Shown: one piece after another, positions 1 through 64,000 of the stretch | Layout of the letters: every line of letters begins with the position of its first letter | How positions within the stretch are numbered: the stretch's first letter is position 1 | NCBI RefSeq assembly: GCF_003018255.1 | Contig: NZ_CP027440.1 | Length of the DNA: 64,000 nt | DNA from: Escherichia coli | GTDB taxonomy: Bacteria; Pseudomonadota; Gammaproteobacteria; Enterobacterales; Enterobacteriaceae | Reading direction: 5' to 3' (one strand) | Notes under the pieces: model-generated | What the model saw: only the letters and a program-made list of their open reading frames with translations | Databases searched by the model: none | What the model was told of the DNA's origin: nothing | Made by a program: the position numbers and the translations under genes

Positions 1-1
1 G

Positions 2-2158
2 CAGGGCCATGAAACGCGGTATGAATACAACGCCGCCGGTGACCTGACCGCCGTCATTGCCCCGGACGGCAGCAGAAACGGGACACAGTACGATACGTGG
101 GGAAAGGCCATCCGTACCACGCAGGGTGGTCTGACGCGCAGTATGGAATACGATGCTGCCGGACGGGTCATCCGCCTGACCAGTGAAAACGGCAGCCACA
201 CCACCTTCCGTTACGATGTACTCGACCGGCTGATACAGGAAACCGGTTTTGACGGCCGCACACAGCGTTATCATCACGACCTGACCGGTAAACTTATCCG
301 CAGCGAGGATGAGGGGCTGGTCACCCACTGGCACTATGACGAAGCAGACCGCATCACGCACCGCACCGTGAAGGGTGAAACCGCAGAACAGTGGCGGTAC
401 GACGAACGCGGCTGGCTGACAGGCATCAGCCATCTCAGCGAAGGGCACCGGGTGACGGTGCATTACAGGTATGATGAGAAAGGCCGCCTGACCGGTGAGC
501 GCCAGACGGTGCATCACCCGCAGACGGAAGCACTGCTCTGGCAGCATGAGACCAGACATGCGTACAACGCGCAGGGGCTGGCGAACCGCTGTATACCGGA
601 CAGCCTGCCCGCCGTGGAATGGCTGACTTACGGCAGCGGCTGGCTGGCAGGCATGAAACTCGGCGACACACCGCTGGTGGATTTCACCCGTGACCGCCTG
701 CACCGGGAAACGCTGCGCAGCTTCGGCCGTTATGAACTCACCACCGCTTATACCTCTGCCGGGCAGTTACAGAGCCAGCACCTGAACAGCCTGCAGTATG
801 ACCGCGATTACACCTGGAACGACAACGGCGAACTCATCCGCATCAGCAGCCCGCGACAGACCCGGAGTTACAGCTACAGCGACTCCGGCAGGCTGACCGG
901 CGTCCACACCACCACCTCAAATCTGGATATCCGCATCCCGTATGCCACGGACCCGGCAGGTAACCGCCTGCCCGACCCGGAGCTGCACCCGGACAGCACC
1001 CTCAGCATGTGGCCGGATAACCGTATCGCCCGTGACGCGCACTATCTTTACCGGTATGACCGTCACGGCAGGCTGACAGAGAAAACCGACCTCATCCCGG
1101 AAGGGGTTATCCGCACGGATGATGAGCGGACTCACCGGTACCATTACGACAGCCGGCACCGGCTGGTGCACTACACGCGGACACAATATGCAGAGCCGCT
1201 GGTCGAAAGTCGCTATCTTTACGACCCGCTGGGCCGCAGGGTGGCAAAACGGGTATGGCGGCGTGAACGGGACCTGACGGGCTGGATGTCGCTGTCACGG
1301 AAACCGGAAGTGACCTGGTACGGCTGGGACGGCGACCGGCTGACCACGATACAGAACGACAGAACCCGCATCCAGACGGTTTATCAGCCGGGGAGCTTCA
1401 CGCCACTCATCAGGGTCGAAACCGCCACCGGAGAGCTGGCGAAAACGCAGCGCCGCAGCCTGGCGGATGCCCTTCAGCAGTCCGGCGGCGAAGACGGTGG
1501 CAGTGTGGTGTTCCCGCCGGTGCTGGTGCAGATGCTCGACCGGCTGGAAAGTGAAATCCTGGCTGACCGGGTGAGTGAGGAAAGCCGCCGCTGGCTGGCA
1601 TCGTGCGGCCTGACGGTGGAGCAGATACAAAACCAGATGGACCCGGTGTACACGCCGGCGCGAAAAATCCACCTGTACCACTGCGACCATCGCGGCCTGC
1701 CGCTGGCGCTTGTCAGCACGGAAGGGGCAACAGAATGGTGCGCAGAATACGATGAATGGGGCAACCTGCTGAATGAAGAGAACCCGCACCAGCTGCAGCA
1801 GCTCATCCGCCTGCCGGGTCAGCAGTATGATGAGGAGTCCGGCCTCTATTACAACCGCCACCGCTATTATGACCCGCTGCAGGGGCGGTATATCACTCAG
1901 GATCCGATTGGGCTTAAGGGGGGATGGAATTTTTATCAGTATCCGTTGAATCCGATCACTAATATAGATCCTTTAGGATTAGAAACACTAAAATGCATTA
2001 AGCCACTGCATTCAATGGGCGGAACTGGTGAAAGAAGCGGTCCAGATATATGGGGGAATCCGTTCTATCATCAATATCTTTGTGTCCCAGATGGTAAAGG
2101 GGACTATACTTGTGGTGGCCAAGACCAACGGGGAGAATCAAAAGGAGATGGTCTATAG
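2..2158 (+). CDS. rhsB: Rhs family protein, 3' part of core (YD repeats) through the DPxGL boundary plus a 57-aa C-terminal tip; 5' end lies upstream of the window
   Basis: Frame is open from position 2 with no stop until TAG at 2156-2158. Repeated YD/RYxYD motifs and the conserved core end [39 protein letters not shown] are present. Symbol assigned only from locus context (H-rpt yhhI and yhhJ-rbbA downstream). Confidence 0.85.
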
Positions 2159-2434
2159 GGGCCAGGTAAAGCAAGTAATGATACAAAAGAAGCTGCTGGC
2201 CGTTGTGACCTCGTTGAAACCGATAATAGTTGTGTGGAGAACTGTTTAAAAGGGAAGTTTAAAGAGGTAAGGCCGCGTTATTCTGTATTGCCTGATATAT
2301 TCACACCTATAAATTTAGGGCTATTTAAAAACTGCCAAGACTGGTCTAATGATTCTTTAGAAACATGTAAGATGAAGTGCTCCGGAAATAACATTGGACG
2401 TTTTATTAGATTTGTATTTACCGGAGTGATGTAA
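2159..2434 (+). other. In-frame continuation of the Rhs C-terminal region after a single amber codon; cysteine-rich 92-codon segment, possible distal half of a toxin domain
   Basis: Same reading frame as the rhs ORF; only TAG at 2156-2158 separates them, and the frame stays open to TAA at 2432-2434. AT-rich like typical Rhs-CT regions. Confidence 0.45.
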
Positions 2435-2760
2435 TGAAATGTATTATTTTTTTATTCAGAGCTATATGGCTGGCTTTATCGCTTTTAATACTATTCTTTT
2501 CCATGCATAGACTTTCACTATTAGACTCCACTCGTGATGTGAGCGAGTTAATTAGTCTCATGTCTTATGGAATGATGGTAATATGTTTTCCAACAGGCAT
2601 AGTATTCTTTATTGCTCTAATATTTATAGGGACTGTTTCAGACATTATTGGCGTAAGGATTGATAGTAAGTATATTATGGCGATAATAATATGGCTTTAT
2701 TTTCTGTCAGGAGGGTATATTCAATGGTTTGTATTAAGTAAGCGCATTATAAACAAATAA
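2434..2760 (+). CDS. Small predicted membrane protein (about 3 hydrophobic segments), candidate Rhs immunity protein
   Basis: 108-aa ORF whose ATG overlaps the preceding stop (TAATG); strongly hydrophobic stretches; position immediately after the Rhs-CT is typical for rhsI genes. Confidence 0.55.
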   Translation: MKCIIFLFRAIWLALSLLILFFSMHRLSLLDSTRDVSELISLMSYGMMVICFPTGIVFFIALIFIGTVSDIIGVRIDSKYIMAIIIWLYFLSGGYIQWFVLSKRIINK

Positions 2761-2805
2761 ATTAAGTTAATTGCTCTTGTTATTATATGTAACCTGGGCA
2801 TTGAT

Positions 2806-3275
2806 ATCCCGTATGCCACAGACCCGGCAGGCAACCGCCTGCCCGACCCGGAGCTGCACCCGGACAGCACCCTCAGCATGTGGCCGGATAACCGTATCGC
2901 CCGTGACGCGCACTATCTTTACCGGTATGACCGTCACGGCAGGCTGACAGAGAAAACCGACCTCATCCCGGAAGGGGTTATCCGCACGGATGATGAGCGG
3001 ACTCACCGGTACCATTACGACAGCCGGCACCGGCTGGTGCACTACACGCGGACACAATATGCAGAGCCGCTGGTCGAAAGCCGCTATCTTTACGACCCGC
3101 TGGGCCGCAGGGTGGCAAAACGGGTGTGGCGGCGTGAACGGGACCTGACGGGCTGGATGTCGCTGTCACGGAAACCGGAAGTGACCTGGTACGGCTGGGA
3201 CGGCGACCGGCTGACCACGATACAGAACGACAGAACCCGCATCCAGACGGTTTATCAGCCGGGGAGCTTCACGCC
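2806..3275 (+). pseudogene. Orphan rhs core fragment, near-identical duplicate of window positions about 938-1395
   Basis: Translation of 2878-3275 matches the rhs ORF almost residue-for-residue ([26 protein letters not shown]...[10 protein letters not shown]); homology breaks at 3275 where the H-rpt sequence starts. Confidence 0.85.
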
Positions 3276-4567
3276 CAGGGAAAGATCATCAGAAGTACAC
3301 TTTTTGTACTAAGTAATTCGCATTTTATGTTTAAAAATCGAGATATTCCTCATTACCTGAAGCTGTTTTTTATTGCGTATACATGATCAAATACTCCTTA
3401 CATAATTAAGGAGAACAAAATGGAACTTAAAAAATTGATGGAACATATTTCTATTATCCCCGATTACAGACAAGCCTGGAAAGTGGAACATAAATTGTCG
3501 GATATTCTACTGTTGACTATTTGTGCCGTTATTTCTGGTGCAGAAGGCTGGGAAGATATAGAGGATTTTGGGGAAACACATCTCGATTTTTTAAAACAAT
3601 ATGGTGATTTTGAAAATGGTATTCCTGTTCACGATACCATCGCCAGAGTTGTATCCTGTATCAGTCCTTCAAAATTTCACGAGTGCTTTATTAACTGGAT
3701 GCGAGATTGCCATACTTCAGATGATAAAGACGTCATCGCAATTGATGGAAAAACACTCCGGCATTCTTATGGCAAGAGTCGCCGCAGGGGAGCGATTCAT
3801 GTCATTAGTGCGTTCTCAACAATGCACAGTCTGGTCATCGGACAGATCAGGACGGATGAGAAATCCAATGAGATTACAGCTATCCCTGAACTTCTTAACA
3901 TGCTGGATATTAAAGGAAAAATAATCACAACTGATGCAATGGGTTGCCAGAAAGATATTGCAGAGAAGATACAAAAACAGGGCGGTGATTATTTATTCGC
4001 TGTAAAAGGAAATCAGGGGCGGCTAAATAAAGCCTTTGAGGAAAAATTCCCACTGAAAGAATTAAATAATCCAGAGCATGACAGTTACGCAATTAGTGAA
4101 AAGAGTCACGGCAGAGAAGAAATCCGTCTTCACATTGTTTGCGATGTCCCTGATGAACTTATTGATTTCACGTTTGAATGGAAAGGTCTGAAGAAATTAT
4201 GCGTGGCAGTCTCCTTTCGGTCAATAATAGCAGAACAAAAGAAAGAGCCAGAAATGACGGTCAGATATTATATCAGTTCTGCTGATTTAACCGCAGAGAA
4301 GTTCGCCATAGCAATCCGAAACCACTGGCACGTGGAGAATAAGCTGCACTGGCGTCTGGACGTGGTAATGAATGAAGACGACTGCAAAATAAGAAGAGGA
4401 AATGCAGCAGAATTATTTTCAGGGATACGGCACATTGCTATTAATATTTTGACGAATGATAAGGTATTCAAGGCAGGGTTAAGACGTAAGATGCGAAAAG
4501 CAGCCATGGACAGAAACTATCTCGCGTCAGTCCTTGCGGGGAGCGGGCTTTCGTAATCTTGCCCTGA
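3276..4567 (+). mobile_element. H-rpt (H-repeat, ISAs1-family) element, full-length copy
   Basis: About 1.3 kb unit containing a 378-aa transposase-like ORF; its 5' leader (3300-3420) and 3' end recur in the adjacent defective copy; boundaries approximate. Confidence 0.7.
3420..4556 (+). CDS. yhhI: H repeat-associated protein / ISAs1-family transposase
   Basis: 378-aa [35 protein letters not shown]... recognised as the H-rpt ORF; SD-like AAGGAG 8 nt upstream. Confidence 0.85.
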
Positions 4568-4613
4568 TCAGACCACCGTTGATCACCATATCCATGAGTT
4601 TATGAATAAAGGG

Positions 4614-5192
4614 CAGGGAAAGATCACGCAACGCTGCTTTTTTGTACTAAATAATTCGCACTAAATATTCAATAATTGAGATATTCCTTATTACCTAAAG
4701 CTGTTTTCCATTGCTTATACATGATCAAATACTCCTTACATAATTAAGGAGAACAAAATGGAACTTAAAAAATTGATGGAACATATTTCTATTATCCCCG
4801 ATTACAGACAAGCCTGGAAAGTGGAGCATAAATTGTCAGATATTCTACTGTTGACTATTTGTGCCGTTATTTCTGGTGCAGAAGGTTGGGAAGATATAGA
4901 GGATTTTGGGGAAACTCATCTCGATTTTTTGAAGCAATATGGTGATTTTGAAAATGGTATTCCTGTTCACGATACCATTGCCAGAGTTGTATCCTGTATC
5001 AGTCCTGAAAAATTTCACGAGTGCTTTATTAACTGGATGCGTGACTGCCATTCTTCAGATGATAAAGACGTCATTGTAATTGATGGAAAAACGCTCCGGC
5101 ACTCTTATGACAAGAGTCGCCGCAGGGGAGCGATTCATGTCATTTCTCGCGTCAGTCCTTGCGGGGAGCGGGCTTTCGTAATCTTGCCCTGA
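4614..5192 (+). mobile_element. Defective second H-rpt copy with large internal deletion
   Basis: Leader and first about 125 codons nearly identical to copy 1, then jumps directly to the last about 15 codons and 3' end of the element (junction near 5143). Confidence 0.7.
4758..5192 (+). pseudogene. Truncated yhhI-like transposase remnant (internal deletion)
   Basis: 144-aa ORF identical at the N-terminus to the 378-aa H-rpt ORF but lacking about 250 internal codons. Confidence 0.8.
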
Positions 5193-5209
5193 ATACCGGA
5201 CTGAGTATA

Positions 5210-5244
<35 letters not shown>

Positions 5245-5345
5245 TGGTCAGTTCATAAACGCCTTATCCGGCCTAAAAAAAACTAAAATTCAATAAATTG
5301 CACCAATGCGTAGACCCTATAAGCTTACGCATCGGGCAACTGTAA

Positions 5346-6473
5346 TTACGCCATTGTCCCAATTGTCTTCCTGAATCTCAACAGTGCGATGGTGAAAAAC
5401 GCGCCGCCAATTGCCATCAGTGTCAGGAACTGCGGCCAGACGATTTCGAATCCGGCACCACGGTAGAGAATGGCCTGCGCGAGGCTAACAAAGTGTGTCG
5501 TCGGCATGGTCAGCATAATGTCCTGCACCATCTGCGGCATACTTTCGCGCGGCGTGGAACCACCGGAAAGCATTTGCAGCGGCAGCAGCACCAGAATCAC
5601 CAGCAGCCCCAGTTGCGGCATTGAACGCGCTATCGTCCCCATAAAAATACCGATTGACGTGGTGGCAAACAGACTGAGCGCCACGCCCAGCATAAACAGC
5701 GGGATCGAGCCTTCTATCGGTACGCCCAGCACGCCTTTTACCATCAGCACCAGCGATAATCCCGACACCACCAGCACCACCAGCCCCATCGACCAGACCT
5801 TTGCCATCATGATCTCAAACGGCGTTATCGGCATCACCAGTAAGTGTTCCACCGTGCCGTGTTCACGCTCGCGGATCAGCGCCGATCCGGTCAATACAAT
5901 CGCCAGCATGGTAATGTTGTTGATGATCGCCATCACCCCGCCAAACCACGCGGGATCAAGGTTCGGGTTAAAGCGCATCCGTGTTTCCAGCGATACCAAC
6001 GGTTCGCTGTTATCACGGTAGCGCGCGACAAAGCTGTTCACTTCACCGTTGATAATATTCTGGATATACCCATTGCCGGTAAATGCCTGGCTCATGCGCG
6101 TGGCATCGACGTTCACCTGAATATCCGGCTGGCGTCCGGCGAGGACATCACGCTGAAAATTAGGCGGAATATTTATCGCGAAGGTATAACGTCCGGCGTC
6201 CAGCCCGGCATCCATCTCATCGGCGGTGATCATCTCCGGTGGCAAAAACCACGGGCGATAGAAGCTGTTAACGATCCGGTTCGATAACTGCGATTGATCC
6301 ATATCGGCAATGGCGATCGGCGCGAGGTTCAACGATCCTGGCGTAACGGTCGCTGACGAATACACCGACACCGTAAACGAGAAGACAATCAGCGTCAGCA
6401 TCGCTTTATCACCGAGCAGACTGCGCAACTCTTTGATACCCAGATTAAAAATATTACGTAAATGGCGCATCAT
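5346..6473 (-). CDS. yhhJ: ABC-2 type transporter permease
   Basis: Hydrophobic 375-aa product; start chosen at MMRHLRNIF, overlapping the rbbA stop; operon position after rbbA. Confidence 0.85.
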
Positions 6474-9205
6474 CCCTCCTGTTTTTTCAGCAGCAGGATG
6501 CTTAAGCCCATCACCAGCGGTATGGCTATCAGCAACGGGATAAAAAGTTGCCACAAATCAGTCAGATCCAGCGCTTTCGAGAACGTTCCGCGGGCGATAG
6601 TCAGAAAATGACTGGTCGGGTAAACCTCGCCGATCCAACGTCCTGGACCTTCCAGCGAAGCTACCGGATCGATCATCCCGGAAAACTGTGTCGCCGGGAT
6701 CAACGTGATAATTGCCGTACCAAAAATGGCGGCAATCTGGCTTTTCATAAAGGTGGAGATCAGCAGCCCCATTCCGGTGGCGATGATGATATACAGCAGC
6801 GCCGCCAGGGTGAGAGTCAGGAAACTGCCTTTATGCGGTACGCCAAATACAAATACCGACAGGGCGCAGAGCAGGAAAAAGTTCAGCATCCCCAGCGCGA
6901 TGTATGGCAGCTGTTTGCCAAGCAAAAATTCGCTACGGGTGGTGGGGGTCACGTAAAGGTTGATAATCGACCCTAGCTCTTTTTCCCGCACCACGCTAAG
7001 GGCGCTTAGCATTGACGGGATCATCATCAGCAGAAGCGGGATCACCGCCGGAACAATCGCCGGCAGGCTTTTTACGTCCGGGTTATAGCGATAGCGCGTC
7101 TCAATATTCATCAGCCCGCTTTGGCTGGCGGGTGTGGACTGTCGGCTCGCCACATCCTGTAGCCAGCTCTGGTGCATGGCCTGCACGTAGCCTTTTACCG
7201 TTTCGGCGCGGCTCGGCATCGCACCGTCGATCCAGACACCGAGTTCCACGGGCGTACCACGCGCGATATCGCGCCCGAAATTAGGAGGGATCTCAATTGC
7301 CACCGTGATATCGCCCGCACGCATCCGACGATCAAGCTCGTCATAACTGGTGAGCGGCGGCTGTTCGATAAAGTAACGGGAACCGGAGAGATTGAGCGTC
7401 CACGCCTGGCTACTGACGGTTTGATCGCGGTCAAGCACCGCAAAGCGCAGGTTTTCCACATCCATACTGATGCCGTAACCCATTATCAGCATCAGGATCA
7501 CCGTTCCCATCAGCGCCAGCGTCGAACGTACCGGATCGCGTCGCAGTTCCAGCGCTTCGCGGCGGCTGTAGCTAAACAGACGGCGCAGGCTAAATCCCTG
7601 ACGCGCCGCGTGGGTGGTGTCGTGTATCACGGGCGGCGCTTCGGCTTCGTTGCTCTGCCCTGCCGCTTCCTGCAAACAGGCGATAAATGCCTCTTCCAGA
7701 CTTGCGGCTCCGCGTTTCTCAACCAGTTCCTGCGGTGTCCCGCTGGCGAGCACTTTTCCGGCGTGCATCAGTGAGATACGGTCGCAACGTTCCGCTTCGT
7801 TCATAAAGTGGGTGGAGATGAAGATAGTCACTTTGTCCTGGCGCGAGAGATCGACCATCAACTGCCAGAACATATCCCTCGCCACCGGATCGACGCCAGA
7901 AGTAGGCTCATCGAGGATTAACATCTCCGGGCGATGAATCACCGCCACCGCCAGCGAAAGCCGCTGGCGAATGCCGAGCGGCAATGACTCCGGCAGAACA
8001 TCTTCAACGTCGTTGAGCTTAAAACGCTCGCTCATTTCAGCCACTCGCGCGGGAATTTCCGCTTCCGGGATGTGAAACAAACGGGCATGTAACTCAAGGT
8101 TTTGCCGCACGGTGAGTTCGTTATAGAGCGAAAACGCCTGCGACATATAGCCTACCCGACGGCGGGTATCGATATCTTTTGGATCAACCGGTTGCCCAAA
8201 CAGCCACGCCTCACCTTCGCTGGCGGGCAGCAGTCCGGTGAGCATTTTCATGGTGGTGGATTTACCGCAGCCGTTCGAACCGAGGAATCCAAAAATCTCC
8301 CCGCGTGGAATGCGGAAATTGACGTGATCAACGGCAACGAAGGAACCAAAACGCATGGTCAGATCGCGCGCTTCGATGGCAATCTCTGCGTTTTCAGGGT
8401 GATACGGTGGGATCACTACCGCCTGATGCGCCTGGCGTTGCGCTTGCGGTAACAGATTTATAAATGCTTCTTCCAGCGTGGCGCTTTGCGTTTGCTGCCG
8501 CAGCTCTTCGGCGCTGCCGGTTGCCAGCACTTCTCCGGCATTCATCGCTACCAGCCAGTCGAAGCGTTCGGCCTCTTCCATGTAGGCGGTGGCGACCAGC
8601 ACGCTCATATTGCTCTGCCGCTGGCGAATGCTGTCGATCAAATCCCAGAACTGGGCGCGGGAGAGCGGGTCAACCCCCGTTGTTGGCTCATCAAGAATCA
8701 ACAGTTCCGGGTCGTGGATTAACGCACAGCACAGCCCAAGTTTTTGCTTCATCCCGCCGGAGAGTTTCCCTGCCGGACGATCACGAAACGGTGCTAACCC
8801 GGTGCTGGTCAGCAGCTCATTGATTCGCACTTCCCGCTCCGCTTTGTCGTGACCGAACAGGCGAGCGAAAAAATCGACGTTTTCATACACCGACAAGGTG
8901 TGGTAGAGGTTTTTGCCCAGCCCCTGCGGCATCCAGGCGATGCGCGGGCAAACGTCGCGGCGATGCTTCGGGTCGCGCATATCGCCGCCCAGCACCATCA
9001 CGCTGCCCTGCTCAATGACGCGGGCACCGGAAATCAACGACAACAAGCTCGATTTACCGACACCATCCGGTCCAATCAGCCCGACCATGCAACGGGCCGG
9101 AATATCGAGTGTGATATTGTTCAGCGCAACGGTTTTTCCATAATGCTGGCTCACGCCCGCCAGTTGCGCGACAGGCGGGACGGGAACCAGTTCCAGATGC
9201 GTCAT
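6470..9205 (-). CDS. rbbA: Ribosome-associated ATPase, fused tandem ABC ATPase domains plus permease domain
   Basis: 911-aa ORF with two Walker A motifs ([18 protein letters not shown]) and ABC signature LSGGMKQK, C-terminal membrane domain. Confidence 0.9.
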
Positions 9206-10269
9206 TGCGGCAACCTCACCACCAGGTCGTCAGGCCACGGAAGTTCTTCATTCACCCGCACCCACGCTACGCCCGGCAATCCGGTTTTGACATATTCCAG
9301 ATGCTGCTGGAGTAATTCCGGTGGGATACGCGCTTTGACACGGAACATCAATTTCAGCCGCTCATCGCTGGTTTCGACGGTTTTTGGCGTGAACTGGGCG
9401 ACGCTGGCGACAAAACTGATGGTCGCGGGAATACGCAGATCTGGTGCAGCATCAAGAATCAAACGTGCTTCACCGCCCAGTTTCAGCGTGCCCGCCTGTT
9501 CGGTTGGCAGAAAGAAGGTCATATAGACGTCGCTGAGATCGACCATATTCAGCACCCGACCGCCTGCCGCCAGCACTTCGCCTGGCTCGGCAACCCGATA
9601 CTGCACGCGTCCGTCACGCGGGGCTTTCAGTTCGCTGTCATCGATATCTGCGGCAATGCGCCGTTCAGTGGCTTGTGCCGCTTCGACGCGAGTTTGCGCC
9701 TGAATGATATTGGTGCGTGCCGCCTCTATAGCGGCTTTAGAAGCAGAAACCTGAGCTTTTGCCGATTCCAGCGCAGCTCGGGCGCTCTCAGCGGCGGCGC
9801 GGTCGTCATCCAACTGTTGCGCAGAAATTGCCCCCCGTTGTGCCAGTGAGCGGGAACGCGTATGACGTTTTGCTACGGAGTCCAGTTCTGCCTGGCGTTG
9901 ATTAACCAGCGACTGTGCGGCACGAGTTTCGCTTTGGCGTTGCTCCAGCAAAGCCTGCGCGGCGGCAACGGCACTTTGTGCTTCTTTGATTTGCGCGATG
10001 GCTTCCAGTCGCTGTTCCTGCAACACGCGAGTATCCATCTTCGCCAGCACTTCACCTTCTCGAACAAACTGGCCTTCTTTCACCAGAATGGTGTCGATAC
10101 GCCCGGCAATTTTGCTGGCGATATCCACTTCCGTCGCTTCAATGCGCCCATTGCTGACAGCAAAGCCTTCCGGCACACCCGCCGGGCGCAACAGCCACCA
10201 CGCCACGACGGCAGCCACCGCCAGTGCCCCGACAACCCACCACGCCAGATGGCGCTTACTCTTATCCAT
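9202..10269 (-). CDS. yhiI: HlyD-family membrane fusion protein
   Basis: 355-aa ORF with N-terminal TM anchor and long coiled-coil region; stop overlaps the rbbA start (translational coupling). Confidence 0.85.
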
Positions 10270-11002
10270 AATCGATCCGCCATAATCCCTGTAAGCAATC
10301 GACGCGTGTTACAACTGCCACCGAACGATGTTCAGCGGATTCTTCCATCCGGGATAAGAAGGAAATGGCAAATACGACCAGCGCACAGAGCATTGAGCGC
10401 CAATGGGGAAGGCTTAGTGAAAACGGGTAGTAATGTTGTCATCATCAGCATTCCTGGCCGTAAATGAAACACGCATACTCATAAGTGAAATCAATTAAAT
10501 ACTAACAGTTATATTCATGTTGTCTATTTGATTGCCATCAACTTGTGATACATCGCGATGTTCTTCCGTTCGCTGGTGTTTTTTCCAAAAATATTCTGTA
10601 CAGGTTCACAGATTCTGTTGCACAGGTTTCCGTAACAGGGAAACCTGATGACTATCACATAGCGTTATTATCGCCTGATGTGCGAATAAATACCGAATAT
10701 AAAATAATTTATTCTGAAAAGATGATAGATGATAAAGGCTCGTGGGTTTAATAAAATATTCCCTAAAAGACTCATTTAAAACAACAAAATAAGATAAAGA
10801 TATTAATTCAGAGTTTATCTTAGGATAAATATTTATTTAATAGCATTAACTCACAGCTAAAAGTTGATCCCCATAACGCTAAATCCGATTATAGTGAAGT
10901 TACTTTTTTTAATTGATGGCATCTTATAGACATATTTAACTAACTGAAAAGACGAATCATATGTTTTTCGAAGTGTAGCAGAAAATATATATGGGGTTTA
11001 AA

Positions 11003-12055
11003 ATGAATATATATATCGGATGGTTGTTTAAATTAATTCCTTTACTGATGGGTATAATATGCATCGCATTAGGTGAGTTTGTATTAACCGGTTCTGGGCA
11101 AAGTGAATATTTCGTTGCAGGGCATGTTCTGATTTCTCTTTCTGCGATATGTCTGGCATTGTTCACTACCGCATTTATTATTATATCTCAGTTAACTCAC
11201 GGCATGAATAAATTCTACAACAGGTTATTTCCCGTTATTGGTTATGCCGGTTCTGCTACAACTATGATTTGGGGATGGTCACTGTTGGCAAGCAATAATG
11301 TGATGGCAGATGAATTTGTCGCCGGTCATGTTATTTTCGGCGTTGGCATGATTGCCGCTTGTGTATCAACCGTAGCGGCATCTTCCGGACATTTTCTGTT
11401 GATCCCCAAAAACGCCTCGGGCAGTAAGAGTGACGGTACGCCATTGCAGGCCTATTCTTCAACAATCGGTAATTGCTTAATTGCCGTTCCCGTTCTGCTT
11501 ACTCTCTTTGGTTTCATTTGGTCAGTCATACTGTTACGTAGTGCAGATATCACACCACATTATGTTGCAGGTCACGTACTAATGGGGTTAACGGCAATTT
11601 GCGCTTGTCTTATTGGCCTTGTCGCCACTATTGTCCATCAAACGCGGAATACGTTCTCAGTGAAAGAACATTGGCTGTGGTGCTATTGGGTTATTTTGCT
11701 TGGCTCACTTACCATTATTTTTGGTATCTACGTATTAATCAGTTCAGATGCAAGCGCCCGCCTGGCCCCCGGCATTATTCTCATTTGCCTGGGGATGATC
11801 TGCTACAGTATTTTCTCCAAAGTGTGGTTGTTAGCGCTGGTATGGCGACGCACCTGTTCGTTAGCCAACAGAATACCCATGATTCCGGTATTTACCTGTC
11901 TGTTTTGTCTGTTCCTTGCTGCGTTCCTGGCTGAAATTGCGCAAACCGATATGGCTTACTTTATTCCTTCGCGAGTTCTGGTTGGCTTAGGTGCAGTTTG
12001 TTTTACACTGTTTTCCATCGTTTCTATATTAGAAGCGGGTTCAGCGAAAAAATAA
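11003..12055 (+). CDS. yhiM: Inner membrane protein YhiM (acid resistance associated)
   Basis: Polytopic membrane protein with repeated FVAGHV motifs; start taken at MNIYIGWLF (ORF track begins 4 codons earlier). Confidence 0.8.
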   Translation: MNIYIGWLFKLIPLLMGIICIALGEFVLTGSGQSEYFVAGHVLISLSAICLALFTTAFIIISQLTHGMNKFYNRLFPVIGYAGSATTMIWGWSLLASNNVMADEFVAGHVIFGVGMIAACVSTVAASSGHFLLIPKNASGSKSDGTPLQAYSSTIGNCLIAVPVLLTLFGFIWSVILLRSADITPHYVAGHVLMGLTAICACLIGLVATIVHQTRNTFSVKEHWLWCYWVILLGSLTIIFGIYVLISSDASARLAPGIILICLGMICYSIFSKVWLLALVWRRTCSLANRIPMIPVFTCLFCLFLAAFLAEIAQTDMAYFIPSRVLVGLGAVCFTLFSIVSILEAGSAKK

Positions 12056-12067
12056 TAAAAAAGGCTT

Positions 12068-12099
12068 CAGATAAGGCGTTGGACGCCTTATCTGGTTTT
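12068..12099 (+). terminator. Intrinsic terminator hairpin between convergent yhiM and yhiN
   Basis: Perfect 11-bp stem CAGATAAGGCG/CGCCTTATCTG with 5-nt loop followed by GTTTT. Confidence 0.6.
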
Positions 12100-12141
12100 A
12101 TTCAGGTTAATCCCTCTGGTATCGAGAGCACATTTTGCTTC

Positions 12142-13335
12142 TTATTCTGCCACCAAATCCTGCGCACAAGCCCATGCACTCGACCACGCCCACTGGAAGT
12201 TATAGCCCCCCAGCCAGCCGGTGACGTCCATCACTTCGCCGATGAAGTACAGCCCAGGCACTTTGCGCGCTTCCATCGTCCGTGAAGAGAGTTCGTTGGT
12301 GTCCACGCCGCCGAGCGTCACTTCGGCAGTGCGATAGCCTTCAGTGCCGTTGGGTTGTACGCGCCAGTCGGTCAATGTGCTAATCAGTGCCTGTTGGTCA
12401 CGCACGTTGAGCTGTTTTAGCGAAACATCCGGGATTTGCCCGAGTTGTTGTAAACGTTCAACCAACCGCTTCGGTAGATGAACCGCCAGTGTGTTTTTCA
12501 GGCTCTGATTCGGATGTGCATTACGCTGCTCATTCAGGAAGGTTTCGAGGTCCACATCCGGTAGCAGATTGATACTGACAAATTCACCCGGTTGCCAGTA
12601 GCTGGAAATTTGCAACACCGCCGGTCCAGATAAGCCGCGGTGGGTGAAGAGTAAGTTCTCACGGAAAACGATGCCGTTTTCAGCGGTAATCACGGAAGGC
12701 ACCGCCACGCCCGCCAGCACCTGTAACTCTTCGAGCAACGGTTTATGCAGAGTGAATGGCACCAGGCCCGCGCGGGTCGGCAGCACGTTGAGGCCAAATT
12801 GTTCGGCAATCTTATAACCAAACGGCGACGCGCCCAGCCCTGGCATTGACAGTCCACCGGTCGCGATGACCAGCTTTTCGCAACCGGCAGTCATGCCGTT
12901 CAGTTCAAGCGTGAAGCCTGTTTCATCCTTCGCCACACTCAGCACTTCGCTACGCAATCTGAAGGTCACATTGCCCTTCTCGCACTCATCCACCAGCATG
13001 TCGACAATCTGCTGCGCGGAGTCATCGCAGAAGAGTTGCCCTAACGTTTTCTCGTGCCAGGTGATGCCGTGTTTATTGACCAGATCAATGAAATCCCACT
13101 GGGTAAAACGCGCGAGTGCAGACTTACAAAAATGCGGATTCTGGCTCAGATAAGCGCCCGGTTCGACATAAAGGTTGGTAAAGTTGCAGCGCCCACCGCC
13201 AGACATGAGGATTTTGCGCCCTGGTTTTTTACCATTATCGATCAGCAGAACCCGGCGTCCTGCCTGACCTGCCAGCGCAGAACAGAACATACCCGCCGCA
13301 CCAGCGCCTATAATAATGGCATCAAACCTTTCCAC
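12142..13335 (-). CDS. yhiN: FAD/NAD(P)-binding flavoprotein of the HI0933-like family
   Basis: N-terminal Rossmann motif IIGAGAAG; 397-aa ORF. Confidence 0.85.
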   Translation of the reverse strand: MERFDAIIIGAGAAGMFCSALAGQAGRRVLLIDNGKKPGRKILMSGGGRCNFTNLYVEPGAYLSQNPHFCKSALARFTQWDFIDLVNKHGITWHEKTLGQLFCDDSAQQIVDMLVDECEKGNVTFRLRSEVLSVAKDETGFTLELNGMTAGCEKLVIATGGLSMPGLGASPFGYKIAEQFGLNVLPTRAGLVPFTLHKPLLEELQVLAGVAVPSVITAENGIVFRENLLFTHRGLSGPAVLQISSYWQPGEFVSINLLPDVDLETFLNEQRNAHPNQSLKNTLAVHLPKRLVERLQQLGQIPDVSLKQLNVRDQQALISTLTDWRVQPNGTEGYRTAEVTLGGVDTNELSSRTMEARKVPGLYFIGEVMDVTGWLGGYNFQWAWSSAWACAQDLVAE

Positions 13336-13566
13336 GTTGCGCTCCTCTAAGAAAAAACGGGCGTGAATTGTAAAGATTCCTCAGTGGTCGCACCAGCATC
13401 AATATTACTAAAAGGAAGTATTTACCTGAATTATATAAGATAATTATTTTTTGAGTGAAATCCATACAGGAGGCAAATCAAAAAAAGTCTATATTTCACT
13501 TTGCCCGCGCCGCGAAAGTCACTGATAATGCGCCGCGTTCATGTCCTCAAAATGGCGTAACGTCCT

Positions 13567-15066
13567 ATGCTACATTTGTTTGCTGGCCTGGATTTGCATA
13601 CCGGGCTGTTATTATTGCTTGCACTGGCTTTTGTGCTGTTCTACGAAGCCATCAATGGTTTCCATGACACAGCCAACGCCGTGGCAACCGTTATCTATAC
13701 CCGCGCGATGCGTTCTCAGCTCGCCGTGGTTATGGCGGCGGTGTTCAACTTTTTGGGTGTTTTGCTGGGTGGTCTGAGTGTTGCCTATGCCATTGTGCAT
13801 ATGCTGCCGACGGATCTGCTGCTTAATATGGGATCGTCTCATGGCCTTGCCATGGTGTTCTCTATGTTGCTGGCGGCGATTATCTGGAACCTGGGTACCT
13901 GGTACTTTGGTTTACCTGCATCCAGCTCTCATACGCTGATTGGCGCGATCATCGGGATTGGTTTAACCAATGCGTTGATGACCGGGACGTCAGTGGTGGA
14001 TGCACTCAATATCCCGAAAGTATTAAGTATTTTCGGTTCTCTGATCGTTTCCCCTATTGTCGGCCTGGTGTTTGCTGGCGGTCTGATTTTCTTGCTGCGT
14101 CGCTACTGGAGCGGCACCAAGAAACGCGCCCGTATCCACCTGACCCCAGCGGAGCGTGAAAAGAAAGACGGCAAGAAAAAGCCGCCGTTCTGGACGCGTA
14201 TTGCGCTGATCCTTTCCGCTATCGGCGTGGCGTTTTCGCATGGCGCGAACGATGGTCAGAAAGGCATTGGTCTGGTTATGTTGGTATTGATTGGTGTCGC
14301 ACCAGCAGGCTTCGTGGTGAACATGAATGCCACTGGCTACGAAATCACCCGTACCCGTGATGCCATCAACAACGTCGAAGCTTACTTTGAGCAGCATCCT
14401 GCGCTGCTGAAACAAGCGACCGGTGCTGATCAGTTAGTACCGGCTCCGGAAGCTGGCGCAACGCAACCTGCGGAGTTCCATTGCCATCCGTCGAATACCA
14501 TTAACGCGCTCAACCGCCTGAAAGGCATGTTGACTACCGATGTGGAAAGCTACGATAAGCTGTCGCTTGATCAACGTAGCCAGATGCGCCGCATTATGCT
14601 GTGCGTTTCTGACACTATCGACAAAGTGGTGAAGATGCCTGGCGTGAGTGCTGACGATCAGCGCCTGTTGAAGAAACTGAAGTCTGACATGCTTAGCACC
14701 ATCGAGTATGCACCGGTGTGGATCATCATGGCGGTCGCGCTGGCGTTAGGTATCGGTACGATGATTGGCTGGCGTCGTGTGGCAACGACTATCGGTGAGA
14801 AAATCGGTAAGAAAGGCATGACCTACGCTCAGGGAATGTCTGCCCAGATGACGGCGGCAGTGTCTATCGGCCTGGCAAGTTATACCGGGATGCCGGTTTC
14901 CACTACTCACGTACTCTCCTCTTCTGTCGCGGGGACGATGGTGGTAGATGGCGGCGGCTTACAGCGTAAAACCGTAACCAGTATTCTGATGGCCTGGGTG
15001 TTTACCCTTCCGGCTGCGGTACTGCTTTCCGGCGGGCTGTACTGGCTCTCCTTGCAGTTCCTGTAA
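13567..15066 (+). CDS. pitA: Low-affinity inorganic phosphate transporter
   Basis: 499-aa polytopic membrane protein recognised as PitA. Confidence 0.9.
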
Positions 15067-15084
15067 TTGTACGCACCAAAACGA

Positions 15085-15113
15085 GCGGGTCAGTTTACTG
15101 GCCCGCTTTTTTT
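15085..15113 (+). terminator. Intrinsic terminator after pitA
   Basis: GCGGG...CCCGC stem followed by a run of 7 T. Confidence 0.7.
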
Positions 15114-15136
15114 ATGCGTCATTATTGCTGAAGTGC

Positions 15137-15472
15137 TTAATGCCAAATCATCAATGCAATCAGGCTGACCACCACCAGACCACACAATGCGCTGGTCAGA
15201 ATAAACTGCCGACGCACCCGCTCACAGCGGCGAATAAACTCATCATCGTGATGATCGCGATAACGTTGGGCATAGATATACCAAACGAGACGCACCTGTT
15301 TGTTGGGTTGGCCATGTGAGGTAAAAAAGCCCCCTCCATCAACATATTGATAGAGCAATGGATCGCAGTTACGCAGTACCACTAACAACGCGCGTAGTGA
15401 TGAGAAATAGCGCGCCATGTTAACAATGCAAACGACACATAAAGCCCAAAATAATGCGACGGTGCTTATCAT
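15137..15472 (-). CDS. uspB: Universal stress protein B
   Basis: 111-aa two-TM protein, divergent from uspA. Confidence 0.9.
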
Positions 15473-15862
15473 ACCTCCTCCCCGGCGACCTGCCCGCGGA
15501 GTTCCACCCCGGGGCTACCGCTCCCGATACGCTGCCAATCAGTTAACACCAGGTCCTGGAGAAACCGCTTTTGTGGTGACCAACATCCGAGCGGCTCTAT
15601 AGATAGTGTAGGAGATCAGGTTGTTTTTTTTCCAGAAGGTTAACCACTATCAATATATTCATGTCGAAAATTTGTTTATCTAACGAGTAAGCAAGGCGGA
15701 TTGACGGATCATCCGGGTCGCTATAAGGTAAGGATGGTCTTAACACTGAATCTTTACGGCTGGGTTAGCCCCGCGCACGTAGTTCGCAGGACGCGGGTGA
15801 CGTAACGGCACAAGAAACGCTAGCTGGCCAGTCATCGACAACTTTATGGAAGGAGTAACACT

Positions 15863-16297
15863 ATGGCTTATAAACACATTCTCATCGCGGTCGACCTCTC
15901 CCCGGAAAGCAAAGTTCTGGTAGAGAAAGCAGTCTCTATGGCTCGCCCCTATAATGCGAAAGTTTCTCTGATCCACGTAGATGTAAACTACTCTGACCTA
16001 TACACCGGGCTTATTGATGTGAATCTGGGTGATATGCAGAAACGCATCTCTGAAGAGACACATCATGCGCTGACCGAGCTTTCCACTAATGCAGGCTACC
16101 CAATCACTGAAACCCTGAGCGGCAGCGGCGACCTGGGCCAGGTTCTGGTCGATGCAATCAAGAAATACGATATGGATTTGGTGGTTTGTGGTCACCACCA
16201 GGACTTCTGGAGCAAACTGATGTCTTCCGCACGTCAGCTGATCAACACCGTTCACGTTGATATGCTGATTGTTCCGCTGCGCGACGAAGAAGAATAA
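15863..16297 (+). CDS. uspA: Universal stress protein A
   Basis: 144-aa [27 protein letters not shown]...; SD GGAG upstream. Confidence 0.95.
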
Positions 16298-16322
16298 TCT
16301 TCCCTCTACGACGTGTTCCTGA

Positions 16323-16346
16323 ACGCCCGCATATGCGGGCGTTTTG
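16323..16346 (+). terminator. Intrinsic terminator after uspA
   Basis: ACGCCCGC-ATAT-GCGGGCGT hairpin followed by TTTT. Confidence 0.7.
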
Positions 16347-16612
16347 CTTTTTGGCGCGCCTTGTTACCTTGCAGCGTAAACACCTTATCTGGCCTACGGT
16401 CTGCGTACGCAATCAAAATCCCCTGCCAATACAACATTTAACACCATCATATTTTCCATCATTAGTGTGATCAGCTGGTTATTTTCTGTTGTAATAGTGT
16501 ATCAATCTATTCACCGCATCAATATTAAGAATCTCTGACAGATGTAAACTTTTTCGCGCGTTATCCCTTACGCGTTCATACTTTTCAGGATGGTATTGGA
16601 AGGTTAATAAAT

Positions 16613-18082
16613 ATGAATACAACAACACCCATGGGGATGCTGCAGCAACCTCGCCCATTTTTCATGATCTTTTTTGTCGAGTTATGGGAGCGATTCGGCT
16701 ACTACGGCGTGCAGGGCGTACTGGCGGTTTTCTTCGTTAAGCAGCTTGGATTCTCGCAAGAACAGGCTTTTGTCACTTTTGGTGCTTTTGCTGCGCTGGT
16801 CTATGGCCTCATTTCCATTGGCGGCTATGTCGGCGACCACCTGCTGGGGACCAAACGCACCATTGTTCTCGGAGCACTTGTGCTGGCGATTGGCTACTTC
16901 ATGACCGGCCTGTCGCTACTTAAGCCTGACCTGATTTTCATCGCCCTGGGGACTATCGCTGTCGGTAACGGCCTGTTTAAAGCTAACCCAGCCAGCTTGC
17001 TTTCGAAGTGCTATCCGCCGAAAGATCCGCGGCTTGATGGCGCATTTACCCTGTTCTATATGTCGATCAACATCGGCTCGTTGATAGCGTTATCGCTGGC
17101 CCCTGTGATCGCTGATAGATTCGGCTATTCAGTCACCTACAACCTGTGCGGTGCGGGATTAATTATCGCGCTATTGGTTTACATCGCCTGTCGCGGAATG
17201 GTGAAAGACATTGGTTCTGAACCCGACTTCCGGCCGATGAGCTTCAGCAAACTGTTGTACGTGTTACTTGGCAGCGTGGTGATGATCTTCGTCTGTGCAT
17301 GGCTGATGCACAACGTAGAAGTCGCCAATCTGGTGCTGATTGTTCTCTCCATCGTCGTCACCATCATTTTCTTTCGTCAGGCATTCAAGCTGGATAAAAC
17401 CGGGCGCAATAAAATGTTTGTCGCCTTTGTCCTGATGCTCGAAGCGGTGGTGTTTTACATTCTCTACGCCCAGATGCCAACGTCGCTGAACTTCTTTGCT
17501 ATCAACAACGTGCATCATGAAATTCTCGGTTTTTCCATCAACCCAGTCAGCTTCCAGGCGCTTAACCCGTTCTGGGTGGTACTCGCCAGCCCAATACTGG
17601 CAGGCATTTACACGCATCTGGGTAACAAAGGCAAAGACCTCTCGATGCCGATGAAATTTACTCTCGGCATGTTTATGTGCTCGCTGGGCTTTCTTACAGC
17701 CGCCGCTGCGGGAATGTGGTTTGCGGATGCACAAGGACTGACATCGCCGTGGTTTATCGTGCTGGTTTACTTGTTCCAGAGCCTGGGTGAATTGTTTATT
17801 AGCGCCCTGGGTCTGGCGATGATTGCTGCCCTGGTGCCGCAGCATTTGATGGGCTTTATTCTCGGGATGTGGTTCCTGACGCAGGCTGCCGCGTTCTTGC
17901 TGGGCGGCTATGTGGCAACATTTACCGCAGTACCAGACAACATTACCGATCCGCTTGAGACGTTGCCCGTCTATACCAACGTGTTTGGTAAGATTGGCCT
18001 GGTTACGCTGGGCGTTGCGGTGGTGATGCTGCTGATGGTGCCGTGGCTGAAACGCATGATTGCGACGCCCGAAAGCCATTAA
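16613..18082 (+). CDS. dtpB: Proton-dependent di/tripeptide transporter (POT family)
   Basis: 489-aa MFS/POT transporter sequence. Confidence 0.9.
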
Positions 18083-18130
18083 TTATTCTTGCAGAAAGCA
18101 GGGTAGCGATAACGCTACCCTGCTTTACTT

Positions 18131-18883
18131 TTACACCGGCGTTCCGGCATAAATATCAAAGCGATGCCCTTTGGTCACTACCGCGTTTGGCGTGGCGACA
18201 TTCGCCAGCGGCGGCGCGTAGTCCGGGCGCTTTACCACCACGCGTTTGGTCGCCAGCAAGCGTGCAGGCTCCAGCAATCCATCGGCATCAAGATCCGGCC
18301 CCACCAGCGACTGAAAGACACGCATCTCTTTTTTCACCAACGCGCTTTTCTGCTTATGCGGGAACATCGGATCGAGATAGACAACCTGCGGGCGCGGAGT
18401 AATATCGGTCAGCGCCGTCAGGCTGGAAGCGTGAATTAACTGCAACCGCTCCTGCAACCAGCCGCCGATTTCCGCATCCGCATAACCACGCGCCAGGCCG
18501 TCGTCGAGCAATGCAGCAACCACCGGATTACGCTCCAGCATCCGCACGCGGCAGCCGACCGAAGCCAGCACAAAGGCATCGCGCCCCAGCCCTGCGGTGG
18601 CGTCCACCACATCCGGCAAATAATCGCCTTTAATGCCCACCGCTTTCGCCACCGCCTCTCCGCGACCACCGCCGAATTTGCGTCGGTGCGCCATCGCCCC
18701 GCCAACAAAATCAACAAAGATGCCGCCCAGCTTCGGCTCATCACGCTTGCGCAGTTCCAGGTGCTCCGGTGTTAACACCAGCGCCATCAGGTTGTCTTCA
18801 TCGTGCTCCAGCCCCCAGCGGGCCGCCAGAACAGATAAGGCGCCGTCTCCGGCGCCTGTTTCATCAATTAAGCAGATTTTCAC
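18131..18883 (-). CDS. rsmJ: 16S rRNA m2G1516 methyltransferase
   Basis: Start set at GTG giving (M)[24 protein letters not shown]..., 250 aa; the ORF track's longer ATG extension would overlap prlC. Confidence 0.8.
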
Positions 18884-18890
18884 TGAATGT

Positions 18891-20933
18891 TCAGCCCTTA
18901 ATGCCGTAATGCTCCAGCATCGCATCCAGCTGTGGTTCACGACCACGGAAGCGTTTGAACAGCTCCATCGGCTCTTCTGAACCGCCACGGATCAGAATGT
19001 TGTCGAGGAACGACTGCCCAGTTTCACGGTTGAAAATGCCCTCTTCCTCAAAACGCGAGAAGGCATCTGCCGCCAGCACGTCGGCCCACAGGTAGCTGTA
19101 GTAACCTGCGGCATAACCACCGGCGAAAATATGGCTGAAAGCGTGCGGGAAACGGCCCCAGGATGGAGACGGTACTACGGCAACCAGTTTCTTGATTTCT
19201 GCCAGAGTTTCGAGGATTTTCGCTCCCTGATCCGGGCGGAACTCGGCATGGAGGCGGAAATCAAACAGGCCGAACTCCAGTTGGCGCAGAATAAACAGCG
19301 CCGCCTGGTAGTTCTTAGCCGCCAGCATTTTATCCAGCAGCTCCTTCGGCAGCGGTTCGCCGGTTTCATAGTGACCGGAGATAAACGCCAGCGCCTCCGG
19401 CTCCCAGCACCAGTTTTCCATAAACTGACTCGGCAGTTCGACCGCATCCCACGGCACCCCGCTGATACCAGATACACCAGCAGTTTCAATGCGGGTCAGC
19501 ATATGGTGCAGGCCGTGACCGAATTCATGGAACAGGGTGATCACTTCGTCATGGGTAAACAGTGCCGGTTTACCATTTACCGGGCGGTTGAAGTTACAGG
19601 TCAGATACGCGACCGGTTTTTGCAGCGAACCGTCGGCTTTACGCATCTGGCCTACGCAGTCATCCATCCACGCCCCGCCGCGCTTGTTTTCACGGGCATA
19701 CAGGTCGAGGTAGAAGCTGCCGCGCAGTTCGTTGTTCTCGTCATACAGTTCGAAGAAACGTACATCCGGATGCCAGACATCAACATCTTTACGCTCTTTA
19801 GCGGTGATGCCGTAAATACGTTTCACCACTTCAAACAAGCCGTTAACCGCTTTGTTTTCCGGGAAGTACGGACGCAGCTGTTCGTCACTGATGCTGTAGA
19901 GATGCTGTTTTTGTTTTTCGCTGTAGTAAGCGATATCCCACGGCTGCAACTCATCGACGCCAAATTCGGCTTTAGCGAAGGCACGCAGTTGCGCCAGCTC
20001 TTTTTCACCTTGCGGACGCGCGCGTTTTGCCAGATCGGTTAAGAAATCAAGCACCTGCTGCGGATTTTCTGCCATTTTAGTGGCAAGGGATTTAAAGGCG
20101 TAGTTTTCAAAACCCAGCAGTTGCGCCAGTTCGTGACGCAGCGCGAGGATCTCTTCCATCACCTTGCTGTTGTCCCACTTACCGGCGTTCGGGCCTTGAT
20201 CGGAAGCGCGGGTGCTGTAAGCACGATACATCTCTTCACGCAAGGCCTGGTTGTCGCAGTAAGTCATTACCGGCAAGTAGCTTGGGATATCCAGCGTCAG
20301 CAAATAACCTTCCAGCTCTTTCGCTTCAGCCTGGGCTTTTGCCGCAGCCAGTGCGCTTTCTGGCATTCCTGCCAGTTCCGCTTCGTCGGTAACGAGTTTG
20401 GTCCAGCCCATTGTCGCATCGAGGACGTTGTTGCTGTACTGGTTGCCCAGCTCGGAAAGACGGGTGGCAATCTCACCGTAGCGTTGTTGTTTCTCTTTTG
20501 GCAGACCGATGCCAGAGAGTTCGAAGTCGCGCAGTGCGTTATCAACCGCTTTTTTCTGCGCCGTGTTCAGCGTGGCGTAATGATCGCCATCGCGCAGGTC
20601 GCGATACGCTTTATACAGCCCTTCATGTTGCCCTACCCAGGTGCTGTATTCTGACAGCAGCGGCAGGGTTTGTTCGTACGCTTCACGCAGTTCCGGGCTA
20701 TTTTTCACCGAGTTCAGGTGGCTGACCGGGGAGAAGATACGCCCCAGCACATCGTCTACTTCTGCCAACGGCTGGCAGAGATTTTCCCAGGTGTACGGTG
20801 CCCCTTGCGCTACTACGCGCTCCACGTTTTCGCGGCAGTCATTCAGCGCCTTAGTCACGGCTGGAACGACATGTTCCGGGAGAATTTTAGAAAACGGAGG
20901 CAATTCAAAGGGAGTCAGTAACGGATTCGTCAT
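18891..20933 (-). CDS. prlC: Oligopeptidase A (M3 metallopeptidase)
   Basis: HEFGH zinc motif present; start set at [17 protein letters not shown] (680 aa). Confidence 0.9.
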
Positions 20934-21135
20934 TAGCGCAGTCCTGGTTAAAGAGGTTAAGGAAGCGCTCAACAGGCGCTTTACATAATGTGTGTAGCAT
21001 GGGGTTAAGTGTAGTGAATTTCAATGAGAAACGTTACGCTTTCGCGGCGGCGGCCTCTTTTCGGTATACTGTCCTGATAGGCTTTTGTGCGCCCCGAATA
21101 CGGGCCGATTTTTACTTACCGGAACACCTTTACCC

Positions 21136-21978
21136 ATGCTCAGTTATCGCCACAGCTTTCACGCTGGCAACCACGCCGACGTCCTTAAACATACCGTTCA
21201 GAGCCTGATCATCGAGTCGCTGAAAGAGAAAGATAAACCGTTTCTCTATCTCGACACCCACGCAGGGGCCGGGCGTTATCAGTTAAGCAGCGAACATGCC
21301 GAGCGTACCGGCGAATATCTCGAAGGTATCGCCCGTATCTGGCAGCAGGACGATTTGCCTGCGGAGCTGGAGGCGTACATCAATGTGGTAAAACACTTCA
21401 ACCGTAGCGGGCAGTTGCGTTATTACCCCGGTTCGCCGTTGATTGCTCGCCAGCTACTGCGTGAACAGGACAGCCTGCAACTGACCGAGCTGCACCCGAG
21501 CGATTACCCGTTGCTGCGTTCTGAATTTCAGAAAGACAGCCGTGCGCGCGTCGAAAAAGCCGACGGTTTCCAGCAGCTTAAGGCCAAGCTGCCGCCGGTT
21601 TCCCGCCGTGGTTTAATCCTTATCGACCCGCCGTATGAAATGAAAACCGACTATCAGGCGGTGGTCAGCGGGATAGCAGAAGGTTACAAACGTTTCGCCA
21701 CTGGCACTTACGCATTGTGGTATCCAGTGGTGCTGCGCCAGCAAATTAAGCGCATGATCCACGACCTGGAAGCGACCGGCATTCGCAAAATTCTGCAAAT
21801 TGAACTGGCGGTGCTGCCAGACAGCGATCGCCGTGGCATGACCGCTTCCGGCATGATTGTGATTAATCCGCCGTGGAAGCTGGAACAGCAGATGAATAAC
21901 GTGCTGCCGTGGCTGCACAGCAAACTGGTTCCAGCTGGCACTGGGCACGCCACCGTAAGCTGGATCGTGCCGGAGTAA
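21136..21978 (+). CDS. rlmJ: 23S rRNA m6A2030 methyltransferase
   Basis: Start set at MLSYRHSFHAGNHADVLKH (280 aa); ORF track starts 17 codons upstream. Confidence 0.85.
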   Translation: MLSYRHSFHAGNHADVLKHTVQSLIIESLKEKDKPFLYLDTHAGAGRYQLSSEHAERTGEYLEGIARIWQQDDLPAELEAYINVVKHFNRSGQLRYYPGSPLIARQLLREQDSLQLTELHPSDYPLLRSEFQKDSRARVEKADGFQQLKAKLPPVSRRGLILIDPPYEMKTDYQAVVSGIAEGYKRFATGTYALWYPVVLRQQIKRMIHDLEATGIRKILQIELAVLPDSDRRGMTASGMIVINPPWKLEQQMNNVLPWLHSKLVPAGTGHATVSWIVPE

Positions 21979-22049
21979 TTGCAGCCATCGCTGGCACCTA
22001 TTACGTCTCGCGCTACAATCGCGGTAATCAACGATAAGGACAATATGTC

Positions 22050-23402
22050 ATGACTAAACACTATGATTACATCGCCATCGGCGGCGGCAGCGGCGGTATC
22101 GCCTCCATCAACCGCGCGGCTATGTACGGTCAGAAATGCGCGCTGATTGAAGCCAAAGAACTGGGCGGCACCTGCGTGAACGTCGGCTGCGTGCCGAAAA
22201 AAGTGATGTGGCACGCGGCGCAAATCCGTGAAGCGATCCACATGTACGGTCCGGATTATGGTTTCGATACCACTATCAATAAATTCAACTGGGAAACGTT
22301 GATCGCCAGCCGTACCGCCTATATCGACCGTATTCATACTTCCTATGAAAACGTGCTCGGTAAAAATAACGTTGATGTAATCAAAGGCTTTGCCCGCTTC
22401 GTTGATGCCAAAACGCTGGAGGTAAACGGCGAAACCATCACGGCCGATCATATTCTGATCGCCACCGGCGGTCGTCCGAGCCACCCGGATATTCCAGGCG
22501 TGGAATACGGTATTGATTCTGATGGCTTCTTCGCCCTTCCTGCTTTGCCAGAGCGCGTGGCGGTTGTTGGCGCAGGTTACATCGCCGTGGAACTGGCGGG
22601 CGTGATTAACGGCCTCGGCGCGAAAACGCATCTGTTTGTGCGTAAACATGCGCCGCTGCGCAGCTTCGACCCGATGATCTCTGAAACGCTGGTCGAAGTG
22701 ATGAACGCCGAAGGCCCGCAGTTGCATACCAACGCCATCCCGAAAGCAGTAGTGAAAAATGCTGATGGTAGCCTGACGCTGGAGCTGGAAGATGGGCGCA
22801 GTGAAACGGTGGATTGCCTGATTTGGGCGATTGGTCGCGAGCCTGCCAATGACAACATCAACCTGGAAGCCGCTGGCGTTAAAACTAACGAAAAAGGCTA
22901 TATCGTCGTCGATAAATATCAAAATACCAACGTTGAAGGTATTTACGCGGTGGGCGATAACACGGGTGCAGTGGAACTGACACCGGTGGCAGTTGCAGCG
23001 GGTCGCCGTCTCTCTGAACGCCTGTTTAATAACAAGCCGGATGAGCATCTGGATTACAGCAACATTCCGACCGTGGTCTTCAGCCATCCGCCGATTGGGA
23101 CTGTTGGTTTAACGGAACCGCAGGCGCGCGAGCAGTACGGCGACGATCAGGTGAAAGTGTATAAATCCTCTTTCACCGCGATGTATACCGCCGTCACCAC
23201 TCACCGCCAGCCGTGCCGCATGAAACTGGTATGCGTTGGACCGGAAGAGAAGATTGTCGGAATTCACGGCATTGGTTTTGGTATGGATGAAATGTTGCAG
23301 GGCTTCGCGGTGGCGCTGAAGATGGGCGCAACCAAAAAAGACTTCGACAACACGGTTGCCATTCACCCGACAGCGGCAGAAGAGTTCGTGACAATGCGTT
23401 AA
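22050..23402 (+). CDS. gor: Glutathione reductase
   Basis: 450 aa, FAD motif GGGSGG and redox-active CVNVGC. Confidence 0.95.
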
Positions 23403-23408
23403 ATGTTA

Positions 23409-23439
23409 AAGGGCTAAGAGTAGTGTGCTCTTAGCCCTT
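23409..23439. terminator. Hairpin between convergent gor and dinQ, possibly a bidirectional terminator
   Basis: 12-bp stem AAGGGCTAAGAG/CTCTTAGCCCTT with 7-nt loop; no strong T-run. Confidence 0.5.
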
Positions 23440-23455
23440 AGCTACGTTTCCGCTA

Positions 23456-23539
23456 TCAGTTCAGAAGCTGAAGCAGAAAGCGGATCAGTTCCAGCAGCGC
23501 AATTAACGCCCCAAGAACGATGATTGCTTTATCAATCAC
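23456..23539 (-). CDS. dinQ: DinQ membrane toxin peptide (27 aa, GTG start), type I toxin
   Basis: Reverse-strand translation gives (V/M)IDKAIIVLGALIALLELIRFLLQLLN with SD GGAG 8 nt upstream of GTG; a LexA box lies upstream. Confidence 0.8.
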   Translation of the reverse strand: MIDKAIIVLGALIALLELIRFLLQLLN

Positions 23540-23730
23540 CCGTTTTCTCCATGCGATGGAGTGAGAATGCATCCGCTTACTCATCCACTGCCTGTCACGG
23601 CGCATGCCCCATTGTTAGATGTGGGCATTCTCACTCCGGCCAGAGCATCAGTTAACGGCACCACCCGTACTTCTGACCAGGACTTTGAAAGCGTTTATGC
23701 GCATTGCCAGAGTGAAAATGTCTCAGAGCT

Positions 23731-23750
23731 AACTGGATAATCATACAGTA
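23731..23750 (-). promoter_or_regulatory. LexA box (SOS box) in the dinQ promoter region
   Basis: aaCTGgataatcataCAGta fits CTG-N10-CAG with an AT-rich spacer. Confidence 0.7.
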
Positions 23751-23809
23751 CTTGCGGGTTATAAAACCAGCATGTCCTTGCAATAGTTTCAGTATGGTAT
23801 TAGCATTGA

Positions 23810-23894
23810 TGCGTTAGATGATGGCTATCTCACTCCAGTCAGAGCCACCAACTCAGGGCTGGAAAGTAAAAAACCGACGCAAAGTCGGTTTTTT
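23810..23894 (+). ncRNA. agrA: agrA-like small RNA (dinQ-homologous antisense repeat)
   Basis: Repeat unit sharing GCTATCTCACTCC with dinQ (antisense) and ending in terminator CCGACGCAAAGTCGG plus TTTTTT; ends approximate. Confidence 0.65.
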
Positions 23895-24043
23895 ACATCC
23901 GGATTCGGACAAGGCCTGGTACGGCAGCGACCCGATGAAAGTATATAAATCCTCTTTCACCAACATGTATAGCAAACTGTCCCTCCGCCAGCTGAAGAAA
24001 TCGCTAACGCTTGCAATGTTAGCCACTGGCTAATAGTATTGAA

Positions 24044-24128
24044 CCGTTAGATGTGGGCATTCTCACTCCAGCCAGAGCCACCAACTCAGGGCTGGAAAGT
24101 AAAAAACCGACGCAAAGTCGGTTTTTTT
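24044..24128 (+). ncRNA. agrB: agrB-like small RNA (antisense regulator of dinQ)
   Basis: Second repeat unit; carries GCATTCTCACTCC exactly complementary to dinQ 23558-23570; same terminator hairpin plus T7. Confidence 0.65.
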
Positions 24129-24201
24129 ACGTCCTGATTCAGACCTCCTTTCAAATGAATACCCAACTCAAAATTCACACCTATTACCTTCCTCTGCACT
24201 T

Positions 24202-24233
24202 ACACATTCGTTAAACCATATGTGTTTTTGACT
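24202..24233 (+). promoter_or_regulatory. Putative ArsR operator (inverted repeat ACACAT-N12-ATGTGT) overlapping a -35-like TTGACT of the ars promoter
   Basis: Inverted repeat at 24202-24225 immediately followed by TTGACT at 24228-24233, about 50 bp upstream of arsR. Confidence 0.5.
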
Positions 24234-24280
24234 TATCCGCTTCGAAGAGAGACACTACCTGCAACAATCAGGAGCGCAAT

Positions 24281-24634
24281 ATGTCATTTCTGTTACCCAT
24301 TCAACTGTTCAAAATTCTTGCTGATGAGACCCGTCTGGGCATCGTTTTACTGCTTAGCGAACTGGGAGAGTTATGCGTCTGCGATCTCTGCACTGCCCTC
24401 GATCAGTCGCAGCCCAAGATATCCCGCCATCTGTCATTGCTGCGTGAAAGTGGGCTATTGCTGGATCGCAAGCAAGGTAAGTGGGTTCATTACCGCTTAT
24501 CACCGCATATTCCAGCATGGGCGGCGAAAATTATTGATGAGGCCTGGCGATGTGAACAGGAAAAGGTTCAGGTGATTGTCCGCAACCTGGCTCGACAAAA
24601 TTGTTCCGCAGACAGTAAGAACATTTGCAGTTAA
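24281..24634 (+). CDS. arsR: Arsenical resistance operon repressor
   Basis: 117 aa, metal-binding ELCVCDLC motif in the HTH region. Confidence 0.95.
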   Translation: MSFLLPIQLFKILADETRLGIVLLLSELGELCVCDLCTALDQSQPKISRHLSLLRESGLLLDRKQGKWVHYRLSPHIPAWAAKIIDEAWRCEQEKVQVIVRNLARQNCSADSKNICS

Positions 24635-24688
24635 AAAATTTAGCTAAACACATATGTATTTTCGCATGTGTTTTATCCGGGAGGCATT

Positions 24689-25978
24689 ATGTTACTGGCA
24701 GGCGCTATCTTTGTCCTGACCATTGTATTGGTTATCTGGCAGCCGAAAGGTTTAGGCATCGGCTGGAGTGCAACGCTCGGCGCAGTACTGGCGTTAGTTA
24801 CGGGCGTGGTCCATCCGGGTGATATTCCGGTGGTGTGGAATATCGTCTGGAACGCGACGGCGGCGTTTATTGCCGTCATTATCATCAGCCTGCTGCTGGA
24901 TGAGTCCGGCTTTTTTGAATGGGCGGCGCTGCACGTCTCACGCTGGGGCAATGGACGCGGTCGCTTGCTGTTCACCTGGATTGTCCTGCTCGGTGCTGCC
25001 GTTGCAGCTCTGTTTGCCAATGATGGCGCGGCGCTTATTTTGACACCGATTGTCATCGCCATGTTGCTGGCTTTAGGGTTCAGTAAAGGCACTACGCTGG
25101 CGTTCGTGATGGCGGCCGGATTCATTGCCGATACCGCCAGCCTGCCGCTTATTGTCTCCAACCTGGTGAATATCGTTTCCGCAGATTTCTTTGGCCTCGG
25201 CTTTCGCGAATACGCATCGGTGATGGTGCCGGTGGATATCGCCGCAATTGTTGCCACGCTGGTGATTTTGCATCTCTATTTCCGCAAAGATATTCCGCAG
25301 AACTACGATATGGCGCTGCTGAAATCTCCCGCAGAAGCGATTAAAGATCCTGCCACCTTCAAAACTGGCTGGGTTGTTTTACTGTTTCTGCTGGTGGGAT
25401 TTTTCGTCCTGGAACCGCTCGGCATTCCGGTCAGCGCCATTGCGGCAGTGGGCGCGTTGATATTATTTGTCGTCGCTAAACGCGGTCATGCGATTAATAC
25501 GAGTAAGGTGCTACGCGGTGCGCCCTGGCAGATTGTCATCTTCTCGCTCGGCATGTATCTGGTGGTTTATGGCCTGCGCAATGCCGGACTAACGGAATAT
25601 CTTTCTGGCGTACTCAACGTGCTGGCGGATAATGGCCTGTGGGCCGCGACGCTCGGCACCGGATTCCTCACCGCCTTCCTCTCTTCTATTATGAACAATA
25701 TGCCGACGGTACTGGTTGGCGCGTTGTCCATTGATGGCAGCACGGCATCTGGCGTTATCAAAGAAGCGATGGTTTATGCCAACGTAATTGGCTGCGATTT
25801 GGGGCCGAAAATTACCCCGATTGGTAGCCTGGCGACGCTGCTCTGGCTGCACGTACTTTCGCAGAAGAATATGACTATCAGCTGGGGATATTACTTCCGT
25901 ACAGGGATTATCATGACCCTGCCTGTGCTGTTTGTGACGCTGACTGCGCTGGCGCTACGTCTCTCTTTCACTTTGTAA
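24689..25978 (+). CDS. arsB: Arsenite/antimonite efflux pump
   Basis: Start set at [22 protein letters not shown] (429 aa); polytopic membrane protein. Confidence 0.9.
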
Positions 25979-25990
25979 TGAGATATTGAT

Positions 25991-26416
25991 ATGAGCAACA
26001 TTACCATTTATCACAACCCGGCCTGCGGCACGTCGCGTAACACGCTGGAGATGATCCGCAACAGCGGCACAGAACCGACCATTGTCTATTATCTGGAAAC
26101 CCCACCGACGCGTGATGAACTGGTCAAACTCATTGCCGATATGGGGATTTCCGTACGCGCGCTGCTGCGTAAAAACGTCGAGCCGTATGAGGAACTGGGC
26201 CTTGCAGAAGATAAATTTACTGACGATCGGTTAATCGACTTTATGCTTCAGCACCCGATTCTGATTAATCGCCCGATTGTGGTGACGCCGTTGGGAACTC
26301 GCCTGTGCCGCCCTTCAGAAGTCGTGCTGGAAATTCTGCCAGATGCGCAACAAGGCGCGTTCACCAAGGAAGATGGCGAGAAAGTGGTTGATGAAGCGGG
26401 TAAACGCTTGAAATAA
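25991..26416 (+). CDS. arsC: Arsenate reductase (glutaredoxin-coupled)
   Basis: 141 aa, MSNITIYHNPACGTSRNTLEMIR catalytic Cys12 motif. Confidence 0.95.
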   Translation: MSNITIYHNPACGTSRNTLEMIRNSGTEPTIVYYLETPPTRDELVKLIADMGISVRALLRKNVEPYEELGLAEDKFTDDRLIDFMLQHPILINRPIVVTPLGTRLCRPSEVVLEILPDAQQGAFTKEDGEKVVDEAGKRLK

Positions 26417-26462
26417 AGCGGCGATATCCACTGCCCATAGTTGGTAAAGTGCGCTTTGTTTA

Positions 26463-26500
26463 TGTCGGATGCGACGCTAACGCGTCTTATCCGACCTACA
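26463..26500. repeat. REP-like palindromic element downstream of arsC
   Basis: GTCGGATGCGACGCTAACGCGTCTTATCCGACCTAC resembles the REP consensus. Confidence 0.5.
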
Positions 26501-26538
26501 AAACCGTGCATGGCATGAAATCTGTAGCGCGTAGCGCA

Positions 26539-26835
26539 TCAGGCAATTTTGCTATTTACGCAGCACTCCTCGCGTAAGAATTCAATTATCGCTTCCAGCA
26601 TTGCGTATTGCGAAACACACATCAGCGTTCGACTCTCACGGTTTTGTTTGACCAGCCCTACCGATACCAGTGCTGAAATATGGTGACTGAGTGTAGAGCC
26701 GGGTATCCCAAGCTGCTTTTGCAACTCACCGACCGGCAACCCTTGTTCCCCGGCTTTGACAAGATGTTTAAATATGAACAAACGGGTCGGGTGACCTAGC
26801 TCTTTCAGCGCTTTAGCGACTTCTTCCAACTGCAT
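26539..26835 (-). CDS. ArsR/SmtB-family transcriptional regulator with C-terminal vicinal cysteines
   Basis: wHTH signature GIPGSTLSHHISALVSVGLVK; C-terminus ...EFLREECCVNSKIA; start set at MQLEEVAKALKEL with SD GAGGGGG about 6 nt upstream (ORF track gives a longer 119-aa form). Confidence 0.75.
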   Translation of the reverse strand: MQLEEVAKALKELGHPTRLFIFKHLVKAGEQGLPVGELQKQLGIPGSTLSHHISALVSVGLVKQNRESRTLMCVSQYAMLEAIIEFLREECCVNSKIA

Positions 26836-26941
26836 ATGATCCCCCTCTGTCTGGTTGATATTTCGATAATACCAGAAATATCTTGATCTGAATTTCATTT
26901 CGATTATTCTGGAAATATAGATTTATTCAATGAGGTTATGT

Positions 26942-27943
26942 ATGAGTAGTTGGCTTGCGATGCTGCAAGATGCCACAGAGATGTTTGTGTTTCTCGCCGT
27001 CGAGCTTTCTTTGCTGTTTATAGTGATTAGTGCCGGTGTGAGCCTGATAAGACAAAAGGTGCCAGACCATAAAATCCAGCAGATGATGGGGGCAAGAAAA
27101 GGGAAAGGCTATCTCCTGGCTGCTCTGTTGGGAGCCGTCACCCCGTTCTGTAGTTGCTCGACAATCCCTATGTTACGTGGATTGTTATCAGCGAAAGCCG
27201 GGTTTGGTCCGACCCTCACTTTTTTATTTGTTTCCCCATTACTTAATCCCATTATCGTCGGGTTAATGTGGGTGACCTTTGGCTGGAAAGTTACCTTGTT
27301 GTATGCGATTATCGCCGCCGGCGTCTCCGTACTTGCCAGTATTATCCTCGATTCTCTGGGATTTGAACGTCATATCATTGCCAGTAAAAGCTCATCAGCA
27401 AATTGTTGTGCTCCAGCCAAAACTTCGCCGGGGACGACATATACGCCAATAAAAGTGAGTTGCTGTAGTCCAGCGGCTAAAGCCATTGAGAAACCTGTAG
27501 TAAACTGTTGCAGTACCAAAGCTGTGGTAAGTATTAATCCCATAAAACTAGCCACCAAAGATGCGTTGCAACAGTTTAAAGATGTACTGCCATATCTTTT
27601 GTTAGGGGTATTAATAGGCTCTTTTATTTATGGCTTTATTCCCTCAGAGTGGATTGCCGCTCATGCAGGGGCAGATAATCCCTTCGCCATCCCATTGAGC
27701 GCCGTTGTCGGTATTCCGCTATATATCCGGGCAGAGGCGGTTATCCCTCTGGCATCTGTTCTGATGACAAAAGGAATGGGTCTGGGAGCATTAATGGCAT
27801 TAATCATCGGCAGTGCCGGCGCAAGCCTGACGGAAGTGATATTACTTAAATCAATGTTCAGAATACCGATGATAGTTGCATTCCTGACGGTTATATTAGG
27901 TATGGCTATCTTGATGGGCTATTTGACTCAAATGCTATTTTAA
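26942..27943 (+). CDS. ArsP-like permease (DUF318/COG0701 family) with TPFCSCS motif and a cysteine-rich central loop
   Basis: Polytopic membrane protein; motif GAVTPFCSCSTIP; central loop with three CC pairs (NCCAPAK, SCCSPAAK, NCCSTK); start set at MSSWLAML preceded by GAGGT (ORF track starts 4 codons earlier). Confidence 0.7.
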   Translation: MSSWLAMLQDATEMFVFLAVELSLLFIVISAGVSLIRQKVPDHKIQQMMGARKGKGYLLAALLGAVTPFCSCSTIPMLRGLLSAKAGFGPTLTFLFVSPLLNPIIVGLMWVTFGWKVTLLYAIIAAGVSVLASIILDSLGFERHIIASKSSSANCCAPAKTSPGTTYTPIKVSCCSPAAKAIEKPVVNCCSTKAVVSINPIKLATKDALQQFKDVLPYLLLGVLIGSFIYGFIPSEWIAAHAGADNPFAIPLSAVVGIPLYIRAEAVIPLASVLMTKGMGLGALMALIIGSAGASLTEVILLKSMFRIPMIVAFLTVILGMAILMGYLTQMLF

Positions 27944-28523
27944 ATAGATGCCAGCAGTAAACTATAAGGAGCATTGTGAGTGCCTTATCCTTCTGAGTAG
28001 AAAATCATAGATAGGATAATCCTTAAAAATCACAAATAACTTAACTAATGCTTTGAGAATGATGACGGATCCGTCAGTAAGTTATCAATCGACAATCACC
28101 ACGCAATCATGCTTCTCTGACATTTTATCGGAGAAGCAATGTCTCTTTGTTTCAGTGCTATCCCCCCTTTTAAAGGGCAGATTTCAGTCGCCAATACAAC
28201 ACATTTTTAAATACACTTTAACCTGGTTCATTATTACACATCTAAAACATCACAAAAATATCACTTCACACACTATCGGTGAACATCATAACTTTTTAAA
28301 ATGAGCGCTTTTTGATAGTTGTTAACGTTTTCCTTTACGATACTATCACTGCCCTTTTTTTATACACAAATATTACCGGGTGGAAATGAAAGGGAAGTTA
28401 AAGGTAATTATATCAGGAAGATATGACGCATTGTGTTTATTTCCGCGTAGAAGAAAATCCATTCCTGCTCTAATTCTCCGATTTACAAAAATTTAGCGAA
28501 ATAGATGAACAATAAGGAATGTT

Positions 28524-29747
28524 ATGTCAATTGACTTTACCCCATGTATGATAAATACATATCACGGCGATATTTATAACCGCACAACAGATACCGACAA
28601 TGTTAAAACACCAGACACACCGAAGTGGCCTTGCGATAATTGGGAAGAACAACAACCCATTAATTCCACATTCTCTGGAGAAGGATATACCTCTGATCAA
28701 TATGATTTAGCGCAATACCAACTTCAACAAATTAATGCGTGCCACACGAACACTACATATACAAATGCAGACTACTCAAAAGTTGTGGCTCAACTTGTAA
28801 GTCTTATTACTAACATTGAAACGATAAGTTCGACACAACTTACGCAACAGACACAATCAATACTTAATCAGATTAATAACATTAGATACGAAAAAAACAA
28901 AAGTGCTGAATATCGAATCATTGTTGTCGCTAATCCTAAACCCGACAAGGCAATCATAACTAAAATTAGCGTAGAAGAGGGAATACCAGTAAGATTCAGT
29001 GTCCAAACCATGTTTTCAGATACTAATTTTATTACTGAACAACGAGCTGACTTACCGACTAATATAAAAGATATTCAAAGCCTGTATCAAAAAATGACGA
29101 AGTTATATATTGAACACAGTGAAAATAAAAACAGGATGAAAGTCTTTGCTGGAACCAACTTTATTGATTTCAATGTGACAGGACAGGACCTTTCCGGGTT
29201 CGTTCTAACCTTGTCAAGGTTTTATTTCGAAGATCTACTTAATATAAATTTCACTGACGCAAATTTAGGTGACACTATTTTTTCACATAAAGAACACCCT
29301 ACCCCAAAATTATATAAAGACGAACAATATCTTGACAAACAAATCGAAGGTTTATTTTCAACATTATTAACCATTAATGACAACTTTTTACGAGCAAAAG
29401 CGGAAATTGCTTCGACAATAATTAAATTCTTAGAGGCCAGGATAACCAATATTTCATACAATGACATATTAAAATATCAGCAAGAATTCAAAAAACAATG
29501 TTATAAGCAAGTTAAAGCCTTTACGACACTCTCCCGATACAATAAAATTCAAACATGGGCAGAAATGTCTGAATATCAATTCGAAGTATTTCAATACGAG
29601 ACGCTTAACCCAAAAAAAATGTCATACGCACCTTATTTAAAGAGATCGCTACCTGATGAAAAAACTATAAATTATGGGGTGGAAATAGAAACACCAACTG
29701 GCAAAAGAATTCGCTTATTAAATCATTACCAGAATATAATCCCATAA
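28524..29747 (+). CDS. yhiS: YhiS-like hypothetical protein, intact
   Basis: 407-aa AT-rich ORF immediately upstream of slp; call rests on position and product size, not on motif recognition. Confidence 0.6.
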
Positions 29748-29992
29748 TATTGAACATTAGCACTTTATAATCATTGAATAAAAATAGATTTTATGTACCT
29801 TTAAAAAAAGGCTATTTTATGGGGCGATGGATACTCATGTCACGCCCCAAAATTAACAGAATTAAACTAAACAGAAGGGATATAAACATCAGACAGGTTT
29901 ACGTTACTATCAGGCATATCGCCTCAGAATCAGATGAAAACTATAAAGAAATATCTATTATGGTTTTAATATTTGTTGATAAGGATAGTAAC

Positions 29993-30559
29993 ATGAACAT
30001 GACAAAAGGTGCACTCATCCTCAGCCTTTCATTTTTGCTTGCCGCATGTAGTTCAATTCCGCAAAATATCAAAGGCAATAACCAACCTGATATTCAAAAA
30101 AGTTTTGTTGCTGTTCATAACCAGCCGGGGTTATATGTTGGTCAACAAGCGCGCTTTGGCGGGAAGGTTATCAACGTTATCAATGGCAAAACGGATACGT
30201 TGTTAGAAATCGCTGTATTACCGTTGGATAGCTATGCGAAGCCTGATATTGAAGCCAACTATCAGGGCCGACTGCTCGCCAGACAAAGCGGCTTCCTTGA
30301 TCCAGTGAACTATCGTAATCACTTTGTTACCATCCTCGGTACCATTCAGGGTGAACAACCTGGCTTTATCAATAAAGTCCCGTATAACTTCCTGGAAGTG
30401 AATATGCAGGGCATCCAGGTGTGGCATTTGAGAGAAGTGGTTAATACCACCTATAACCTGTGGGATTACGGCTATGGTGCATTCTGGCCGGAACCGGGCT
30501 GGGGCGCGCCTTACTACACCAATGCGGTGAGTCAAGTAACACCTGAGCTGGTCAAATAA
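29993..30559 (+). CDS. slp: Outer membrane starvation lipoprotein
   Basis: Start set at MNMTKGALILSLSFLLAACSS (lipobox LAAC), 188 aa; the ORF track's 261-aa form has an implausible N-terminal extension. Confidence 0.9.
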   Translation: MNMTKGALILSLSFLLAACSSIPQNIKGNNQPDIQKSFVAVHNQPGLYVGQQARFGGKVINVINGKTDTLLEIAVLPLDSYAKPDIEANYQGRLLARQSGFLDPVNYRNHFVTILGTIQGEQPGFINKVPYNFLEVNMQGIQVWHLREVVNTTYNLWDYGYGAFWPEPGWGAPYYTNAVSQVTPELVK

Positions 30560-30711
30560 CACCACCGAGAGATGCAGATGCTTTCTCAGCATCTGCATCA
30601 TGCATTACATCAAATTAATACACAGCCAGCTAACTATTATTATAAGCCCTGTCCTGTTAATTACCTTTGGCAAACTGATTATAAAGTTAATGTCCGCACC
30701 AGGAGTCGGTT

Positions 30712-31242
30712 ATGTTTCTTATAATTACCAGGGATACGATGTTCTTCACTGCGATGAAAAACATTCTGAGTAAAGGTAATGTCGTTCATATACAGAACGA
30801 AGAAGAGATCGACGTAATGTTGCATCAGCATGCCTTCGTCATTATTGATACATTAATGAATAATGTATTTCATTCTAATTTGCTCACTCAGATTGAACGA
30901 TTAAAACCTGTCCATGTGATTATTTTCTCTCCCTTTAATATTAAACGCTGCCTGGGGAAAGTACCGGTGACCTTTGTTCCGCGAACTATCACCATCATCG
31001 ACTTTGTCGCACTCATCAATGGCAGTTACTGCTCTGTGCCTGAAGCGGATGTGTCCCTTTCGCGCAAGCAGCATCAGGTTCTGAGCTGCATTGCGAATCA
31101 AATGACAACGGAAGATATTCTGGAGAAACTGAAAATATCGCTAAAAACGTTCTACTGCCATAAACACAATATCATGATGATCCTCAATCTTAAGCGGATC
31201 AATGAGTTGGTACGCCATCAGCATATTGATTATCTGGTGTGA
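30712..31242 (+). CDS. dctR: LuxR-family transcriptional regulator
   Basis: 176 aa with C-terminal HTH; position after slp. Confidence 0.85.
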   Translation: MFLIITRDTMFFTAMKNILSKGNVVHIQNEEEIDVMLHQHAFVIIDTLMNNVFHSNLLTQIERLKPVHVIIFSPFNIKRCLGKVPVTFVPRTITIIDFVALINGSYCSVPEADVSLSRKQHQVLSCIANQMTTEDILEKLKISLKTFYCHKHNIMMILNLKRINELVRHQHIDYLV

Positions 31243-31302
31243 ACGATTGATCAATATAAAGAGGCCCAGCAATAAATAGCCAGACCTCCCGTTAATTATA
31301 CG

Positions 31303-32331
31303 TTATGCAGTAACGACTTCCGGTATCAGCGAAGCAATTTGCTTACGCCATTGCGCTTGCTCCTGTTCGCCTTCTGTACGTTGACCATAAAGTTGCGCTA
31401 TCTGCGTACCATCATGGGCAAACAATTCCAGACTGGTTACGTAGCCATCGCTGGTCGGTTTACGGGTAACCCAGGCTTCAGCAATGCTCTCTTCTAATAG
31501 ATGAAGAGTAAACGTCGGGTTGAAAATATTCAGCCAACCTTTCATTGGCACCACTTTTTCTACCACACCAGTGAAAATCTGTACGCAGCCACGGTTGCCA
31601 ACAAACACCATGATTTCATTGCCATCCTGCTGTGCAGATTCAAGAATTTGCGCCAACGCACTGTTGGATACTTTGCAGGCCAAATCATCTGCCACCAGAT
31701 TGAACGCCTGTTGGCGCGTCAGGTTGTGGCGCTTGAGCAACGTAAAAAACTGATGAACGTCGGTCATCGCCCGCCACTCTTGCTCGACCACACTGGCATC
31801 GGCTCGCGTTTGAACAACTGGCGCATCAACGGCTTTTAACTCAAGCGGCATATTCTCATCGGCGATAAACCGTGCCAGAAGCTCACTCCATGCCGCCATA
31901 TCGGTATTGTCGGTGGCATAAACTTTTAGTAATGCATCGCCCTGATGATCAAAGAACTGAATACTCTGGCGTTCGCCACGAGTCGTATTTTCTTTAATGT
32001 GAAAAACACTGGCCCATTGATTGAGAAACAGACGCAAATCCAGCGCGCGTGGATTGAGGATCAATCCGGCATGTCCGTTCAAATGCTGGTTTGTGAACGC
32101 ACCAACTTGCTCATGGACTGCATATTCATTACGACAAATACATTTGGTCTCGCCAACACTTTCGAGCGCCGCCAGAATTTCACGGATATCGCCGCGCATC
32201 CGCCACGCATCGTGCGTGACGCGCGCAAATGCCAGTTCTGCTTCGCTAATATTCATTAAACCTGCGATGTCACGCGCGTACTTTCCGGGATTTTGTTCTT
32301 TTAACTCAAGCCAGCGTGTGTAGTGGTTCAT
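31303..32331 (-). CDS. chuS: Haem oxygenase / haem-degrading protein
   Basis: 342-aa ORF recognised as ChuS/HemS family; downstream of chuA on the same strand. Confidence 0.85.
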   Translation of the reverse strand: MNHYTRWLELKEQNPGKYARDIAGLMNISEAELAFARVTHDAWRMRGDIREILAALESVGETKCICRNEYAVHEQVGAFTNQHLNGHAGLILNPRALDLRLFLNQWASVFHIKENTTRGERQSIQFFDHQGDALLKVYATDNTDMAAWSELLARFIADENMPLELKAVDAPVVQTRADASVVEQEWRAMTDVHQFFTLLKRHNLTRQQAFNLVADDLACKVSNSALAQILESAQQDGNEIMVFVGNRGCVQIFTGVVEKVVPMKGWLNIFNPTFTLHLLEESIAEAWVTRKPTSDGYVTSLELFAHDGTQIAQLYGQRTEGEQEQAQWRKQIASLIPEVVTA

Positions 32332-32379
32332 TGTCTCTCTTCCTTCCAGATAAATGCCCCGAAATATCGGGGCAGATGA

Positions 32380-34362
32380 TTACCATTGATAACTCACGAA
32401 AATTTTTCCATTACGACCATCCTGTGGGATGCCTTGTGGCGACCAGTACTCTTTGTCGAAAGCGTTACCCAACACCAAAGTAGTGGTCATACCTTTGAGC
32501 GCCTGTTGTCCTTGATAACTGACGTAGAAATCATTCACGCCATAGCCTGGTTGTTTGCTGTAACTGCTGCTGATATGTGTTGAGCGATCGGCAAACGTAC
32601 CAACCCACCCAACAGAGAAGCCACTGTGAGCGATCGGAATATTCAGGGTGCTGGTAACGGTATCCGGGTTAATACTGGAGATATATTCGCCGGTATCGGT
32701 GTCTTTGCCGCGGGTACGGTTATAGGCCACATCAAGGCTAAACAGATCAGTGGTATATTTCGTCATCACATCCCAACCCCAGATTTTGGCGTTCGGGACG
32801 TTATACGACATAGTTGTCGCCGCCGCGAAATCGACGGTCGTGGAGATGTAATCCTTCGCTTTGGTATCAAAGTAGCTGGCTTTAAATTCCAGAGCATCAT
32901 TGGACAACATCAGGTCATCAAAACGCAGCCCAAAACCGTACTCCTGAGTTTCGTTAGTTTCCGGACGTAAGTTCGGGTTTGGCACCCAATAGTTGGTATA
33001 GAAGCGACCAATCGAGAAGTGCTTAGAATCGTTATACATTTCGCCCATCGTCGGGGCGCGGAATGCCTGAGCATATGAGCCAAATAACATCAGCCAGTTA
33101 GTCGGGTTGATAGTCATCCCCGCGCGAGATGACCATTTGTCGGCATCAACATCTTTGTAGCCGTCGCTGCTACCGCGATAACTGTCATAGCGGGTTCCGC
33201 CAAGCAGGGTAATCGGCAGATCGCGTAAGGTGATCTCATCTTGTAGCCAGCCAGAGCTAAAATCGATTTTTGCTTGCGGGAAGCCCGTCGTCGCGCCACC
33301 CGGATGTTGTTCCTGACGATAATACTCACCGCCATATGTCAGTAAGTGAGAAGCGAAACTGTCGGCAAATAGAGTGGAACGGTTCTCCAGCCTTGCTCCT
33401 TTTGTTATCTGTTCACGATACTCGCCGGAACTCCCCGTGTTTTGCGCATTAATACGGACTTCCGACCAGTAAATTTTTGCATCTGCATTTAACCAGTCGT
33501 TACCCTGCGGGGCGAGTTTATAAGAAAGCTGCGCATCGCGTTGAATTGTTGAACGATCGACCATCGGGTTGCTGCTATCAGAAGCTTCAACGGTCTGCGG
33601 ATTTTTTGGTTCACGCGCGTCGTTGTTGTAGTAACGCACTAAACCGCTCAGAGACTGAGCTGAATCAATTTGCCAGGTCCCTTTCGCCAGCATGTTATTA
33701 ATGGATTCGTCATTCGGCGCGGTTTCACCATTGCTCTGGCGTAAATCACCCCGATCGCGACTGGACCAGGCCACAATACCATCCAGATTTTCAGTTCGCC
33801 CAAACGCGCTCGCGCCTAATCCCAGGCTATGGTCCCCCGTGCCGCCAGTACCAAAGACACGAAAACCACTGCTTTGTCCTTCCTGCAATAAATCTTTTGC
33901 ATCGACCGTATCGTAGGAGATCACTCCACCCAGCGCGCCACTGCCATACAGTAATGCTGAAGGTCCGCGAACAATCTCAACACGCTTGATCAGCGCCGGA
34001 TCGAGAAAAGTGCCATTCAGGTGTCCGGTATCCGTTCCCTGGCGAACACCATCGACAAGAACCAGCACGCCGCGATGATCATAGCCACGCATATTTACAT
34101 CCTGACCGTTGGTTCGTCCGGTACCATCAAGAGTAATTCCAGGAACATGACGCAGCAGATCGGTGGCTGAAGTAGCCGTTTGATTTTCAGGAGCGGAAGT
34201 GTCGATGACGCTGACCATCATAGGCGCTTCGAAGGAACTACGGGCATTCCCCGTTGCCGTAACGGTCATGGTTTCAGTAGCAAAAGCAAACGTTGGCAAG
34301 GTGGCAGAAACAGCCAAAGCCAACAAACTCAAACGCAACGAGGTAAATTGCGGACGTGACAT
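32380..34362 (-). CDS. chuA: TonB-dependent outer membrane haem/haemoglobin receptor
   Basis: 660 aa; signal peptide, plug domain, C-terminal beta-barrel ending in aromatic residue (...YQW); SD GGAG 8 nt upstream of ATG. Confidence 0.9.
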   Translation of the reverse strand: MSRPQFTSLRLSLLALAVSATLPTFAFATETMTVTATGNARSSFEAPMMVSVIDTSAPENQTATSATDLLRHVPGITLDGTGRTNGQDVNMRGYDHRGVLVLVDGVRQGTDTGHLNGTFLDPALIKRVEIVRGPSALLYGSGALGGVISYDTVDAKDLLQEGQSSGFRVFGTGGTGDHSLGLGASAFGRTENLDGIVAWSSRDRGDLRQSNGETAPNDESINNMLAKGTWQIDSAQSLSGLVRYYNNDAREPKNPQTVEASDSSNPMVDRSTIQRDAQLSYKLAPQGNDWLNADAKIYWSEVRINAQNTGSSGEYREQITKGARLENRSTLFADSFASHLLTYGGEYYRQEQHPGGATTGFPQAKIDFSSGWLQDEITLRDLPITLLGGTRYDSYRGSSDGYKDVDADKWSSRAGMTINPTNWLMLFGSYAQAFRAPTMGEMYNDSKHFSIGRFYTNYWVPNPNLRPETNETQEYGFGLRFDDLMLSNDALEFKASYFDTKAKDYISTTVDFAAATTMSYNVPNAKIWGWDVMTKYTTDLFSLDVAYNRTRGKDTDTGEYISSINPDTVTSTLNIPIAHSGFSVGWVGTFADRSTHISSSYSKQPGYGVNDFYVSYQGQQALKGMTTTLVLGNAFDKEYWSPQGIPQDGRNGKIFVSYQW

Positions 34363-34651
34363 AGCGATTCTCCATGAGGAAAATAAAAAATGCTGGCTGC
34401 CTGGGTTAATACCGGGGTGGCTGGCGAAAAATAAATTTATTTAAAATTCAGAGCGATAATATTCGCCGGGTGAGTTTACAGGCGTTTATATCCCATGAAA
34501 TTGCCTGGTATCTCGGCAAATACGCAAAAGCACGCCCTCTTTGTCAGGCAAACCGATATGCCCCATCAGGAGTGAAGAGCGCTGTGCGTTACCCCTTGTA
34601 AATGATATGGCTTTGTTATCCATATGGCCGTATTTTGTTAAATGCAAACGT

Positions 34652-34670
34652 GATAATGAGAATTATTATC
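34652..34670 (-). promoter_or_regulatory. Fur box upstream of chuA
   Basis: GATAATGAGAATTATTATC, close match to the Fur consensus GATAATGATAATCATTATC; about 290 bp upstream of the chuA ATG, implying a long 5' UTR. Confidence 0.7.
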
Positions 34671-35003
34671 GATCAATTTTTTATGATCAAGCTTTTTTTT
34701 AACCGCCATTAACACAATAAACAGGGGGTTATGAAACTTATCCTGCGCCCTGGAAACCACTTTGCTTTTATGGTTATTCCCCCATGACCTCATCACTAAA
34801 CTTTGTCGTTAACAGTGATAATTTTCTCTTCTCTTTGCTCTGCAAGCCGCGATATCTCTGGGTTCTCAGCTTTTTCCCGCGCTGAAATTTAGTCGGTAAC
34901 AAGAACGTTAGCTGACGAAGCATCTTGATAAAAATCAAAAATAAATACGCTTGTAACGCCGTGCGTATTGAATCGACGGTTGTATTTCATATATAACTCA
35001 AAT

Positions 35004-35022
35004 GATAATCATGATCATTCTC
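35004..35022 (+). promoter_or_regulatory. Fur box upstream of chuT
   Basis: GATAATCATGATCATTCTC immediately upstream of the proposed chuT start. Confidence 0.65.
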
Positions 35023-35045
35023 AATTTGATAAGAGTTCTCATATT

Positions 35046-35960
35046 ATGCCAAGGATCATCACCAGGCCGTTTCTTTTTTCCCCACTGACGTTATGTATTT
35101 CAGCCGTGGCCTCTGCCGCGAAGACCGCGGTAAAACGAAAAAAATTGTTTACGGCAGTACTGGCTCTTAGCTGGGCTTTTAGCGTAACGGCTACCGAACG
35201 TATCGTGGTCGCAGGAGGATCGCTGACGGAGCTAATCTACGCGATGGGCGCTGGCGAACGCGTGGTTGGTGTCGATGAAACGACATCTTATCCACCAGAA
35301 ACCGCCAAACTGCCGCATATTGGTTACTGGAAACAACTCAGCAGCGAAGGCATTTTGTCACTTCGCCCGGATAGCGTAATTACCTGGCAGGATGCAGGAC
35401 CGCAAATTGTGCTCGACCAACTGCGGGCGCAAAAAGTCAACGTCGTCACTCTGCCGCGTGTACCAGCCACCCTTGAGCAGATGTACGCCAACATTCGCCA
35501 ACTGGCAAAAACGTTACAGGTTCCTGAACAAGGCGAGGCGCTGGTGACACAGATCAACCAACGCCTGGAGCGAGTACAGCAAAACGTGGCGGCCAAAAAA
35601 GCCCCGGTTAAAGCCATGTTTATTCTCTCCGCAGGCGGAAGTGCGCCACAGGTTGCCGGTAAAGGCAGCGTCGCGGACGCCATTCTTTCGCTTGCCGGAG
35701 CAGAAAACGTCGCTACCCACCAGCAGTACAAAAGCTACAGCGCGGAATCGCTGATTGCGGCTAACCCTGAAGTGATTGTCGTCACCTCACAAATGGTCGA
35801 TGGCGATATTAATCGGCTACGTTCTATTGCCGGAATTACCCACACTGCCGCATGGAAAAACCAGCGCATTATCACCGTTGATCAAAACCTGATTCTGGGA
35901 ATGGGTCCGCGTATTGCTGATGTCGTTGAGTCTTTACACCAGCAGCTTTGGCCGCAATAA
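35046..35960 (+). CDS. chuT: Periplasmic haem-binding protein
   Basis: Class III periplasmic binding protein sequence; start is uncertain. The ORF track begins at 34968, but that ATG lies upstream of the Fur box, so the second ATG at 35046 is chosen. Confidence 0.7.
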   Translation: MPRIITRPFLFSPLTLCISAVASAAKTAVKRKKLFTAVLALSWAFSVTATERIVVAGGSLTELIYAMGAGERVVGVDETTSYPPETAKLPHIGYWKQLSSEGILSLRPDSVITWQDAGPQIVLDQLRAQKVNVVTLPRVPATLEQMYANIRQLAKTLQVPEQGEALVTQINQRLERVQQNVAAKKAPVKAMFILSAGGSAPQVAGKGSVADAILSLAGAENVATHQQYKSYSAESLIAANPEVIVVTSQMVDGDINRLRSIAGITHTAAWKNQRIITVDQNLILGMGPRIADVVESLHQQLWPQ

Positions 35961-35979
35961 ATGGATTTAAATCAGACGA

Positions 35980-37317
35980 ATGAACACAAATAACACCCTG
36001 GATCTCACGCCACATTTTGCTTTAGACGGTGATCAGCCATTTAAAGACAGGCGCGCCATGATGCCGTTTCGTGGGGCCATTCCAGTTGCCAAAGAGCAAC
36101 TGACACAGACCTGGCAAGAGATGCTCAATCAAACGGTATCACCACGTAAGCGACTGGTTTATCTACACATTCCTTTTTGTGCGACACACTGCACGTTTTG
36201 TGGTTTTTATCAGAACCGTTTTAATGACGATGCGTGTGCTCATTATACCGACGCCCTGATTCGTGAAATAGAAATGGAAGCAGACAGCGTATTGCATCAG
36301 TCTGCCCCCATCCACGCGGTCTATTTCGGTGGCGGTACGCCTTCCGCGCTTTCAGCACACGATTTGGCCAGAATCATCACCACATTACGAGAAAAGCTGC
36401 CACTGGCCCCTGATTGTGAAATCACTATTGAAGGCCGGGTACTGAATTTTGACGCTGAGCGAATCGATGCTTGCCTTGATGCTGGAGCAAACCGCTTCTC
36501 AATTGGTATTCAGTCGTTTAACAGCAAAATCCGCAAGAAAATGGCCCGCACCTCGGATGGCCCAACCGCTATTGCGTTTATGGAAAGCCTGGTCAAACGC
36601 GACCGTGCCGCGGTGGTCTGTGACCTGCTGTTTGGTCTGCCGGGTCAGGATGCGCAAACCTGGGGAGAAGATCTGGCTATTGCCCGCGATATCGGTCTCG
36701 ACGGCGTCGATCTCTATGCGCTCAATGTCCTGCCCAATACACCGCTGGGCAAAGCCGTGGAAAATGGGCGTACTACCGTGCCCTCTCCGGCAGAACGTCG
36801 CGATCTTTACCTGCAAGGGTGTGATTTTATGGACGATGCCGGTTGGCGCTGCATCAGTAACAGCCACTGGGGCCGTACCACACGCGAACGCAATCTCTAT
36901 AACCTGCTGATTAAACAAGGTGCCGATTGTCTGGCCTTTGGTTCCGGAGCCGGCGGTTCGATTAATGGTTACTCCTGGATGAACGAACGCAATCTTCAGA
37001 CCTGGCATGAATCCGTCGCAGCAGGTAAAAAACCGCTGATGATGATCATGCGTAACGCCGAACGTAACGCGCAGTGGCGTCATACCTTGCAGTCGGGCAT
37101 TGAAACGGCGCGTGTACCGCTGGACGAACTTACGCCACATGCCGAAAAACTCGCGCCGTTACTGGCCCAGTGGCACCAAAAAGGCTTAAGCCGCGATGCG
37201 TCAACGTGTCTGCGGTTGACCAATGAAGGTCGTTTCTGGGCAAGCAACATTTTGCAGTCTCTTAATGAACTGATTCAGGTACTTAATGCGCCAGCAATTG
37301 CGCTTGAAAAACCATAA
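35980..37317 (+). CDS. chuW: Radical SAM haem-degrading methyltransferase (anaerobilin synthase)
   Basis: 445 aa with radical SAM motif CATHCTFC. Confidence 0.85.
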   Translation: MNTNNTLDLTPHFALDGDQPFKDRRAMMPFRGAIPVAKEQLTQTWQEMLNQTVSPRKRLVYLHIPFCATHCTFCGFYQNRFNDDACAHYTDALIREIEMEADSVLHQSAPIHAVYFGGGTPSALSAHDLARIITTLREKLPLAPDCEITIEGRVLNFDAERIDACLDAGANRFSIGIQSFNSKIRKKMARTSDGPTAIAFMESLVKRDRAAVVCDLLFGLPGQDAQTWGEDLAIARDIGLDGVDLYALNVLPNTPLGKAVENGRTTVPSPAERRDLYLQGCDFMDDAGWRCISNSHWGRTTRERNLYNLLIKQGADCLAFGSGAGGSINGYSWMNERNLQTWHESVAAGKKPLMMIMRNAERNAQWRHTLQSGIETARVPLDELTPHAEKLAPLLAQWHQKGLSRDASTCLRLTNEGRFWASNILQSLNELIQVLNAPAIALEKP

Positions 37318-37329
37318 CAGGAGTGATTT

Positions 37330-37824
37330 ATGAGCCATGTCTCGTTACAGGAATTTTTGAAAACGGAGCCAGACGGTACGCTGGAGGCGATCGCCGAACA
37401 ATACAACACCACGCTGCTGGAGGTAGTGAAAAATCTGCCCTCTCCGACTGTTGTGTCAGGTGATAAATTCGATACTGTCTGGGATACCGTCTGCGAATGG
37501 GGCAACGTCACCACGTTAGTACATACTACCGATGTAATACTCGAATTTAGCGGCGAACTGCCTTCGGGTTTCCATCGCCACGGCTATTTCAACCTACGCG
37601 GAAAGCACGGCATGTCCGGGCATATCAAAGCAGAAAACTGCACGCATATTGCCTTGATCGAACGTAAATTTATGGGCATGGATACCGCCTCTATTCTCTT
37701 TTTCAATAAGGAAGGCAGCGCAATGCTGAAAATCTTCCTCGGTAGGGATGATCATCGTCAGCTCCTGAGCGAACAAGTCAGTGCCTTCCATGCTCTGGCA
37801 GCATCGTTAAAGGAACACGCCTGA
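37330..37824 (+). CDS. chuX: Haem utilisation protein ChuX
   Basis: 164-aa ORF in the chuTWXY cluster. Confidence 0.8.
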   Translation: MSHVSLQEFLKTEPDGTLEAIAEQYNTTLLEVVKNLPSPTVVSGDKFDTVWDTVCEWGNVTTLVHTTDVILEFSGELPSGFHRHGYFNLRGKHGMSGHIKAENCTHIALIERKFMGMDTASILFFNKEGSAMLKIFLGRDDHRQLLSEQVSAFHALAASLKEHA

Positions 37825-38447
37825 TGACACCGTGGCTACTCTTTGGCGCAGGCGGAAAAGGTGTGGGTGCCAGAACGCTTGAACTGGCGCTGGCGGAACA
37901 ACGTCCGGTCGTTGCTGTCATTCGTCATGCCGATGCCGCCACGAAACTGGCGCAACAAGGCGTACAGGTTTTTACAGGCGACGCCTGTGATGCCAGCGTA
38001 GTCGCGGCTGCTTGCCGCGCAGCTGGCCCGGATGCGCTTATCATCTCAACAATGGGCGGAGCTCAGGATTATCTGGCGCACAGAACAGTGATTGACGAGG
38101 CCGAGAAAGCAGGCATCACACGCATGATTCTGGTGACGTCACTGGGATGCGGCGATAGCTGGCCGTTTTTATCAGAGCGGGCAAAGGCTGCGTTTGGTCA
38201 GGCGGTACGGGAAAAAACGCTGGCGGAAAGCTGGTTGCAAACCAGCCAGCTTGATTATGCCATTCTCCGCCCTGGCGGTCTGCTTGATGGTGCGGCAACG
38301 GGCAAAGCACAACGGATACAAAATCAGGAGTGTCATGGTTTTATTAACCGTGCTGATGTCGCCGCACATATCCATGAACTGGCAAATGCGCCAGCACTTA
38401 ACCAGCAGGTCTACAGTCTGATTGAACCGGACCTGAAACCGGCGTGA
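37824..38447 (+). CDS. chuY: NAD(P)H-dependent anaerobilin reductase
   Basis: 207 aa with N-terminal Rossmann-like glycine motif; start overlaps the chuX stop. Confidence 0.8.
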   Translation: MTPWLLFGAGGKGVGARTLELALAEQRPVVAVIRHADAATKLAQQGVQVFTGDACDASVVAAACRAAGPDALIISTMGGAQDYLAHRTVIDEAEKAGITRMILVTSLGCGDSWPFLSERAKAAFGQAVREKTLAESWLQTSQLDYAILRPGGLLDGAATGKAQRIQNQECHGFINRADVAAHIHELANAPALNQQVYSLIEPDLKPA

Positions 38448-38495
38448 TCCCCCGGCGCGGCATGTCCGCGCCGTAATGTCGTAACGGAGTTTTGC

Positions 38496-39488
38496 GTGCT
38501 CAAGGATTCACTCTCTTCCGCCAGGGTCTTTATGGGGCTATCACTATTATTGCTAGCTCTGGTGCTGTTTGGTGCCAGTCAGGGAGCGTTAAAGATCAGT
38601 TTTGATGCCCTTTTTGATGAGGAATACCGCGATATCTGGCTCAATATTCGTCTACCACGGGTTTTGCTGGCGGTGCTGGTAGGTGCAGCGTTGGCAACCG
38701 CCGGGGTAATTATGCAGGGGCTTTTTCGCAACCCAATGGCTGACCCTGGATTACTTGGCGTCAGTAGCGGTTCTGCATTAATGGTTGGCGTTGCTATTGT
38801 GCTGCCCTTCTCCTTCCCAGTGGTGCTGGTGCTCTATGAGCAAATGGTGTTTGCCATTGCCGGAAGTTTAGTGGTCTGCACCATCATTTTTCTCATCACG
38901 CAGCGCCATCGCGATGGCAGCATGATGCAATTATTACTCGCCGGTATCGCCATCAATGCCCTGTGCGGCGCAGCGATCGGCATCCTGAGCTATATCGGCG
39001 ATGAGCAGCAGCTACGACAACTCACATTGTGGATGATGGGCAATCTTGGACAGGCGCAATGGCCGACGTTATTGGTTGCCAGTTCATTCATCCTACCGGC
39101 CATTATCGCAACAACTTGTCTCGCCGGAACGCTGAATTTACTGCAGCTCGGTGATGAAGAAGCCCATTACCTCGGCGTGAACGTTAAGCGTAAACGCCAG
39201 CAATTACTGTTAGTGAGCTCACTGCTCGTTGGTGCCGCCGTATCGGTAAGCGGCATTATCGGCTTTATTGGCCTGGTGATCCCGCATCTGATTCGCATGA
39301 CTACCGGAGCAAATCACCGCTGGCTAATCCCTTGCTCCGCCCTCGCCGGAGCCTGTTTATTGCTGATGGCAGACACGCTTGCCCGCACGCTGGTACAGCC
39401 AGCAGAAATGCCCGTGGGATTATTAACCAGCCTGCTTGGTGGTCCTTATTTTATGTGGTTGATTCTGCGCAACCGGAGGATCACATGA
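38496..39488 (+). CDS. chuU: Haem ABC transporter permease (FecCD family)
   Basis: 330 aa, GTG start, polytopic. Confidence 0.85.
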
Positions 39489-40255
39489 TCAGCGCCCAGA
39501 ATCTGGTTTATAGCCTTCAGGGGCGGCGTCTGACTGATAATGTCTCGCTGACTTTTCCCGGTGGGGAAATTGTTGCCATTCTCGGCCCTAATGGTGCGGG
39601 AAAATCTACGCTGCTTCGCCAGTTAACCGGCTATCTTCAACCTGATAGCGGCGAATGTCGGTTGTTTAATAAGCCATTAAATGAATGGTCGATTACTGAA
39701 CTGGCGAAACACCGGGCCGTGATGCGTCAAAATAGCCACATGGCGTTTCCATTCAGCGTACAAGAAGTTATCCAGATGGGGCGGCATCCGCATCGCACTG
39801 GTAATCAGGATAATGAAACAGCACAAATAATGGCGTTATGTGACTGTCAGGCGTTAGCAAACCGCGACTATCGGCAATTATCCGGTGGTGAACAACAGCG
39901 CGTACAATTAGCGCGCCTGCTGGTGCAACTCTGGGAACCAACTCCCTCACCGAAATGGTTATTTCTTGATGAACCAACTTCGGCGCTGGATATTCACCAT
40001 CAGCAGCACTTGTTCCGTTTATTACGCCAGTTAGTTCACGAACGGCAGTTCAATGTTTGCTGCGTATTGCACGATCTAAATCTTGCCGCGCGTTATGCAG
40101 ACCGTATTGTATTAATGCAAAAAGGAAAGGTTATCGCAAATGGTAAACCACAGGACGTATTGACACAGCAGGCGCTGACCATGCTTTACGGCGCGGATAT
40201 TACCGTACTTAAAGATCCTGCCAACCATTCACCCCTGATCGTCCTCGATCATTAA
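39485..40255 (+). CDS. chuV: Haem ABC transporter ATP-binding protein
   Basis: Start set at [16 protein letters not shown] overlapping the chuU stop (ATGA); Walker [10 protein letters not shown] and signature LSGGEQQR. Confidence 0.85.
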
Positions 40256-40306
40256 AACCAACAGGAGTACCGCACTGGTACTCCTGCGAATAAATAACTA
40301 TACAGA

Positions 40307-40954
40307 TTAGCTAATTGAAACGCCTTTCACCCCTGCCATACCTTTTAATAATCGCAACAGATCTTCTATCGACGTCGTGGCATGAAGCTGGATATCAATG
40401 GCGACCACTTCATGATCTTCATTTTCCTGCAACGAAACTAAATCCGTTTTTATTTTTTGCTGCTTAAACCAGTCGAGCATTGATACCGTATTACCGTTCA
40501 CTAATGTCAGCTGTAAATGGTAATTTTTGTTCATCAGGCGGAAGGTTAATTGATGGAAGACTTCCAGCACCAGCAAGGTCATCACTGAACCATAAATACC
40601 CAGTTCGTACATACCGCTGCCAATAACCATACCAATGGCGGCGGTCACCCAGATATCCGCTGCCGTCGTCAGACCTACAATATTTTGGTTACGAACGAGA
40701 ATGTTACCTGCACCGATAAACCCGACGCCCGTCACAACCTGAGCAGCAATACGGCTGGGGTCCAGTCCGACGTGACCTAAAGACAGCACGTCAGCAAAAC
40801 CATATTTCGAAACAATCATAAACAGGGCGCTTCCCATGCCAATTAATACATGTGTGCGTAACCCTGCTCCTTTGCCGCGCATTTGCCTTTCCATGCCAAT
40901 AGCGCCACAGGCAATTACCGCAAGTATAAGTCGTATAATAAATTCTGCTGTCAT
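40307..40954 (-). CDS. yhiD: MgtC-family inner membrane protein
   Basis: Start set at MTAEFIIRLILAVIACGAIGMERQ (215 aa). Confidence 0.85.
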   Translation of the reverse strand: MTAEFIIRLILAVIACGAIGMERQMRGKGAGLRTHVLIGMGSALFMIVSKYGFADVLSLGHVGLDPSRIAAQVVTGVGFIGAGNILVRNQNIVGLTTAADIWVTAAIGMVIGSGMYELGIYGSVMTLLVLEVFHQLTFRLMNKNYHLQLTLVNGNTVSMLDWFKQQKIKTDLVSLQENEDHEVVAIDIQLHATTSIEDLLRLLKGMAGVKGVSIS

Positions 40955-41017
40955 ATAAAAATGCAAAAAGGAGCAGCAAGATGGCTCAACTTGCTACTCC
41001 TTTTTACTTGTACCTCA

Positions 41018-41344
41018 TTAATTCGGCAAGTCATTAGATGCTTGATTTTTGAAGGTATACAAATTTTTCTGCGGGTTTTTCTTGCAGTATTCGATCACTT
41101 TAGGAATTTGAGTGAGATCGGTTTCATTTAAAGTAACGGTATCGCCACCTTTATATACTGTTTCTTCATGCAGCATCCACCACGCAACTGGTGTCATTGC
41201 TTTTGGATTCAGATCAATAAATTCCTGGCAGGTCATATCTTTAGCGGATTCATTGGCTGCCAGCGCAGATTGTGCGTTCACCAGTGACAAAGCCGCTACA
41301 GCGCCCATAAAAATAAACGCTTTACGGAGAGATGAAATGTTCAT
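41018..41344 (-). CDS. hdeB: Acid stress periplasmic chaperone HdeB
   Basis: Start set at MNISSLRKAFIFMGAVAALSLVNA (108 aa). Confidence 0.9.
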   Translation of the reverse strand: MNISSLRKAFIFMGAVAALSLVNAQSALAANESAKDMTCQEFIDLNPKAMTPVAWWMLHEETVYKGGDTVTLNETDLTQIPKVIEYCKKNPQKNLYTFKNQASNDLPN

Positions 41345-41459
41345 TTTGTAACCCATTCAATATAGAGATTATATACAAACAGGAGGAATAGCTGCTTTTA
41401 AAGAAGATATTCCGGCCTGTTCAATATGCAAGGAAATACGATGTAACGCATTCCCGGAA

Positions 41460-41792
41460 TTACATATCTTTCTTAATTTTGTCCCATTCGCCTTTAACTT
41501 TATCTTTAAAGCTGGCTTTTTTATCCTGAGTACAAGCCTGAACGATAGCTGGGGTTACGGTTGCAATACCCTGAACATCTAAAACCGCATCTTCTGGTTT
41601 ATCTTTGTTGTTCAGTGCTTCAGCAAAACCAACTGCAGTTGGCTGGAAGGATTCGTCCACAGCCAGGAAATCTTCACAGGTCCAGGAGTTGACCGGTTTT
41701 TTGTTATCAGCTGCTTTTTGTGCATCCGCTGCATTGCTCACTACTGGCAGAAGAAGCAGACCACCAAGAATAACGCCTAATACTTTTTTCAT
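41460..41792 (-). CDS. hdeA: Acid stress periplasmic chaperone HdeA
   Basis: 110 aa, signal peptide then ADAQKAADNKKPVNSWTCEDFL. Confidence 0.95.
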   Translation of the reverse strand: MKKVLGVILGGLLLLPVVSNAADAQKAADNKKPVNSWTCEDFLAVDESFQPTAVGFAEALNNKDKPEDAVLDVQGIATVTPAIVQACTQDKKASFKDKVKGEWDKIKKDM

Positions 41793-42046
41793 CGTAATAT
41801 CCTCAACTATAAAGTGAAAGAGCCGTCACGAATCAATTTCGACACTGAGGTTATAACCTGGTTTTCTGTATATGTCATGTTGATGGAAAATATCAAAATC
41901 AGATATTTTTATTTCAATACAATGAGTTACAGACGCATCAGATACTGTAATTAGGAAATTTTTATTAAATCGACTGCATTCTTACACGCGTTTTTGGCAT
42001 AGATTGATAGCAGGGGATTTTCTTCTTAATTTTATAGGGTGGTTCT

Positions 42047-42619
42047 ATGTTATATATAGATAAGGCAACAATTTTGAAGTTTGATCTGGAGATGCTTAAA
42101 AAACATCGCAGAGCAATCCAGTTTATTGCCGTGCTGCTGTTTATCGTCGGGTTGCTGTGTATCAGTTTTCCGTTCGTCTCTGGCGACATTTTAAGCACAG
42201 TAGTGGGTGCATTATTAATCTGCTCGGGCATTGCGCTTATTGTCGGGCTATTCAGCAACCGCAGTCATAATTTCTGGCCGGTATTATCCGGTTTCCTCGT
42301 CGCAGTCGCCTATTTATTGATCGGCTATTTCTTCATCCGCGCACCAGAGCTGGGCATTTTTGCCATTGCGGCATTTATTGCCGGTTTGTTCTGTGTGGCA
42401 GGGGTTATTCGCCTGATGAGTTGGTATCGTCAGCGTTCAATGAAAGGCAGTTGGCTACAGCTCGTTATTGGTGTGCTGGATATCGTCATTGCCTGGATAT
42501 TCCTTGGTGCTACGCCGATGGTGTCGGTAACGCTGGTTTCCACACTGGTGGGAATTGAACTGATATTTAGCGCCGCCAGTCTGTTCAGCTTCGCCAGTTT
42601 GTTCGTTAAAAAGCAATAA
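42047..42619 (+). CDS. hdeD: Acid-resistance membrane protein HdeD
   Basis: 190 aa multi-TM protein divergent from hdeAB. Confidence 0.9.
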   Translation: MLYIDKATILKFDLEMLKKHRRAIQFIAVLLFIVGLLCISFPFVSGDILSTVVGALLICSGIALIVGLFSNRSHNFWPVLSGFLVAVAYLLIGYFFIRAPELGIFAIAAFIAGLFCVAGVIRLMSWYRQRSMKGSWLQLVIGVLDIVIAWIFLGATPMVSVTLVSTLVGIELIFSAASLFSFASLFVKKQ

Positions 42620-43417
42620 TTATCCCTATTTCCACCTGGATCATAGTCACATTAAGTGACTATGATCCAGTTAATACTCTCTTAGCTATACAGTGTTTCA
42701 GTTCAATTACGCACTATCATTGAAACAATTGCCTGCTGTTGATTATTTCAACCTACTGAATTTAATCTGATTTTTTTCGTTCCATGGCAAATTAGCCATT
42801 TCAAACATTATCATGGCTGATATTTTCCGTGGTCAGGTTTAATGTTTTAAAAGTGCTGTGGGAAAGTGAACAAAGAGTTCCGTAAGCGTTGATGCTATGG
42901 GCGGTTAAATAAGTAATCCGGGTTCATTTTTTTGCAACTGGCGTTGATTACATTGCATAAATATCCGTGTCTCCAGACGCTATATAAAAACCTGAAGACA
43001 TGAATGAGTTATTTAATCAGGTAATTTCAATGCGTTAAAAGAAAGCTGGCAATCCAATTGCCAGCCTAAGTCGAAACAAGGAGACTCGATATTTAAATCG
43101 GATTACATTTTAACTTTAGTAATATTCTTCAGAGATCACAAACTGGTTATTGATAACTTATTCTTGGGCAGTAATCCGCAAAAGTTAACCTTTTGTTTAC
43201 TAGTTACAAACTGATAACAACCAGGAATCTTACTTAGGACCAATATATGGAGTGCGTGATGGATAAATCTGAAGTATTGATTAGTGTTAATAGACGTATT
43301 AGTTCACGAAGGGCAAAGTTCTTATAGGCGTTTACTATATTGAACAACGATTCGGACAAGGATGTAAATAATGAAAAGGATGACATGTTCGAAACGATAA
43401 CGGCTAAGGAGCAAGTT

Positions 43418-43945
43418 ATGATTTTTCTCATGACGAAAGATTCTTTTCTTTTACAGGGCTTTTGGCAGTTGAAAGATAATCACGAAATGATAAAAATCAA
43501 TTCCCTGTCAGAGATCAAAAAAGTAGGCAATAACCCCTTCAAGGTTATCATTGATACCTATCACAATCATATCCTTGATGAAGAAGCGATTAAATTTCTG
43601 GAGAAATTAGATGCCGAGAGAATTATTGTTTTGGCACCTTATCACATCAGTAAACTAAAAGCTAAAGCGCCTATTTATTTTGTCAGCCGCAAAGAAAGTA
43701 TCAAAAATCTTCTTGAGATTACTTATGGTAAACACTTGCCCCATAAGAATTCACAATTATGTTTTTCACATAATCAGTTCAAAATTATGCAACTGATTCT
43801 GAAAAATAAAAATGAAAGCAATATCACGTCGACGCTCAATATTTCGCAACAAACATTAAAGATTCAGAAATTCAACATTATGTACAAACTGAAACTAAGA
43901 CGTATGAGCGACATCGTCACCCTGGGTATCACATCTTATTTTTAG
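43418..43945 (+). CDS. gadE: LuxR-family acid resistance activator GadE
   Basis: Start set at MIFLMTKDSFLLQGFWQL (175 aa); the ORF track's 201-aa form carries a 26-codon extension. Confidence 0.9.
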   Translation: MIFLMTKDSFLLQGFWQLKDNHEMIKINSLSEIKKVGNNPFKVIIDTYHNHILDEEAIKFLEKLDAERIIVLAPYHISKLKAKAPIYFVSRKESIKNLLEITYGKHLPHKNSQLCFSHNQFKIMQLILKNKNESNITSTLNISQQTLKIQKFNIMYKLKLRRMSDIVTLGITSYF

Positions 43946-44283
43946 TCAGGACATAAGCAACTGAAATTGATGGCTGGCATGACGAGGGATGCAGATGCTG
44001 ATTTCATTACCCCCGGTGATTACTAAAGGAGAGGCGAAAACGACTTTATTCCCCTGGTATATGTATCCACCAGTAGAACCCTTCGTTGCCCGAATGCTGG
44101 CAGGAACTGTTGGCAGAACGGCAACATTTTTTTTGTCGTTGACCTCACCATGTCGATCACTGTGCCTGTATCCCACCTTACTGGCTGACAACCCCACTAT
44201 GCCGCTGGTCTGTAAATCCCTCATATCTCTCCTCGCGCGCAATTTAAAGAACCGTTATTTCTCAAGAATTTTCAGGGACTAAA

Positions 44284-45441
44284 ATGAACAGAAGAAGAAA
44301 GCTGTTAATACCGTTGTTATTCTGCGGCGCGATGCTCACCGCCTGCGATGACAAATCGGCGGAAAACGCCGCCGCCATGACGCCTGAGGTCGGTGTCGTC
44401 ACACTCTCCCCCGGTTCGGTCAATGTGTTGAGCGAATTGCCTGGTAGAACCGTTCCTTATGAAGTTGCCGAGATACGTCCCCAGGTGGGCGGTATTATCA
44501 TTAAACGCAACTTTATCGAAGGCGATAAAGTGAACCAGGGCGATTCGCTGTATCAGATTGATCCTGCGCCTTTACAGGCAGAGCTGAACTCCGCCAAAGG
44601 CTCGCTGGCGAAAGCGCTCTCTACCGCCAGCAATGCCCGCATCACCTTTAACCGCCAGGCATCGTTGCTGAAGACCAACTACGTTAGCCGTCAGGATTAC
44701 GACACCGCGCGCACCCAGTTGAATGAAGCAGAAGCCAATGTCACCGTCGCCAAAGCGGCTGTTGAACAGGCGACTATCAACCTGCAATACGCAAATGTCA
44801 CCTCGCCGATTACGGGCGTCAGCGGGAAATCGTCGGTGACCGTCGGCGCACTCGTTACCGCTAATCAGGCAGATTCGCTGGTTACCGTACAACGTCTGGA
44901 CCCGATTTATGTCGATCTCACGCAGTCGGTGCAGGATTTCTTGCGCATGAAAGAAGAGGTCGCCAGTGGGCAAATCAAACAGGTTCAGGGCAGTACGCCA
45001 GTACAGCTCAATCTGGAAAATGGTAAACGTTACAGCCAGACCGGCACGCTGAAATTCTCCGACCCGACGGTGGATGAAACCACGGGCTCCGTGACGTTAC
45101 GGGCGATTTTCCCCAACCCAAATGGTGACTTGCTGCCTGGCATGTACGTCACGGCATTAGTGGATGAAGGTAGCCGCCAGAATGTATTACTGGTGCCGCA
45201 GGAAGGCGTCACCCACAACGCCCAGGGTAAAGCAACGGCGCTCATTCTGGATAAAGACGATGTTGTGCAGCTACGCGAAATTGAAGCCAGCAAAGCCATC
45301 GGCGACCAGTGGGTTGTCACCTCTGGCTTGCAGGCTGGCGATCGGGTGATCGTTTCCGGTTTGCAACGCATTCGTCCGGGTATCAAAGCACGAGCAATTT
45401 CCTCCAGCCAGGAAAACGCCAGCACCGAATCGAAACAATAA
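44284..45441 (+). CDS. mdtE: RND efflux membrane fusion protein
   Basis: 385 aa, lipoprotein signal (LTAC). Confidence 0.9.
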   Translation: MNRRRKLLIPLLFCGAMLTACDDKSAENAAAMTPEVGVVTLSPGSVNVLSELPGRTVPYEVAEIRPQVGGIIIKRNFIEGDKVNQGDSLYQIDPAPLQAELNSAKGSLAKALSTASNARITFNRQASLLKTNYVSRQDYDTARTQLNEAEANVTVAKAAVEQATINLQYANVTSPITGVSGKSSVTVGALVTANQADSLVTVQRLDPIYVDLTQSVQDFLRMKEEVASGQIKQVQGSTPVQLNLENGKRYSQTGTLKFSDPTVDETTGSVTLRAIFPNPNGDLLPGMYVTALVDEGSRQNVLLVPQEGVTHNAQGKATALILDKDDVVQLREIEASKAIGDQWVVTSGLQAGDRVIVSGLQRIRPGIKARAISSSQENASTESKQ

Positions 45442-45465
45442 CGTTGCAGGCTTAAGGGGACTTTC

Positions 45466-48400
45466 ATGGCTAACTATTTTATTGATCGCCCGGTTTTTGC
45501 CTGGGTACTTGCCATTATTATGATGCTTGCAGGTGGTCTGGCGATCATGAACTTACCGGTTGCGCAGTATCCGCAGATTGCGCCACCGACCATTACCGTC
45601 AGCGCAACCTATCCGGGTGCCGATGCGCAAACGGTAGAAGACTCGGTCACTCAGGTGATTGAGCAAAATATGAATGGGCTTGATGGCCTGATGTACATGT
45701 CTTCAACCAGTGATGCGGCGGGTAATGCCTCTATCACTCTGACCTTCGAGACTGGGACATCTCCTGATATCGCACAGGTTCAGGTGCAAAATAAACTGCA
45801 GCTCGCTATGCCTTCATTACCTGAAGCGGTGCAGCAGCAGGGGATTAGCGTCGATAAGTCGAGCAGTAATATCCTGATGGTAGCGGCATTTATTTCTGAT
45901 AACGGCAGCCTCAACCAGTACGATATCGCGGACTATGTAGCGTCTAATATCAAAGACCCGCTAAGCCGTACCGCGGGCGTTGGTAGCGTACAGCTCTTTG
46001 GTTCCGAGTACGCCATGCGTATCTGGCTGGACCCGCAAAAACTCAATAAATATAACCTGGTACCTTCCGATGTTATTTCCCAGATTAAGGTGCAAAATAA
46101 CCAGATTTCCGGTGGTCAACTGGGTGGCATGCCACAGGCGGCAGACCAGCAACTGAACGCCTCGATCATTGTGCAGACGCGTCTGCAAACGCCGGAAGAA
46201 TTTGGCAAAATCCTGTTGAAAGTTCAGCAAGATGGTTCGCAAGTACTGCTGCGTGATGTCGCCCGCGTCGAACTTGGGGCGGAAGATTATTCCACCGTGG
46301 CGCGCTATAACGGCAAACCTGCTGCCGGGATCGCCATCAAACTGGCTACCGGAGCAAACGCCCTGGATACCTCGCGAGCGGTGAAAGAGGAGCTGAACCG
46401 TTTATCGGCTTATTTCCCTGCAAGCCTGAAGACGGTTTATCCTTACGACACCACACCGTTTATCAAAATTTCTATTCAGGAAGTTTTCAAAACGCTGGTT
46501 GAGGCTATCATCCTCGTCTTCCTGGTCATGTATCTGTTTTTGCAGAATTTCCGCGCCACAATCATCCCGACGATTGCCGTACCGGTGGTTATTCTCGGGA
46601 CGTTTGCGATCTTGTCGGCGGTCGGTTTCACCATCAACACGTTAACTATGTTCGGGATGGTGCTGGCGATAGGGTTACTGGTGGATGACGCCATCGTGGT
46701 GGTGGAGAACGTCGAGCGTGTCATTGCGGAAGATAAGCTACCGCCGAAGGAAGCGACGCATAAATCGATGGGGCAGATCCAACGTGCGCTGGTCGGGATT
46801 GCCGTTGTTCTTTCCGCAGTGTTTATGCCGATGGCCTTTATGAGCGGTGCAACCGGGGAGATCTACCGCCAGTTCTCCATCACGCTGATCTCCTCCATGC
46901 TGCTTTCAGTATTTGTGGCAATGAGCCTGACCCCTGCCCTGTGCGCCACCATTCTGAAAGCCGCGCCGGAAGGCGGTCACAAACCTAACGCCCTGTTCGC
47001 ACGCTTCAACACGCTGTTTGAAAAATCAACTCAGCACTATACCGATAGCACCCGCTCGCTGTTGCGTTGTACCGGTCGCTACATGGTGGTCTACCTGCTG
47101 ATTTGCGCCGGGATGGCGGTGCTGTTCCTGCGTACGCCGACCTCTTTCTTACCAGAAGAGGATCAGGGGGTATTTATGACCACCGCGCAGTTACCTTCCG
47201 GTGCCACCATGGTTAACACCACGAAAGTGCTGCAACAGGTGACGGATTATTATCTGACTAAAGAGAAAGATAATGTTCAGTCGGTGTTTACCGTTGGCGG
47301 CTTTGGCTTCAGCGGCCAGGGGCAAAACAACGGCCTGGCGTTTATCAGTCTCAAGCCGTGGTCTGAACGTGTCGGTGAGGAAAACTCGGTTACCGCGATC
47401 ATTCAGCGGGCAATGATTGCGTTAAGCAGTATCAATAAAGCCGTCGTCTTCCCGTTCAACTTACCCGCGGTGGCTGAACTGGGTACCGCGTCAGGTTTTG
47501 ATATGGAACTGCTGGACAACGGCAATCTGGGGCACGAAAAACTGACCCAGGCGCGAAACGAGCTGTTATCACTGGCAGCGCAATCACCGAATCAGGTCAT
47601 CGGGGTACGCCCGAACGGCCTGGAAGATACGCCGATGTTCAAAGTGAACGTCAACGCTGCGAAAGCCGAGGCTATGGGGGTGGCGCTGTCTGATATCAAC
47701 CAGACAATTTCCACCGCCTTCGGCAGCAGCTACGTGAACGACTTCCTCAACCAGGGGCGGGTGAAAAAAGTGTATGTCCAGGCAGGCACGCCGTTCCGTA
47801 TGTTGCCGGATAACATCAACCAATGGTATGTACGCAACGCCTCTGGCACGATGGCACCGCTTTCTGCCTATTCGTCTACCGAATGGACCTATGGTTCACC
47901 GCGACTGGAACGCTACAACGGCATCCCGTCAATGGAGATTTTAGGTGAAGCGGCGGCCGGGAAAAGTACCGGTGACGCCATGAAATTTATGGCAGACCTG
48001 GTCGCTAAACTTCCGGCAGGCGTCGGCTACTCATGGACCGGACTGTCGTATCAGGAAGCGTTATCCTCAAATCAGGCTCCCGCGCTGTATGCCATTTCAC
48101 TGGTCGTGGTGTTCCTCGCCCTCGCCGCACTTTATGAGAGCTGGTCAATTCCGTTCTCGGTGATGTTGGTTGTACCGTTAGGCGTCGTTGGCGCATTAAT
48201 GGCCACCGATCTACGCGGCTTAAGTAATGACGTCTACTTCCAGGTTGGTTTGCTGACCACCATCGGGCTTTCCGCCAAAAACGCCATCCTGATTGTCGAA
48301 TTTGCCGTTGAGATGATGCAGAAAGAAGGGAAAACGCCGATAGAGGCAATCATCGAAGCGGCGCGGATGCGTTTACGCCCAATCCTGATGACCTCTCTGG

Positions 48401-48579
48401 CCTTTATTCTCGGCGTGCTGCCGCTGGTTATCAGTCATGGTGCCGGTTCTGGCGCGCAAAACGCGGTAGGTACCGGCGTGATGGGCGGGATGTTTGCCGC
48501 AACAGTGCTGGCAATTTACTTCGTTCCGGTCTTTTTCGTTGTAGTGGAACATCTCTTTGCCCGCTTTAAAAAAGCGTAA
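45466..48579 (+). CDS. mdtF: RND multidrug efflux transporter
   Basis: 1037 aa, AcrB-like 12-TM protein. Confidence 0.95.
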
Positions 48580-48591
48580 CGTGTAAATGAG

Positions 48592-48623
48592 AGTAAGGTT
48601 GAACGTGAGGGTTCAGCCTTACT
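48592..48623 (+). terminator. Hairpin terminator after mdtF
   Basis: 13-bp stem AGTAAGGTTGAAC / GTTCAGCCTTACT with one G-U pair, followed by a T-rich stretch. Confidence 0.55.
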
Positions 48624-48941
48624 CTTTCCTGCTAACCATTCACCACTCAACAACCAGCTAACCGTCAGGAATACCAGGCTTAGTACACAGCACTGAAAGT
48701 AGAAACCACTCCAGCCATTCGTCATCAATTTAAACAACACAATACTGACCCACATTCCCGTAATCGTATGAATTGTCAGCTTAATAATCCCAAACATGCC
48801 GAGTCTTTTCCTCCTGAAAATACCTATACCGCCTGGCAAACTGCGAAAGAGAACTAGCCGGTAGCCCGGCAGAAATCATCAGGGAAGAGTTTCACATGAA
48901 GCAGGTGTGAGATCCTGACCAATATTCAAATGCAAAATATG

Positions 48942-49670
48942 TCAGGAAAAGGTACCTGGCGAATGTTGCGCAAACTGATGTGGCGTTACACCATAATATT
49001 GTCGAAATGTGTTTATAAAGTACGACGTACTGCTATAGCCACATTTTTCCGCAATAGTATGCAGAGGAATTTGACGTAACTCGAGTAATCGTCTGGCCAT
49101 CGACATCCTGGAGGCGAGTAATATTTTACTGAAACAGGTATTTTCATCCTGCAACTTTTTTTTGATGAGACTCTCGCTGGTATACATTCTTTCCGCAATA
49201 TCGCGCAGATACCAACGTTTGGCGATATCAAAGCTAATAAGGCGTTCAACTTTTCCTGAAACAGTACTGATACTATTGAAAAGTAAGGGGATCAGTTCTT
49301 TCTTATGAGAAAACATCGATAAACAGGAAAGATAGAGCATTTTGCTCAATATCGGCGAATTTACCCCGGAGTCATTGAAACTATCAAAAATCGCCGTCAC
49401 CAGCGGCATGGGGGGTGACTGGTTAATTAACAGACGGTCTTTGCTATGTAACCCTAAATTGCGTGGTATCTGACGAATATTTTGTAAGTAATGGCAAACT
49501 GTCAGCTCATCGATATCCAGTCGTCGTGTATCCGGTGAACAAAACGCAAAATCGTCTGCCAAATTTTTATCCAGTAACAGGATACTCTCGTTATGCAACG
49601 ATATTTTTTGCTGTTCATGATGAATATCGAATGAACGACGAACGAGGATCACCGAGCAGACATGAGTCAT
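48942..49670 (-). CDS. gadW: AraC-family regulator GadW
   Basis: 242 aa, C-terminal AraC-type HTH. Confidence 0.9.
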   Translation of the reverse strand: MTHVCSVILVRRSFDIHHEQQKISLHNESILLLDKNLADDFAFCSPDTRRLDIDELTVCHYLQNIRQIPRNLGLHSKDRLLINQSPPMPLVTAIFDSFNDSGVNSPILSKMLYLSCLSMFSHKKELIPLLFNSISTVSGKVERLISFDIAKRWYLRDIAERMYTSESLIKKKLQDENTCFSKILLASRMSMARRLLELRQIPLHTIAEKCGYSSTSYFINTFRQYYGVTPHQFAQHSPGTFS

Positions 49671-49916
49671 GACTATCCCTTATATTTCATTGCTGCGATT
49701 ATTTCAATTTCAGTATACTAATGAAATGATGCCTGACTGTTTCTTAGCGCAAAAACTGCCAGATTTGGTAGGACCAAAATTTATCCACAAAGTAGTTTTG
49801 CATAACAGTTAATTGATAATAAGTAAATGCAACACGAATATATTTTCGCACAGCGTATAGCTTATGTTTATAAAAAAATGGCTGATCTTATTTCCAGTAA
49901 AAGTTATATTTAACTT

Positions 49917-50021
49917 ACTGAGAGCACAAAGTTTCCCGTGCCAACAGGGAGTGTTATAACGGTTTATTAGTCTGGAGACGGCAGACTATCCTCTTCCCGG
50001 TCCCCTATGCCGGGTTTTTTT
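49917..50021 (+). ncRNA. gadY: GadY small RNA, cis-antisense to the gadX 3' UTR
   Basis: Sequence ACTGAGAGCACAAAGTTTCCCGTGCCAACAGGGAG... matches GadY as recalled and ends in terminator CCCGG-N10-CCGGG plus TTTTTTT. Confidence 0.8.
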
Positions 50022-50037
50022 ATGTCTGAGTAAAACT

Positions 50038-50862
50038 CTATAATCTTATTCCTTCCGCAGAACGGTCAGTGCCGTAAAAATTCCCTTGCGCAGCCATACT
50101 TGCCGCCGGGCCACAGTTCGGTAATTCCTGCGCCGATCGCTCCTGATACTCTGTGGGCGTCATCCCATAATAATTTCGAAAAACGTAAATGAAATACGAC
50201 ACGCTGTGATATCCACAGGATACTGCAACTCGCTTAATTGAAACCCCATATATAACAATAAGTTGTAAAGCACGCTGCATCCTACACTCAGTAAGCAACT
50301 GTGAATATGACGTACCTTCTTCGCGCAATTTTTTCTTTAACAGGCTTGGACTCATCAACAATTCGCTAGCGATTCGGGCTAATGTCCACTCATGGGCGAT
50401 ATTATTATTGATGACCGTACAAACTCGTGTTCGCATATTCGGTTGCAACACGTTCAGAAGTAACGGTATAAACTGCGTATCCTCAAGAAAAACAGATAAC
50501 AACGCAAAGATTAATGCCCTTTTACGTAGCATTTCTGCATAGCGAAGATTCTTATTCTGCGACAGTTGCGCAACTTCCTGAAAAACAGGAATATCTCTGG
50601 TACAGTGATGAACGAGTAATGAAGGAACTTTTTTATGTGCATGAAGTTTTAATGCCTCCTCCTTGAGCATCGGGAGAAATAATGAAAGCGTGTCTCTTGA
50701 AACTAATACGAAATTCTCAACACACTTATCCACTTGAATTTGGCTTGCATCCGCAAAAACCAGATCACCGCCATTAAAATAGCGATATTCACCATTAACC
50801 ATGGTGAGAATATATTTATGTCTTGCGTACGCAATTAGACAATTACCATGTAGTGGTTGCAT
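50038..50862 (-). CDS. gadX: AraC-family regulator GadX
   Basis: 274 aa, paralog of GadW, position upstream of gadA on the same strand. Confidence 0.9.
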   Translation of the reverse strand: MQPLHGNCLIAYARHKYILTMVNGEYRYFNGGDLVFADASQIQVDKCVENFVLVSRDTLSLFLPMLKEEALKLHAHKKVPSLLVHHCTRDIPVFQEVAQLSQNKNLRYAEMLRKRALIFALLSVFLEDTQFIPLLLNVLQPNMRTRVCTVINNNIAHEWTLARIASELLMSPSLLKKKLREEGTSYSQLLTECRMQRALQLIVIYGVSIKRVAVSCGYHSVSYFIYVFRNYYGMTPTEYQERSAQELPNCGPAASMAAQGNFYGTDRSAEGIRL

Positions 50863-51230
50863 AGTTGACTTAATATTACATAAACATATTACTGTTTATT
50901 AATGTAGCACGCCGCCCTCTTAAGTCAAATTGATTGATAAATAAATTTAAACGAAGCGGGAGAACAGGATGATAATGTGTGATGTTCTACGGGCAGGATG
51001 ACTGGATTTATAATACAAAAACGCGTTTAAGAACGCAGGGAAATTAATAGTAAGCAAATAATCCCTTTTCGTTACATTAAATATAATCGCTACATTTAAT
51101 AAACATTCATATAACATATATCTTATCAACACGATGAATAGACAGCCAATATATTATTGCGATTAATAAGCAACCGAATGCCCAGCTGTTTTTTAAAGGT
51201 TGGGCATTCGGTTTTTACAACGTTATGTTA

Positions 51231-52631
51231 TCAGGTATGTTTAAAGCTGTTCTGCTGGGCAATACCCTGCAGTTTCGGGTGGTCGCTGAGATATTTCAGG
51301 GAGGCTTTGTAGTCTTCCAGCAACAGTTCAGCAAAGTCCATTTCGAAGCCGCGACGACACATAATGCGCATCACCACGATGTCAGTGGCTTCACCGCCGA
51401 GAGTGAAGGCCGGAACCTGCCAGCCGCGCAGACGCAGACGTTCAGAGAGGTCGTAGAGGGTGTATCCTGGATCTTCACCATCTTTCAGTTTGAAGCAAAC
51501 CGCCGGGATGCCTTCGTCCGGGCGACCGGTACAGATGAACTCATACGGCCCCAGTTTGGCGATTTCATCCGCCAGATAAGCGGCAACCTGGTAGGAAGCG
51601 TTCTGTACTTTGGTATAGCCTTCACGACCGAGGCGCAGGAATTCATAGTACTGTGCAATCACCTGACCCGCCGGGCGGGAGAAGTTGATGGCGAAAGTAC
51701 CAATCTGACCGCCGAGGTAGTCAACGTTGAACACCAGTTCCTGCGGCAGCGCTTCTTCATCACGCCAGATAACCCAGCCGCAGCCCAGCGGAGCCAGACC
51801 GAATTTATGGCCTGAAGCACTGATCGATTTCACACGCGGCAGGCGGAAGTCCCAGACGATATCCGGGGCGACGAACGGTGCCAGGAAGCCACCGCTGGCG
51901 GCGTCGATGTGCATGTCGATGTCGATACCGGTGTCGGCCTGGAATTTATCCAGCGCATCGTGCAGCGGCTGCGGGAACTCATAGTTACCGGTGTAGGTCA
52001 CGCCGAAAGTCGGCACCACGCCGATGGTATTTTCGTCGCAGGCTTCAATCATGCGTTTCGGGTCCATAAACAACTGACCGGGGCGCATAGGGATCTCACG
52101 CAACTCCACATCCCAGTAGCGGGCGAATTTATGCCAGCAGATTTGTACCGGACCGCACACCAGGTTTGGTTTATCCGTTGGTTTGCCTGCGGCTTCCATA
52201 CGCTTGCGCCAACGCCATTTCATCGCCATCCCGCCGAGCATACAGGCCTCGGAAGAACCAATGGTGTTGGTGCCAACGGCCTGACCATTTTTCGGTGCAG
52301 GCGCATGCCACAGATCGGCAACCATGTTTACGCAACGCAGGTCGATTGCAGCGGATTGCGGATATTCTTCTTTGTCGATCCAGTTTTTATTGATCGACAA
52401 ATCCATCAATTTATGGACGTTTTCGTCGTCCCAGGTCTGGCAGAAAGTGGCCAGGTTCTGACGAGCGTTGCCATCAAGATATAATTCATCATTGATAATC
52501 TGAAATGCAACATCATCGCGCATTTCGTGCAGCGGAAATCGTTTTGACTCCGCGATAGTAGAAATGGCCTTTGCACCAAAACGTGAATCGAGTAGTTCTG
52601 AGCGGAAATCCGTTAACAGCTTCTGGTCCAT
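51231..52631 (-). CDS. gadA: Glutamate decarboxylase alpha
   Basis: Start set at [20 protein letters not shown] (466 aa); PLP-binding [10 protein letters not shown] motif. Confidence 0.9.
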
Positions 52632-52710
52632 TTCGAACTCCTTAAATTTATTTGAAGGCAATAAAAAAGTAGGATTTATCCGCAATGGAAGCAAGGCATT
52701 ACAGGCTTAA

Positions 52711-52730
52711 TTTAAATAACAAAATCCTAA
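52711..52730 (-). promoter_or_regulatory. GAD box (GadE/GadX binding site) upstream of gadA
   Basis: Plus strand reads TTTAAATAACAAAATCCTAA, the reverse complement of the 20-bp GAD box TTAGGATTTTGTTATTTAAA, 80-100 bp upstream of the gadA ATG. Confidence 0.85.
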
Positions 52731-52805
52731 GCAGAAAAACGACCTTTTATAATATAAACATTTAATATGATAATATTAAAAACAGACTTTATTATCGTAA
52801 TAAAA

Positions 52806-52833
52806 ATCGCCCAAACACTCCTGTTCGGGCGAT
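52806..52833 (-). terminator. Intrinsic terminator after ccp (yhjA)
   Basis: ATCGCCC...GGGCGAT stem followed on the minus strand by TTTTT. Confidence 0.6.
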
Positions 52834-52841
52834 CAAATTAA

Positions 52842-54239
52842 TTATTGTTTATCCTGCATATACGGCGTGTAAACCCCGTTCAGACTGTGCAGGAAAGCTA
52901 CGATATCATCCACATCCTCCTGCGGCAGCTCTTTGCCTACCTGATAGCGCAGCATCAGTTTCACCGCCCCGTCCAGCGTCGGCACGTCACCGCGATGGAA
53001 GTACGGTGCCGTTAAAGCAACGTTACGTAAACCGGGTACTTTCTGACGCAATTTATCACGCTCTTCTTTAGTAACATTCATACGACCAATATCCGCCGCC
53101 GTAATTTCACCAAAGTTAAAGTCTTTTTTCAGCCCCAACGGTTCAAAGGAACGTCCGCCGAGAATAATACCACCATGACAAGTTGCACATTTATTATCTT
53201 TAAATAATTGATAGCCTTTTTTCTGTTGCGCCGTCAGAGCATTCTCATCTCCACGCAACCATTTATCAAATGGGGAATCCGGCGTAATTAATGTTTTCTC
53301 AAATTCAGCAATGGCATCAGTAATATTTTCGCCACTGAAACCTTGCGGATAGACTTCGAGGAACTGCGCTTTAAGCTGCGGATCTTTTTCCAGCTTAGCA
53401 ATAATTTCGTCCCAGGATTTCGACGCCATTTCAATCGGGTTCAACGGCGGTCCACCAGCCTGATCCTGCAATGTTGCCGCACGACCATCCCAGAACTGCT
53501 CAACGTTAAATACTGAGTTAAATACCGTCGGCGCGTTAATCGGCCCCACTGCGCCACCAACACCAATCGATGTTTTTCTGCCATCGACGCCCCCCGCATT
53601 CAACGCATGGCAATGAGCGCATGAAATGGTGCTATCAGCCGATAAACGGGGATCGTGATACAGCGCAAAACCCAACGCCACTTTTTGCGCATCGGTAGGC
53701 AGTTTTTGCGGGATGGGCTGCACCGGTTCATTGCGATGCTCCGGAGCAGTATCATTGCTGGCGTAATATTCCGCGCGCTGTTTTGCAATCCAGGCCAGTA
53801 TTTCCGCCCGCTCTTCATCACTCACCTTACCCGCCCAGTGTAGCGCGGTATAACGCGTTGGCGGCATAGTTTCATACTGCATCACCCATTCAATCTTATT
53901 CAGATCGCTTTGCGAAACGGGTTTATTAGCCAGCAGAGCCGCACGCACGGCCTCGAGGTTAAAAGATTTATATCCAAGCTTTATGTCGTAATCCATCAAC
54001 TGTTTCGCGCCGGGAATATAATAATAGGCGGGTAATTCTGCCGAAGGTGTATGGCAATAGTCGCATCCTTTTTCACGGAGAAAGCCTAAAACCTTATTAT
54101 TTTCACTGACAGCAGATGCCTGAACATCGGCCTGTTTACTGCGTTTATTATCGTGGTACCACACATAACCAGATAACCCTAAATAGCAAATCGCGACGCC
54201 AGCCAGGCCGATCGCGGTAATACGTGAGACCATTTTCAT
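52842..54239 (-). CDS. ccp: Cytochrome c peroxidase (di/tri-haem)
   Basis: 465 aa with CxxCH haem-binding motifs (CDYCH, CAHCH, CATCH). Confidence 0.9.
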   Translation of the reverse strand: MKMVSRITAIGLAGVAICYLGLSGYVWYHDNKRSKQADVQASAVSENNKVLGFLREKGCDYCHTPSAELPAYYYIPGAKQLMDYDIKLGYKSFNLEAVRAALLANKPVSQSDLNKIEWVMQYETMPPTRYTALHWAGKVSDEERAEILAWIAKQRAEYYASNDTAPEHRNEPVQPIPQKLPTDAQKVALGFALYHDPRLSADSTISCAHCHALNAGGVDGRKTSIGVGGAVGPINAPTVFNSVFNVEQFWDGRAATLQDQAGGPPLNPIEMASKSWDEIIAKLEKDPQLKAQFLEVYPQGFSGENITDAIAEFEKTLITPDSPFDKWLRGDENALTAQQKKGYQLFKDNKCATCHGGIILGGRSFEPLGLKKDFNFGEITAADIGRMNVTKEERDKLRQKVPGLRNVALTAPYFHRGDVPTLDGAVKLMLRYQVGKELPQEDVDDIVAFLHSLNGVYTPYMQDKQ

Positions 54240-54613
54240 TATTCTTCCCTCACGGTGGTGAGTTATTGTGACCCAGAAAATTTTCCAGAATGCTGCAAAC
54301 GTCTCTGCGAGACAAAGCCATCATAAAAAACAGGGAGATATGCTTTTTGATAGGAATCAATCAATTACATGAATATAAACTATCAATAAGATAGCCAGTG
54401 CCTATTACCCAGATCAGGAATGGCATATCATGATTGCGGCGAGAGCAGGATTGAATGTTCTGAAAATGAAAAACAACACGAAATCCGTATTTTTATAAAT
54501 TCCATTGATATTAGTGCGTTATATTTTTTGGCAGGTTAATAAACGTGATCCACCGCACGCTTTGTCGCCCACCAGGCGGAGCGAATGACTACCCTTAAAG
54601 AAAAGCCCGATAA

Positions 54614-56293
<1,680 letters not shown>

Positions 56294-56300
56294 TATTTTT

Positions 56301-56330
56301 ACAGCCAGCCGCTAACTTCCTGCTGGCTGT
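56301..56330. terminator. Bidirectional hairpin between convergent treF and yhjB
   Basis: ACAGCCAGC...GCTGGCTGT stem with T-runs on both sides. Confidence 0.6.
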
Positions 56331-56343
56331 AAAATTATCCTCT

Positions 56344-56946
56344 TCAGGAGGAGATATTTAACATCATTGCCGCCTGGGTGCGATTTTTCACTTCCAGACG
56401 GCGATACAGGGATTCCAGATGCGCTTTTACCGTTCCGGTACTGATATTCAGCGCCCTGCCGATCTCCTTATTTGATTCGCCCGCCGCTAACATGGTTAAA
56501 ATCTCCCGCTGGCGGGCGCTTAACGATTTGAGATCTTTAATGTCCTTTTCCGGCGTCGTCCGCCAGTCTCCAGGCAGAAACATCATCCCCATCGCCGCAC
56601 TATTTACCGCCAACGCAAATGTCTCGACGGTTGAATCACGAGGCACAATGGCCAGCACATTAAAATGGATAACTTCCTGTAACCACCGTTTATTGCAATC
56701 CGTCGCCGTAATTAACACCTTAACCTCAGGAAATTGCACCACGGTTTTTTGCAGCAACCAGTAACAAAACTCACCATCCTGATCGCCATCGAGCATCACT
56801 AAGGCTTCAGGGTAACTTTCCAGCTTTTGCCATAACTCGTCTGCCTGACTGGCCCCCTGAATACTCACTCCTGGAATACGTTGCTGTAAACTGATTTTCA
56901 TTCCATGAATAAATATTGACTGCCTGTCAAACATGACTATTTGCAT
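56344..56946 (-). CDS. yhjB: LuxR-family response-regulator-like protein
   Basis: 200 aa, C-terminal LuxR HTH. Confidence 0.85.
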   Translation of the reverse strand: MQIVMFDRQSIFIHGMKISLQQRIPGVSIQGASQADELWQKLESYPEALVMLDGDQDGEFCYWLLQKTVVQFPEVKVLITATDCNKRWLQEVIHFNVLAIVPRDSTVETFALAVNSAAMGMMFLPGDWRTTPEKDIKDLKSLSARQREILTMLAAGESNKEIGRALNISTGTVKAHLESLYRRLEVKNRTQAAMMLNISS

Positions 56947-57465
56947 AACTGAATCTCCACCTGAATACGTTAAAAAGACTTAAGTAGTGGAAGGGTATTA
57001 CCCGCGAGAAAAAATAAGAATTCGCCATTTGGCGGTGGCCATTCTACAGAGATGACGCGTAGAAAATAGTTACCGATATAAATAGTTACAGCTAAACGCC
57101 TGAAATTACATGTCGAGGGCACTATTTAAAACAATTTTGAGGATTTCCTTATATTAGTGGTTAGTACGCATGCAATTAAAAATGAAATTCCGCGACCACA
57201 AGCCAAAATAACAAATGGCAATGAGACAAAAATAAGCACAAATAGCCAATACGTCCTCTATTCACTTTAAAGGGAATCGCTGAAAAATACGCTCTGTTTA
57301 AGGGGATTCACCTTTCTAAGAAAGCTATTCCTCCCTTTTCCTACTGAGAAATCGCCACATTCGTCATGACAACATTGTGAAACCCGGCTTTAGGTGTTAG
57401 AAAAAACAATAAACAATGCGATATGCGCGTTACTGTTTCGTTGTGAACAACAATCGGTCAAAGAA

Positions 57466-58365
57466 ATGGATAAAATTCACGCAATGCAGTTGTTCATCAA
57501 AGTCGCGGAGCTGGAAAGTTTTTCTCGCGCGGCGGATTTCTTTGCTTTGCCAAAGGGAAGTGTTTCGCGCCAGATACAGGCACTGGAACATCAACTTGGC
57601 ATCCAGCTTCTCCAGCGCACCACGCGGCGAGTCAAACTCACGCCAGAAGGCATGACCTATTATCAACGGGCAAAAGATGTGTTGAGTAATCTCAACGAAC
57701 TGGACGGTCTGTTTCAACAGGATGCCACCAGTATCAGCGGTAAATTACGCATCGACATCCCGCCAGGAATCGCGAAAAGCCTGTTACTGCCGCGTCTGTC
57801 GGAATTTCTCTATCAGCATCCGGGAATTGAGCTGGAGCTGAGTAGCCATGACCGTCCGGTAGATATTCTTCACGATGGTTTTGATTGCGTGATACGCACT
57901 GGCGCGTTACCGGAAAATGGCGTTATCGCCCGTCCCCTCGGCAAACTGACCATGGTCAACTGTGCCAGTCCGCACTATCTGACGCGCTTTGGTTATCCGC
58001 AAAGCCCCGACGATCTGACTTCGCACGCAATAGTGCGTTACACACCGCACCTGGGTGTACATCCGTTAGGTTTTGAGGTTGCCAGCGTTAATGGCGTCCA
58101 GTGGTTTAAGTCTGGCGGCATGTTGACGGTAAACAGTCGCGAAAACTATCTCGCCGCCGGTCTTGCCGGTCTGGGGATTATTCAGATCCCGCGCATTGCC
58201 GTGCGCGAAGCCCTGCGTGCCGGGAGGCTTATTGAAGTATTACCTGGCTACCGTGCCGAGCCGCTCTCCCTTTCGCTGATTTATCCGCAGCGTCGGGAGC
58301 TTTCCCGGCGTGTAAACCTGTTTATGCAGTGGCTGGCTGGCGTAATGAAAGAGTACCTGGACTGA
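57466..58365 (+). CDS. yhjC: LysR-family transcriptional regulator
   Basis: N-terminal HTH MDKIHAMQLFIKVAELESFSRAAD; start chosen at MDKIH (the ORF track's 323-aa form begins 24 codons upstream). Confidence 0.8.
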   Translation: MDKIHAMQLFIKVAELESFSRAADFFALPKGSVSRQIQALEHQLGIQLLQRTTRRVKLTPEGMTYYQRAKDVLSNLNELDGLFQQDATSISGKLRIDIPPGIAKSLLLPRLSEFLYQHPGIELELSSHDRPVDILHDGFDCVIRTGALPENGVIARPLGKLTMVNCASPHYLTRFGYPQSPDDLTSHAIVRYTPHLGVHPLGFEVASVNGVQWFKSGGMLTVNSRENYLAAGLAGLGIIQIPRIAVREALRAGRLIEVLPGYRAEPLSLSLIYPQRRELSRRVNLFMQWLAGVMKEYLD

Positions 58366-58413
58366 CCGACTATACTTTTTAAGAATGACCACGACAGAAG
58401 GACAAAAGAGCGG

Positions 58414-59427
58414 ATGACGCAGGAAAACGAGATCAAACGTCCCACCCAGGATCTGGAGCACGAGCCGATTAAGCAGTTGGATAATAGCGAGAAAGGCGGC
58501 AAAGTTAGCCAGGCGCTGGAAACCGTCACCACCACGGCCGAGAAAGTCCAACGCCAACCGGTTATTGCGCACCTGATTCGCGCAACAGAGCGCTTTAACG
58601 ATCGGCTGGGTAACCAGTTTGGTGCGGCTATCACCTATTTCTCATTTTTATCGATGATCCCGATTTTGATGGTGTCGTTTGCCGCAGGGGGCTTTGTGCT
58701 GGCCTCCCATCCGATGTTGCTACAGGATATCTTCGACAAAATTCTGCAAAACATCAGCGATCCGACGCTAGCCGCCACGTTGAAAAACACCATCAACACC
58801 GCCGTTCAGCAGCGTACGACTGTAGGGCTTGTCGGCCTGGCGGTGGCGCTTTATTCCGGCATCAACTGGATGGGTAACCTGCGTGAAGCGATTCGCGCCC
58901 AGTCGCGCGATGTCTGGGAACGCTCGCCGCAAGATCAGGAGAAGTTCTGGGTAAAATATCTGCGTGATTTTATTTCGCTGATTGGTTTGTTGATTGCACT
59001 GATTGTGACGCTTTCGATCACCTCGGTTGCCGGTTCGGCGCAGCAAATGATTATTAGCGCCCTGCACCTGAACAGCATTGAGTGGCTGAAACCGACGTGG
59101 CGGTTGATTGGCCTGGCGATTTCCATCTTCGCCAACTATCTGCTTTTCTTTTGGATCTTCTGGCGCTTGCCGCGCCACCGTCCGCGCAAAAAAGCCCTGA
59201 TTCGCGGAACATTTCTGGCTGCGATTGGTTTTGAAGTGATTAAAATCGTGATGACCTACACCCTGCCATCGCTGATGAAATCCCCCTCTGGCGCAGCATT
59301 TGGTTCCGTGCTGGGACTGATGGCATTTTTCTACTTCTTCGCCCGTTTGACGCTGTTTTGCGCGGCGTGGATTGCCACCGCCGAATATAAAGACGACCCG
59401 CGAATGCCGGGGAAAACGCAGCCTTAA
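58414..59427 (+). CDS. yhjD: Inner membrane protein YhjD (YihY/virulence factor BrkB family)
   Basis: 337-aa polytopic membrane protein. Confidence 0.85.
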   Translation: MTQENEIKRPTQDLEHEPIKQLDNSEKGGKVSQALETVTTTAEKVQRQPVIAHLIRATERFNDRLGNQFGAAITYFSFLSMIPILMVSFAAGGFVLASHPMLLQDIFDKILQNISDPTLAATLKNTINTAVQQRTTVGLVGLAVALYSGINWMGNLREAIRAQSRDVWERSPQDQEKFWVKYLRDFISLIGLLIALIVTLSITSVAGSAQQMIISALHLNSIEWLKPTWRLIGLAISIFANYLLFFWIFWRLPRHRPRKKALIRGTFLAAIGFEVIKIVMTYTLPSLMKSPSGAAFGSVLGLMAFFYFFARLTLFCAAWIATAEYKDDPRMPGKTQP

Positions 59428-59431
59428 AATA

Positions 59432-59507
59432 GGCCGGATGCGGCGTACGAATTTATTCGGCCTGGCTCCCCGTAGGCCGGATAAGATGCGCCAGCATCGC
59501 ATCCGGC
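59432..59507. repeat. BIME: two inverted REP elements between yhjD and yhjE
   Basis: GGCCGGATGCGGCGTA... and ...AGGCCGGATAAGATGCGCCAGCATCGCATCCGGC are REP-like palindromes in opposite orientation. Confidence 0.7.
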
Positions 59508-59819
59508 TATAATGCGCACATAACCTCTTGAAACTCTTTCCCAGAGCCTCTTTAGCCATCTATTCAGGAGCAAACAATTTCATACCAACTCATAACCCCA
59601 GCATATAAATCCAGTTGGTAACTTTTATTTAACCTGAAACCAGTTTTATCCACTATTTATAAAATTATGTGAAGCATTTCATAGAAGAAAAATCACTGGC
59701 CTAAACATTATCCCCTTTTTGCCTGGTTTTTGACCATTTCCGCGATTTGTTACACATTGAAATATCACTTTTGCTGTGCGTAATATGGCTATTCGTTAGC
59801 CAAAAAATAAGAAAAGATT

Positions 59820-61142
59820 ATGCAAGCAACAGCCACAACACTCGACCACGAGCAAGAATACACGCCGATCAACTCGCGTAATAAAGTCCTTGTCGCCTCT
59901 CTCATTGGCACGGCCATTGAGTTCTTCGACTTTTACATTTACGCCACTGCGGCCGTTATTGTGTTTCCGCATATCTTCTTCCCGCAGGGCGATCCTACGG
60001 CAGCAACGCTACAGTCGCTCGCCACCTTTGCCATCGCCTTCGTCGCGCGCCCCATTGGCTCTGCCGTTTTTGGTCATTTTGGCGATCGCGTTGGGCGTAA
60101 AGCGACGCTGGTCGCCTCGTTGCTAACGATGGGGATTTCGACCGTGGTGATTGGCCTGCTGCCAGGCTATGCCACGATTGGTATTTTCGCCCCGCTGCTG
60201 CTGGCGCTGGCTCGATTTGGTCAGGGTCTGGGCTTAGGTGGTGAATGGGGCGGCGCGGCTCTGCTGGCGACTGAAAACGCCCCACCGCGCAAACGTGCAT
60301 TGTACGGCTCCTTCCCGCAGCTGGGCGCACCGATTGGCTTCTTCTTTGCCAACGGCACTTTCTTGCTGCTTTCCTGGCTACTGACCGACGAGCAGTTTAT
60401 GAGCTGGGGCTGGCGTGTGCCATTTATCTTCTCGGCGGTGCTGGTCATTATCGGCCTGTATGTTCGCGTGTCGCTGCATGAGTCGCCGGTGTTTGAGAAA
60501 GTCGCTAAAGCGAAAAAACAGGTGAAGATCCCGCTGGGTACGCTGCTGACCAAACATGTTCGCGTAACCGTACTGGGTACGTTCATTATGCTGGCAACCT
60601 ATACGCTGTTTTACATCATGACGGTCTACTCTATGACCTTTAGTACCGCCGCCGCGCCCGTTGGGCTTGGCCTGCCGCGTAACGAAGTGTTGTGGATGCT
60701 GATGATGGCAGTTATTGGTTTTGGCGTGATGGTGCCAGTCGCCGGATTACTGGCTGATGCCTTTGGTCGCCGTAAAAGCATGGTAATCATCACCACGCTG
60801 ATCATCCTGTTCGCGCTGTTCGCCTTTAACCCGTTGCTCGGTTCTGGCAACCCGATTCTGGTTTTTGCCTTCCTGCTGCTGGGGTTAAGTCTGATGGGGC
60901 TGACCTTCGGTCCGATGGGCGCGCTGTTACCAGAGCTGTTCCCGACAGAAGTGCGTTACACCGGAGCATCGTTCTCTTACAACGTAGCGTCGATTCTCGG
61001 GGCTTCCGTTGCGCCGTATATCGCAGCCTGGTTGCAGACTAACTACGGGTTAGGTGCGGTGGGGTTATATCTGGCGGCGATGGCTGGCTTGACGTTAATC
61101 GCCCTGCTGCTGACCCATGAGACGCGACATCAGTCGTTGTAA
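59820..61142 (+). CDS. yhjE: MFS transporter (metabolite:H+ symporter family)
   Basis: 440-aa 12-TM protein. Confidence 0.85.
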   Translation: MQATATTLDHEQEYTPINSRNKVLVASLIGTAIEFFDFYIYATAAVIVFPHIFFPQGDPTAATLQSLATFAIAFVARPIGSAVFGHFGDRVGRKATLVASLLTMGISTVVIGLLPGYATIGIFAPLLLALARFGQGLGLGGEWGGAALLATENAPPRKRALYGSFPQLGAPIGFFFANGTFLLLSWLLTDEQFMSWGWRVPFIFSAVLVIIGLYVRVSLHESPVFEKVAKAKKQVKIPLGTLLTKHVRVTVLGTFIMLATYTLFYIMTVYSMTFSTAAAPVGLGLPRNEVLWMLMMAVIGFGVMVPVAGLLADAFGRRKSMVIITTLIILFALFAFNPLLGSGNPILVFAFLLLGLSLMGLTFGPMGALLPELFPTEVRYTGASFSYNVASILGASVAPYIAAWLQTNYGLGAVGLYLAAMAGLTLIALLLTHETRHQSL

Positions 61143-61154
61143 TAAGAGTGAAAA

Positions 61155-61316
61155 GCCTGATGCGCTACGCTTATCAGGCCAGAATTTCCATACAATATAT
61201 TGAATTAGCAAGGATTTGTAAGCCGGAGGCGTTCACGCCGCATCCGGCATGAACAAAGCACACTTTGCCAACAATCTAAATCTGTTTAATTGCCGGATGT
61301 CAGACATCCGGCAATT
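61155..61316. repeat. REP-like palindromes and hairpin between convergent yhjE and yhjG
   Basis: GCCTGATGCGCTACGCTTATCAGGC, GGCGTTCACGCCGCATCCGGC and GCCGGATGTCAGACATCCGGC palindromes. Confidence 0.55.
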
Positions 61317-61320
61317 ATCA

Positions 61321-63381
61321 TCACTTCTTCATCTGCGACAAAATTGTCCTGCACTGATTAGCCTCCCCTTCGGAAGGTGAGATCAGCGCCAGTAACGCCG
61401 CCGCCGGTGTTACCAGCGTTGCCAGTGCCGCCGCAACGGCTCCGCGAGCAATCAACGGCCCGGCTTTCACCCCAGCCTGCGGATTTTTAAACGTCCCACG
61501 TACATACAGCGGCGAACGCAATGTGATAATCCGAATCCCTTTACTCTCCGGATCAATAGTCAAATCCAGCTGTTCCGAAGCAAAACTTGCCGTACCGGTA
61601 ACGTTAATCAACGCGTTCTCAGTATCGAAAGCAAAAATCTGCGGGCGCGCCACGCCGTTGGCAATATCCAGATTCGCCGCCGCACAGTTCACCCGCACCT
61701 CATCATCACCAAATATCGCACCGACAATGTAGTTACCGACATTCAGCCCGACAATCTCCATCAGGTTGCGGCTCACCAGCCCGTCATTCATCAGCAGTTT
61801 CAGGTTGCCGTTACTGTTGCCTAAAAGCGCCGCCACCGAGTTACCGCTACCGCGTAGTTCCGCGTCACCGTTCATTTCCCCCAGCGTCTTCTGCATCAGT
61901 TCTACATCGGGCATCAGTTCTTTCAGTTTCAGTCGACGAGCCTGAATATCTGCCCGCCCTTGCATCGGTTTTTTATCACCTTCCAGATGAATATTCGCCG
62001 CAATGCTGCCGCCTGCCATGCCAAATTTCAGCGGTTGCAGGCGCAGGTCAGCATTTTTGAGGATGATATGAGTAGAAAGATCGCTAATCGGCAGGCTACT
62101 GCCATGCTCAATGCGCCGCCCTTTGAAGCGAACATCGGCATCCATGACGTCCCATTTATCGGTTTCGAAGCGGTCATAAGGCAGCACTTTGCCCGCAGGC
62201 TGAACGCTTTTTTCACCCTTCTTCTGTTCAGACCGTTTCGACTTTTCAGCTCCTTTCCCGGAATCAACGCCAATTAACGGCCCTAAATCTGCCAGCCGCA
62301 ATTGCCGCGACTCAACATCACCTTCCAGTTTTGGTCGTGGCTTGCCGGTGGTGTAGACCAGAGAACCGTGGATATCGCTATCGCCAATTCGCCCATTAAA
62401 ACCGCGATAATCAAAGACCGACGATTTTTCAGTGTCGATTTTCGCTACCAGCCGACCATCCGTTTCAAACGGCGGGGTATCGGGCAGCAGAACGCCCGTC
62501 AGTTCATAGAGATCACCCAGCGAATCGCCAGAAAATTTAAGCCGTAAATCGACACCACCCATCTTCATTGGGTCATTCACAACGCCATCAAAAGCAACAC
62601 GGGTGTTACCAGAGCGAAAATCAGCCTGTACAGGAAATGGCGTCCCTTCGCCACGCAGCGCCAGCATACCGCCTATTTTTCCCGTACCAGTGAGCGGCTC
62701 TCCGTTATAACGTCCCTGCGCCTTCAGGCCAAAAACGTAATCGCCCACCTTTTCTTTATCCGCTTTACCTTTCGATCCAGTAACTTCGCTGAACGGCAGC
62801 GGCTTGCCTAACGGATCGACAAAAATTTCTAGATCCGCTTTGCTTACTTTGTCATCAATGGCGATCCGCCCTTGATCGAACAGAATATTATCCAGCCGAA
62901 ACGACCATGCCGACGGCTTTGCATTCGTGTCTTTGTTGTCATCGCTGGCGAGATTAAATGTCCAGTTGTTGTTCTTTTCTGAGAGGCGAATCAGGCGTGC
63001 GTCGGGCTTTTCGAGCTTGATCCACGGCAACCAGACCGTTTTGGTCAGCAGCGCCAGCGGGGCCAGCGTCGCTTCTACTCGCGGCAAATGCACCATTGTG
63101 ACTTCGGGAATATCCGGTGGATTGCCAAGAATGATGTCTTCCGCGTGTACATGGGGCCACGGCACCCAGCTGCGCCAGCCAGTTTCTTGTTTTTGCCGCT
63201 CCCACACCACGCCCAGATCGCCACGGATAGCGAACGGACGATTCAACTCCGCAGAGACTTTCTGGTTGATGGTCGGTTTGAGTCGATTCCAGTCAAAAGT
63301 TGCAATCAAAATGATCGCCACGACAATCAACAACAAGAAAGCCCCTGAAATCGCAGCGGTTATTTTGCCTGCCTTGCTCAT
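61321..63381 (-). CDS. yhjG: AsmA-family protein
   Basis: Start set at MSKAGKITAAISGAFLLLIV (686 aa), N-terminal TM anchor. Confidence 0.85.
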   Translation of the reverse strand: MSKAGKITAAISGAFLLLIVVAIILIATFDWNRLKPTINQKVSAELNRPFAIRGDLGVVWERQKQETGWRSWVPWPHVHAEDIILGNPPDIPEVTMVHLPRVEATLAPLALLTKTVWLPWIKLEKPDARLIRLSEKNNNWTFNLASDDNKDTNAKPSAWSFRLDNILFDQGRIAIDDKVSKADLEIFVDPLGKPLPFSEVTGSKGKADKEKVGDYVFGLKAQGRYNGEPLTGTGKIGGMLALRGEGTPFPVQADFRSGNTRVAFDGVVNDPMKMGGVDLRLKFSGDSLGDLYELTGVLLPDTPPFETDGRLVAKIDTEKSSVFDYRGFNGRIGDSDIHGSLVYTTGKPRPKLEGDVESRQLRLADLGPLIGVDSGKGAEKSKRSEQKKGEKSVQPAGKVLPYDRFETDKWDVMDADVRFKGRRIEHGSSLPISDLSTHIILKNADLRLQPLKFGMAGGSIAANIHLEGDKKPMQGRADIQARRLKLKELMPDVELMQKTLGEMNGDAELRGSGNSVAALLGNSNGNLKLLMNDGLVSRNLMEIVGLNVGNYIVGAIFGDDEVRVNCAAANLDIANGVARPQIFAFDTENALINVTGTASFASEQLDLTIDPESKGIRIITLRSPLYVRGTFKNPQAGVKAGPLIARGAVAAALATLVTPAAALLALISPSEGEANQCRTILSQMKK

Positions 63382-63450
63382 CGTTCGCTTCCTCATATTC
63401 TTCCTGTGCCAGTCCTAAAGATAGTCCAGCCAGGCGGAAAATGAGGCAGC

Positions 63451-64000
63451 TTATAGCGCCAGAACCGCCGTATTCAGCGTTTCTATCGGTGCCGGGCGTG
63501 AAAGAAACCAGCCTTGTGCGGCGAATGCGGGCGAGTTCTGAACATCACGCCACTCTTCTGGTGTTTCTACGCCCTCGACAATCACCCCGCGACAATAGCG
63601 ATTCATTAGATGTAAAAGCTGAGAAAAGAGTGTGCGTCCTTCCGGTGACTGACGCAGCATCACAAACAGTTCTCGCGCGATTTTGATGTAGTCATAACGC
63701 ACTTCACTTAGTGCAGAGAAATTTGCCATCCCGGTACCAAAATCATCCAGCCACAGCGGGCCAAATTCACACATCGAGGCAAAGGTTGAATCTTTCGGCA
63801 GACGGATATGCTCCACCAGTTCGAAACGCAGCCAGGGAAGACGCTCAATCTGGCGCAGGATTTTTGGTTGCTGACGCAGGGCGATGAGCGTAGGGCCGTC
63901 AATATTGACCGATGCCAACAGGCCGTGCTCTACAAAGAAGTCGGCTTTTTGCGCCAGCAAATCAATCTGCTCTTTCACAACCTCCATCCGATGGCTAACG
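63451..64000 (-). CDS. pdeH: c-di-GMP phosphodiesterase (EAL domain), 3' part only; start lies beyond the window
   Basis: Partial ORF open to the window edge; sequence recognised as the EAL-domain protein YhjH/PdeH. Confidence 0.8.
   Translation of the reverse strand, partial: VSHRMEVVKEQIDLLAQKADFFVEHGLLASVNIDGPTLIALRQQPKILRQIERLPWLRFELVEHIRLPKDSTFASMCEFGPLWLDDFGTGMANFSALSEVRYDYIKIARELFVMLRQSPEGRTLFSQLLHLMNRYCRGVIVEGVETPEEWRDVQNSPAFAAQGWFLSRPAPIETLNTAVLAL

Follow-up and report, generated by a model that had tools for sequence, protein, structure and literature searches.

Gene content of the window

The stretch analyzed here, referred to as the window, comprises 64,000 nucleotides of an Escherichia coli chromosome (GCF_003018255.1, NZ_CP027440.1), runs from rhs to pdeH, and has an overall GC content of 0.4935. 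Annotation was transferred from positions 3645750 to 3709749 of NZ_AP045072.1, which is collinear with the window at 99.6% identity, and the ORFs of the acid fitness island are intact. The features are as follows, with the strand given where one applies.

1..1981 (+), 3' part of the rhs core, GC-rich (0.617) (annotation; GC segment 1-1920; Pfam RHS_repeat, five copies, and RHS)
1982..2434 (+), AT-rich C-terminal tip of rhs, "rhsC" type (annotation, motif, GC segmentation)
2434..2760 (+), small ybfB-like ORF at the site expected for an Rhs immunity gene, GC 0.315, codon adaptation index (CAI) 0.11
2791..3276 (+), rhs core fragment, GC ~0.63, a 99% copy of window positions 935-1404
3281..5400 (+), AT-rich ISEc1/H-rpt block, GC 0.40, with the ISEc1/H-rpt transposase at 3420-4556 and a partial ISAs1-family copy at 4758-5156 (annotation, segmentation, Pfam DDE_Tnp_1)
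5346..10269 (-), yhhJ-rbbA-yhiI, GC 0.565 (annotation, segmentation)
10446..11002, yhiY-yhiM spacer, GC 0.316 (annotation, segmentation)
11003..12055 (+), yhiM (DUF2776), GC 0.433
12142..23402, enterobacterial backbone yhiN-pitA-uspB-uspA-dtpB-rsmJ-prlC-rlmJ-gor, GC ~0.53 (synteny, 78 non-Escherichia loci)
23403..52841, gor-ccp/treF interval (29.4 kb), probable Escherichia-lineage composite insert, GC 0.468
26418..29877, nested module of an ArsR/SmtB regulator, an ArsP permease, and yhiS (Pfam ArsP_1)
27841..30120 (+), yhiS and flanks, the AT-richest block, GC 0.337
29993..31242 (+), slp (GC 0.46) and dctR (GC 0.40), left end of the acid fitness island
31244..40301, chu heme-uptake cluster chuS, chuA, and chuTWXYUV, GC-normal (0.49-0.56)
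40921..44320, hdeB-hdeA, hdeD, regulatory spacer, and gadE, GC 0.391
44332..48579 (+), mdtE-mdtF, GC 0.53-0.55, in the same probably lineage-specific insert
48501..51240 (-), gadW and gadX with flanking spacers, GC 0.398
49914-50026 (+), GadY small RNA, between gadW and gadX
51231..52631 (-), gadA, right end of the acid fitness island, GC 0.54, CAI 0.50
52842..64000, backbone ccp-treF-yhjB-yhjC-yhjD-yhjE-yhjG-pdeH, GC 0.51, interrupted by brief AT-rich dips between genes

Base composition is a mosaic with six AT-rich segments

A preliminary description of this DNA, made by eye, had proposed a mosaic base composition with five AT-rich blocks. The GC contents of these blocks were 0.338 (2160-2790), 0.357 (10270-11002), 0.370 (28000-31250), 0.393 (41000-44280), and 0.398 (48600-51200), versus 0.569 for rbbA, 0.545 for prlC, 0.538 for gor, 0.531 for mdtF, and 0.596 for the rhs core, which had been named as comparators. 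A sliding-window profile was not flat: the standard deviation of GC content at 500 bp was 0.071, about three times the 0.022 (maximum, 0.026) found in shuffles (n = 500), and it exceeded that of all 100-bp-chunk shuffles. Unsupervised, penalized optimal segmentation divided the window into 13 segments, whereas every shuffle yielded 1. With a cutoff of GC <0.44, six segments were AT-rich (1921-2820, 3281-5400, 10461-11240, 27841-30120, 40921-44320, and 48501-51240), and all five proposed blocks were recovered among them. In the yhiS-slp-dctR region, AT richness resides mainly in yhiS and its flanks and is milder in slp and dctR.

Six 50-kb regions of the same chromosome served as controls. The six AT-rich blocks had GC contents of 0.32 to 0.40, below those of the window (0.49) and of the control regions (0.51). 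Segment density was 2.0 per 10 kb in the window and 0.6 to 1.2 in the controls, and AT-rich DNA made up 19% of the window versus a mean of 7% (range, 0.8 to 23%) of the controls.

GC contents at the first, second, and third codon positions of AT-rich genes were 0.46, 0.32, and 0.40, versus 0.59, 0.40, and 0.60 (P = 0.0002 for GC3), while the GC3 of mdtEF, gadA, and arsB was indistinguishable from that of the backbone (P = 0.26). The CAI, proposed earlier as a second check, was not uniformly low in AT-rich genes; these did not differ from backbone genes (P = 0.10), and no gene in the window exceeded hdeA (0.54). CAI weights were those of Sharp and Li (1987), with check values of 0.67 to 0.77 for ompA, rpsU, and rplT. 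TpA steps numbered 64 to 109 per kb in AT-rich blocks versus 31 to 50, and A/T tracts were also enriched. Matches to the H-NS high-affinity motif were no more common than base composition predicts and thus add nothing sequence specific to the AT content itself. No overall correlation was found between GC content and interstrain divergence (Spearman coefficient, -0.04; P = 0.67).

The left arm contains an Rhs element with a GC-rich core, followed by a variable yhiY-yhiM junction

The left arm (yhhJ-rbbA-yhiI and Rhs) was compared within E. coli only. The rhs core ends with the 10-residue core/tip junction motif PxxxxDPxGL at 1952-1981. This junction coincides with a drop in GC content from 0.62 to 0.37 at ~1920-1980, and homology to a K-12-type strain (rhsB tip) stops at 1956. 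The tip is AT-rich, as had been described, but the proposed start at 2160 does not mark its boundary; what lies near 2160 is a nonsense codon (TGG to TAG, 2156-2158) inside the tip in the window sequence. A Pfam search returned no family for the tip or the ybfB-like protein. From their positions, the tip is a putative toxin, which the nonsense codon would truncate here, and the ybfB-like ORF is a putative immunity gene. The pair is intact in 2,526 of 5,426 E. coli genomes (47%), at more than one locus. The rhs core had been treated as a core gene but is an accessory, repeated, GC-rich (0.62) element.

Downstream, a GC-rich segment (2821-3280; GC, 0.635) matches the displaced rhs core fragment, and GC peaks of this kind mark displaced rhs pieces (Jackson 2009, PMC2935791). 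Neither this segment nor the ISEc1/H-rpt block at 3281-5400 had been listed in the preliminary description.

At the yhiY-yhiM junction, positions 10500-10992 lack a homolog in a K-12-type strain, where yhiJ and a DUF4049 pseudogene stand instead, and the spacer is contiguous in 1,122 of 5,426 E. coli genomes. The adjoining yhiM allele is divergent, with 80% nucleotide and 90% amino acid identity to the K-12-type allele, and yhiM was not found beside yhiN in other genera. At 78 non-Escherichia loci, prlC and gor are syntenic backbone genes, in agreement with their earlier designation as core.

The gor-ccp/treF interval is probably an Escherichia-lineage insert

None of the genes from dinQ to gadA was found at 78 gor loci of non-Escherichia Enterobacteriaceae, in a comparison that spanned 10 kb from gor. 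In the 42 of these loci that extend to treF, the gor-treF distance was 185 to 8,919 bp (median, 2.2 kb), compared to 31,241 bp here. Since 0 of 78 outgroup loci carry the intervening genes, sequence comparison indicates that the dinQ/ars-to-gadA interval is most likely, over its full 29.4 kb, an Escherichia-lineage insert. This agrees with a xenoGI analysis in which the acid fitness island was Escherichia restricted (PMC5799925). The term acquired is used here for absence from sister genera, not for a traced transfer event.

The AT-rich blocks all fall within DNA that other genera lack or that varies among strains, namely, Rhs, the yhiY-yhiM junction, and the gor-ccp insert, and all six can be classed as acquired at the genus or strain level, which supports the earlier proposal of horizontal acquisition. 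The proposal that such DNA is interleaved with core genes did not hold for mdtF: mdtEF is lineage specific though GC-normal, and mdtF is therefore not a core gene but shares the Escherichia-only insert with gadA, arsRBC, and chu, which are also GC-normal. AT-rich segments cover only 29% of the insert.

Of the modules within the insert, ArsR-ArsP-yhiS is carried by neither the Escherichia "E69" lineage nor E. albertii. yhiS is an intact ORF here (28524-29747, 407 amino acids; GC, 0.34) with no Pfam family; its block contains 14 promoter-like sites in 2.3 kb. Between strains yhiS is 89% identical, and in some it is frameshifted or split by IS5. The chu cluster, which includes the shuA thermoregulator RNA, is present in 2,234 of 5,426 E. 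coli genomes (41%), and a K-12-type strain has 35 bp in its place. slp-dctR-chu also occurs in E. albertii and the E69 lineage, and the GC content from slp to chuA is about the same (0.464 to 0.465, versus 0.472 and 0.464).

Almost all of the 5,426 genomes (99.6 to 99.7%) carry the two largest AT-rich blocks: hdeBA-hdeD-gadE was found in 5,410 and gadW-gadX in 5,407. Interstrain identities of the AT-rich blocks were 97.8% and 96.6%, versus 96 to 98% for the backbone. The hdeD-gadE spacer is 798 bp long, and Pfam detected LuxR-type domains in GadE and DctR. Within the species, the equation of AT-rich with accessory DNA is not supported, as these two blocks are near-universal while the variable chu cluster is GC-normal.

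Orthologs of most AT-rich blocks are bound by H-NS in published data

The preliminary description had also considered the AT-rich DNA to be silenced by H-NS. Published data come from ChAP-seq, IPOD-HR, gel shift, and ChIP-chip experiments on counterparts in K-12, SE11, or SE15. H-NS binds dctR, yhiD, hdeB, hdeA, hdeD, gadE, mdtE, and gadW and does not bind yhhJ, uspA, dtpB, rsmJ, prlC, rlmJ, or gor (PMC4720273, S2 Table). The yhiM, slp, and dctR promoters are shifted by H-NS (PMC2984483), and hdeAB-yhiD/hdeD/gadE is covered by an extended protein occupancy domain (EPOD) that disappears when hns and stpA are both missing (PMC12266141). Promoter islands with bound H-NS lie at K-12 yhiL/yhiM, arsC/yhiS, and insH/slp (PMC3661553). 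By analogy with this documented binding of orthologous DNA, the AT-rich blocks here are probably H-NS targets. The case is weakest for the rhs tip and ISEc1, for which a K-12 EPOD "in and around rhsC" (PMC8282354) is the one line of support. Judged from the same counterparts, silencing of the acid resistance blocks would be conditional and facultative, not unconditional as had been implied.

The mosaic is best explained by two acquired elements in a conserved backbone

Composition, boundaries, lineage specificity, and prevalence were observed directly in this analysis. Together they make it highly probable that the GC mosaic reflects two known acquired elements layered into a conserved enterobacterial backbone, and the preliminary interpretation is partly supported. 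The first element would be an Rhs composite, in which a GC-rich core is followed by an exchangeable, AT-rich toxin tip and a small downstream gene, continuing into a GC-rich core fragment and then AT-rich H-rpt/ISEc1. The second would be the 29.4-kb Escherichia-lineage insert at the gor-ccp/treF junction, with nested modules: dinQ/agr, arsRBC, arsR2-arsP-yhiS, and the acid fitness island from slp to gadA, with chu within the island. In this arrangement, the AT-rich parts would be regulators (gadE, gadW, gadX, and dctR), the small chaperones hdeAB, unusually long regulatory spacers, and genes without a recognized family (yhiS, ybfB, and the rhs tip), while the insert's enzymes and transporters (mdtEF, gadA, arsB, and chu) would make up the GC-normal parts. 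H-NS and StpA would nucleate on AT-rich, TpA-rich, promoter-dense tracts and then spread, keeping these genes off during growth, and RpoS with GadE/RcsB, GadX, GadW, and EvgA-YdeO would relieve silencing once cells are in stationary phase or exposed to acid. Every part of this account has been described before, from the composite build of Rhs elements to the acid fitness island and xenogeneic silencing.

A simple alternative, in which AT-rich DNA is acquired and the interleaved GC-normal genes (rhs core, rbbA, prlC, gor, and mdtF) are core, accommodates both the placement of all AT-rich blocks in lineage-specific or strain-variable DNA and the true backbone status of prlC and gor. We nevertheless consider it unlikely, since GC-normal mdtEF, gadA, arsRBC, and chu are absent from 78 of 78 non-Escherichia loci, 71% of the lineage-specific insert lies outside AT-rich segments, the Rhs core is a repeated accessory element of high GC content, chu, the large piece that varies most between strains (41%), is GC-normal, and the largest AT-rich blocks are those found in 99.6 to 99.7% of genomes. 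It is conceivable, though only tentatively so, that AT richness has been selected for H-NS-dependent facultative silencing, as regulatory heterochromatin, and is no fading donor signature. The blocks consist of regulators and long regulatory spacers while the island's enzymes and transporters are GC-normal, they are near-universal and as conserved between strains as the backbone, slp-to-chuA GC content is about the same in E. albertii and the E69 lineage, and the EPOD at hde-gadE is dynamic. However, the data fit slow amelioration or a composite origin from several donors equally well, and AT richness extends to yhiS, the rhs tip, and ISEc1, none of which has a known regulatory role.

Two further explanations carry still less weight. 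If AT richness had arisen in place, through AT-biased mutation and relaxed selection in decaying or dispensable genes, the disrupted and divergent yhiS alleles and the nonsense codon in the rhs tip would be expected; yet hdeAB, gadE, and gadWX are intact in >99% of genomes with low dN (0 for gadE; PMC4720273, S2 Table), hdeA has the top CAI, GC content is depressed at first and second codon positions and not mainly at the third, and composition does not track divergence, which makes this origin improbable. Least probable of all is that the blocks are simply long intergenic spacers. Noncoding DNA does make up 36% of the AT-rich segments versus 10% elsewhere, with spacers, that between hdeD and gadE among them, at a GC content of 0.29 to 0.36, but coding GC content is 0.394 inside these segments versus 0.532 outside, with gadE at 0.33, yhiS at 0.34, and ybfB at 0.32, and the lowering of GC1 and GC2 likewise contradicts this explanation.

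Comparison with known systems

The left element shares with Rhs composite elements an RHS/YD-repeat core that ends in PxxxxDPxGL, an abrupt GC drop at that junction into a variable tip of other composition, and, downstream, a small ORF, a core fragment of high GC content, and a copy of ISEc1 (H-rpt). It differs in that the rhsC/ybfB-type tip and gene occupy the nikR-yhhJ (rhsB) locus and in the nonsense codon of the tip.

The gor-ccp insert does not resemble a classical mobile genomic island, which is tRNA linked and carries an integrase and flanking direct repeats: the window contains no tRNA gene and no annotated integrase, the insert has no flanking direct repeats, and the only sizeable direct repeats in 23.3 to 53 kb are dinQ/agrA/agrB copies. 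The insert does contain the acid fitness island of the literature, which is reported to be under H-NS and RpoS control, with the same gene set and order (slp, dctR, [chu], yhiD, hdeBA, hdeD, gadE, mdtEF, gadW, GadY, gadX, gadA), the same position by ars and ccp/treF, and the same restriction to Escherichia/Shigella. Nothing substantive differs; the form here is the chu-containing one (41% of complete genomes), not that of K-12. To its left, this strain also has yhiS in intact form and a further ArsR/ArsP pair.

The AT-rich blocks also resemble targets of xenogeneic silencing by H-NS/StpA, being AT-rich relative to the host, located in lineage-specific DNA, and rich in TpA steps, A/T tracts, and promoter-like sites, with H-NS-bound orthologs. 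They depart from that model in that silencing of the acid resistance blocks would be conditional, with hdeA codon adapted and highly expressed once induced. Moreover, AT-rich segments leave out most of the acquired DNA here (71%), and base composition therefore underreports acquisition.

Gene content and composition of the window

Megablast assigned the window to the E. coli chromosome. The best record, NZ_AP045072.1, is collinear with it and 99.6% identical over all 64 kb; seven gaps, each of a single base, interrupt the alignment. Its annotation was carried onto the window via this alignment, and every ORF was confirmed to be open.

Gene order in the window, from the transferred annotation
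Left end: rhs (3' part), ybfB-like ORF, rhs fragment, ISEc1 (yhhI), ISAs1 fragment
Next: yhhJ-rbbA-yhiI-yhiY, spacer, yhiM
Next: yhiN-pitA-uspB-uspA-dtpB-rsmJ-prlC-rlmJ-gor
Next: dinQ/agrAB, arsRBC, ArsR/SmtB regulator, ArsP permease, yhiS
Next: slp-dctR, chuS-chuA-chuTWXYUV
Next: yhiD-hdeBA-hdeD-gadE-mdtEF-gadW-gadX-gadA
Right end: ccp-treF-yhjB-yhjC-yhjD-yhjE-yhjG-pdeH

Rfam matches were GadY, two AgrB-type RNAs (23814-23897 and 24047-24130), ES205, and the shuA thermoregulator. Around dinQ (23614-24130), a 33-nt motif occurs three times and 97-nt repeats occur twice (91% identical), matching the AgrA/AgrB antisense RNAs; a PGAP "hypothetical protein" at about 23818-24033 (record coordinate +1) overlies one repeat copy and is probably spurious. 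In the gadE-mdtE spacer, an antisense "hypothetical protein" (43946-44224, minus strand) overlaps the ES205 sRNA match (44063-44134, plus strand) and is probably an RNA locus rather than a protein gene. The yhjE-yhjG intergenic region (61143-61317) did not align to the comparison K-12-type strain, in which the interval is about as long but differs in sequence.

The preliminary description had proposed a mosaic base composition with five AT-rich blocks. The GC profile was indeed not flat around the whole-window value of 0.4935: the standard deviation of GC in 500-bp bins was 0.071, compared to 0.022 in shuffles, and the heterogeneity also held against shuffling of 100-bp chunks. The named blocks (2160-2790, 10270-11002, 28000-31250, 41000-44280, and 48600-51200) had GC contents of 0.338, 0.357, 0.370, 0.393, and 0.398, respectively, versus 0.53 to 0.60 for the named comparators. 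A penalised, globally optimal change-point method divided the window into 13 segments and each shuffle into one, recovering all five blocks unsupervised together with an additional ISEc1/H-rpt block.

Compositionally distinct segments from change-point segmentation
1-1920: GC-rich rhs piece, GC 0.617
1921-2820: AT-rich, GC 0.367
2821-3280: GC-rich rhs piece, GC 0.635
3281-5400: AT-rich (ISEc1/H-rpt), GC 0.399
10461-11240: AT-rich, GC 0.321
27841-30120: AT-rich, GC 0.337
40921-44320: AT-rich, GC 0.391
48501-51240: AT-rich, GC 0.398

Greedy binary Jensen-Shannon segmentation was dropped because it stalled on the alternating right half, merging 30.9-57.5 kb into one segment. Two of the proposed blocks needed adjustment. 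The rhs block is AT-rich but does not start at 2160, which corresponds to a nonsense codon (TGG to TAG) within the tip; the GC drop lies at the core/tip junction (1952-1981). The yhiS-slp-dctR block owes its AT-richness chiefly to yhiS and its flanks, with slp (0.46) and dctR (0.40) being milder. As controls, six 50-kb stretches were chosen arbitrarily from the same chromosome. The window contained 2.0 segments per 10 kb, compared to 0.6 to 1.2 in the controls, and 19% of it was AT-rich, compared to a mean of 7%. Each control also contains AT-rich segments, and the window sits at the mosaic end relative to these six. These data establish that the GC mosaic is real and statistically strong.

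Sequence properties of the AT-rich blocks

The AT-rich segments are 36% non-coding, versus 10% elsewhere; they are not merely intergenic DNA, because the GC content of their coding sequence is also low (0.394, versus 0.532 outside). All three codon positions are depressed, with mean GC1/2/3 of 0.46/0.32/0.40 in AT-rich genes and 0.59/0.40/0.60 in backbone genes. The codon adaptation index (CAI), a check suggested alongside GC, was calculated with Sharp & Li 1987 weights, with which ompA, rpsU, and rplT scored plausibly (0.67 to 0.77). CAI tracked GC overall (Spearman 0.53), and values were low for ybfB (0.11), gadX (0.18), gadW (0.20), and yhiS (0.20), but hdeB (0.38) and hdeA (0.54, the window maximum) were high. 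With these exceptions, and with p = 0.10 between AT-rich and backbone genes, CAI was rejected as a clean discriminator of foreign origin.

TpA steps were two to three times commoner in AT-rich segments, and A/T tracts were also commoner. The H-NS high-affinity motif TCGATAAATT (≤2 mismatches) was not enriched beyond base composition in the AT-rich blocks, its counts matching those of same-segment shuffles. Promoter-like sites in the 26-46 kb region showed no overall excess (38, versus 34.4 ± 5.9 in shuffles); the sole notable promoter signal there was a cluster of 14 sites within 2.3 kb in the yhiS block. Across aligned 500-bp bins, AT-richness and inter-strain divergence were not correlated (Spearman -0.04, p = 0.67), and the only divergence outliers were yhiS (89% identity) and yhiM (80% identity).

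Both outliers were compared between strains. yhiS (28524-29747), the AT-richest gene-sized block of the window (GC 0.337), is an intact 407-amino-acid ORF in which no Pfam family was found; its reading frame is shifted in the closest genome and interrupted by IS5 in MC4100/K-12, and the CEA224S copy shares only about 89% identity with it. At the yhiY-yhiM junction, 10500-10992 has no counterpart in the K-12-type strain, which there carries yhiJ and a DUF4049 pseudogene (4 kb, GC 0.35). The window yhiM and the K-12-type allele share only 80% identity at the DNA level and 90% at the protein level, between flanks that are 96 to 98.5% identical. Positions 10500-12146 represent an alternative haplotype, present in 1122 of 5426 genomes, that lacks yhiJ and yhiL; its AT-rich spacer of 0.5 kb is unrelated, and the divergence of its yhiM is far in excess of the normal within-species level. 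yhiM was not found beside yhiN in the non-Escherichia loci.

The Rhs element

The rhs core, which contains RHS repeats, had been used as a core-type comparator. It is not a core gene but an accessory element that occurs repeatedly, and its GC content of 0.62 is well above that of the chromosome (0.51). Another presumed core comparator, yhhJ-rbbA-yhiI (5346-10269), is also clearly above the chromosome value (GC 0.565, GC3 0.64). The match to a strain with an rhsB tip and yhhH ends at 1956, the core/tip junction. Beyond it (1957-2805) lie a tip and downstream ORF of the rhsC/ybfB type by PGAP naming, with no Pfam family found in either. At this site, the nikR-yhhJ (rhsB) locus, a K-12-type strain carries yhhH and an rhsB tip instead (compared with CEA224S, locus L085). 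This arrangement looks like a tip replacement at a fixed locus. The following 2806-3275 is a 99% copy of core positions 935-1404. Inside the C-terminal tip, 68 codons past the junction motif (1952-1981), a TGG codon kept in the closest genome (JNE112863) is replaced by the nonsense codon TAG (2156-2158). The putative toxin domain is truncated in the window strain, with the downstream ybfB-like ORF intact.

Extent of the acquired DNA

Using Gor as the query, we extracted 80 loci, each with 10 kb on either side, from species-representative genomes and mapped all window-encoded proteins onto them. The 78 non-Escherichia Enterobacteriaceae loci, which include Salmonella, Citrobacter, Klebsiella, Enterobacter, and Kluyvera, share the backbone yhiN-pitA-uspBA-(dtpB)-rsmJ-prlC-rlmJ-gor-[ccp]-treF-yhjBCDE. 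In the 42 loci reaching treF, the gor-to-treF distance was 185 to 8919 bp (median, 2.2 kb), compared to 31,241 bp in the window. None of the 78 loci contained any of the genes from dinQ through gadA within the 10-kb flanks, even at E ≤ 1e-5; therefore, the insert (23403-52841; 29.4 kb, GC 0.468) includes mdtEF, gadA, arsRBC, and chu in addition to the AT-rich blocks. AT-rich segments make up only 29% of it. GC3 of mdtEF, gadA, and arsB was indistinguishable from that of the backbone (p = 0.26), and that of chu was slightly lower (0.52 versus 0.60, p = 0.008). In the comparison across genera, the acquired unit is thus much larger than the AT-rich blocks.

The insert is nested. The heme-uptake cluster chu is a clean 9,058-bp insertion at exactly 31244-40301, between dctR and yhiD, where the K-12-type strain has 35 bp; no direct repeats were detected flanking it. 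One 3.5-kb module (26418-29877, by comparison with loci L009 and L003) consists of the ArsR/SmtB regulator, the ArsP permease, and yhiS. This module is missing from the Escherichia E69 lineage, in which 276 bp separate the end of arsC from the slp upstream region. E. albertii lacks both the module and arsRBC. The insert as a whole contained no tRNA, integrase, or flanking repeat, and with all three absent a classical mobile-island reading was rejected. In other Enterobacteriaceae (loci L004-L082), the gor-treF interval spans 0.2 to 8.9 kb with differing content, and eight of the Citrobacter loci carry ccp. The junction resembles a recurrent integration hot spot across the family.

Prevalence was determined over 5,426 complete E. 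coli genomes, counting a block if at least 80% of it lay in one place. The AT-rich hde-gadE and gadW-gadX blocks were present in 99.7% and 99.6% of genomes, respectively. The other AT-rich blocks were yhiS (80%; some match in 99.9%, mostly 90 to 95% identical), the rhs tip with ybfB (47%), and the contiguous yhiY-yhiM junction (21%, 1122/5426); the GC-normal chu cluster was present in 41%. Within E. coli, AT-rich does not mean accessory, and the large AT-rich blocks are species-core. AT-richness is uninformative on whether a block varies within the species.

H-NS targeting and interpretation

Published ChAP-seq data for K-12, SE11, and SE15 list dctR, yhiD, hdeB, hdeA, hdeD, gadE, mdtE, gadW, treF, yhjB, and yhjC as H-NS bound and yhhJ, uspB, uspA, dtpB, rsmJ, prlC, rlmJ, gor, yhjD, and yhjE as not bound (Higashi et al., PMC4720273 S2 Table). 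H-NS shifts the hdeAB, hdeD, yhiM, slp, and dctR promoters (Krin et al., PMC2984483), and H-NS-bound "promoter islands" occur at yhiL, yhiL/yhiM, arsC/yhiS, and insH/slp (Panyukov & Ozoline, PMC3661553). IPOD-HR detected one unbroken occupancy domain, about 5 kb long, spanning hdeAB-yhiD/hdeD/gadE; this domain is mostly gone without hns and stpA, and upon induction discrete activator peaks take its place (PMC12266141). Domains of this type are AT-rich, and rhsC lies within one of them (PMC8282354). Mentions of rhsC in PMC9546599 were rejected as evidence of H-NS binding, since they concern an incidental point mutation. Based on these papers on K-12, SE11, and SE15, the AT-rich blocks would be H-NS-targeted sub-parts of acquired elements.

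The proposal of acquired, H-NS-silenced DNA interleaved with core genes was half right. The AT-rich DNA is acquired and probably H-NS targeted, but its silencing would be only conditional, and the intervening GC-normal DNA is not all core, since mdtEF, gadA, ars, chu, and the Rhs core are acquired too. Inside the acid fitness island (slp-gadA), AT-richness may be kept by selection for control by H-NS, or it may reflect slow amelioration. Divergence between strains is no higher in the AT-rich blocks than in the backbone, and the slp-to-chuA segment has a similar GC content in E. albertii and in the E69 lineage. We suggest, tentatively and as an unlikely rather than a favored combination, that AT-richness over the island's regulator genes and promoters is selected as a facultative H-NS/StpA switch rather than being a decaying donor signature, and that gor-treF is a recurrent hot spot across Enterobacteriaceae with nested cargo lacking tRNA and integrase hallmarks.

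Comparison with known systems

All of these findings are established biology: the literature already describes how core and tip of Rhs elements differ in composition, the acid fitness island and its regulation by H-NS, and the chu cluster embedded in it. They carry little weight as discovery, and their value is as a caution for later annotation. Of the lineage-specific insert in the window, base composition picks out no more than about 29%, and it wrongly labels as "core" both the GC-rich Rhs core and the GC-normal acquired genes mdtEF, gadA, ars, and chu. AT-richness is a mark of the H-NS-targeted subset of acquired DNA, not of acquisition itself. Jackson et al. used GC peaks to delimit displaced rhs pieces (PMC2935791), and the 2806-3275 copy is a peak of the same kind. 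xenoGI assigned slp-gadA, with chu, to the Escherichia branch, the E. fergusonii copy being non-syntenic (PMC5799925), and our cross-genus result for the insert agrees with that analysis.

Follow-up and report, generated by a model that had tools for sequence, protein, structure and literature searches.

Rhs loci typically comprise a GC-rich core, a variable AT-rich tip and, downstream of it, a small immunity ORF. Composite elements that combine Rhs and H-rpt sequences were reportedly described in the 1990s by Hill and co-workers. Two elements of E. coli K-12 serve for comparison here. The RhsC element (rhsC-ybfB-ybfO-ybfC-H-rptC1/C2/C3) resides at kdp-ybgA, and several H-rpts of the same orientation follow its genes, abutting directly. 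Some of these copies are defective: C1 consists of a 5' fragment, and internal sequence is missing from C3. The RhsB element (rhsB-yhhH-yrhC-H-rptB/yhhI-yhhJ) carries a single H-rpt, a different tip and the immunity gene yhhH.

Tips have been proposed to be displaced by homologous recombination between cores, via circular intermediates, and to be shareable between loci; there is little evidence for new tips coming from elsewhere within the same genome (Jackson 2009, PMC2935791). The same study also notes core fragments with no attached tip. In orphan rhs-CT/immunity modules, a core fragment forms a direct repeat right after the main tip/immunity pair (PMC2935791; Poole 2011, PMC3150448; PMC3967940). 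In Salmonella, main and orphan genes have recombined over 522 bp at 95% identity (Koskiniemi 2014, PMC3967940).

The window analyzed here is a 64,000-nucleotide stretch of E. coli DNA. Its Rhs locus shares the tip, ybfB, a 45-bp spacer and the start of ybfO with the K-12 RhsC element, and likewise ends in H-rpts of one orientation. However, this block lies at the RhsB site (nikR-yhhJ). Its ybfO breaks off after 470 bp, which leaves it with neither the ybfO tip nor ybfC, and its H-rpts are parted by a putative relic of an IS630-family transposase gene. With the K-12 RhsB element it shares the chromosomal site, the right-hand H-rpt/yhhJ junction and a full-length H-rpt of 1291 bp whose ORF encodes 378 aa, whereas neither the core stump nor the IS630 relic occurs in that element. 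Like the orphan modules, it has a direct-repeat core fragment behind the main tip/immunity pair, of a length (470 bp) similar to the Salmonella repeat. The main functional difference is that the stump described here brings no new toxin into play.

Location and distribution of the locus

Since nikR and yhhJ/rbbA bracket the locus, annotation places it at the RhsB site. In the three best E. coli matches the annotated order is nikR, rhs, ybfB, a partial 'RHS element protein', yhhI (an ISAs1/ISEc1 transposase), a partial ISAs1 transposase, yhhJ and rbbA. Positions 1-6600 are collinear with these three matches at 98.7-99.8% identity. The yhhJ gene, the conserved chromosomal flank by which the site is identified, occupies 5346-6470 on the minus strand according to the annotation of one of the compared loci (L001); all other features given below are on the plus strand. 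Positions 5145-6600 match the K-12 RhsB locus (L002 7479-8934), and positions 1-3275 are collinear with rhsC, ybfB and the 5' part of ybfO in the K-12 RhsC locus at 96.8% (L003 4344-7618). Judging from these alignments, the site is RhsB but the tip, ybfB and the orphan start correspond to the K-12 RhsC locus (rhsC-ybfB-ybfO).

With a probability of about 85%, we regard this region as the worn distal end of a locus for clade-I Rhs polymorphic toxins, located at the RhsB site of the E. coli chromosome; it would serve no particular function, and three kinds of event have left a layered record in it. Rhs composites of this type, built by tip displacement and IS decay, are already known, and RefSeq genomes already annotate its parts as such. 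All of its components are of known kinds: Rhs core, tip, immunity gene, dissociated core fragment, intact and defective H-rpt/ISEc1, and IS relics. An RhsC-type tip is linked to nikR in only three of 5426 complete E. coli genomes. The junction between the stump and the first H-rpt (H-rpt1), and that between H-rpt1 and the relic, are each confined to the same three genomes. The combination is therefore rare, yet it is an ordinary outcome of known processes.

Main core, toxin tip and ybfB

The window begins within the main rhs gene, and the 3' part of its core extends to 1969 (positions 1-1969; ORF 143-2158). The core is collinear with that of K-12 rhsB up to 1956 and with that of ybfO up to 1969. 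A profile search aligns its final 27 residues with RHS_core positions 1235-1261, and translation and alignment show a conserved DPxGL motif where the core gives way to the tip, at the end of the homology to other cores. The GC content is 0.59-0.64 over positions 1-1800 and drops to 0.41 and finally to 0.31 across 2101-2700, and the order of core, tip and small ORF is the layout typical of Rhs loci.

The AT-rich C-terminal toxin tip (1970-2433) is of the RhsC type and collinear with K-12 rhsC (96.8%). An in-frame TAG at 2156-2158 interrupts the tip in this strain: position 2157 is A here and G (TGG, Trp) in two of the compared loci (L001 and L008). The ORF that follows (2434-2760) encodes a ybfB-type small membrane protein of 108 aa, annotated as ybfB in those two loci and in K-12. 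It is presumed to be the immunity gene for the RhsC-type tip; a profile search found no NCBIfam match for the protein. A 45-bp spacer (2761-2805), identical at 44 of 45 positions to the one preceding ybfO in K-12 (L003 7104-7148), leads into the orphan fragment.

The orphan stump as a direct repeat

The original prediction held that 2806-3275 duplicates the upstream core at about 938-1395. Alignment bears this out and widens the upstream copy to 935-1404 (R1). The two copies align over 470 nt without gaps and with four mismatches (949, 961, 1210 and 1255), or 99.15% identity, and are spaced 1871 bp apart. As had also been proposed, the downstream copy (R2) ends exactly where an ISAs1-family H-rpt begins. 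Homology to the core breaks off at 3275, which leaves the final 565 nt of the core unrepresented, and the left terminal repeat of the H-rpt starts at 3276. Beyond the repeat the main gene continues with ACTCATCAGG and the copy with CAGGGAAAGATCA.

Alignment, the RHS_core profile and collinearity with K-12 identify R2 as the 5' end of a ybfO-type orphan rhs fragment. The orphan ORF matches positions 937-1072 of the 1261 in NF041261 (RHS_core; E = 1.4e-87) and scores below the whole-protein cut-off of 2000 bits, as expected for a fragment. The stump has a GC content of 0.61. Its ORF (2878-3312) extends 37 nt into the H-rpt and then stops, and it is annotated as a pseudogene for a partial 'RHS element protein'. 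At the point where the window switches to H-rpt, K-12 ybfO goes on with the remaining core, its own tip and ybfC. The orphan core fragment is thus only the 5' stump of a dissociated (spare) tip of the ybfO type.

A functional orphan rhs-CT/immunity module consists of a core fragment, its own toxin tip and a cognate immunity gene. Here the core fragment is present and the tip is absent. Neither ybfC nor another cognate immunity gene lies 3' of the stump, where only H-rpt, IS630 relic and yhhJ sequences are found. With no toxin and no immunity part, the stump is probably inert as a gene. The only activity it is likely to have is that of a direct repeat, at which RecA-dependent recombination could delete or duplicate the 1871-bp unit that holds the tip and ybfB. 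Deletion between R1 and R2 would remove this unit, join the main core to the H-rpt and destroy the rhs gene; duplication would amplify the tip/immunity unit. Because the stump lacks a tip and an immunity gene, recombination with it cannot switch toxins and can only delete or duplicate. The proposal that these repeats are substrates for further rearrangement is thus plausible for a 470-bp direct repeat of 99% identity, but the deletion product would lose the main rhs gene and no spare toxin would be activated.

An intact H-rpt

H-rpt1 (3276-4566) is an intact 1291-bp insertion sequence of the ISAs1 family (ISEc1/yhhI type), with the ends CAGGGAAAGAT... and ...ATCTTGCCCTG. Its uninterrupted ORF (3420-4556) encodes a 378-aa transposase that scores 412.5 bits against the NCBIfam ISAs1 model NF033564, which has a cut-off of 70, and contains the Pfam domains DDE_Tnp_1_assoc (PF13808) and DDE_Tnp_1 (PF01609). 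Comparison with other full-length copies gives a dN/dS of about 0.06, the differences being mostly synonymous, and the element looks capable of coding. It is 96.7% identical to K-12 H-rptB. The GC content of the H-rpts is 0.33-0.43.

ISAs1 elements normally have terminal repeats of 14-22 bp that begin with CAGGG, and generate a 10-bp target duplication (PMC11946415). The left inverted repeat of H-rpt1, which starts at 3276, and the reverse complement of its right end, CAGGGCAAGATTA, both begin with CAGGG and are identical at 11 of 13 positions. H-rpt1 is therefore like other members of the family (ISEc1/H-rpt) in its transposase model, Pfam domains, CAGGG ends and length, and differs in a perfect terminal repeat of only about 11-13 bp, shorter than the usual range, and in its flanks. 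No 10-bp direct repeat surrounds it, the flanking sequences being GCTTCACGCC and ATCAGACCAC. No paper treating ISAs1 and H-repeats together was found in the literature library searched.

H-rpt copies differ from one another by 2-6%, and no copy identical to H-rpt1 was found outside its lineage, where the best match is 98.4%. There is thus no sign of recent transposition. Comparison of H-rpt1 with seven other copies revealed no clear switch point of the kind expected in a mosaic.

An older boundary next to yhhJ

H-rpt1 is followed by 47 bp (4567-4613) that RefSeq annotates elsewhere as part of an IS630-family transposase gene, from its N-terminal helix-turn-helix region. This spacer occurs in 261 of 5426 complete genomes, labeled there as a partial IS630 family transposase, and is found neither in the K-12 RhsB and RhsC loci nor in the remainder of the window. 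A longer relic of 129 bp under the same RefSeq label is present in L005 (6928-7056), a locus with an extended orphan array. It translates as DCIKAIFLASEG, a stop, and NSVMITQALRLHQTTVDHHIHVFMNKG, and this 43-aa translation gives a weak hit to an IS630 transposase model (E = 0.017, profile positions 3-40). The putative IS630 identity of the 47-bp relic is drawn from the RefSeq annotation and this weak HMM hit. In about 80 genomes the relic has since been split by IS1.

The second H-rpt, here called H-rpt2-delta (4614-5191), is 578 bp long and consists of the 5' 531 bp and the 3' 47 bp of an element with an internal deletion of 713 bp. It begins at 4614 with the same 13-nt left end as H-rpt1. 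Positions 4639-5144 match 3301-3806 over 506 nt at 94.07%, and 5145-5192 match 4520-4567 at 48 of 48 positions; the missing 713 bp are equivalent to 3807-4519 of H-rpt1. No microhomology is evident at the deletion junction (5144/5145). The transposase ORF (4758-5192) retains 129 native codons, which match only positions 1-102 of NF033564, and since 713 is not divisible by three, translation continues out of frame through the final 47 bp and adds a 15-aa tail. RefSeq annotates the element as an ISAs1 transposase missing its C-terminus. Its flanks, GAATAAAGGG and AATACCGGAC, contain no 10-bp direct repeat.

Aligning the two copies thus defines the ends and the deletion junction, and the extended identity expected from the original prediction is found both between 2806-3275 and the core and between the two H-rpts. 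The second copy is indeed internally deleted and in the same orientation as the first. The predicted jump in its ORF is real, but falls after codon 129 rather than about 125 and continues out of frame. The description of the pair as tandem holds for their orientation; they are not contiguous, as the 47-bp relic lies between them.

H-rpt2-delta is not a decayed duplicate of H-rpt1, because the two are only 94% identical. The same allele is present in L005 (7048-7625) and in L006. The RhsB locus of strains Ecol_545 and 7/2 ends distally in the order yibA, an rhs fragment, a sel1-repeat gene, the IS630 relic, a truncated ISAs1 transposase and yhhJ, and this stretch matches positions 4567-6600 at 98.4%, including the internally deleted H-rpt. 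The relic and H-rpt2-delta therefore adjoin yhhJ in other lineages that have no H-rpt1; in L005, further orphan and immunity genes precede the relic. The deletion junction was detected in at most 306 of 5426 genomes, an upper bound in which some joined two-piece matches are counted. Together, the relic and H-rpt2-delta are an older locus boundary common to roughly 260-300 of the 5426 complete E. coli genomes. The 713-bp internal deletion in this boundary H-rpt beside yhhJ would be the older event.

Origin of the H-rpt1 junctions

The left flank of H-rpt1 is rhs core and its right flank is the IS630 relic. These flanks are neighbors in no other genome, and in the L005 array approximately 6.5 kb, including several orphan and immunity genes, separates the corresponding points. 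The original prediction attributed the arrangement to repeated insertion. The lack of target duplications at both H-rpts and the unlinked flanks of H-rpt1 contradict this, and indicate deletion or recombination at the H-rpt. The missing 10-bp repeat argues for rearrangement after insertion and not against membership in the ISAs1 family. H-rpt1 is most simply read as the mark of a deletion, and the junctions would therefore record H-rpt-associated deletion or recombination and not simple insertion.

We infer the order and mechanism of these events by comparing the locus with K-12 RhsB, K-12 RhsC, L005 and the 5426 complete genomes, a comparison that the original prediction had suggested. H-rpt-adjacent deletion, or recombination between H-rpts, would have removed everything from about codon 133 of the ybfO-type orphan to a point inside the IS630 relic, and an intact ISAs1-family H-rpt would have remained as the new joint. 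This could have happened by one-ended IS-adjacent deletion or by homologous recombination between two H-rpts of the same orientation. A search of the 5426 complete genomes with each H-rpt1 junction separately gave the same three genomes for both. No H-rpt was found in these genomes inside an intact IS630 relic or inside an otherwise intact ybfO core. The deletion step is thus deduced from end states, which both routes would share. Transposition of E. coli H-rpts is reported not to have been observed (PMC3032704), which weakens IS-driven adjacent deletion relative to plain homologous recombination.

A parallel is found at the K-12 RhsB element. The pseudogene yrhC corresponds to the 5' 347 bp of a HEAT-repeat gene resembling yibA. 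It breaks off exactly where H-rptB begins on the left, and there too a target duplication is absent; the yibA-like gene is intact in L005. Moreover, exchange of sequence between H-rpts is visible. When the window is compared with strain DETEC-S792, there are three differences over 935-3733, 30 over 3734-4561 and none in the next 819 bp, so that the cluster of differences ends at the end of the H-rpt. The yrhC case and this exchange together make a process of H-rpt-linked deletion or recombination credible.

Origin of the tip arrangement and alternative histories

Upstream of the H-rpts, core recombination would have shunted an older tip downstream, such that an RhsC-type tip and ybfB are now on the main gene and a ybfO-type start lies behind them. 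The unit between the two 470-bp repeats is exactly what a crossover between the main gene and ybfO would excise. The RhsC locus of the sister genome JNE112863 contains a main gene with a tip of the ybfO type, together with a ybfC-like gene, and lacks ybfB; the RhsC-type tip and ybfB are at RhsB. A circle bearing the RhsC-type tip and ybfB may have been excised from RhsC in this way and integrated into the RhsB core, a relocation within the genome that we put forward tentatively and consider unlikely. Import from another strain fits the arrangement equally well. The RhsB and RhsC cores of this lineage are 99.1% identical, and this homogenization within the genome has largely erased diagnostic sites in the 470-bp repeat, so that site patterns carry little historical signal.

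The order of events could also be reversed. The stump would then be the original main gene of RhsB, truncated by H-rpt1 at the equivalent of core position 1404 and later repaired by an incoming tip cassette: a circle of R, the 3' part of the core, the RhsC tip, ybfB and the 45-bp spacer that main/ybfO recombination had released from the RhsC locus. The limits of such a cassette, 935 and 2805, are exactly those of the excision circle, and the JNE112863 RhsC locus has the form expected after excision. Relative to DETEC-S792, the core is 4.2% diverged up to 922 and almost identical from 935 on, and a circular intermediate of this type has been proposed (Jackson 2009, PMC2935791). However, a K-12-like rhsC-ybfB-ybfO block brought in by ordinary double crossover, with truncation of the orphan afterwards, gives the same end state. 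The RhsC-locus configuration may also be ancestral, as the same tip is on the RhsB main gene in L005, and the homogenized cores say little about order. We consider this history possible, if on the unlikely side.

Far less probable is simple transposition of H-rpt1 into the orphan core and of H-rpt2 beside it, with no loss of flanking DNA. The intact transposase ORF of H-rpt1, which is under purifying selection, and its complete terminal repeats speak for this, but both H-rpts lack a target-site duplication, the right flank of H-rpt1 is IS630 relic and not rhs core, no identical copy of H-rpt1 was found outside its lineage, and the 2-6% divergence among copies gives no sign of recent movement. 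The region is also built of multi-copy repeats (H-rpts occupy a median of five places per genome), as might favor mis-joining of rhs and H-rpt sequences during assembly. There is next to no chance of this, since three complete genomes from Japan and China, each assembled independently, share both unique junctions at 97-100% identity. Misassembly together with chance similarity was likewise rejected, given the 99.15% identity of the repeat and the collinear arrangement in three complete genomes. Displacement of a tip followed by H-rpt-linked deletion therefore stays our preferred account of the locus.

Implications for Rhs loci

Several points bear on annotation. The main toxin of this strain has a nonsense codon, and the 'orphan' behind it is unable to supply a new toxin. 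The second H-rpt and the IS630 relic are a stable lineage marker and do not reflect a recent event. More broadly, the locus illustrates how the silent toxin/immunity arrays behind rhs genes erode at H-rpts, and that one toxin tip can occupy different Rhs loci in different lineages. If the relocation from RhsC to RhsB took place as outlined above, it would provide a natural instance of the step through a circular intermediate that Jackson 2009 proposed, with both halves of the exchange kept in the lineage.

Toxin tips of the main rhs genes

The main rhs gene at the RhsB site carries an RhsC-type toxin tip (1970-2433) that is interrupted by an in-frame TAG codon at 2156-2158. The stop is created by an A at position 2157, where the two closest lineages have a G and encode tryptophan (TGG). 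As a result of this substitution, the toxin domain of the window strain ends approximately 92 codons early. The adjacent ybfB, the presumed immunity gene (2434-2760), is intact.

Linkage of an RhsC-type tip to nikR is rare, occurring in only 3 of 5,426 genomes. In the lineage of the window, the RhsB site holds this tip together with ybfB (1-3275). The RhsC site of a sister genome, JNE112863 (L007 1-7253), has a main gene with a ybfO-type tip accompanied by a ybfC-like gene.

The upstream core of the window's main gene can also be compared with that of DETEC-S792 (window 1-934 versus L008 1001-1934). The two sequences are 4.2% diverged up to position 922, and near-identity begins at 935, a boundary that coincides with the left-hand end of the 470-bp repeat.

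H-rpt elements: selection, probable exchange and variants

Full-length H-rpt transposase ORFs from the window (3420-4556), the K-12 RhsB locus (L002), the EC581 RhsC site (L004) and DETEC-S792 (L008) differ mainly by synonymous changes, with dN/dS values of about 0.06-0.13. This pattern indicates purifying selection on the transposase of an element that has never been seen to transpose in E. coli.

The intact element, H-rpt1, contains a patch with 30 differences from DETEC-S792 (window 3734-4561 versus L008 4734-5561). The patch stops at the final bases of the element, and its flanks differ at only 0-3 positions. The patch looks like the product of gene conversion, with another H-rpt copy as the donor.

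The two H-rpts of the window share a 13-nt left end that is followed by unrelated 12-nt stretches, TCAGAAGTACAC (3289-3300) and CGCAACGCTGCT (4627-4638). K-12 H-rptB resembles the TCAGAAGTACAC version at these sub-terminal positions, and H-rptC1 and H-rptC2 resemble the CGCAACGCTGCT version, which indicates that H-rpt exists in two sub-terminal variants.

In K-12, the pseudogene yrhC (L002 5888-6234) is what is left of a HEAT-repeat gene resembling yibA (compare yibA, L005 4520-5362): its 5' 347 bp are present, and the cut point is the exact left end of H-rptB. Other strains keep an intact copy. This is a second case, at the RhsB locus, in which a gene is cut off where the left end of an H-rpt begins.

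The putative IS630 relic in other genomes

In approximately 80 genomes, the match to the putative IS630-family relic stops after its first 34 bp because an IS1 element has inserted into it (L006 7001-7800); this insertion adds one more layer of IS decay here. The relic is also present, together with the sel1 gene that precedes it at the RhsB site of strains Ecol_545 and 7/2, at the RhsC site of EC581 (L004 7001-8420). There, it is followed by 12 additional bp (AAGTTAAAGCCC) and then by a full-length H-rpt that carries an internal stop; the right end of this element adjoins an rhs core fragment beginning at core position ~1609. As the EC581 RhsC site illustrates, blocks combining array and H-rpt sequences evidently move between Rhs loci.

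Follow-up and report, generated by a model that had tools for sequence, protein, structure and literature searches.

The short yhiI-yhiM interval of Escherichia coli is very probably an intact divergent control region in an old alternative haplotype

In Escherichia coli K-12, the genes of the yhiI-yhiM region (b3487-b3491) are arranged in the order yhiI-yhiY-yhiJ-yhiL-yhiM, with yhiL being a pseudogene. Ribosome profiling with stalled initiation complexes showed that the small-protein gene yhiY (ORF9) is translated in K-12. Term-seq located K-12 RNA 3' ends at NC_000913.3 positions 3630645 and 3630667 on the minus strand, the former of which was flagged as Rho-dependent and as an upstream ORF (uORF) case, and a K-12 yhiI fusion was de-repressed in rhoR66S (Adams et al., 2021). 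The same study counts yhiY-yhiI among its candidates for uORF-dependent Rho attenuation, of which mdtU-mdtJI is an example. On the other side of the region, primer extension placed the K-12 yhiM start at an A 22 nt upstream of the GTG start codon, preceded by the -35 element ATGAAA and the -10 element TTCAAT (Tramonti et al., 2017). GadE ChIP-exo assigned site P8 (3632675-3632700) to yhiM, with GadE as activator and its motif present, and K-12 yhiM expression dropped 15-fold, from 95.8 to 6.4, in a gadE knockout (Seo et al., 2015). In published work, RcsB-D56E/GadE shifted the K-12 yhiM promoter in gels, H-NS preferred the K-12 yhiM promoter fragment, and expression rose 10.75-fold in an hns mutant.

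Two further systems serve for comparison. The gadA and gadBC promoters contain the 20-bp GAD box, which is bound by GadE-RcsB and lies at roughly -63 in gadA. The mutS-rpoS variable region is a phylogroup-specific segmental polymorphism between conserved core genes.

Here we describe the corresponding locus in a 64-kb stretch of E. coli DNA, referred to as the window. The start codons of yhiI, at 10269 on the minus strand, and yhiM, at 11003 on the plus strand, are 733 bp apart; an alternative in-frame ATG for yhiM is found at 10991. The ORF list agrees with the gene positions given in a preliminary description of the sequence, which had also called the DNA between the two genes AT-rich. The base composition confirms this: positions 10270-10990 contain 35.8% GC compared to the mean of 49.3% for the window, and the stretch 10561-11002, with 30.5% GC, belongs to the lowest 0.5% of 442-bp windows within the 64 kb. 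The K-12 gene order given there, with yhiJ and yhiL at this place, is right: the K-12 distance between yhiI and yhiM is 4,238 bp and not the short spacer found here, and both genes are missing from this lineage. However, the statement that the interval holds no convincing ORF had overlooked yhiY. We consider it very probable that the 720-bp gap is intact and constitutes the normal control region that separates the yhiY-yhiI operon from yhiM, an acid-stress gene. In all likelihood, it represents the functional divergent control region of a short (S) haplotype of the yhiY-yhiN segment, as opposed to the long (L) haplotype of K-12. The features of the segment are listed in Table 1.

Table 1. Features of the short haplotype and its borders; positions are those of the window.
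Feature	Position	Strand	Basis or detail
yhiI (HlyD-family membrane-fusion protein), left flank	9202-10269	-	355-aa ORF; annotated yhiI in genomes with the same spacer
Gap between yhiY stop and yhiI start, 62 nt	10270-10331	-	K-12 Rho-dependent RNA 3' ends map here
yhiY, 37-aa small protein, candidate regulatory uORF of yhiI	10332-10445	-	RefSeq, Pfam
Highly conserved block: first yhiY codons, leader, promoter, 34 bp upstream	10414-10560		Invariant columns
yhiY leader and promoter	10446-10526	-	-35 TAGACA 10526-10521, 16-nt spacer, TG plus -10 TAGTAT 10504-10499
Left haplotype border, where identity to K-12-type genomes stops	10487-10500		Megablast, blastn
Poorly conserved spacer middle, partly short-haplotype-specific	10527-10800		Alignment of five taxa; no homology to yhiJ/yhiL
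GadE-box-like motif TTAGGATAAATATTTATTTAA, proposed GadE(-RcsB) activator site for yhiM	10820-10840	+	Conservation and K-12 ChIP-exo
TATAGT, candidate -10 of a distal yhiM promoter	10890-10895	+	Invariant in five taxa, present in K-12
Homologue of the proximal yhiM promoter	10944-10980	+	-35 CTGAAA 10944-10949, -10 TTCGAA 10967-10972, expected start ~10980
yhiM, short-haplotype allele (DUF2776 inner-membrane protein)	11003-12055	+	Pfam PF10951
yhiM-yhiN intergenic region, right haplotype border	12056-12141		Terminator-like hairpin CAGATAAGGCGT...ACGCCTTATCTG, then GTTTTATT

Alignment with K-12 revealed that the two arrangements do not differ by a simple insertion or deletion. Instead, the entire segment from the yhiY leader to yhiN, including yhiM, is a deeply diverged haplotype. 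Using blastn, we found 95.8% identity to K-12 up to position 10499, 80.4% across yhiM and 98.1% from 12147 onward. The flanking genes are 96-98% identical to K-12 (96.0% at the DNA level for yhiI), and the different haplotype occupies the stretch from about 10490 to 12150. In megablast searches, long-form genomes cease to match at spacer position 218 or 234, and two haplotypes of Escherichia albertii part at the same left-border point. The yhiM gene shares 80.2% DNA and 91% protein identity with its K-12 counterpart, with a dS of 1.36 and a dN/dS of 0.046. At the right border, the gap between yhiM and yhiN measures 86 bp, a short version common to E. whittamii, versus 314 bp of unrelated sequence in K-12 and in strain IAI39. 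The preliminary description had suggested that the AT-rich spacer may be a remnant of yhiJ and yhiL, but translated searches (tblastn, tblastx) detected no trace of either gene. The best hit of K-12 YhiJ in a tblastn search of 10270-11002 had an E value of 1.8, tblastx of the whole K-12 yhiJ-yhiL block and blastn against the spacer returned only K-12 intergenic homologies, and blastn of the spacer against the E. albertii long form gave no matches to long-form genes. The two regions have in common the flanking genes, yhiY, the yhiY promoter motif TAGACA-N16-TA(G/C)TAT, the GadE-box core and TATAGT upstream of yhiM, and a yhiM product of 350 aa. They differ in that K-12 contains yhiJ and yhiL and is 3.5 kb longer, has a yhiY leader extended by ~95-100 nt in the L haplotype, starts yhiM with GTG instead of ATG, and uses a different yhiM terminator.

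The minus-strand half of the interval belongs to the yhiY-yhiI-rbbA-yhhJ unit, in which yhiI is the second gene and yhiY precedes it by 62 nt on the same strand. A CDS named protein YhiY is annotated at the homologous place in RefSeq genomes with the same spacer, and the translated product matches Pfam PF23514 over residues 1-37 of the 37-residue model (E = 8.6e-28). The peptide is kept in E. coli, E. albertii, E. whittamii, and E69 and is frameshifted in Escherichia sp. E1V33. In an alignment of five taxa (E. coli phylogroup B2, E1V33, E69, E. whittamii, and E. albertii), 93% of the 147 columns of the block 10414-10560 are invariant, whereas the value for the yhiI coding sequence overall is 85%. 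The yhiY leader and promoter reach 95% invariant columns, compared to 61% at the third codon positions of yhiI, and 82% of the columns are invariant in the gap between yhiY and yhiI. A promoter scan predicts the yhiY transcription start near 10492, which corresponds to a leader of roughly 47 nt. The homologous K-12 motif TAGACA-N16-TACTAT is located 6 nt upstream of the 5' end of the cloned yhiI 5'-UTR fragment (primer GAGACTGTTGATAAAACG...; Adams et al., 2021), and we take this 5' end to be the transcription start of that study. When the K-12 coordinates are mapped collinearly, the 3' ends 3630645 and 3630667 would correspond to positions ~10312 and ~10334 of the window. The conserved promoter and its leader would drive transcription of yhiY-yhiI-rbbA-yhhJ, and, as in K-12, Rho may terminate it prematurely just downstream of yhiY. 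The arrangement resembles other leaders with uORF-dependent Rho attenuation in having a short translated ORF directly before the first large gene, strong sequence conservation and, judging from the K-12 data, RNA 3' ends within or just past the ORF and a fusion that is de-repressed in a rho mutant. It deviates from them in that the leader falls ~100 nt short of its tested K-12 equivalent, and the yhiY mechanism is putative.

On the plus strand, the AT-rich half would serve as the yhiM upstream region, as the preliminary description had proposed. This proposal gains support from a conserved motif resembling a GadE box, the K-12 equivalent of which is covered by a GadE ChIP-exo site, and from the published K-12 gel shifts with H-NS and RcsB/GadE on the yhiM promoter. 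The gene itself appears intact: it encodes 350 aa with no internal stops, and the protein matches PF10951 over residues 1-347 of 348 (E = 9.4e-156). The motif TTAGGATAAATATTTATTTAA is unique in the window and its core is invariant in the five taxa. Within the spacer, it occupies the sole stretch with a BLAST alignment to the K-12 yhiL-yhiM intergenic region (90% over 30 nt), and the K-12 counterpart of this stretch falls under site P8 after conversion from NC_000913.2 to NC_000913.3 with an offset of 1,977, a value obtained from how much the two versions differ in length and checked for consistency once, at hdeA. Compared to the published GadE site (TTAGGAttTTgTTATTTAAa; ChIP-exo motif TTARGAWWWWAAATA), the resemblance is partial: the TTAGGAT core and the TTATTTAA tail recur here but with a 1-nt offset, and no ungapped match of TTAGGATAAATATTTATTTAA to the canonical 20-mer was found within 3 mismatches. 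An exact canonical gad box is present at 52711-52730 on the minus strand, 80 nt upstream of a gene that we assign as gadA from its ORF size. Like the boxes of gadA and gadBC, the yhiM motif is asymmetric, starting with TTAGGAT and ending with TTATTTAA, and lies in AT-rich, presumably H-NS-repressed surroundings upstream of a target gene in the acid-resistance regulon. Unlike them, it has one extra base between its halves, its middle reads TAAATA instead of TTTTG, several bases differ from the canonical box, and its distance is ~150 nt to the proximal yhiM start and ~70 nt to TATAGT, compared to roughly -63 for gadA; binding is known for the K-12 homologue.

The marked AT-richness of 10561-11002 is in keeping with an H-NS-repressed promoter, and by analogy with K-12 this half of the interval may be bound by H-NS. 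The conserved box would allow GadE, possibly with RcsB, to activate yhiM in acid or in stationary phase, an activation that we propose for this strain because the motif is conserved. Likewise, control by H-NS and Rho is suggested by the K-12 literature together with sequence conservation. The hexamer TATAGT was rejected as the main yhiM -10 element since primer extension in K-12 puts the main start 22 nt before the start codon. It is retained as a distal candidate; by our arithmetic, the K-12 start implied by the '-78.5' offset of Seo et al. (2015) would lie 7-8 nt downstream of it. The positions of the proximal promoter were transferred from K-12 through the alignment, and because its -10 element TTCGAA matches the consensus at 2 of 6 positions, its activity in this strain is uncertain. 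All regulatory evidence originates from K-12, which carries the other haplotype, and the motifs that both haplotypes retain are limited to the GadE-box core, TATAGT, and the yhiY promoter motif.

To describe the distribution of the two forms, we surveyed 5,426 complete E. coli genomes. The short spacer was present in 1,128 and the yhiJ-yhiL block in 4,284 of them, which together make up all 5,412 genomes with the locus. The short form thus occurs in about one fifth of E. coli, including CFT073, Nissle 1917, 536, S88, and ST131. Identity of yhiM is strictly bimodal in 5,378 genomes, being at least 99% in 1,127, 95-99% in one, and ~80% in 4,250. Every holder of the short form that can be placed by name appears to belong to phylogroup B2, an assignment taken from well-known strain names; of the other phylogroups, F was checked directly through strain IAI39, which has the long form. 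Between B2 and K-12, dS for yhiI is 0.16. Insertions of IS5, IS1, and IS4 are common in the yhiJ-yhiL block, and strain E423 is a true deletion derivative with IS1 at the junction and the K-12-type yhiM retained. Strain 64.1, with 98% spacer identity and a 14-bp insertion, had been considered as a short-form holder outside B2 but proved uninformative, as it encodes the common YhiM of the short haplotype without any change.

Both forms are also found beyond E. coli. A GTDB scan with the strict peptide patterns MNIYIGW and KEHWLWC, which does not demonstrably cover E. fergusonii, E. marmotae, and E. ruysiae, yielded six loci. E. albertii NBRC 107761, E. whittamii, E1V33, and E69 have the order yhiI-yhiY-(670-733 bp)-yhiM with no yhiJ or yhiL, and their spacers are collinear with the one described here at 86% mean column identity. 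The yhiM genes of B2 and of the other Escherichia species share 88-92% DNA identity (dS 0.32-0.52). E. albertii L015, in turn, carries a very divergent long form with a YhiJ-like protein (57% identical to K-12 YhiJ), a YhiL-like protein (56% identical to K-12 YhiL), the same left junction and a homologous leader insert of ~95 nt. Since the short form occurs in several Escherichia lineages and a divergent long form with the same left junction exists in E. albertii L015, the dimorphism is old and crosses species. For YhiJ, only 215 homologues were found at E <= 1e-10 among the candidates scored from 5.8 billion proteins, the named ones all being from Escherichia or Shigella, and no donor of the long segment could be identified. 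YhiJ was not seen on plasmids, the three such matches being chromosomes filed as plasmids, and no match turned up in PADLOC or NCBIfam. Compared to a classical genomic island, the long haplotype has the atypical composition, but we found no integrase, tRNA or direct repeats at the K-12 or IAI39 borders, only secondary IS insertions. As the borders lie in homologous sequence, this fits homologous replacement and not site-specific insertion.

The preliminary description had left two possibilities, namely that the lineage never acquired the yhiJ-yhiL block or that it lost it. The part of this alternative that falls is a recent loss, in which a K-12-like ancestor would have deleted yhiJ-yhiL and left the spacer behind. 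Deletions of the block do occur, as E423 shows with its IS1, and IS insertions in it are frequent. Yet neither gene left a remnant, the junction contains no IS element or repeat, the same collinear spacer exists in four other Escherichia lineages, and yhiM together with both intergenic regions deviates from K-12 by ~20% or more, which a deletion cannot yield. We regard this scenario as most improbable; the absence of yhiJ and yhiL is not the scar of a recent loss but part of an old alternative haplotype, which extends from the yhiY leader to the yhiN stop. It is also very unlikely that the spacer hides, in addition to promoters, an unannotated element with a separate function, be it a small RNA, a novel small gene or the relic of a mobile element. 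A perfect 9-bp hairpin (10623-10631/10639-10647) lies inside a ~39-nt block that is missing from E69 and E. whittamii and thus varies between species, several short ORFs are present, e.g., one of 68 aa at 10545-10751 on the plus strand, and 85% of the 34-bp stretch just upstream of the yhiY promoter is invariant. However, 10561-10800 is the least conserved part of the spacer, with 35% invariant columns and indels, so that the 68-aa ORF is not conserved. An Rfam covariance-model scan of 10150-11150 on both strands gave no match at E <= 1, and repeats of the mobile-element type were looked for and not found. A generic sigma-70 and terminator scan returned zero terminators and 2 promoter-like sites, compared to 3.8 expected from shuffled sequences, and of the two only the minus-strand site gained outside support.

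For the old haplotype, an ancient origin may have gone in either direction, with the short or the long form first. Quite possibly, although we hold this tentatively, the short form is the original one of Escherichia and was inherited vertically in B2, and the long segment reached the ancestor of the remaining E. coli groups by homologous replacement from a distant donor. The short form of E. albertii, E. whittamii, E1V33, and E69 agrees with this, as do yhiM dS values that resemble those of the flanking yhiI (0.21-0.39), a K-12-type yhiM about equidistant (dS ~1.4-1.5) from the E. whittamii and E1V33 short alleles, and the AT-rich, IS-filled long segment. On the other hand, the long form of E. 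albertii L015, with its left junction and leader insert, implies that long forms are also old in the genus, no outside donor is visible among the named DUF4049 homologues, and the divergence of the IAI39 long form from K-12 tracks that of the flanks. Phylogroup F is often placed close to B2. Drawing on four outgroup loci, we had taken the short form as ancestral and the long form as a foreign import; the long forms of L015 and phylogroup F weaken this version. Alternatively, the E. coli ancestor had the long form, and the B2 ancestor recombined with another Escherichia species and thereby exchanged it for the short one. The B2 spacer and yhiM are 94-100% identical (yhiM dS 0.10) to those of E. 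coli SCPM-O-B-8794, a GTDB species representative, whereas the yhiN of that strain shares just 91.6% identity with B2, the drop occurring near the right border at ~12150, and both phylogroup F and MOD1-EC7003, a close relative, have the long form. Still, we judge such an exchange unlikely as the origin of the B2 form: it is compatible with transfer in either direction, the putative donor is one genome whose contig begins 251 bp upstream of yhiM, and the yhiY region left of the border groups B2 with K-12 and not with other species, which fits either scenario.

Irrespective of the direction, the old dimorphism resembles mutS-rpoS-type polymorphisms in that one site holds alternative sets of genes, the conserved flanks are sharply bordered, and the distribution follows phylogroups. 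It differs from them in that a shared gene, yhiM, lies inside the segment with two alleles of near-saturated synonymous divergence, and in that both forms occur also in E. albertii with the same left junction. In E. coli and E. albertii alike, the short form consists of spacer plus yhiM and the long form contains the DUF4049 pair. Between the species, YhiJ and YhiL are 57 and 56% identical, respectively, compared to ~98% for the flanking proteins. The near-saturated dS of yhiM and DUF4049 proteins far more divergent than their neighbors could point to long-term balancing or diversifying selection acting on this Escherichia-restricted, metallophosphatase-like pair, possibly a conflict or immunity system. 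We consider this reading of the yhiY-leader-to-yhiN segment speculative and rather doubtful; if it is true, the choice of haplotype also changes the rbbA operon leader and the yhiM allele.

The genes, the small protein, and the regulators were already described, and presence or absence of yhiJ and yhiL is visible in any pangenome. Our literature search on yhiJ and yhiL found no paper on the polymorphism, on the persistence of two haplotypes or on the role of the DUF4049 pair. As it stands, the finding is ordinary biology with a modest evolutionary twist and matters little in itself. The broader question is why more than a single Escherichia species keeps two old haplotypes, and which role the fast-evolving DUF4049 pair plays. 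For practical work, typing this locus cleanly tells short-form strains apart from every other E. coli genome examined. K-12 maps of yhiM and of the yhiY-yhiI-rbbA leader are not valid base for base in short-form strains, which include uropathogenic and probiotic ones: here, the yhiY leader is ~100 nt shorter, the proximal yhiM -10 element is another one, and YhiM differs at 9% of its residues. Studies that compare acid resistance or GABA export across strains should allow for two yhiM alleles with near-saturated synonymous divergence.

The interval between yhiI and yhiM was first described as a gap of about 720 bp of AT-rich DNA without a convincing ORF, in which the yhiJ and yhiL genes of K-12 are missing. 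Its coordinates and base composition are as described: GC content is 35.8% at 10270-10990 (43.6% in the left 291 bp, 30.5% at 10561-11002, window mean 49.3%). Of all 442-bp windows within the 64 kb, just 0.5% match the AT-richness of 10561-11002. The K-12 gene order had also been given correctly, since NC_000913.3 carries yhiI, yhiY, yhiJ, yhiL (a pseudogene) and yhiM, and yhiI and yhiM lie 4,238 bp apart. However, the interval does contain a gene. YhiY matches Pfam PF23514 (E = 8.6e-28), is annotated by RefSeq in genomes whose spacer is identical, and was detected in K-12 via ribosome profiling. Hereafter, the short form is the window's state, yhiI-yhiY-spacer-yhiM, and the long form has yhiJ and yhiL between yhiY and yhiM, as in K-12. 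Upstream of yhhJ, window positions 1-5345 are not collinear with the short-form strain 64.1, which has nikA-E, nikR and hicAB there; megablast identity begins at 5346.

Genes and candidate control elements of the yhiI-yhiN region (window coordinates)
Feature	Position	Strand	Remarks
yhiI	9202-10269	minus	355 aa
yhiY	10332-10445	minus	37-aa protein
yhiY promoter, TAGACA-N16-(TG)TAGTAT	10526-10499	minus	predicted by promoter scan
GadE-box-like motif, TTAGGATAAATATTTATTTAA	10820-10840	plus	unique in window; core invariant in five taxa
TATAGT	10890-10895	plus	conserved
CTGAAA, counterpart of K-12 proximal yhiM -35	10944-10949	plus	by alignment
TTCGAA, counterpart of K-12 proximal yhiM -10	10967-10972	plus	by alignment
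yhiM	11003-12055	plus	350 aa; further in-frame ATG at 10991
yhiM-yhiN gap	12056-12141		86 bp; terminator-like hairpin CAGATAAGGCGT...ACGCCTTATCTG then GTTTTATT
yhiN	12142-13335	minus	next after yhiM

On the minus strand, the predicted yhiY promoter has a K-12 homologue, TAGACA-N16-TACTAT, 6 nt upstream of where the yhiI 5'-UTR fragment cloned by Adams et al. (2021) begins; we take this 5' end to be their transcription start. The predicted leader would be about 47 nt long in the window and about 152 nt in K-12. The same authors list yhiY-yhiI among the uORF candidates of K-12, map Rho-dependent 3' ends at and just past the yhiY stop codon, and report a yhiI fusion that is de-repressed more than 2-fold in rhoR66S (Adams et al., 2021). 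Across five Escherichia taxa, invariant columns make up 95% of leader plus promoter (10446-10526) and 93% of 10414-10560, compared with 85% of the coding sequence of yhiI and 61% of the third codon positions in that gene. The 34 bp that precede the yhiY -35 element (10527-10560) are 85% invariant in these taxa and include two small palindromes, TTGATTGCCATCAA and ATCGCGAT. Conservation is low in the middle of the spacer (10561-10800; 35% of columns invariant), where a perfect 9-bp hairpin lies in a stretch of about 39 nt absent from two species. Rfam models gave no match in the spacer.

On the yhiM side, BLAST aligns a single stretch of the spacer to the K-12 yhiL-yhiM intergenic region, and the GadE-box-like motif lies within it. 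The K-12 counterpart of the motif falls at about 3632683-3632703 in converted NC_000913.2 coordinates (offset 1,977, checked for consistency at hdeA). For K-12 yhiM, a GadE ChIP-exo site was reported at 3632675-3632700, with GadE as activator and the motif present, and expression fell from 95.8 to 6.4 in the gadE knockout (Seo et al., 2015). The yhiM promoter fragment is bound by RcsB-D56E/GadE and by H-NS (Krin et al., 2010). The canonical gad box has both ends in common with the yhiM motif, whereas the latter has one extra base between them. An exact 20-bp copy of the canonical box, TTAGGATTTTGTTATTTAAA, occurs once in the window (52711-52730, minus strand), 80 nt upstream of an ORF (51231..52631) taken to be gadA by size and position only; the window thus also spans the acid fitness island. 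Primer extension placed the proximal yhiM promoter of K-12 at -35 ATGAAA and -10 TTCAAT, with the start 22 nt upstream of the GTG; judged by its sequence, the aligned -10 element of the short haplotype appears weak. The TATAGT hexamer may fit a start farther upstream, as the '-78.5' entry of Seo et al. (2015) implies. Conservation and the K-12 experiments together support the proposal in the preliminary description that the spacer would serve as a regulatory region for yhiM. It is an ordinary divergent regulatory region, and its components (yhiY, the yhiI-rbbA-yhhJ unit, yhiM, GadE, RcsB, H-NS, Rho-dependent leaders) have all been described before.

Of 5,426 complete E. coli genomes surveyed, 1,128 have the haplotype-specific part of the spacer (10500-11002), nearly all of them at an identity of at least 99%, and 4,284 have the K-12 yhiJ-yhiL block; the two counts add up to the 5,412 genomes having the locus, which thus split cleanly. 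Carriers of the spacer include CFT073, Nissle 1917, UPEC 536, S88, ST131 isolates, SE15 and APEC O1, which, going by their strain names, would be phylogroup B2. The long form is found in IAI39, a phylogroup F reference strain. Between K-12 and IAI39, yhiJ (96.2%) and yhiM (97.3%) are about as similar as the flanks (96.2-98.7%), which indicates that the long form has been transmitted within E. coli from a deep split onwards.

The two forms also differ in yhiM itself. Identity between the window and K-12 is 95.8% up to 10499, then collapses except for two short islands, is 80.4% over yhiM and recovers to 98.1% from 12147. Identity to the window's yhiM is bimodal without intermediates (at least 99% in 1,127 genomes, 95-99% in one, about 80% in the other 4,250). 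The YhiM proteins of the two forms share 91% identity, and the genes show a near-saturated dS of 1.36 with a dN/dS of 0.046, compared with a dS of 0.16 for the flanking yhiI in the same two strains; it follows that both alleles are old and functional. A literature search found no published account of two yhiM alleles with near-saturated synonymous divergence. The yhiM-yhiN gap with its hairpin is common to the window and E. whittamii, and K-12 and IAI39 instead have an unrelated sequence of 314 bp there, with another hairpin and a yhiN that is 3 codons longer.

The preliminary description proposed that this lineage either lost the yhiJ/yhiL block or never acquired it, and that the spacer may be a remnant. 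Searches of the spacer with K-12 YhiJ by tblastn (best E-value 1.8) and with the whole yhiJ-yhiL block by tblastx found nothing beyond intergenic homologies, and the remnant interpretation is not borne out. Recent loss is excluded as well, because the spacer lacks any trace of the block and the difference from K-12 extends past any insertion or deletion into the old, divergent yhiM. A long form that has truly undergone deletion looks unlike the window: E423 has lost yhiJ-yhiL, with an IS1 at the junction, but kept a K-12-type yhiM. Escherichia sp. MOD1-EC7003, with a K-12-type yhiM (92% DNA identity) and a yhiJ fragment adjoining a PTS sugar-utilisation cluster (L009, its extracted locus, 1-7702), also looks like a deletion derivative; yhhJ-rbbA-yhiI-yhiY are missing there. 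A similar GntR/PTS (IIA, IIB, IIC)/FGGY kinase/class II aldolase cluster lies beyond yhhJ and hicAB in IAI39 (L013, 179-6466).

The long form is unlike a classical island, since it lacks an integrase, tRNA and direct repeats, and its ends fall within homologous sequence. It is a hotspot for insertion sequences: Res13-Lact-PER12-33-A has IS5 inside yhiJ and IS1 beside yhiM, and IAI39 has IS4 between yhiJ and yhiL. Metallophosphatase-like motifs, GDxxGDR and GNHE, occur in YhiJ (K-12 locus L003, 5969-7591) and other DUF4049 proteins; for YhiJ, the Pfam Metallophos match (E = 0.0065) is below the family threshold, and PADLOC and NCBIfam gave no match. Among the candidates scored, only 215 DUF4049 homologues reached E <= 1e-10, all named ones from Escherichia or Shigella. 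The IAI39 yhiL (L013, 15146-16741) is intact, encodes 531 aa and shares only 89% DNA identity with the K-12 pseudogene. The pair diverges far faster than its neighbours, and our literature search found no report of this divergence or of the near-restriction of named homologues to Escherichia.

A YhiM scan that covered one genome for each GTDB species returned six loci, four of which (E. albertii NBRC 107761, E. whittamii, Escherichia sp. E1V33 and E69, labelled E. coli) have yhiI-yhiY-(670-733 bp)-yhiM without yhiJ/yhiL. Their spacers are collinear with the window's (mean column identity 86%), and their yhiM DNA is 88-92% identical to the window's and about 80% to that of K-12. Relative to the window, yhiM dS in other short-form loci (0.32-0.52) is comparable to that of yhiI (0.21-0.39). 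In E1V33, yhiY is frameshifted (L007, 7262-7373). The right flank differs in E1V33 (L007, 8964-16960) and E69 (L008, 9054 onward), with no yhiN or pitA within 8 kb after yhiM and no Pfam match for the ORFs there. SCPM-O-B-8794, labelled E. coli and representing a separate GTDB species (L006, 1-2600), is 94-100% identical to the window over spacer and yhiM (yhiM dS 0.10) but only 91.6% in yhiN; this change near the right haplotype border points to recent interspecies exchange, in either direction.

Taken alone, the four short-form loci would favour the short form as ancestral. This view is weakened by the flank-like divergence of the long form between K-12 and IAI39 and by E. albertii GCA_051322105.1 (L015, 5448-9623), a third haplotype with yhiN, a yhiM 3'-end remnant of about 120 bp, YhiL-like and YhiJ-like genes (proteins 56% and 57% identical to K-12), yhiY and yhiI. 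Its flanks are 97% identical to those of short-form E. albertii NBRC 107761. The sequences of these two genomes part at the left border where those of B2 and K-12 do, and the K-12 leader insert of about 95 nt is homologous to an insert in this E. albertii long form. A literature search found no report of both forms, with the same junction, in E. coli and E. albertii. These data are compatible both with a lineage that never acquired the block and with ancient loss or re-acquisition; what is robust is that the yhiY-yhiN segment represents an old cross-species dimorphism with fixed borders.

Follow-up and report, generated by a model that had tools for sequence, protein, structure and literature searches.

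The interval between gor and arsR in this Escherichia coli strain carries a very short reading frame on one strand and two closely similar repeat units on the other. It raises the question of what kind of locus this is, which of the repeat units, if either, silences the toxin, and where on the toxin mRNA it acts. In the window (the whole stretch of 64,000 nucleotides that was analysed), positions 23403-24144 correspond to the E. coli gor–dinQ–agrA–agrB–arsR locus and align end to end with the K-12 MG1655 interval, annotated in the same order as gor, dinQ (b4613, minus strand), agrA (b4712, plus strand), agrB (b4713, plus strand) and arsR. The flanking genes are gor (22050-23402, plus strand) and arsR (24281-24634, plus strand). 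The former, a 450-aa reading frame for glutathione-disulfide reductase (NCBIfam NF004776, 793 bits), is annotated gor or gorA at this place in K-12 and in the closest genome, and is the source of a duplicated fragment discussed below. Identification as dinQ/agrAB follows from the shared gene order, two matches to Rfam AgrB, a toxin_DinQ match above its cut-off and a LexA box identical to that of K-12. The locus is thus a known system, an already characterised DNA-damage-inducible toxin–antisense-RNA locus. It is highly probable (about 0.9) that the region is a chromosomal dinQ/agrAB type I locus in which agrB would be the working antitoxin and agrA a spare, and whose repeats and gor relic would come from an old duplication.

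The locus is nearly ubiquitous in the species, being found by megablast in 5,422 of 5,426 complete E. coli genomes, with a best match of 99.9% identity over 911 nt. The haplotype of the window belongs to a minority: only ∼95 of 5,493 records reach 99% identity to it over 23596-24090. When one genome per species was searched with an agr pattern of 24 specified bases, matches came only from Escherichia, one Hafnia and one uncultured bin, an exact-match search of this kind missing diverged homologues.

The toxin gene lies on the minus strand at 23456-23539, with a GTG start at 23539, a TGA stop and a Shine–Dalgarno (SD) sequence GGAG at 23547-23550. Its 27-aa product, VIDKAIIVLGALIALLELIRFLLQLLN, scores 54 bits against NCBIfam NF041472 toxin_DinQ (cut-off 30), is 100% identical to K-12 DinQ and corresponds to WP_001295215.1, annotated dinQ in the 99.9% identical genome. 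This is the hydrophobic DinQ peptide of ∼27 aa on which the DinQ/AgrB system is built. Upstream, a predicted LexA operator at 23731-23750 (TACTGTATGATTATCCAGTT, minus strand; LexA-type site 23732-23750, TACTGTATGATTATCCAGT) overlaps both the -10 hexamer TATGAT (23740-23745) and the transcription start. The site occurs once in the 64 kb, with 0.1 expected by chance, and is identical to the K-12 box, for which a heterology index of 4.83 has been published. The original prediction was right on both counts, the minus-strand 27-codon gene with its GTG start and GGAG, and the CTG-N10-CAG LexA box.

On the plus strand stand the two small RNA genes, agrA at 23814-23897 (101.1 bits; b4712 in K-12) and agrB at 24047-24130 (108.2 bits; b4713 in K-12). 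Both match Rfam AgrB (RF02891, gathering score 40) over its full length, 1-84. Underlying them are repeat units at 23798-23894 and at 24031-24127 with 91% identity over 97 nt; the hairpin CCGAC-GCAAA-GTCGG and a T-run after it are common to both, so that the two repeats of about 85 nt with a common terminator, as predicted, proved to be real ∼84-nt family members. In the predicted fold of each RNA (z -5.0 and -5.8), a free 5′ region precedes an internal stem-loop and an intrinsic terminator hairpin, the architecture of AgrB-family small RNAs; the agrB fold reaches -33.2 kcal/mol (z -5.0). A scan for consensus promoters and terminators returned no terminators and a single promoter-like site, which is antisense. 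The missed terminators are tentatively attributed to the extension of the stem by the A-run and T-run; despite the empty scan, the hairpins are backed by the Rfam model and by folding. Read from the sequence, putative promoters lie at 23778-23806 for agrA (-35 TTGCAA, 17-nt spacer, -10 TAGCAT) and at 24011-24039 for agrB (-35 TTGCAA, 17-nt spacer, -10 TAGTAT), in register at a spacing of 233 nt. Start sites have been mapped in K-12 by primer extension (PMC3567139), and the promoters and the +1 and +44 positions in the present strain are placed by register with K-12. The agrB gene begins 314 nt upstream of the dinQ +1 on the opposite strand and does not overlap it, as befits a divergent gene. 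A third copy of the agr 5′ region (33 nt) lies within dinQ at 23614-23646 and is 97% identical to the agrB copy and 82% to the agrA copy; alignment of the three units thus confirms a three-copy repeat. Two further reading frames were noted in this interval, one of 71 aa (23818-24033) that runs through agrA and the gor relic and contains KVYKSSFT, and one of 59 aa (23561-23740) antisense to the dinQ 5′ UTR; as genes, both were set aside and treated as by-products of the repeats and the relic.

How the antitoxin might act depends on the structure of the dinQ transcript. The published K-12 map was placed on the window through the terminator register, SL9 = A295-U325, which puts +1 at G 23733 and the +44 processing site at 23690, and gives a full-length transcript of 331 nt (23403-23733, minus strand). 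G1, U16-U19, GUG195, the terminator at 295-325 and all four regulatory elements fit this register. The SL9 hairpin itself (23409-23439, nt 295-325), common to the ends of gor and dinQ, is a 12+12 nt inverted repeat that folds at -19 kcal/mol (z -5.1) in the register given for SL9 (PMC5066626). Element 1 (U16-C28, nt 16-28, 23706-23718, UUUUCACUCUGGC) locks element 2 in the full-length transcript. Element 2 (nt 94-106, 23628-23640) is part of the AgrB target site (nt 88-119, 23615-23646), which also includes an 8-nt specificity segment at 23621-23628. Element 3 (nt 164-178, 23556-23570, GCAUUCUCACUCCAU; nt 167-178 = 23556-23567 in the published register) pairs either with element 4, closing the SD, or with element 2, leaving it open; it has the same sequence as AgrB nt 11-23 and is invariant among the 14 distinct dinQ transcripts compared. 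Element 4 (AUGGAG, nt 182-187, 23547-23552) contains the SD GGAG and forms with CUCCAU of element 3 the 3:4 hairpin (-6.2 kcal/mol). All four elements lie on the minus strand, and they can form the mutually exclusive 1:2, 2:3 and 3:4 duplexes of the published switch.

In K-12, this four-element switch has been worked out by SHAPE, compensatory mutants, in vitro (S30) translation and RNase III assays (Kristiansen 2016, PMC5066626). There, dinQ is repressed by LexA and the 331-nt primary transcript is translationally inert, since 1:2 pairing allows element 3 to sequester the SD; once the first 43 nt have been removed, element 2 becomes available and pairs with element 3, so that the SD opens and the 27-aa membrane toxin is made (PMC5066626). 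AgrB is expressed constitutively from the other strand; when its first ∼32 nt bind to nt 88-119, the SD hairpin forms again and the duplex becomes a substrate for RNase III (PMC5066626). Processing at +44, RNase III cleavage of the duplex and membrane toxicity are known only for K-12 (PMC3567139, PMC5066626). All parts of the K-12 switch are present in the window sequence. By analogy, LexA would repress dinQ and the primary transcript would be inert through the 1:2 lock; loss of the first 43 nt would allow 2:3 pairing, SD opening and DinQ synthesis; AgrB bound at nt 88-119 would take element 2, whereupon 3:4 pairing would re-close the SD and an RNase III substrate would arise.

Predicted folds agree with this scheme in part. 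The isolated 1:2 duplex has -19.7 kcal/mol and is found in the minimum-energy fold of the +1 RNA for both the window and K-12 alleles (nt 94-105 with 28-17), and the 2:3 stem is the optimum in a truncated RNA (nt 44-230). In the complete +44 RNA, the optimum pairs element 2 with nt 44-58, not with element 3, and therefore thermodynamic prediction alone fails to reproduce the open state. Structures containing 2:3 lie above the optimum by 7.6 kcal/mol in the +1 RNA and by 2.4 in the +44 RNA, and free +44 is predicted to have a poorly accessible SD (0.10 for the window, 0.22 for K-12). As the published open structure is absent from the full +44 fold, constrained ensembles and the truncated RNA were used instead.

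Allelic differences bear on the same structures. The window and K-12 transcripts differ at 12 of 331 nt; six of these differences fall in nt 106-113 and two more at nt 125 and 127, and the consequence is a longer 2:3 duplex and a longer SL3. The isolated 2:3 duplex consists of 13 perfect bp in the window (-22.4 kcal/mol; element 2 side 23625-23637) versus 9 bp with a wobble and a mismatch in K-12 (-16.9 kcal/mol). Stem-loop SL3 (nt 106-130, 23604-23628, minus strand) has 9 bp with one bulge in the extended form of the window and -10.2 kcal/mol versus -2.9 in K-12. In the window allele, nt 106-109 can pair either with nt 127-130, within SL3, or with nt 164-167, and since they can join SL3, the 13-bp form of the 2:3 duplex may not be adopted.

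Where does AgrB bind? The 13-mer GCATTCTCACTCC occurs three times, at 23625-23637 and 24057-24069 on the plus strand and at 23558-23570 on the minus strand, with 0.00 matches expected in shuffled sequences. Its presence within the dinQ transcript region at 23625-23637, claimed earlier, is confirmed by this motif search. The original prediction further held that the agrB 13-mer is complementary to dinQ at 23558-23570, and a direct pairing of AgrB at this place, adjoining the SD and blocking the ribosome, can be read from the plus-strand DNA, in which the 13-mers at 24057-24069 and 23558-23570 are indeed reverse complements. But dinQ is transcribed from the minus strand, and consequently its mRNA at 23558-23570 (nt 164-176) is identical, not complementary, to AgrB: both RNAs read GCAUUCUCACUCC. 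The complement, GGAGUGAGAAUGC, stands in the mRNA at 23625-23637 (nt 97-109). An AgrB that is identical to the SD-proximal element does not pair beside the SD. The duplex energies say the same, with -63.7 kcal/mol for AgrB and nt 80-125 against a scattered -18 for AgrB and the SD-proximal nt 150-200, and the published AgrB footprint is G88-A119, where AgrB displaces sequence 3 from sequence 2 (PMC5066626). Transcription of dinQ from the plus strand is incompatible with its reading frame, SD, LexA box and terminator. Pairing beside the SD is, on strand logic and duplex energy, rejected as extremely improbable. AgrB is a mimic of element 3 that competes for the upstream element 2; in co-folding with the dinQ RNA, it occupies element 2 and takes it away from element 3. 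The earlier idea of either intramolecular pairing or antisense competition was correct in spirit and amounts to the published model, the internal inverted repeat being the published 2:3 duplex (stem S2); only the pairing strands had been mixed up. The correction matters wherever the annotation is reused, as AgrB mimics the SD-proximal element and does not bind there.

The two small RNAs differ in how well they fit this target. AgrB forms 31 of 32 Watson–Crick pairs with dinQ nt 88-119 at -61.1 kcal/mol (-61 to -64 across predictions) and shares all eight variable nucleotides with the dinQ target. AgrA does not share them, and meets the window site with 5 mismatches and 1 G-U pair, at about -43.5 to -46 kcal/mol. 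This points to agrB as the probable working antitoxin of this strain and to agrA as a non-cognate spare.

Does this assignment extend to other strains? Besides 28 E. coli genomes, the comparison took in the loci of E. albertii, E. whittamii, Escherichia sp. E1V33, Hafnia paralvei and an uncultured bin. The dinQ 5′ UTR varies chiefly in two places, the 8-nt segment (mRNA nt 106-113; agr nt 7-14, at 24053-24060 in the agrB of the window) and the 3′ arm of SL3. In K-12, dinQ and agrB both read AAGAACTC and in the window both read GTGGGCAT: six concordant changes, with the agrA lying between them unchanged. The loci counted were chromosomal, with an intact dinQ promoter and the whole agr region on the contig; the uncultured bin (L006), whose contig ends after agrA, was excluded. 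One agr copy matches the resident dinQ site (-50 to -65 kcal/mol) in every such locus, 30 of 30 in the sample. The second copy, where present, is clearly worse, at about -40 to -50 kcal/mol, with the exception of E. whittamii, in which the two copies tie (-56.4 and -56.6 kcal/mol). In the 16 distinct haplotypes, 96.7% of duplex cells stay paired with the best-matching copy and eight duplex positions have changed on both sides, a result reached by 0 of 500 shuffles. The cognate copy being defined as the better-pairing of the two, the covariation count is biased upward and the 96.7% somewhat inflated. The other copy has 87.5% of cells paired, not above shuffles. In 13 of the 16 haplotypes, the duplex retains one C-A mismatch, between dinQ C96 and agr A24. 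SL3 shows compensatory pairs as well, at 109-127 (UA 9, CG 7) and at 113-124 (CG 9, UA 4, UG 3). The strain set thus supplies natural compensatory ‘mutants’ for both the AgrB–dinQ duplex and SL3.

The matching copy is not always in the same place. Among the sampled two-copy E. coli genomes, it occupies the agrB slot in 10, including K-12 and the window, and the agrA slot in 11, including O157:H7, IAI39 and E69. With one and the same pair, agrA = AATGGCAT and agrB = AAGAACTC, dinQ reads AATGGCAT in L025, L026, L028 and L029 and AAGAACTC in L030. For a further dinQ allele besides those of K-12 and the window, GACGACTA, AgrA would be the matching partner. In a plasmid homologue, a 4-nt mismatch abolishes antitoxin function and a compensatory change restores it (PMC12365149), so agr copies with five mismatches are probably inactive on the resident dinQ. 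It is tempting to propose, with a little better than even confidence, that the agr 5′ end, together with the dinQ target and the SL3 partner of that target, constitutes a co-varying specificity module with several alleles circulating in Escherichia, and that the two agr genes serve as an antitoxin repertoire with two slots. Within such a repertoire, strains would differ in the slot, agrB or agrA, that the dinQ target matches, a point to which we give a similar, slight preference. The slot pattern would then stem from exchange among the three direct repeats, by recombination or gene conversion, with selection against any dinQ left unguarded. If the two-slot reading is true, a dinQ allele carried by other strains has as its cognate partner the agrA that is ‘non-functional’ in K-12.

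These data also bear on whether AgrA, or both copies redundantly, could be the effective antitoxin in the present strain. AgrA is a full-scoring family member with its own promoter-like elements, the copy at its position is the better match 11 times among the 21 two-copy E. coli genomes of the sample, and in K-12, where the phenotypes of agrA and agrB deletions have been studied (Weel-Sneve 2013, PMC3567139), deletion of agrA raises full-length dinQ 3-fold (PMC3567139). However, the 5 mismatches of the window AgrA are clustered in the variable segment and make it ∼18 kcal/mol weaker than AgrB; the AgrA of K-12, which has a comparable deficit, leaves the SD open and does not inhibit translation (PMC5066626), and a 4-nt mismatch suffices to abolish function in the plasmid homologue (PMC12365149). 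A role for AgrA as the effective antitoxin here is very unlikely, and AgrB is retained as the probable one. The K-12-derived rule that agrB is the antitoxin and agrA is not suggests itself as allele-specific.

The same repeats are sites of rearrangement. Where agrA and agrB have recombined (IPCEC31, C8), a single chimeric agr remains and the gor relic is gone. Where the dinQ-internal repeat has recombined with agr (Ecol_656), 199 bp are lost, and with them the dinQ promoter, the LexA box, transcript nt 1-∼90 and an agr promoter, while the reading frame is still annotated dinQ. This deletion type was found in 9 of 60 evenly spaced matches, or ∼15% of genomes. In a sizeable minority of E. coli genomes, a promoterless dinQ is thus still annotated by pipelines as a toxin gene.

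The relic, here gor′, lies between agrA and agrB at 23917-23992 (plus strand) and is a decayed copy of gor 23133-∼23212 (codons ∼362-387). Positions 23919-23971 match gor 23135-23187 with 83% identity over 53 nt, at a local score of 61 versus a mean of 18.7 in shuffles (sd 2.2, max 29; z about 20). The original prediction had taken 23915-23985 for a copy of the 3′ coding end of gor. Its origin in gor stands; the matched piece is internal to the gene (codons ∼362-380) and here ends ∼215 nt before the stop codon. The relic is also present in K-12 (with a 4-nt deletion), E. whittamii (87%), strain SCPM-O-B-8794 and E. albertii, and is ancient. In E. albertii, downstream of a single agr, there remain a stretch of 19 nt that begins where gor′ does and the final 30 nt of gor including its stop codon, scoring 28 and 40 versus shuffle maxima of 24 and 27. 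Because both ends of gor′ are kept there, a segment from ∼23133 to the end of gor must once have stood downstream of agr, which upholds the earlier suggestion that the repeats arose by a local duplication including the end of gor.

Collectively, the three direct repeats and the gor relic appear to be products of an old duplication that extended from inside gor to just past agr. A tandem duplication of ∼784 bp (from gor 23133 to ∼24 nt past the agr terminator) followed by the loss of ∼550 bp, comprising the rest of gor′, the terminator and a second dinQ, would give the present layout. Alternatively, gor′ and the second agr copy could have arrived by single-crossover integration of a circle with a gor 3′ segment and dinQ-agr. 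The arrangement in E. albertii, in which the single agr is followed by the gor′ start, the last 30 nt of gor and then a hairpin unrelated to the gor/dinQ terminator, has the look expected of an original gor end with its original terminator, and speaks for such an event. Yet integration alone leaves the position of agrB inside gor′ in E. coli and E. whittamii unexplained, while a 784-bp unit and a ∼550 bp deletion account for it and fit the repeat spacings of 784, 233 and 199 nt; no donor element was found. Integration of a circle is a possible origin, which we hold with some doubt, and tandem duplication with partial loss is preferred.

What goes beyond the publications consulted is modest: the covariation of the specificity segment, the difference in slot between strains and the ancient gor relic. 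Literature searches on allele variation, cognate switching and the gor relic, with subscription journals outside their coverage, found nothing. Allele covariation and slot switching may be taken as a modest new lead, drawn from ∼30 genomes and predicted energies only.

Among known systems, the K-12 dinQ-agrA-agrB locus is the closest. Both occupy the interval between gor and arsR and agree in gene order and strand; the DinQ peptide, the LexA box and elements 1, 3 and 4 are identical, agrA is the same over the 82 nt annotated in K-12, and the terminators are the same. They differ in the specificity segment (mRNA nt 106-113), where 6 of 8 nt have changed together with the identical six in agrB, in the changes at nt 125 and 127 that lengthen SL3, in the stronger 2:3 duplex and in the better preserved gor′ of the window, which is without the 4-nt deletion of K-12. 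In Hafnia paralvei (L005), the layout is the same, with its own matched segment, GATTGCTG. The plasmid dql loci with their agrB-like RNAs (IncL/M, IncX3, IncI1 and others) share a small hydrophobic toxin, a long structured 5′ UTR, the four elements (PMC5066626, PMC12365149, PMC12317039) and a divergent small RNA whose 5′ end repeats part of the toxin 5′ UTR; agr-like matches occur in 517 plasmid records. A Dql-type peptide is distinct (dqlB is 41% identical to DinQ) and usually plasmid-borne, whereas the window encodes DinQ itself at a chromosomal, LexA-controlled locus, and so falls outside the dql group. In the one plasmid agr compared (L023), the 5′ pairing region is unrelated. The idea that a non-cognate chromosomal agr serves as anti-addiction against plasmid dql toxins was considered and is unsupported, given the unrelated 5′ region of this one example. 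The E. coli tisB/istR-1 system resembles dinQ/agrB in its LexA-controlled toxin, inert primary transcript and 5′ processing (+42 versus +44), and in a divergent constitutive small RNA that binds far upstream of the SD and leads to RNase III cleavage (PMC5066626); it differs in that IstR-1 acts by competition at a ribosome standby site, whereas AgrB re-closes the SD hairpin.

The proposed specificity segment of dinQ and the agr RNAs is 8 nt long and is found in the window at 23621-23628 in dinQ, 23820-23827 in agrA and 24053-24060 in agrB. Comparison across the loci L001-L031, which cover E. coli strains, other Escherichia, an uncultured bin, Hafnia and a plasmid, shows that this segment exists as several alleles. 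In the sampled two-copy E. coli genomes, the agr copy matching dinQ occupies the agrB slot in 10 cases and the agrA slot in 11. Strains can carry the same agrA/agrB pair and still differ in which slot dinQ matches: several match one slot, and one further strain matches the alternative. The AgrB:dinQ duplex contains a single C-A mismatch, between dinQ C96 (window 23638) and agrB A24 (window 24070), and this mismatch is kept in 13 of the 16 haplotypes. Both nucleotides are engaged within their own RNAs: C96 pairs with G26 in the duplex of elements 1 and 2 of the dinQ mRNA (the 1:2 lock), and A24 is paired inside the AgrB stem-loop.

Three E. coli haplotypes, IPCEC31 (L003), C8 (L020) and SCU-123 (L019), have one agr only. 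Recombination between agrA and agrB removed 233 bp from IPCEC31 and C8, including the decayed gor copy (gor relic) that separates the two genes; SCU-123 additionally lacks arsR and most of arsB. Another deletion, of 199 bp and running from the dinQ-internal repeat to an agr repeat, is found in E. coli Ecol_656 (L021 2290-2790; compare window 23646-23845). It takes out the dinQ promoter with its LexA box, transcript nt 1 to ~90 and the agr promoter; the promoterless ORF nonetheless carries the annotation ‘type I toxin DinQ’. The short match pattern seen in Ecol_656 recurs in 9 of 60 evenly spaced hits, i.e. ~15% of complete E. coli genomes.

Downstream flanks vary too. In E. albertii (L004 4050-4140), two gor pieces lie 3′ of the single agr: one begins where the E. 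coli relic begins, while the second comprises the last 30 nt, including the stop codon. Next comes a hairpin, GCCCGTTATATCGGGTTTT, that bears no relation to the terminator of gor/dinQ; beyond it, a HigB-like ORF takes the place of the ars genes. In E. coli CFSAN061770 (L022 1384-1947), a differently annotated regulator and then arsD lie 3′ of agrB; the ars operon occupying this site is of a different type.

Two plus-strand ORFs at the locus are probably not genes. One, of 59 aa (23561-23740), is antisense to the dinQ 5′ UTR, and its counterpart is a ‘hypothetical protein’ in RefSeq in several genomes (e.g. WP_001296816.1); the other, of 71 aa (23818-24033), crosses agrA and the relic of gor, reading in the frame of gor (…KVYKSSFT…). 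Elsewhere in the window, Rfam matches correspond to GadY (49914-50026, plus strand, 145.6 bits), the ES205 sRNA (44063-44134, plus strand, 105 bits) and the shuA/chuA 5′-UTR thermoregulator (34360-34391, minus strand, 60.1 bits), the last of which implies that this strain carries a chu locus for haem uptake.

Relatives of the system occur on a plasmid and in Hafnia. A 35-kb E. coli plasmid (L023) encodes two AgrB-family RNAs (1181-1268 and 3-85; 56.5 and 50.7 bits). Their stem-loop and the one in chromosomal agrA are identical; their 5′ pairing region, by contrast, is unrelated, and no target matching them was found in the 2.4 kb read. Hafnia paralvei (L005 3950-4460) has a dinQ-like locus with the peptide MSAFLDKAIMVLKALTVLLELIRQFID and a divergent AgrB-family RNA (76 bits). 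It shares the internal direct repeat of the E. coli dinQ locus and has a matched variable segment of its own, GATTGCTG.

Follow-up and report, generated by a model that had tools for sequence, protein, structure and literature searches.

We identified a divergent repressor/permease gene pair, located directly downstream of arsR, arsB and arsC in Escherichia coli (NZ_CP027440.1), that probably forms a self-contained, substrate-induced module for trivalent organoarsenicals. By analogy with characterised relatives, the predicted inducer and substrate are compounds such as methylarsenite, probably together with reduced roxarsone or phenylarsenite. A preliminary description of this DNA had proposed an accessory efflux module for metalloids or organoarsenicals that has a sensor of its own, and the organoarsenical reading is supported by three observations: an SpArsR-type repressor, an orthologous arsP and a conserved operator between the two genes. 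The window, i.e., the whole stretch of DNA analysed, comprised 64,000 nucleotides. Genes and repeats of the locus are as follows.

26539..26835, minus strand: SpArsR-type ArsR/SmtB repressor gene (98 aa; Cys73, Cys91 and Cys92)
26942..27943, plus strand: ArsP-type permease gene (333 aa; PF03773)
24281-24634: E. coli chromosomal/R773-type ArsR gene, in the same locus as the second repressor
26436..26538, no strand assigned: REP-type repeat in the arsC-to-repressor interval, context only and outside the module

The repressor and permease genes are separated by a spacer of 106 bp (26836-26941), and every sequence feature named in the preliminary description, including the divergent arrangement directly beyond arsRBC and a REP element, was found where it had been placed. 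Annotated neighbours near the pair are arsC, yhiS and slp. Both coding sequences are called in RefSeq, as "ArsR/SmtB family transcription factor" and "permease". The element beyond arsC was indeed REP-like: many further copies of nucleotides 26463-26500, all 100% identical, were found elsewhere in E. coli genomes, and the Rfam scan of the region detected nothing beyond a sub-threshold match to naRNA4 (REP-derived) at 26463-26495. Two longer gene models were rejected. A 119-aa repressor reading frame (start 26898) would cross both operators, and MQLEE is the start in RefSeq as in all orthologs; for the permease, 26942 was preferred to 26930, as it has an upstream GAGG and agrees with RefSeq and the orthologs.

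Identity of the regulator as an ArsR/SmtB winged-helix protein was verified by profile searches, which returned HTH_20 (2.4e-14) and HTH_5 (1.3e-6) from Pfam and HTH_metalloreg (NF033788; 61.9 bits, above the cutoff of 55) from NCBIfam. Among solved structures, the top match was AfArsR (6J05, E 4.7e-10). The repressor ends in ...EECCVNSKIA, and its Cys91-Cys92 align exactly with Cys95-Cys96 of AfArsR and with Cys101-Cys102 of SpArsR from Shewanella putrefaciens 200. An equivalent of AfArsR Cys102 is absent, the six residues after Cys92 being free of cysteine. In the helix-3 region, the sequence is GLPVGEL where type-1 ArsRs have ELCVCDL, i.e., the CVC motif is missing. Of 47 divergently paired regulators in other species, 46 had the Cys-Cys pair; Cys73 was likewise kept in 46 of 47 relatives. 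Judged by its sequence, the repressor is a two-cysteine, type-2 ArsR/SmtB protein of the SpArsR type. The earlier assignment to ArsR variants with C-terminal cysteines can be sharpened to a type with two such cysteines that is probably methylarsenite-selective, and whose predicted binding site is encoded here:

26560..26565, minus strand: codons of Cys92 and Cys91, a predicted two-coordinate site for trivalent organoarsenicals

Several observations would also fit a module that senses and exports inorganic arsenite or antimonite, as a backup to ArsR/ArsB. The pair directly adjoins arsRBC, the repressor belongs to the As(III)-sensing AfArsR (type 2) lineage, and in 14 of the 47 relatives, mainly from Vibrio, the pair is followed after four to five residues by a third cysteine, suggesting that effector range varies within this family. 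However, the E. coli repressor stops six residues past the pair with no third cysteine, and the selectivity of SpArsR for methylarsenite has been attributed to the lack of this very residue (PMC11868830; PMC13236881). Moreover, SpArsR, which has the same three cysteines as the E. coli protein, barely reacts to arsenite: in an independent biosensor built from SpArsR and the 222-bp arsP promoter, with E. coli MG1655 delta-arsRBC as host, 1 μM methylarsenite gave 73% of full derepression, whereas 50 μM arsenite gave only 9% (PMC12124457). In addition, methylarsenite and trivalent roxarsone are substrates for export by the ArsP of Campylobacter jejuni, and arsenite is not (reviewed in PMC6205960). 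A backup role for inorganic arsenic is therefore unlikely.

Two putative operators were located in the spacer.

26858..26881, no strand assigned: Operator 1 (predicted), ATATTTCGATAATACCAGAAATAT, a 7-bp inverted repeat with a 10-bp centre
26896..26917, no strand assigned: Operator 2 (predicted), CATTTCGATTATTCTGGAAATA, with the same TTTC-N10-GAAA architecture as Operator 1

The 20-bp core of Operator 1, TTCGATAATACCAGAAATAT, occurred once in the window, with 0 chance matches expected. It was identical in the spacers of an E. coli plasmid, Aeromonas, Citrobacter and the SpArsR/arsP locus of Shewanella W3-18-1, and was present with at most 3 mismatches in 31 of the 47 other-species spacers, compared to 6-12 mismatches (mostly 8-10) in controls. 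Operator 2 had a full match in Aeromonas and, when the spacers were compared by eye, near-matches in the E. coli plasmid and Citrobacter. Operator 1 lies inside a promoter-like site on the plus strand (TTGATA-18-TATCTT, 26855-26884) and Operator 2 inside one on the minus strand (TTGAAT-16-AATAAT, 26930-26903), both sites being consensus matches only. Since each operator is inside a promoter-like site, the repressor would shut off its own gene as well as the permease gene.

Similarity of the permease to the ArsP/DUF318 family was found by profile search, with a match to PF03773 (ArsP_1) at 1.8e-52 that covered residues 9-330, i.e., the full-length domain. The main candidate functional site is a short motif:

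27140..27160, plus strand: TPFCSCS motif (residues 67-73; Cys70 and Cys72), a predicted intramembrane substrate site

Cys70 and Cys72 align with Cys65 and Cys67 of C. jejuni ArsP, both of which were reportedly found by Chen et al. in 2015 to be required for activity. In the AlphaFold2 model of the permease (pLDDT 88.3, pTM 0.84), the motif is positioned at a break between helices 52-66 and 71-83. The preliminary description had regarded TPFCSCS as characteristic of ArsP, and this view had to be abandoned: the motif was at least 90% conserved in a 90-sequence PF03773 family alignment and is the top conserved motif of the whole of PF03773, including SO_0444 and SaoE. Sequence searches against solved structures gave no match for the permease, and a Foldseek search against PDB gave nothing significant (best E 0.7, with a weak likeness to TRAP and DASS elevator transporters). 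Matches in AFDB50 were all labelled just "Permease". By sequence comparison, the protein is an ortholog of the Shewanella arsP product that is controlled by SpArsR.

The three vicinal Cys pairs noticed earlier in the middle of the permease are all present, within a loop whose features are listed below.

27356..27565, plus strand: residues 139-208 of the permease, forming a disordered central loop that is hypervariable and holds three Cys-Cys pairs
27404-27409, 27461-27466 and 27506-27511, plus strand: codons of the Cys-Cys pairs (residues 155-156, 174-175 and 189-190)

The pairs occur in the contexts NCCAPAK, SCCSPAAK and NCCSTKA, and at least three CC were obtained in just 75 of 200,000 shuffles of the loop. 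In the AlphaFold2 model, pLDDT was 48-69 over approximately residues 151-200 and below 50 at residues 173-189. Enterobacterial and Aeromonas homologs had loops of 64-109 aa with 1-4 CC pairs (mostly 2-4). Although CC pairs were enriched in the closest clade, no such pair was present in 31 of 80 orthologous loci, based on approximate loop extraction. Across the orthogroup sequences, the CC-rich loop is thus optional rather than defining. A family-wide charge pattern suggests that the loop is cytoplasmic. In a further reading of low probability, the loop would serve as a capture arm: each vicinal pair would bind one trivalent organoarsenical through two sulfurs, as proposed for the repressor, and hand it over by thiol exchange to Cys70/Cys72, so that chaperone and pump would be joined in one protein. 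Given its absence in many orthologs and the different copy number among strains and plasmids, such a loop could tune capacity or substrate range, perhaps with an extension to other thiophilic organometal(loid)s.

Occurrence of the pair was wide but uneven. It was present in approximately 41% of complete E. coli genomes. In K-12-type genomes, the sequence passes from arsC to the yhiS region with only an approximately 67-bp decayed remnant of the repressor 3' end, which agrees with the preliminary description, by which K-12 has no such pair at this site, and marks a deletion. The pair is also common on resistance plasmids: relatives were found on hundreds of enterobacterial plasmids, most of which are conjugative, including pESI-like plasmids of Salmonella Infantis and IncHI2 plasmids from chickens and pigs. 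The divergent layout was also detected in Shewanella, Aeromonas, Citrobacter and plasmids and accounted for 47 of 80 species-representative loci. Where orthologs had no divergent repressor, a MerR-type regulator was not found in the 18 loci inspected, and the neighbours were unrelated genes. Linkage to arsenic genes took various forms: on a pESI-like plasmid, arsH comes directly after the repressor, and the linked genes are arsRDABC in a Citrobacter prophage, arsC-arsB-arsR-arsH in Buttiauxella and, on the upstream side, arsD-arsA in Endozoicomonas. In Aeromonas tecta and Shewanella, the linkage was to large ars islands. Our literature search found no published name for the E. coli pair, and the pESI paper names arsH, arsD and arsA without mention of the permease (PMC12504007).

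Cysteine-rich loops are typical of soft-metal binding, and the pair could in principle be a soft-metal (Cu(I), Zn, Cd, Hg, Ag) efflux module resembling SO_0444, in which loop and CSC motif bind metal and the repressor senses it. Consistent with this alternative, most marine orthologs have no ars neighbours. Among 80 orthologous loci, only about 9 have recognisable ars genes within 10 kb, which also weighs against the organoarsenical reading. The SO_0444 family (NF033936) was also the top curated NCBIfam match of the permease, the CSC motif is common to both, and SO_0444 is required for growth under Zn/Cu stress (PMC3219624). However, the permease scored 109.3 bits with this model against a cutoff of 300, and the methylarsenite pump of C. 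jejuni scored similarly (88 bits), implying likeness at the superfamily level only. For SaoE (NF040736), the score was 85.7 bits against a cutoff of 325, and no Sao-type ABC importer genes were present among the annotated neighbours in the window region. Failure to reach these cutoffs does not single out ArsP, because C. jejuni ArsP is also below threshold for both SaoE and SO_0444; NCBIfam has no ArsP model. In pairwise comparison, the permease was 36% identical to C. jejuni ArsP versus 30% to a thioredoxin-linked Shewanella paralog, SO_0444 and SaoE being compared by HMM score only. Regulation also differs, since the partner of SO_0444 is a MerR/ZntR-type regulator (PMC3219624), whereas an SpArsR ortholog and a conserved operator are found here. 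In addition, arsRBC, arsRDABC and arsH recur as neighbours of the pair. To our knowledge, no canonical ArsR/SmtB metal-site motif is evident in the 98-aa repressor. Soft-metal efflux appears improbable.

A BigR/YgaV-type sensor of thiols, persulfide or oxidants that controls a permease for a sulfur compound is more improbable still: weak matches to BigR (38.5 bits) and YgaV (3CUO, E 2e-7) and an AhpC/redoxin gene next after the regulator in Shewanella sp. D64 could hint at it, but the BigR score is far under the cutoff of 155, BigR-type sensors use two distant cysteines and not a vicinal pair, AfArsR is the nearest solved relative, and both the ars linkage and the SpArsR orthology point elsewhere.

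For the preferred organoarsenical module, the following mechanism can be proposed. A dimer of the 98-aa ArsR/SmtB protein would occupy the two TTTC-N10-GAAA operators in the 106-bp spacer. A trivalent organoarsenical, for which two sulfur ligands are enough, would bind Cys91-Cys92, where the C-terminal dimerisation helix ends, and release of the repressor from the DNA would then allow transcription to begin. Inorganic arsenite should induce poorly because it needs three sulfur ligands. The permease would act as an ArsP-type secondary exporter, probably driven by the proton-motive force, in which the organoarsenical may be held by Cys70 and Cys72 at the mid-membrane helix break and then expelled. 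As the adjoining arsRBC deals with inorganic arsenic, the locus as a whole would cover both arsenic forms.

Guts, soils and poultry production are sources of methylarsenite and reduced roxarsone, both of which greatly exceed inorganic arsenic in toxicity. If the proposed function is correct, an organoarsenical sensor and pump, unnamed by annotation, are present in approximately 41% of sequenced E. coli and on several hundred plasmids of enterobacteria, a point of relevance to the question of whether arsenical feed additives co-select for antibiotic resistance. Loss of the pair in K-12 would then explain why this strain serves well as a sensitive host for arsenic genetics. The E. coli promoter and repressor would also provide native methylarsenite-responsive components for biosensors.

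Comparison with known systems places the pair among characterised arsenic regulators and transporters. The chromosomal/R773-type ArsR of E. coli belongs to the same ArsR/SmtB superfamily as the second repressor but is only 24% identical to it and uses an N-terminal ELCVCDL three-cysteine site that the second repressor does not have. AfArsR of Acidithiobacillus ferrooxidans (PDB 6J05), a type-2 As(III) repressor, has the corresponding vicinal pair; however, it senses inorganic arsenite with Cys102 as a third ligand, for which the E. coli protein has no equivalent. The SO_0444 Cu/Zn efflux family and SaoE have the PF03773 superfamily and the CSC motif in common with the permease and differ from the E. 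coli pair in regulator type and gene neighbourhood. C. jejuni ArsP (TC 2.A.119) is also a PF03773 protein, with 36% identity and 58% similarity to the permease over the full length (E 4e-68). Its equivalent loop is shorter and has one Cys-Cys pair, and its gene is part of an arsP-arsR-arsC-acr3 operon under a type-1 (CVC) ArsR. As the two sequences are distant, a shared substrate cannot be assumed. Identity of just 36% to the one characterised ArsP is a counterweight to the organoarsenical reading.

The closest counterpart is SpArsR (Sput200_1227) with the divergent arsP (Sput200_1226) of S. putrefaciens 200, which form the same divergent pair. The SpArsR sequence was rebuilt from the supplement of PMC12124457, with two single-base losses in the machine-read text repaired, and an exact-sequence look-up found the rebuilt protein as an exact match in Shewanella W3-18-1. 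SpArsR and the E. coli repressor share 54-56% identity; each of the three SpArsR cysteines (83, 101 and 102) has its match in E. coli, where the 10-residue N-terminal extension of SpArsR is missing. The spacer is 106 bp in E. coli compared to 222 bp in the Shewanella SpArsR/arsP locus. The surroundings also differ, the E. coli pair following arsRBC and the Shewanella pair being part of a large ars island that also includes arsC, gapdh-arsJ and a second copy each of arsR and arsP. Between the permease and the SpArsR-linked arsP product, identity is 53%, the Shewanella loop likewise has three Cys-Cys pairs, and the 20-bp operator core is the same in the E. coli spacer and the Shewanella arsP promoter.

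Judging from its sequence, the pair of divergent genes next to arsRBC, encoding an ArsR/SmtB repressor and a PF03773 permease, is most likely a module for efflux that trivalent organoarsenicals induce. Gene order in the window, a segment of E. coli chromosome, is gor, dinQ, arsR, arsB, arsC, a REP-type repeat and the two divergent genes, which RefSeq also calls but names only 'ArsR/SmtB family transcription factor' and 'permease'. Every detail given for the locus in the preliminary description was confirmed, including coordinates, the EECCVNSKIA end, TPFCSCS and three Cys-Cys pairs.

Features of the locus (window coordinates unless residues are given)
24281-24634, arsR
25991-26416, arsC
26539-26835, minus strand, repressor gene, 98 aa, C-terminus EECCVNSKIA
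26858-26881, operator site 1, ATATTTCGATAATACCAGAAATAT, 20-bp core unique in the window
26896-26917, operator site 2, of the form TTTC-N10-GAAA
26942-27943, plus strand, permease gene, 333-aa membrane protein
Permease residues 67-73, TPFCSCS motif
Permease residues 155-156, 174-175 and 189-190, three Cys-Cys pairs in the central loop

At 26463-26495, inside the REP element, Rfam gave a match below threshold (29.7 bits versus a gathering score of 59.5) to naRNA4, a nucleoid-associated RNA derived from REP sequences.

Of 5426 complete E. coli genomes, 2221-2224 contain the pair at a query coverage of at least 80%. Its absence from K-12 at this position was borne out: in K-12-type genomes, as in O157-type genomes, the yhiS region directly follows arsC. 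In K-12-type genomes, the final ~67 bp of the repressor gene survive as a decayed remnant (2360-2430 of comparison locus L012 versus window 26541-26608), and the aligned block from arsC to this remnant is 82% identical. Window ~26609-28214 is absent from the K-12-type sequence, and ~105 bp after the remnant have no alignment. The remnant implies that this site held the pair ancestrally and that the K-12-type and O157-type lineages have since deleted it; the difference marks a ~1.6 kb deletion, not an insertion in carrier strains. Downstream of the permease gene, a 407-aa ORF (28524-29747) is intact in the window; its equivalent in the K-12-type record is annotated as incomplete, with the C-terminus missing, and an IS5 transposase comes next. 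In addition, E. coli E69 (L017, CP089930.1, 9600-10996) carries a divergent second version of the pair (permease 74% and repressor 86% identical), and no ars gene lies within 10 kb of it. As this version occupies another chromosomal site, the module exists in E. coli as two or more chromosomal lineages, besides the plasmid ones.

Homologs sharing 68-90% identity were found in E. fergusonii, Salmonella, Enterobacter, Proteus, Citrobacter and Aeromonas, each of them labelled 'permease'. A protein search of PLSDB matched 1001 plasmids; approximately 650 of these carry enterobacterial copies (60-99% identity), the majority being conjugative and many originating from chickens, pigs and people. In a pESI-like plasmid of Salmonella Infantis (L013, 4770-8038), arsH, a sigma-70-like gene and an arsD-family gene come after the repressor gene and share its strand; it is unusual for an ars cluster to include a sigma factor. 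The pESI paper names arsH, arsD and arsA and leaves the permease unmentioned (PMC12504007). In Citrobacter (L004-L006, 3230-9092), the pair lies downstream of arsRDABC inside a lambdoid prophage, and this cargo is located between replication genes and dinI/rusA/lysis genes. Because the determinant is widespread, mobile and unannotated, the value of the finding is mainly practical: what appears to be an organoarsenical-type determinant is currently unnamed in annotation.

A survey of one genome per species yielded orthologs (47-74% identity) at 80 loci, most of them in marine Gammaproteobacteria. A repressor resembling SpArsR, the two-cysteine, methylarsenite-selective repressor of Shewanella putrefaciens 200, was divergent from the ortholog within 700 bp at 47 of them, and all but one of these repressors (46/47) had the Cys-Cys pair plus a cysteine 18 residues before it. 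Recognisable ars genes within 10 kb were found at about 9 of the 80 loci, including Aeromonas tecta, Buttiauxella, two Endozoicomonas and two Shewanella; on this raw count, ars linkage looks to be above chance and far from universal. In the two Endozoicomonas loci (L037 and L040), the permease gene is just downstream of and co-directional with arsD-arsA, and an Acr3-like gene lies upstream of these, an arrangement hinting that some clade members may work with the ArsA ATPase.

The permease was modelled with AlphaFold2 from a 90-sequence alignment (pLDDT 88.3, pTM 0.84). This confident model consists of two similar halves. TPFCSCS falls at the break that separates helices 52-66 and 71-83, and a conserved GIPLYIRAE segment occupies the corresponding break of the second half; neither a sequence search of solved structures nor Foldseek against PDB found a solved structure with this fold. 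Confidence was low at residues ~151-200 (block means 48-69, below 50 at 173-189), the region of the central loop. Family-wide charge counts were strongly positive for loops 37-55 and 302-309 and negative for the N-terminus and loop 232-250, and the central loop averages ~7.6 Lys+Arg, a pattern that would place this loop on the cytoplasmic side. When the loop sequence was shuffled 200,000 times, three or more Cys-Cys pairs arose in only 75 cases. The loop is hypervariable in enteric and Aeromonas homologs (64-109 residues, 1-4 pairs, mostly 2-4) and Cys-Cys-rich in the closest clade (up to seven pairs). With approximate loop boundaries, 31 of the 80 orthologous loci had no such pair, including 21 of the 47 with the repressor, and the pairs are therefore an optional addition outside the core mechanism.

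The permease matched PF03773 (ArsP_1) end to end (E 1.8e-52), in agreement with the proposed ArsP-family similarity. TPFCSCS had been considered an ArsP hallmark; the motif is present, but it is not specific to ArsP. Throughout the superfamily, SO_0444 Cu/Zn exporters and SaoE included, no motif is more conserved than CSC, which reaches at least 90% conservation in the 90-sequence alignment. A soft-metal efflux module is a less well supported reading: the best curated NCBIfam matches were SO_0444 (109 bits, cutoff 300) and SaoE (86 bits, cutoff 325), in a library that has no ArsP model, and the characterised C. jejuni ArsP scored about the same on both. These scores reflect superfamily membership only. 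C. jejuni ArsP was identified as P0529, a 315-aa protein within an arsP-arsR-arsC-acr3 operon, and over the full length it shares 36% identity and 58% similarity with the permease (E 4e-68). Cys70 and Cys72 of the permease align with its Cys65 and Cys67, two conserved cysteines reportedly found to be required by Chen and colleagues in 2015. The substrates exported by C. jejuni ArsP are methylarsenite and trivalent roxarsone; arsenite and pentavalent forms are not among them (review, PMC6205960).

The expected ArsR-family identity of the repressor was supported by HTH_20 and HTH_5 matches in a Pfam profile search and by the NCBI generic ArsR/SmtB metalloregulator model (61.9 bits, above the cutoff of 55). 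Its closest solved structure is AfArsR, the type-2 As(III) repressor of Acidithiobacillus ferrooxidans (6J05, E 4.7e-10), and Cys91-Cys92 align exactly with Cys95-Cys96, two of the three arsenite ligands of AfArsR. The third, Cys102, has no counterpart since the repressor ends six residues after the pair. A second arsenite system is likewise less well supported than organoarsenical efflux. An additional cysteine 4-5 residues past the pair, resembling the three-cysteine site of AfArsR, was present in 14 of the 47 divergent repressors, mainly from Vibrio. Ten loci of Vibrio and relatives (L024, L034, L043, L045, L048, L050, L061, L065, L070 and L086) had two extra cysteines, one after the pair and one in the helix before it; by analogy with AfArsR, such regulators may sense inorganic arsenite. 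Cys73 of the repressor (nt 26617-26619), 18 residues before the pair, is present in 46 of the 47 relatives and in SpArsR (Cys83) and absent from AfArsR. A thiol/persulfide sensor is also less well supported than a repressor responding to trivalent organoarsenicals.

The 106-bp spacer between the two genes contains two TTTC-N10-GAAA sites, each enclosed by a sigma-70-like promoter match (consensus matches only), one directed at each gene. The site 1 core recurs without any mismatch in a plasmid-borne E. coli copy, in Aeromonas, in Citrobacter and in the SpArsR/arsP spacer of Shewanella W3-18-1, and it occurred with at most 3 mismatches in 31 of the 47 spacers, versus 6-12 (mostly 8-10) in equal-length control regions. 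In E. coli MG1655 delta-arsRBC carrying SpArsR and the 222-bp Shewanella promoter, 1 uM methylarsenite gave 73% of full derepression, 50 uM arsenite gave 9%, and pentavalent species and dimethylarsenite gave no response (PMC12124457).

SpArsR is the one repressor in the literature with exactly this cysteine make-up. We reconstructed its sequence from a codon-optimised construct in the supplement of PMC12124457; the cysteines at 83, 101 and 102 agreed with published positions, and an exact-sequence look-up located it in several assemblies, among them Shewanella sp. W3-18-1. The repressor is 54-56% identical to SpArsR with all three cysteines matched (73, 91 and 92), whereas type-1 ArsRs with the ELCVCDL site, including the ArsR 2 kb upstream, are only 23-27% identical. 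The gene divergent from SpArsR, named arsP (Sput200_1226; PMC12124457), encodes a 332-aa PF03773 protein that is 53% identical to the permease and likewise carries three Cys-Cys pairs within the central loop. In contrast, a second PF03773 gene of the same island, directly before a thioredoxin-like gene, is only 30% identical and lacks the Cys-Cys loop. By these sequence comparisons, the E. coli pair is orthologous to SpArsR/arsP of Shewanella and is located beside the inorganic-arsenic genes arsRBC.
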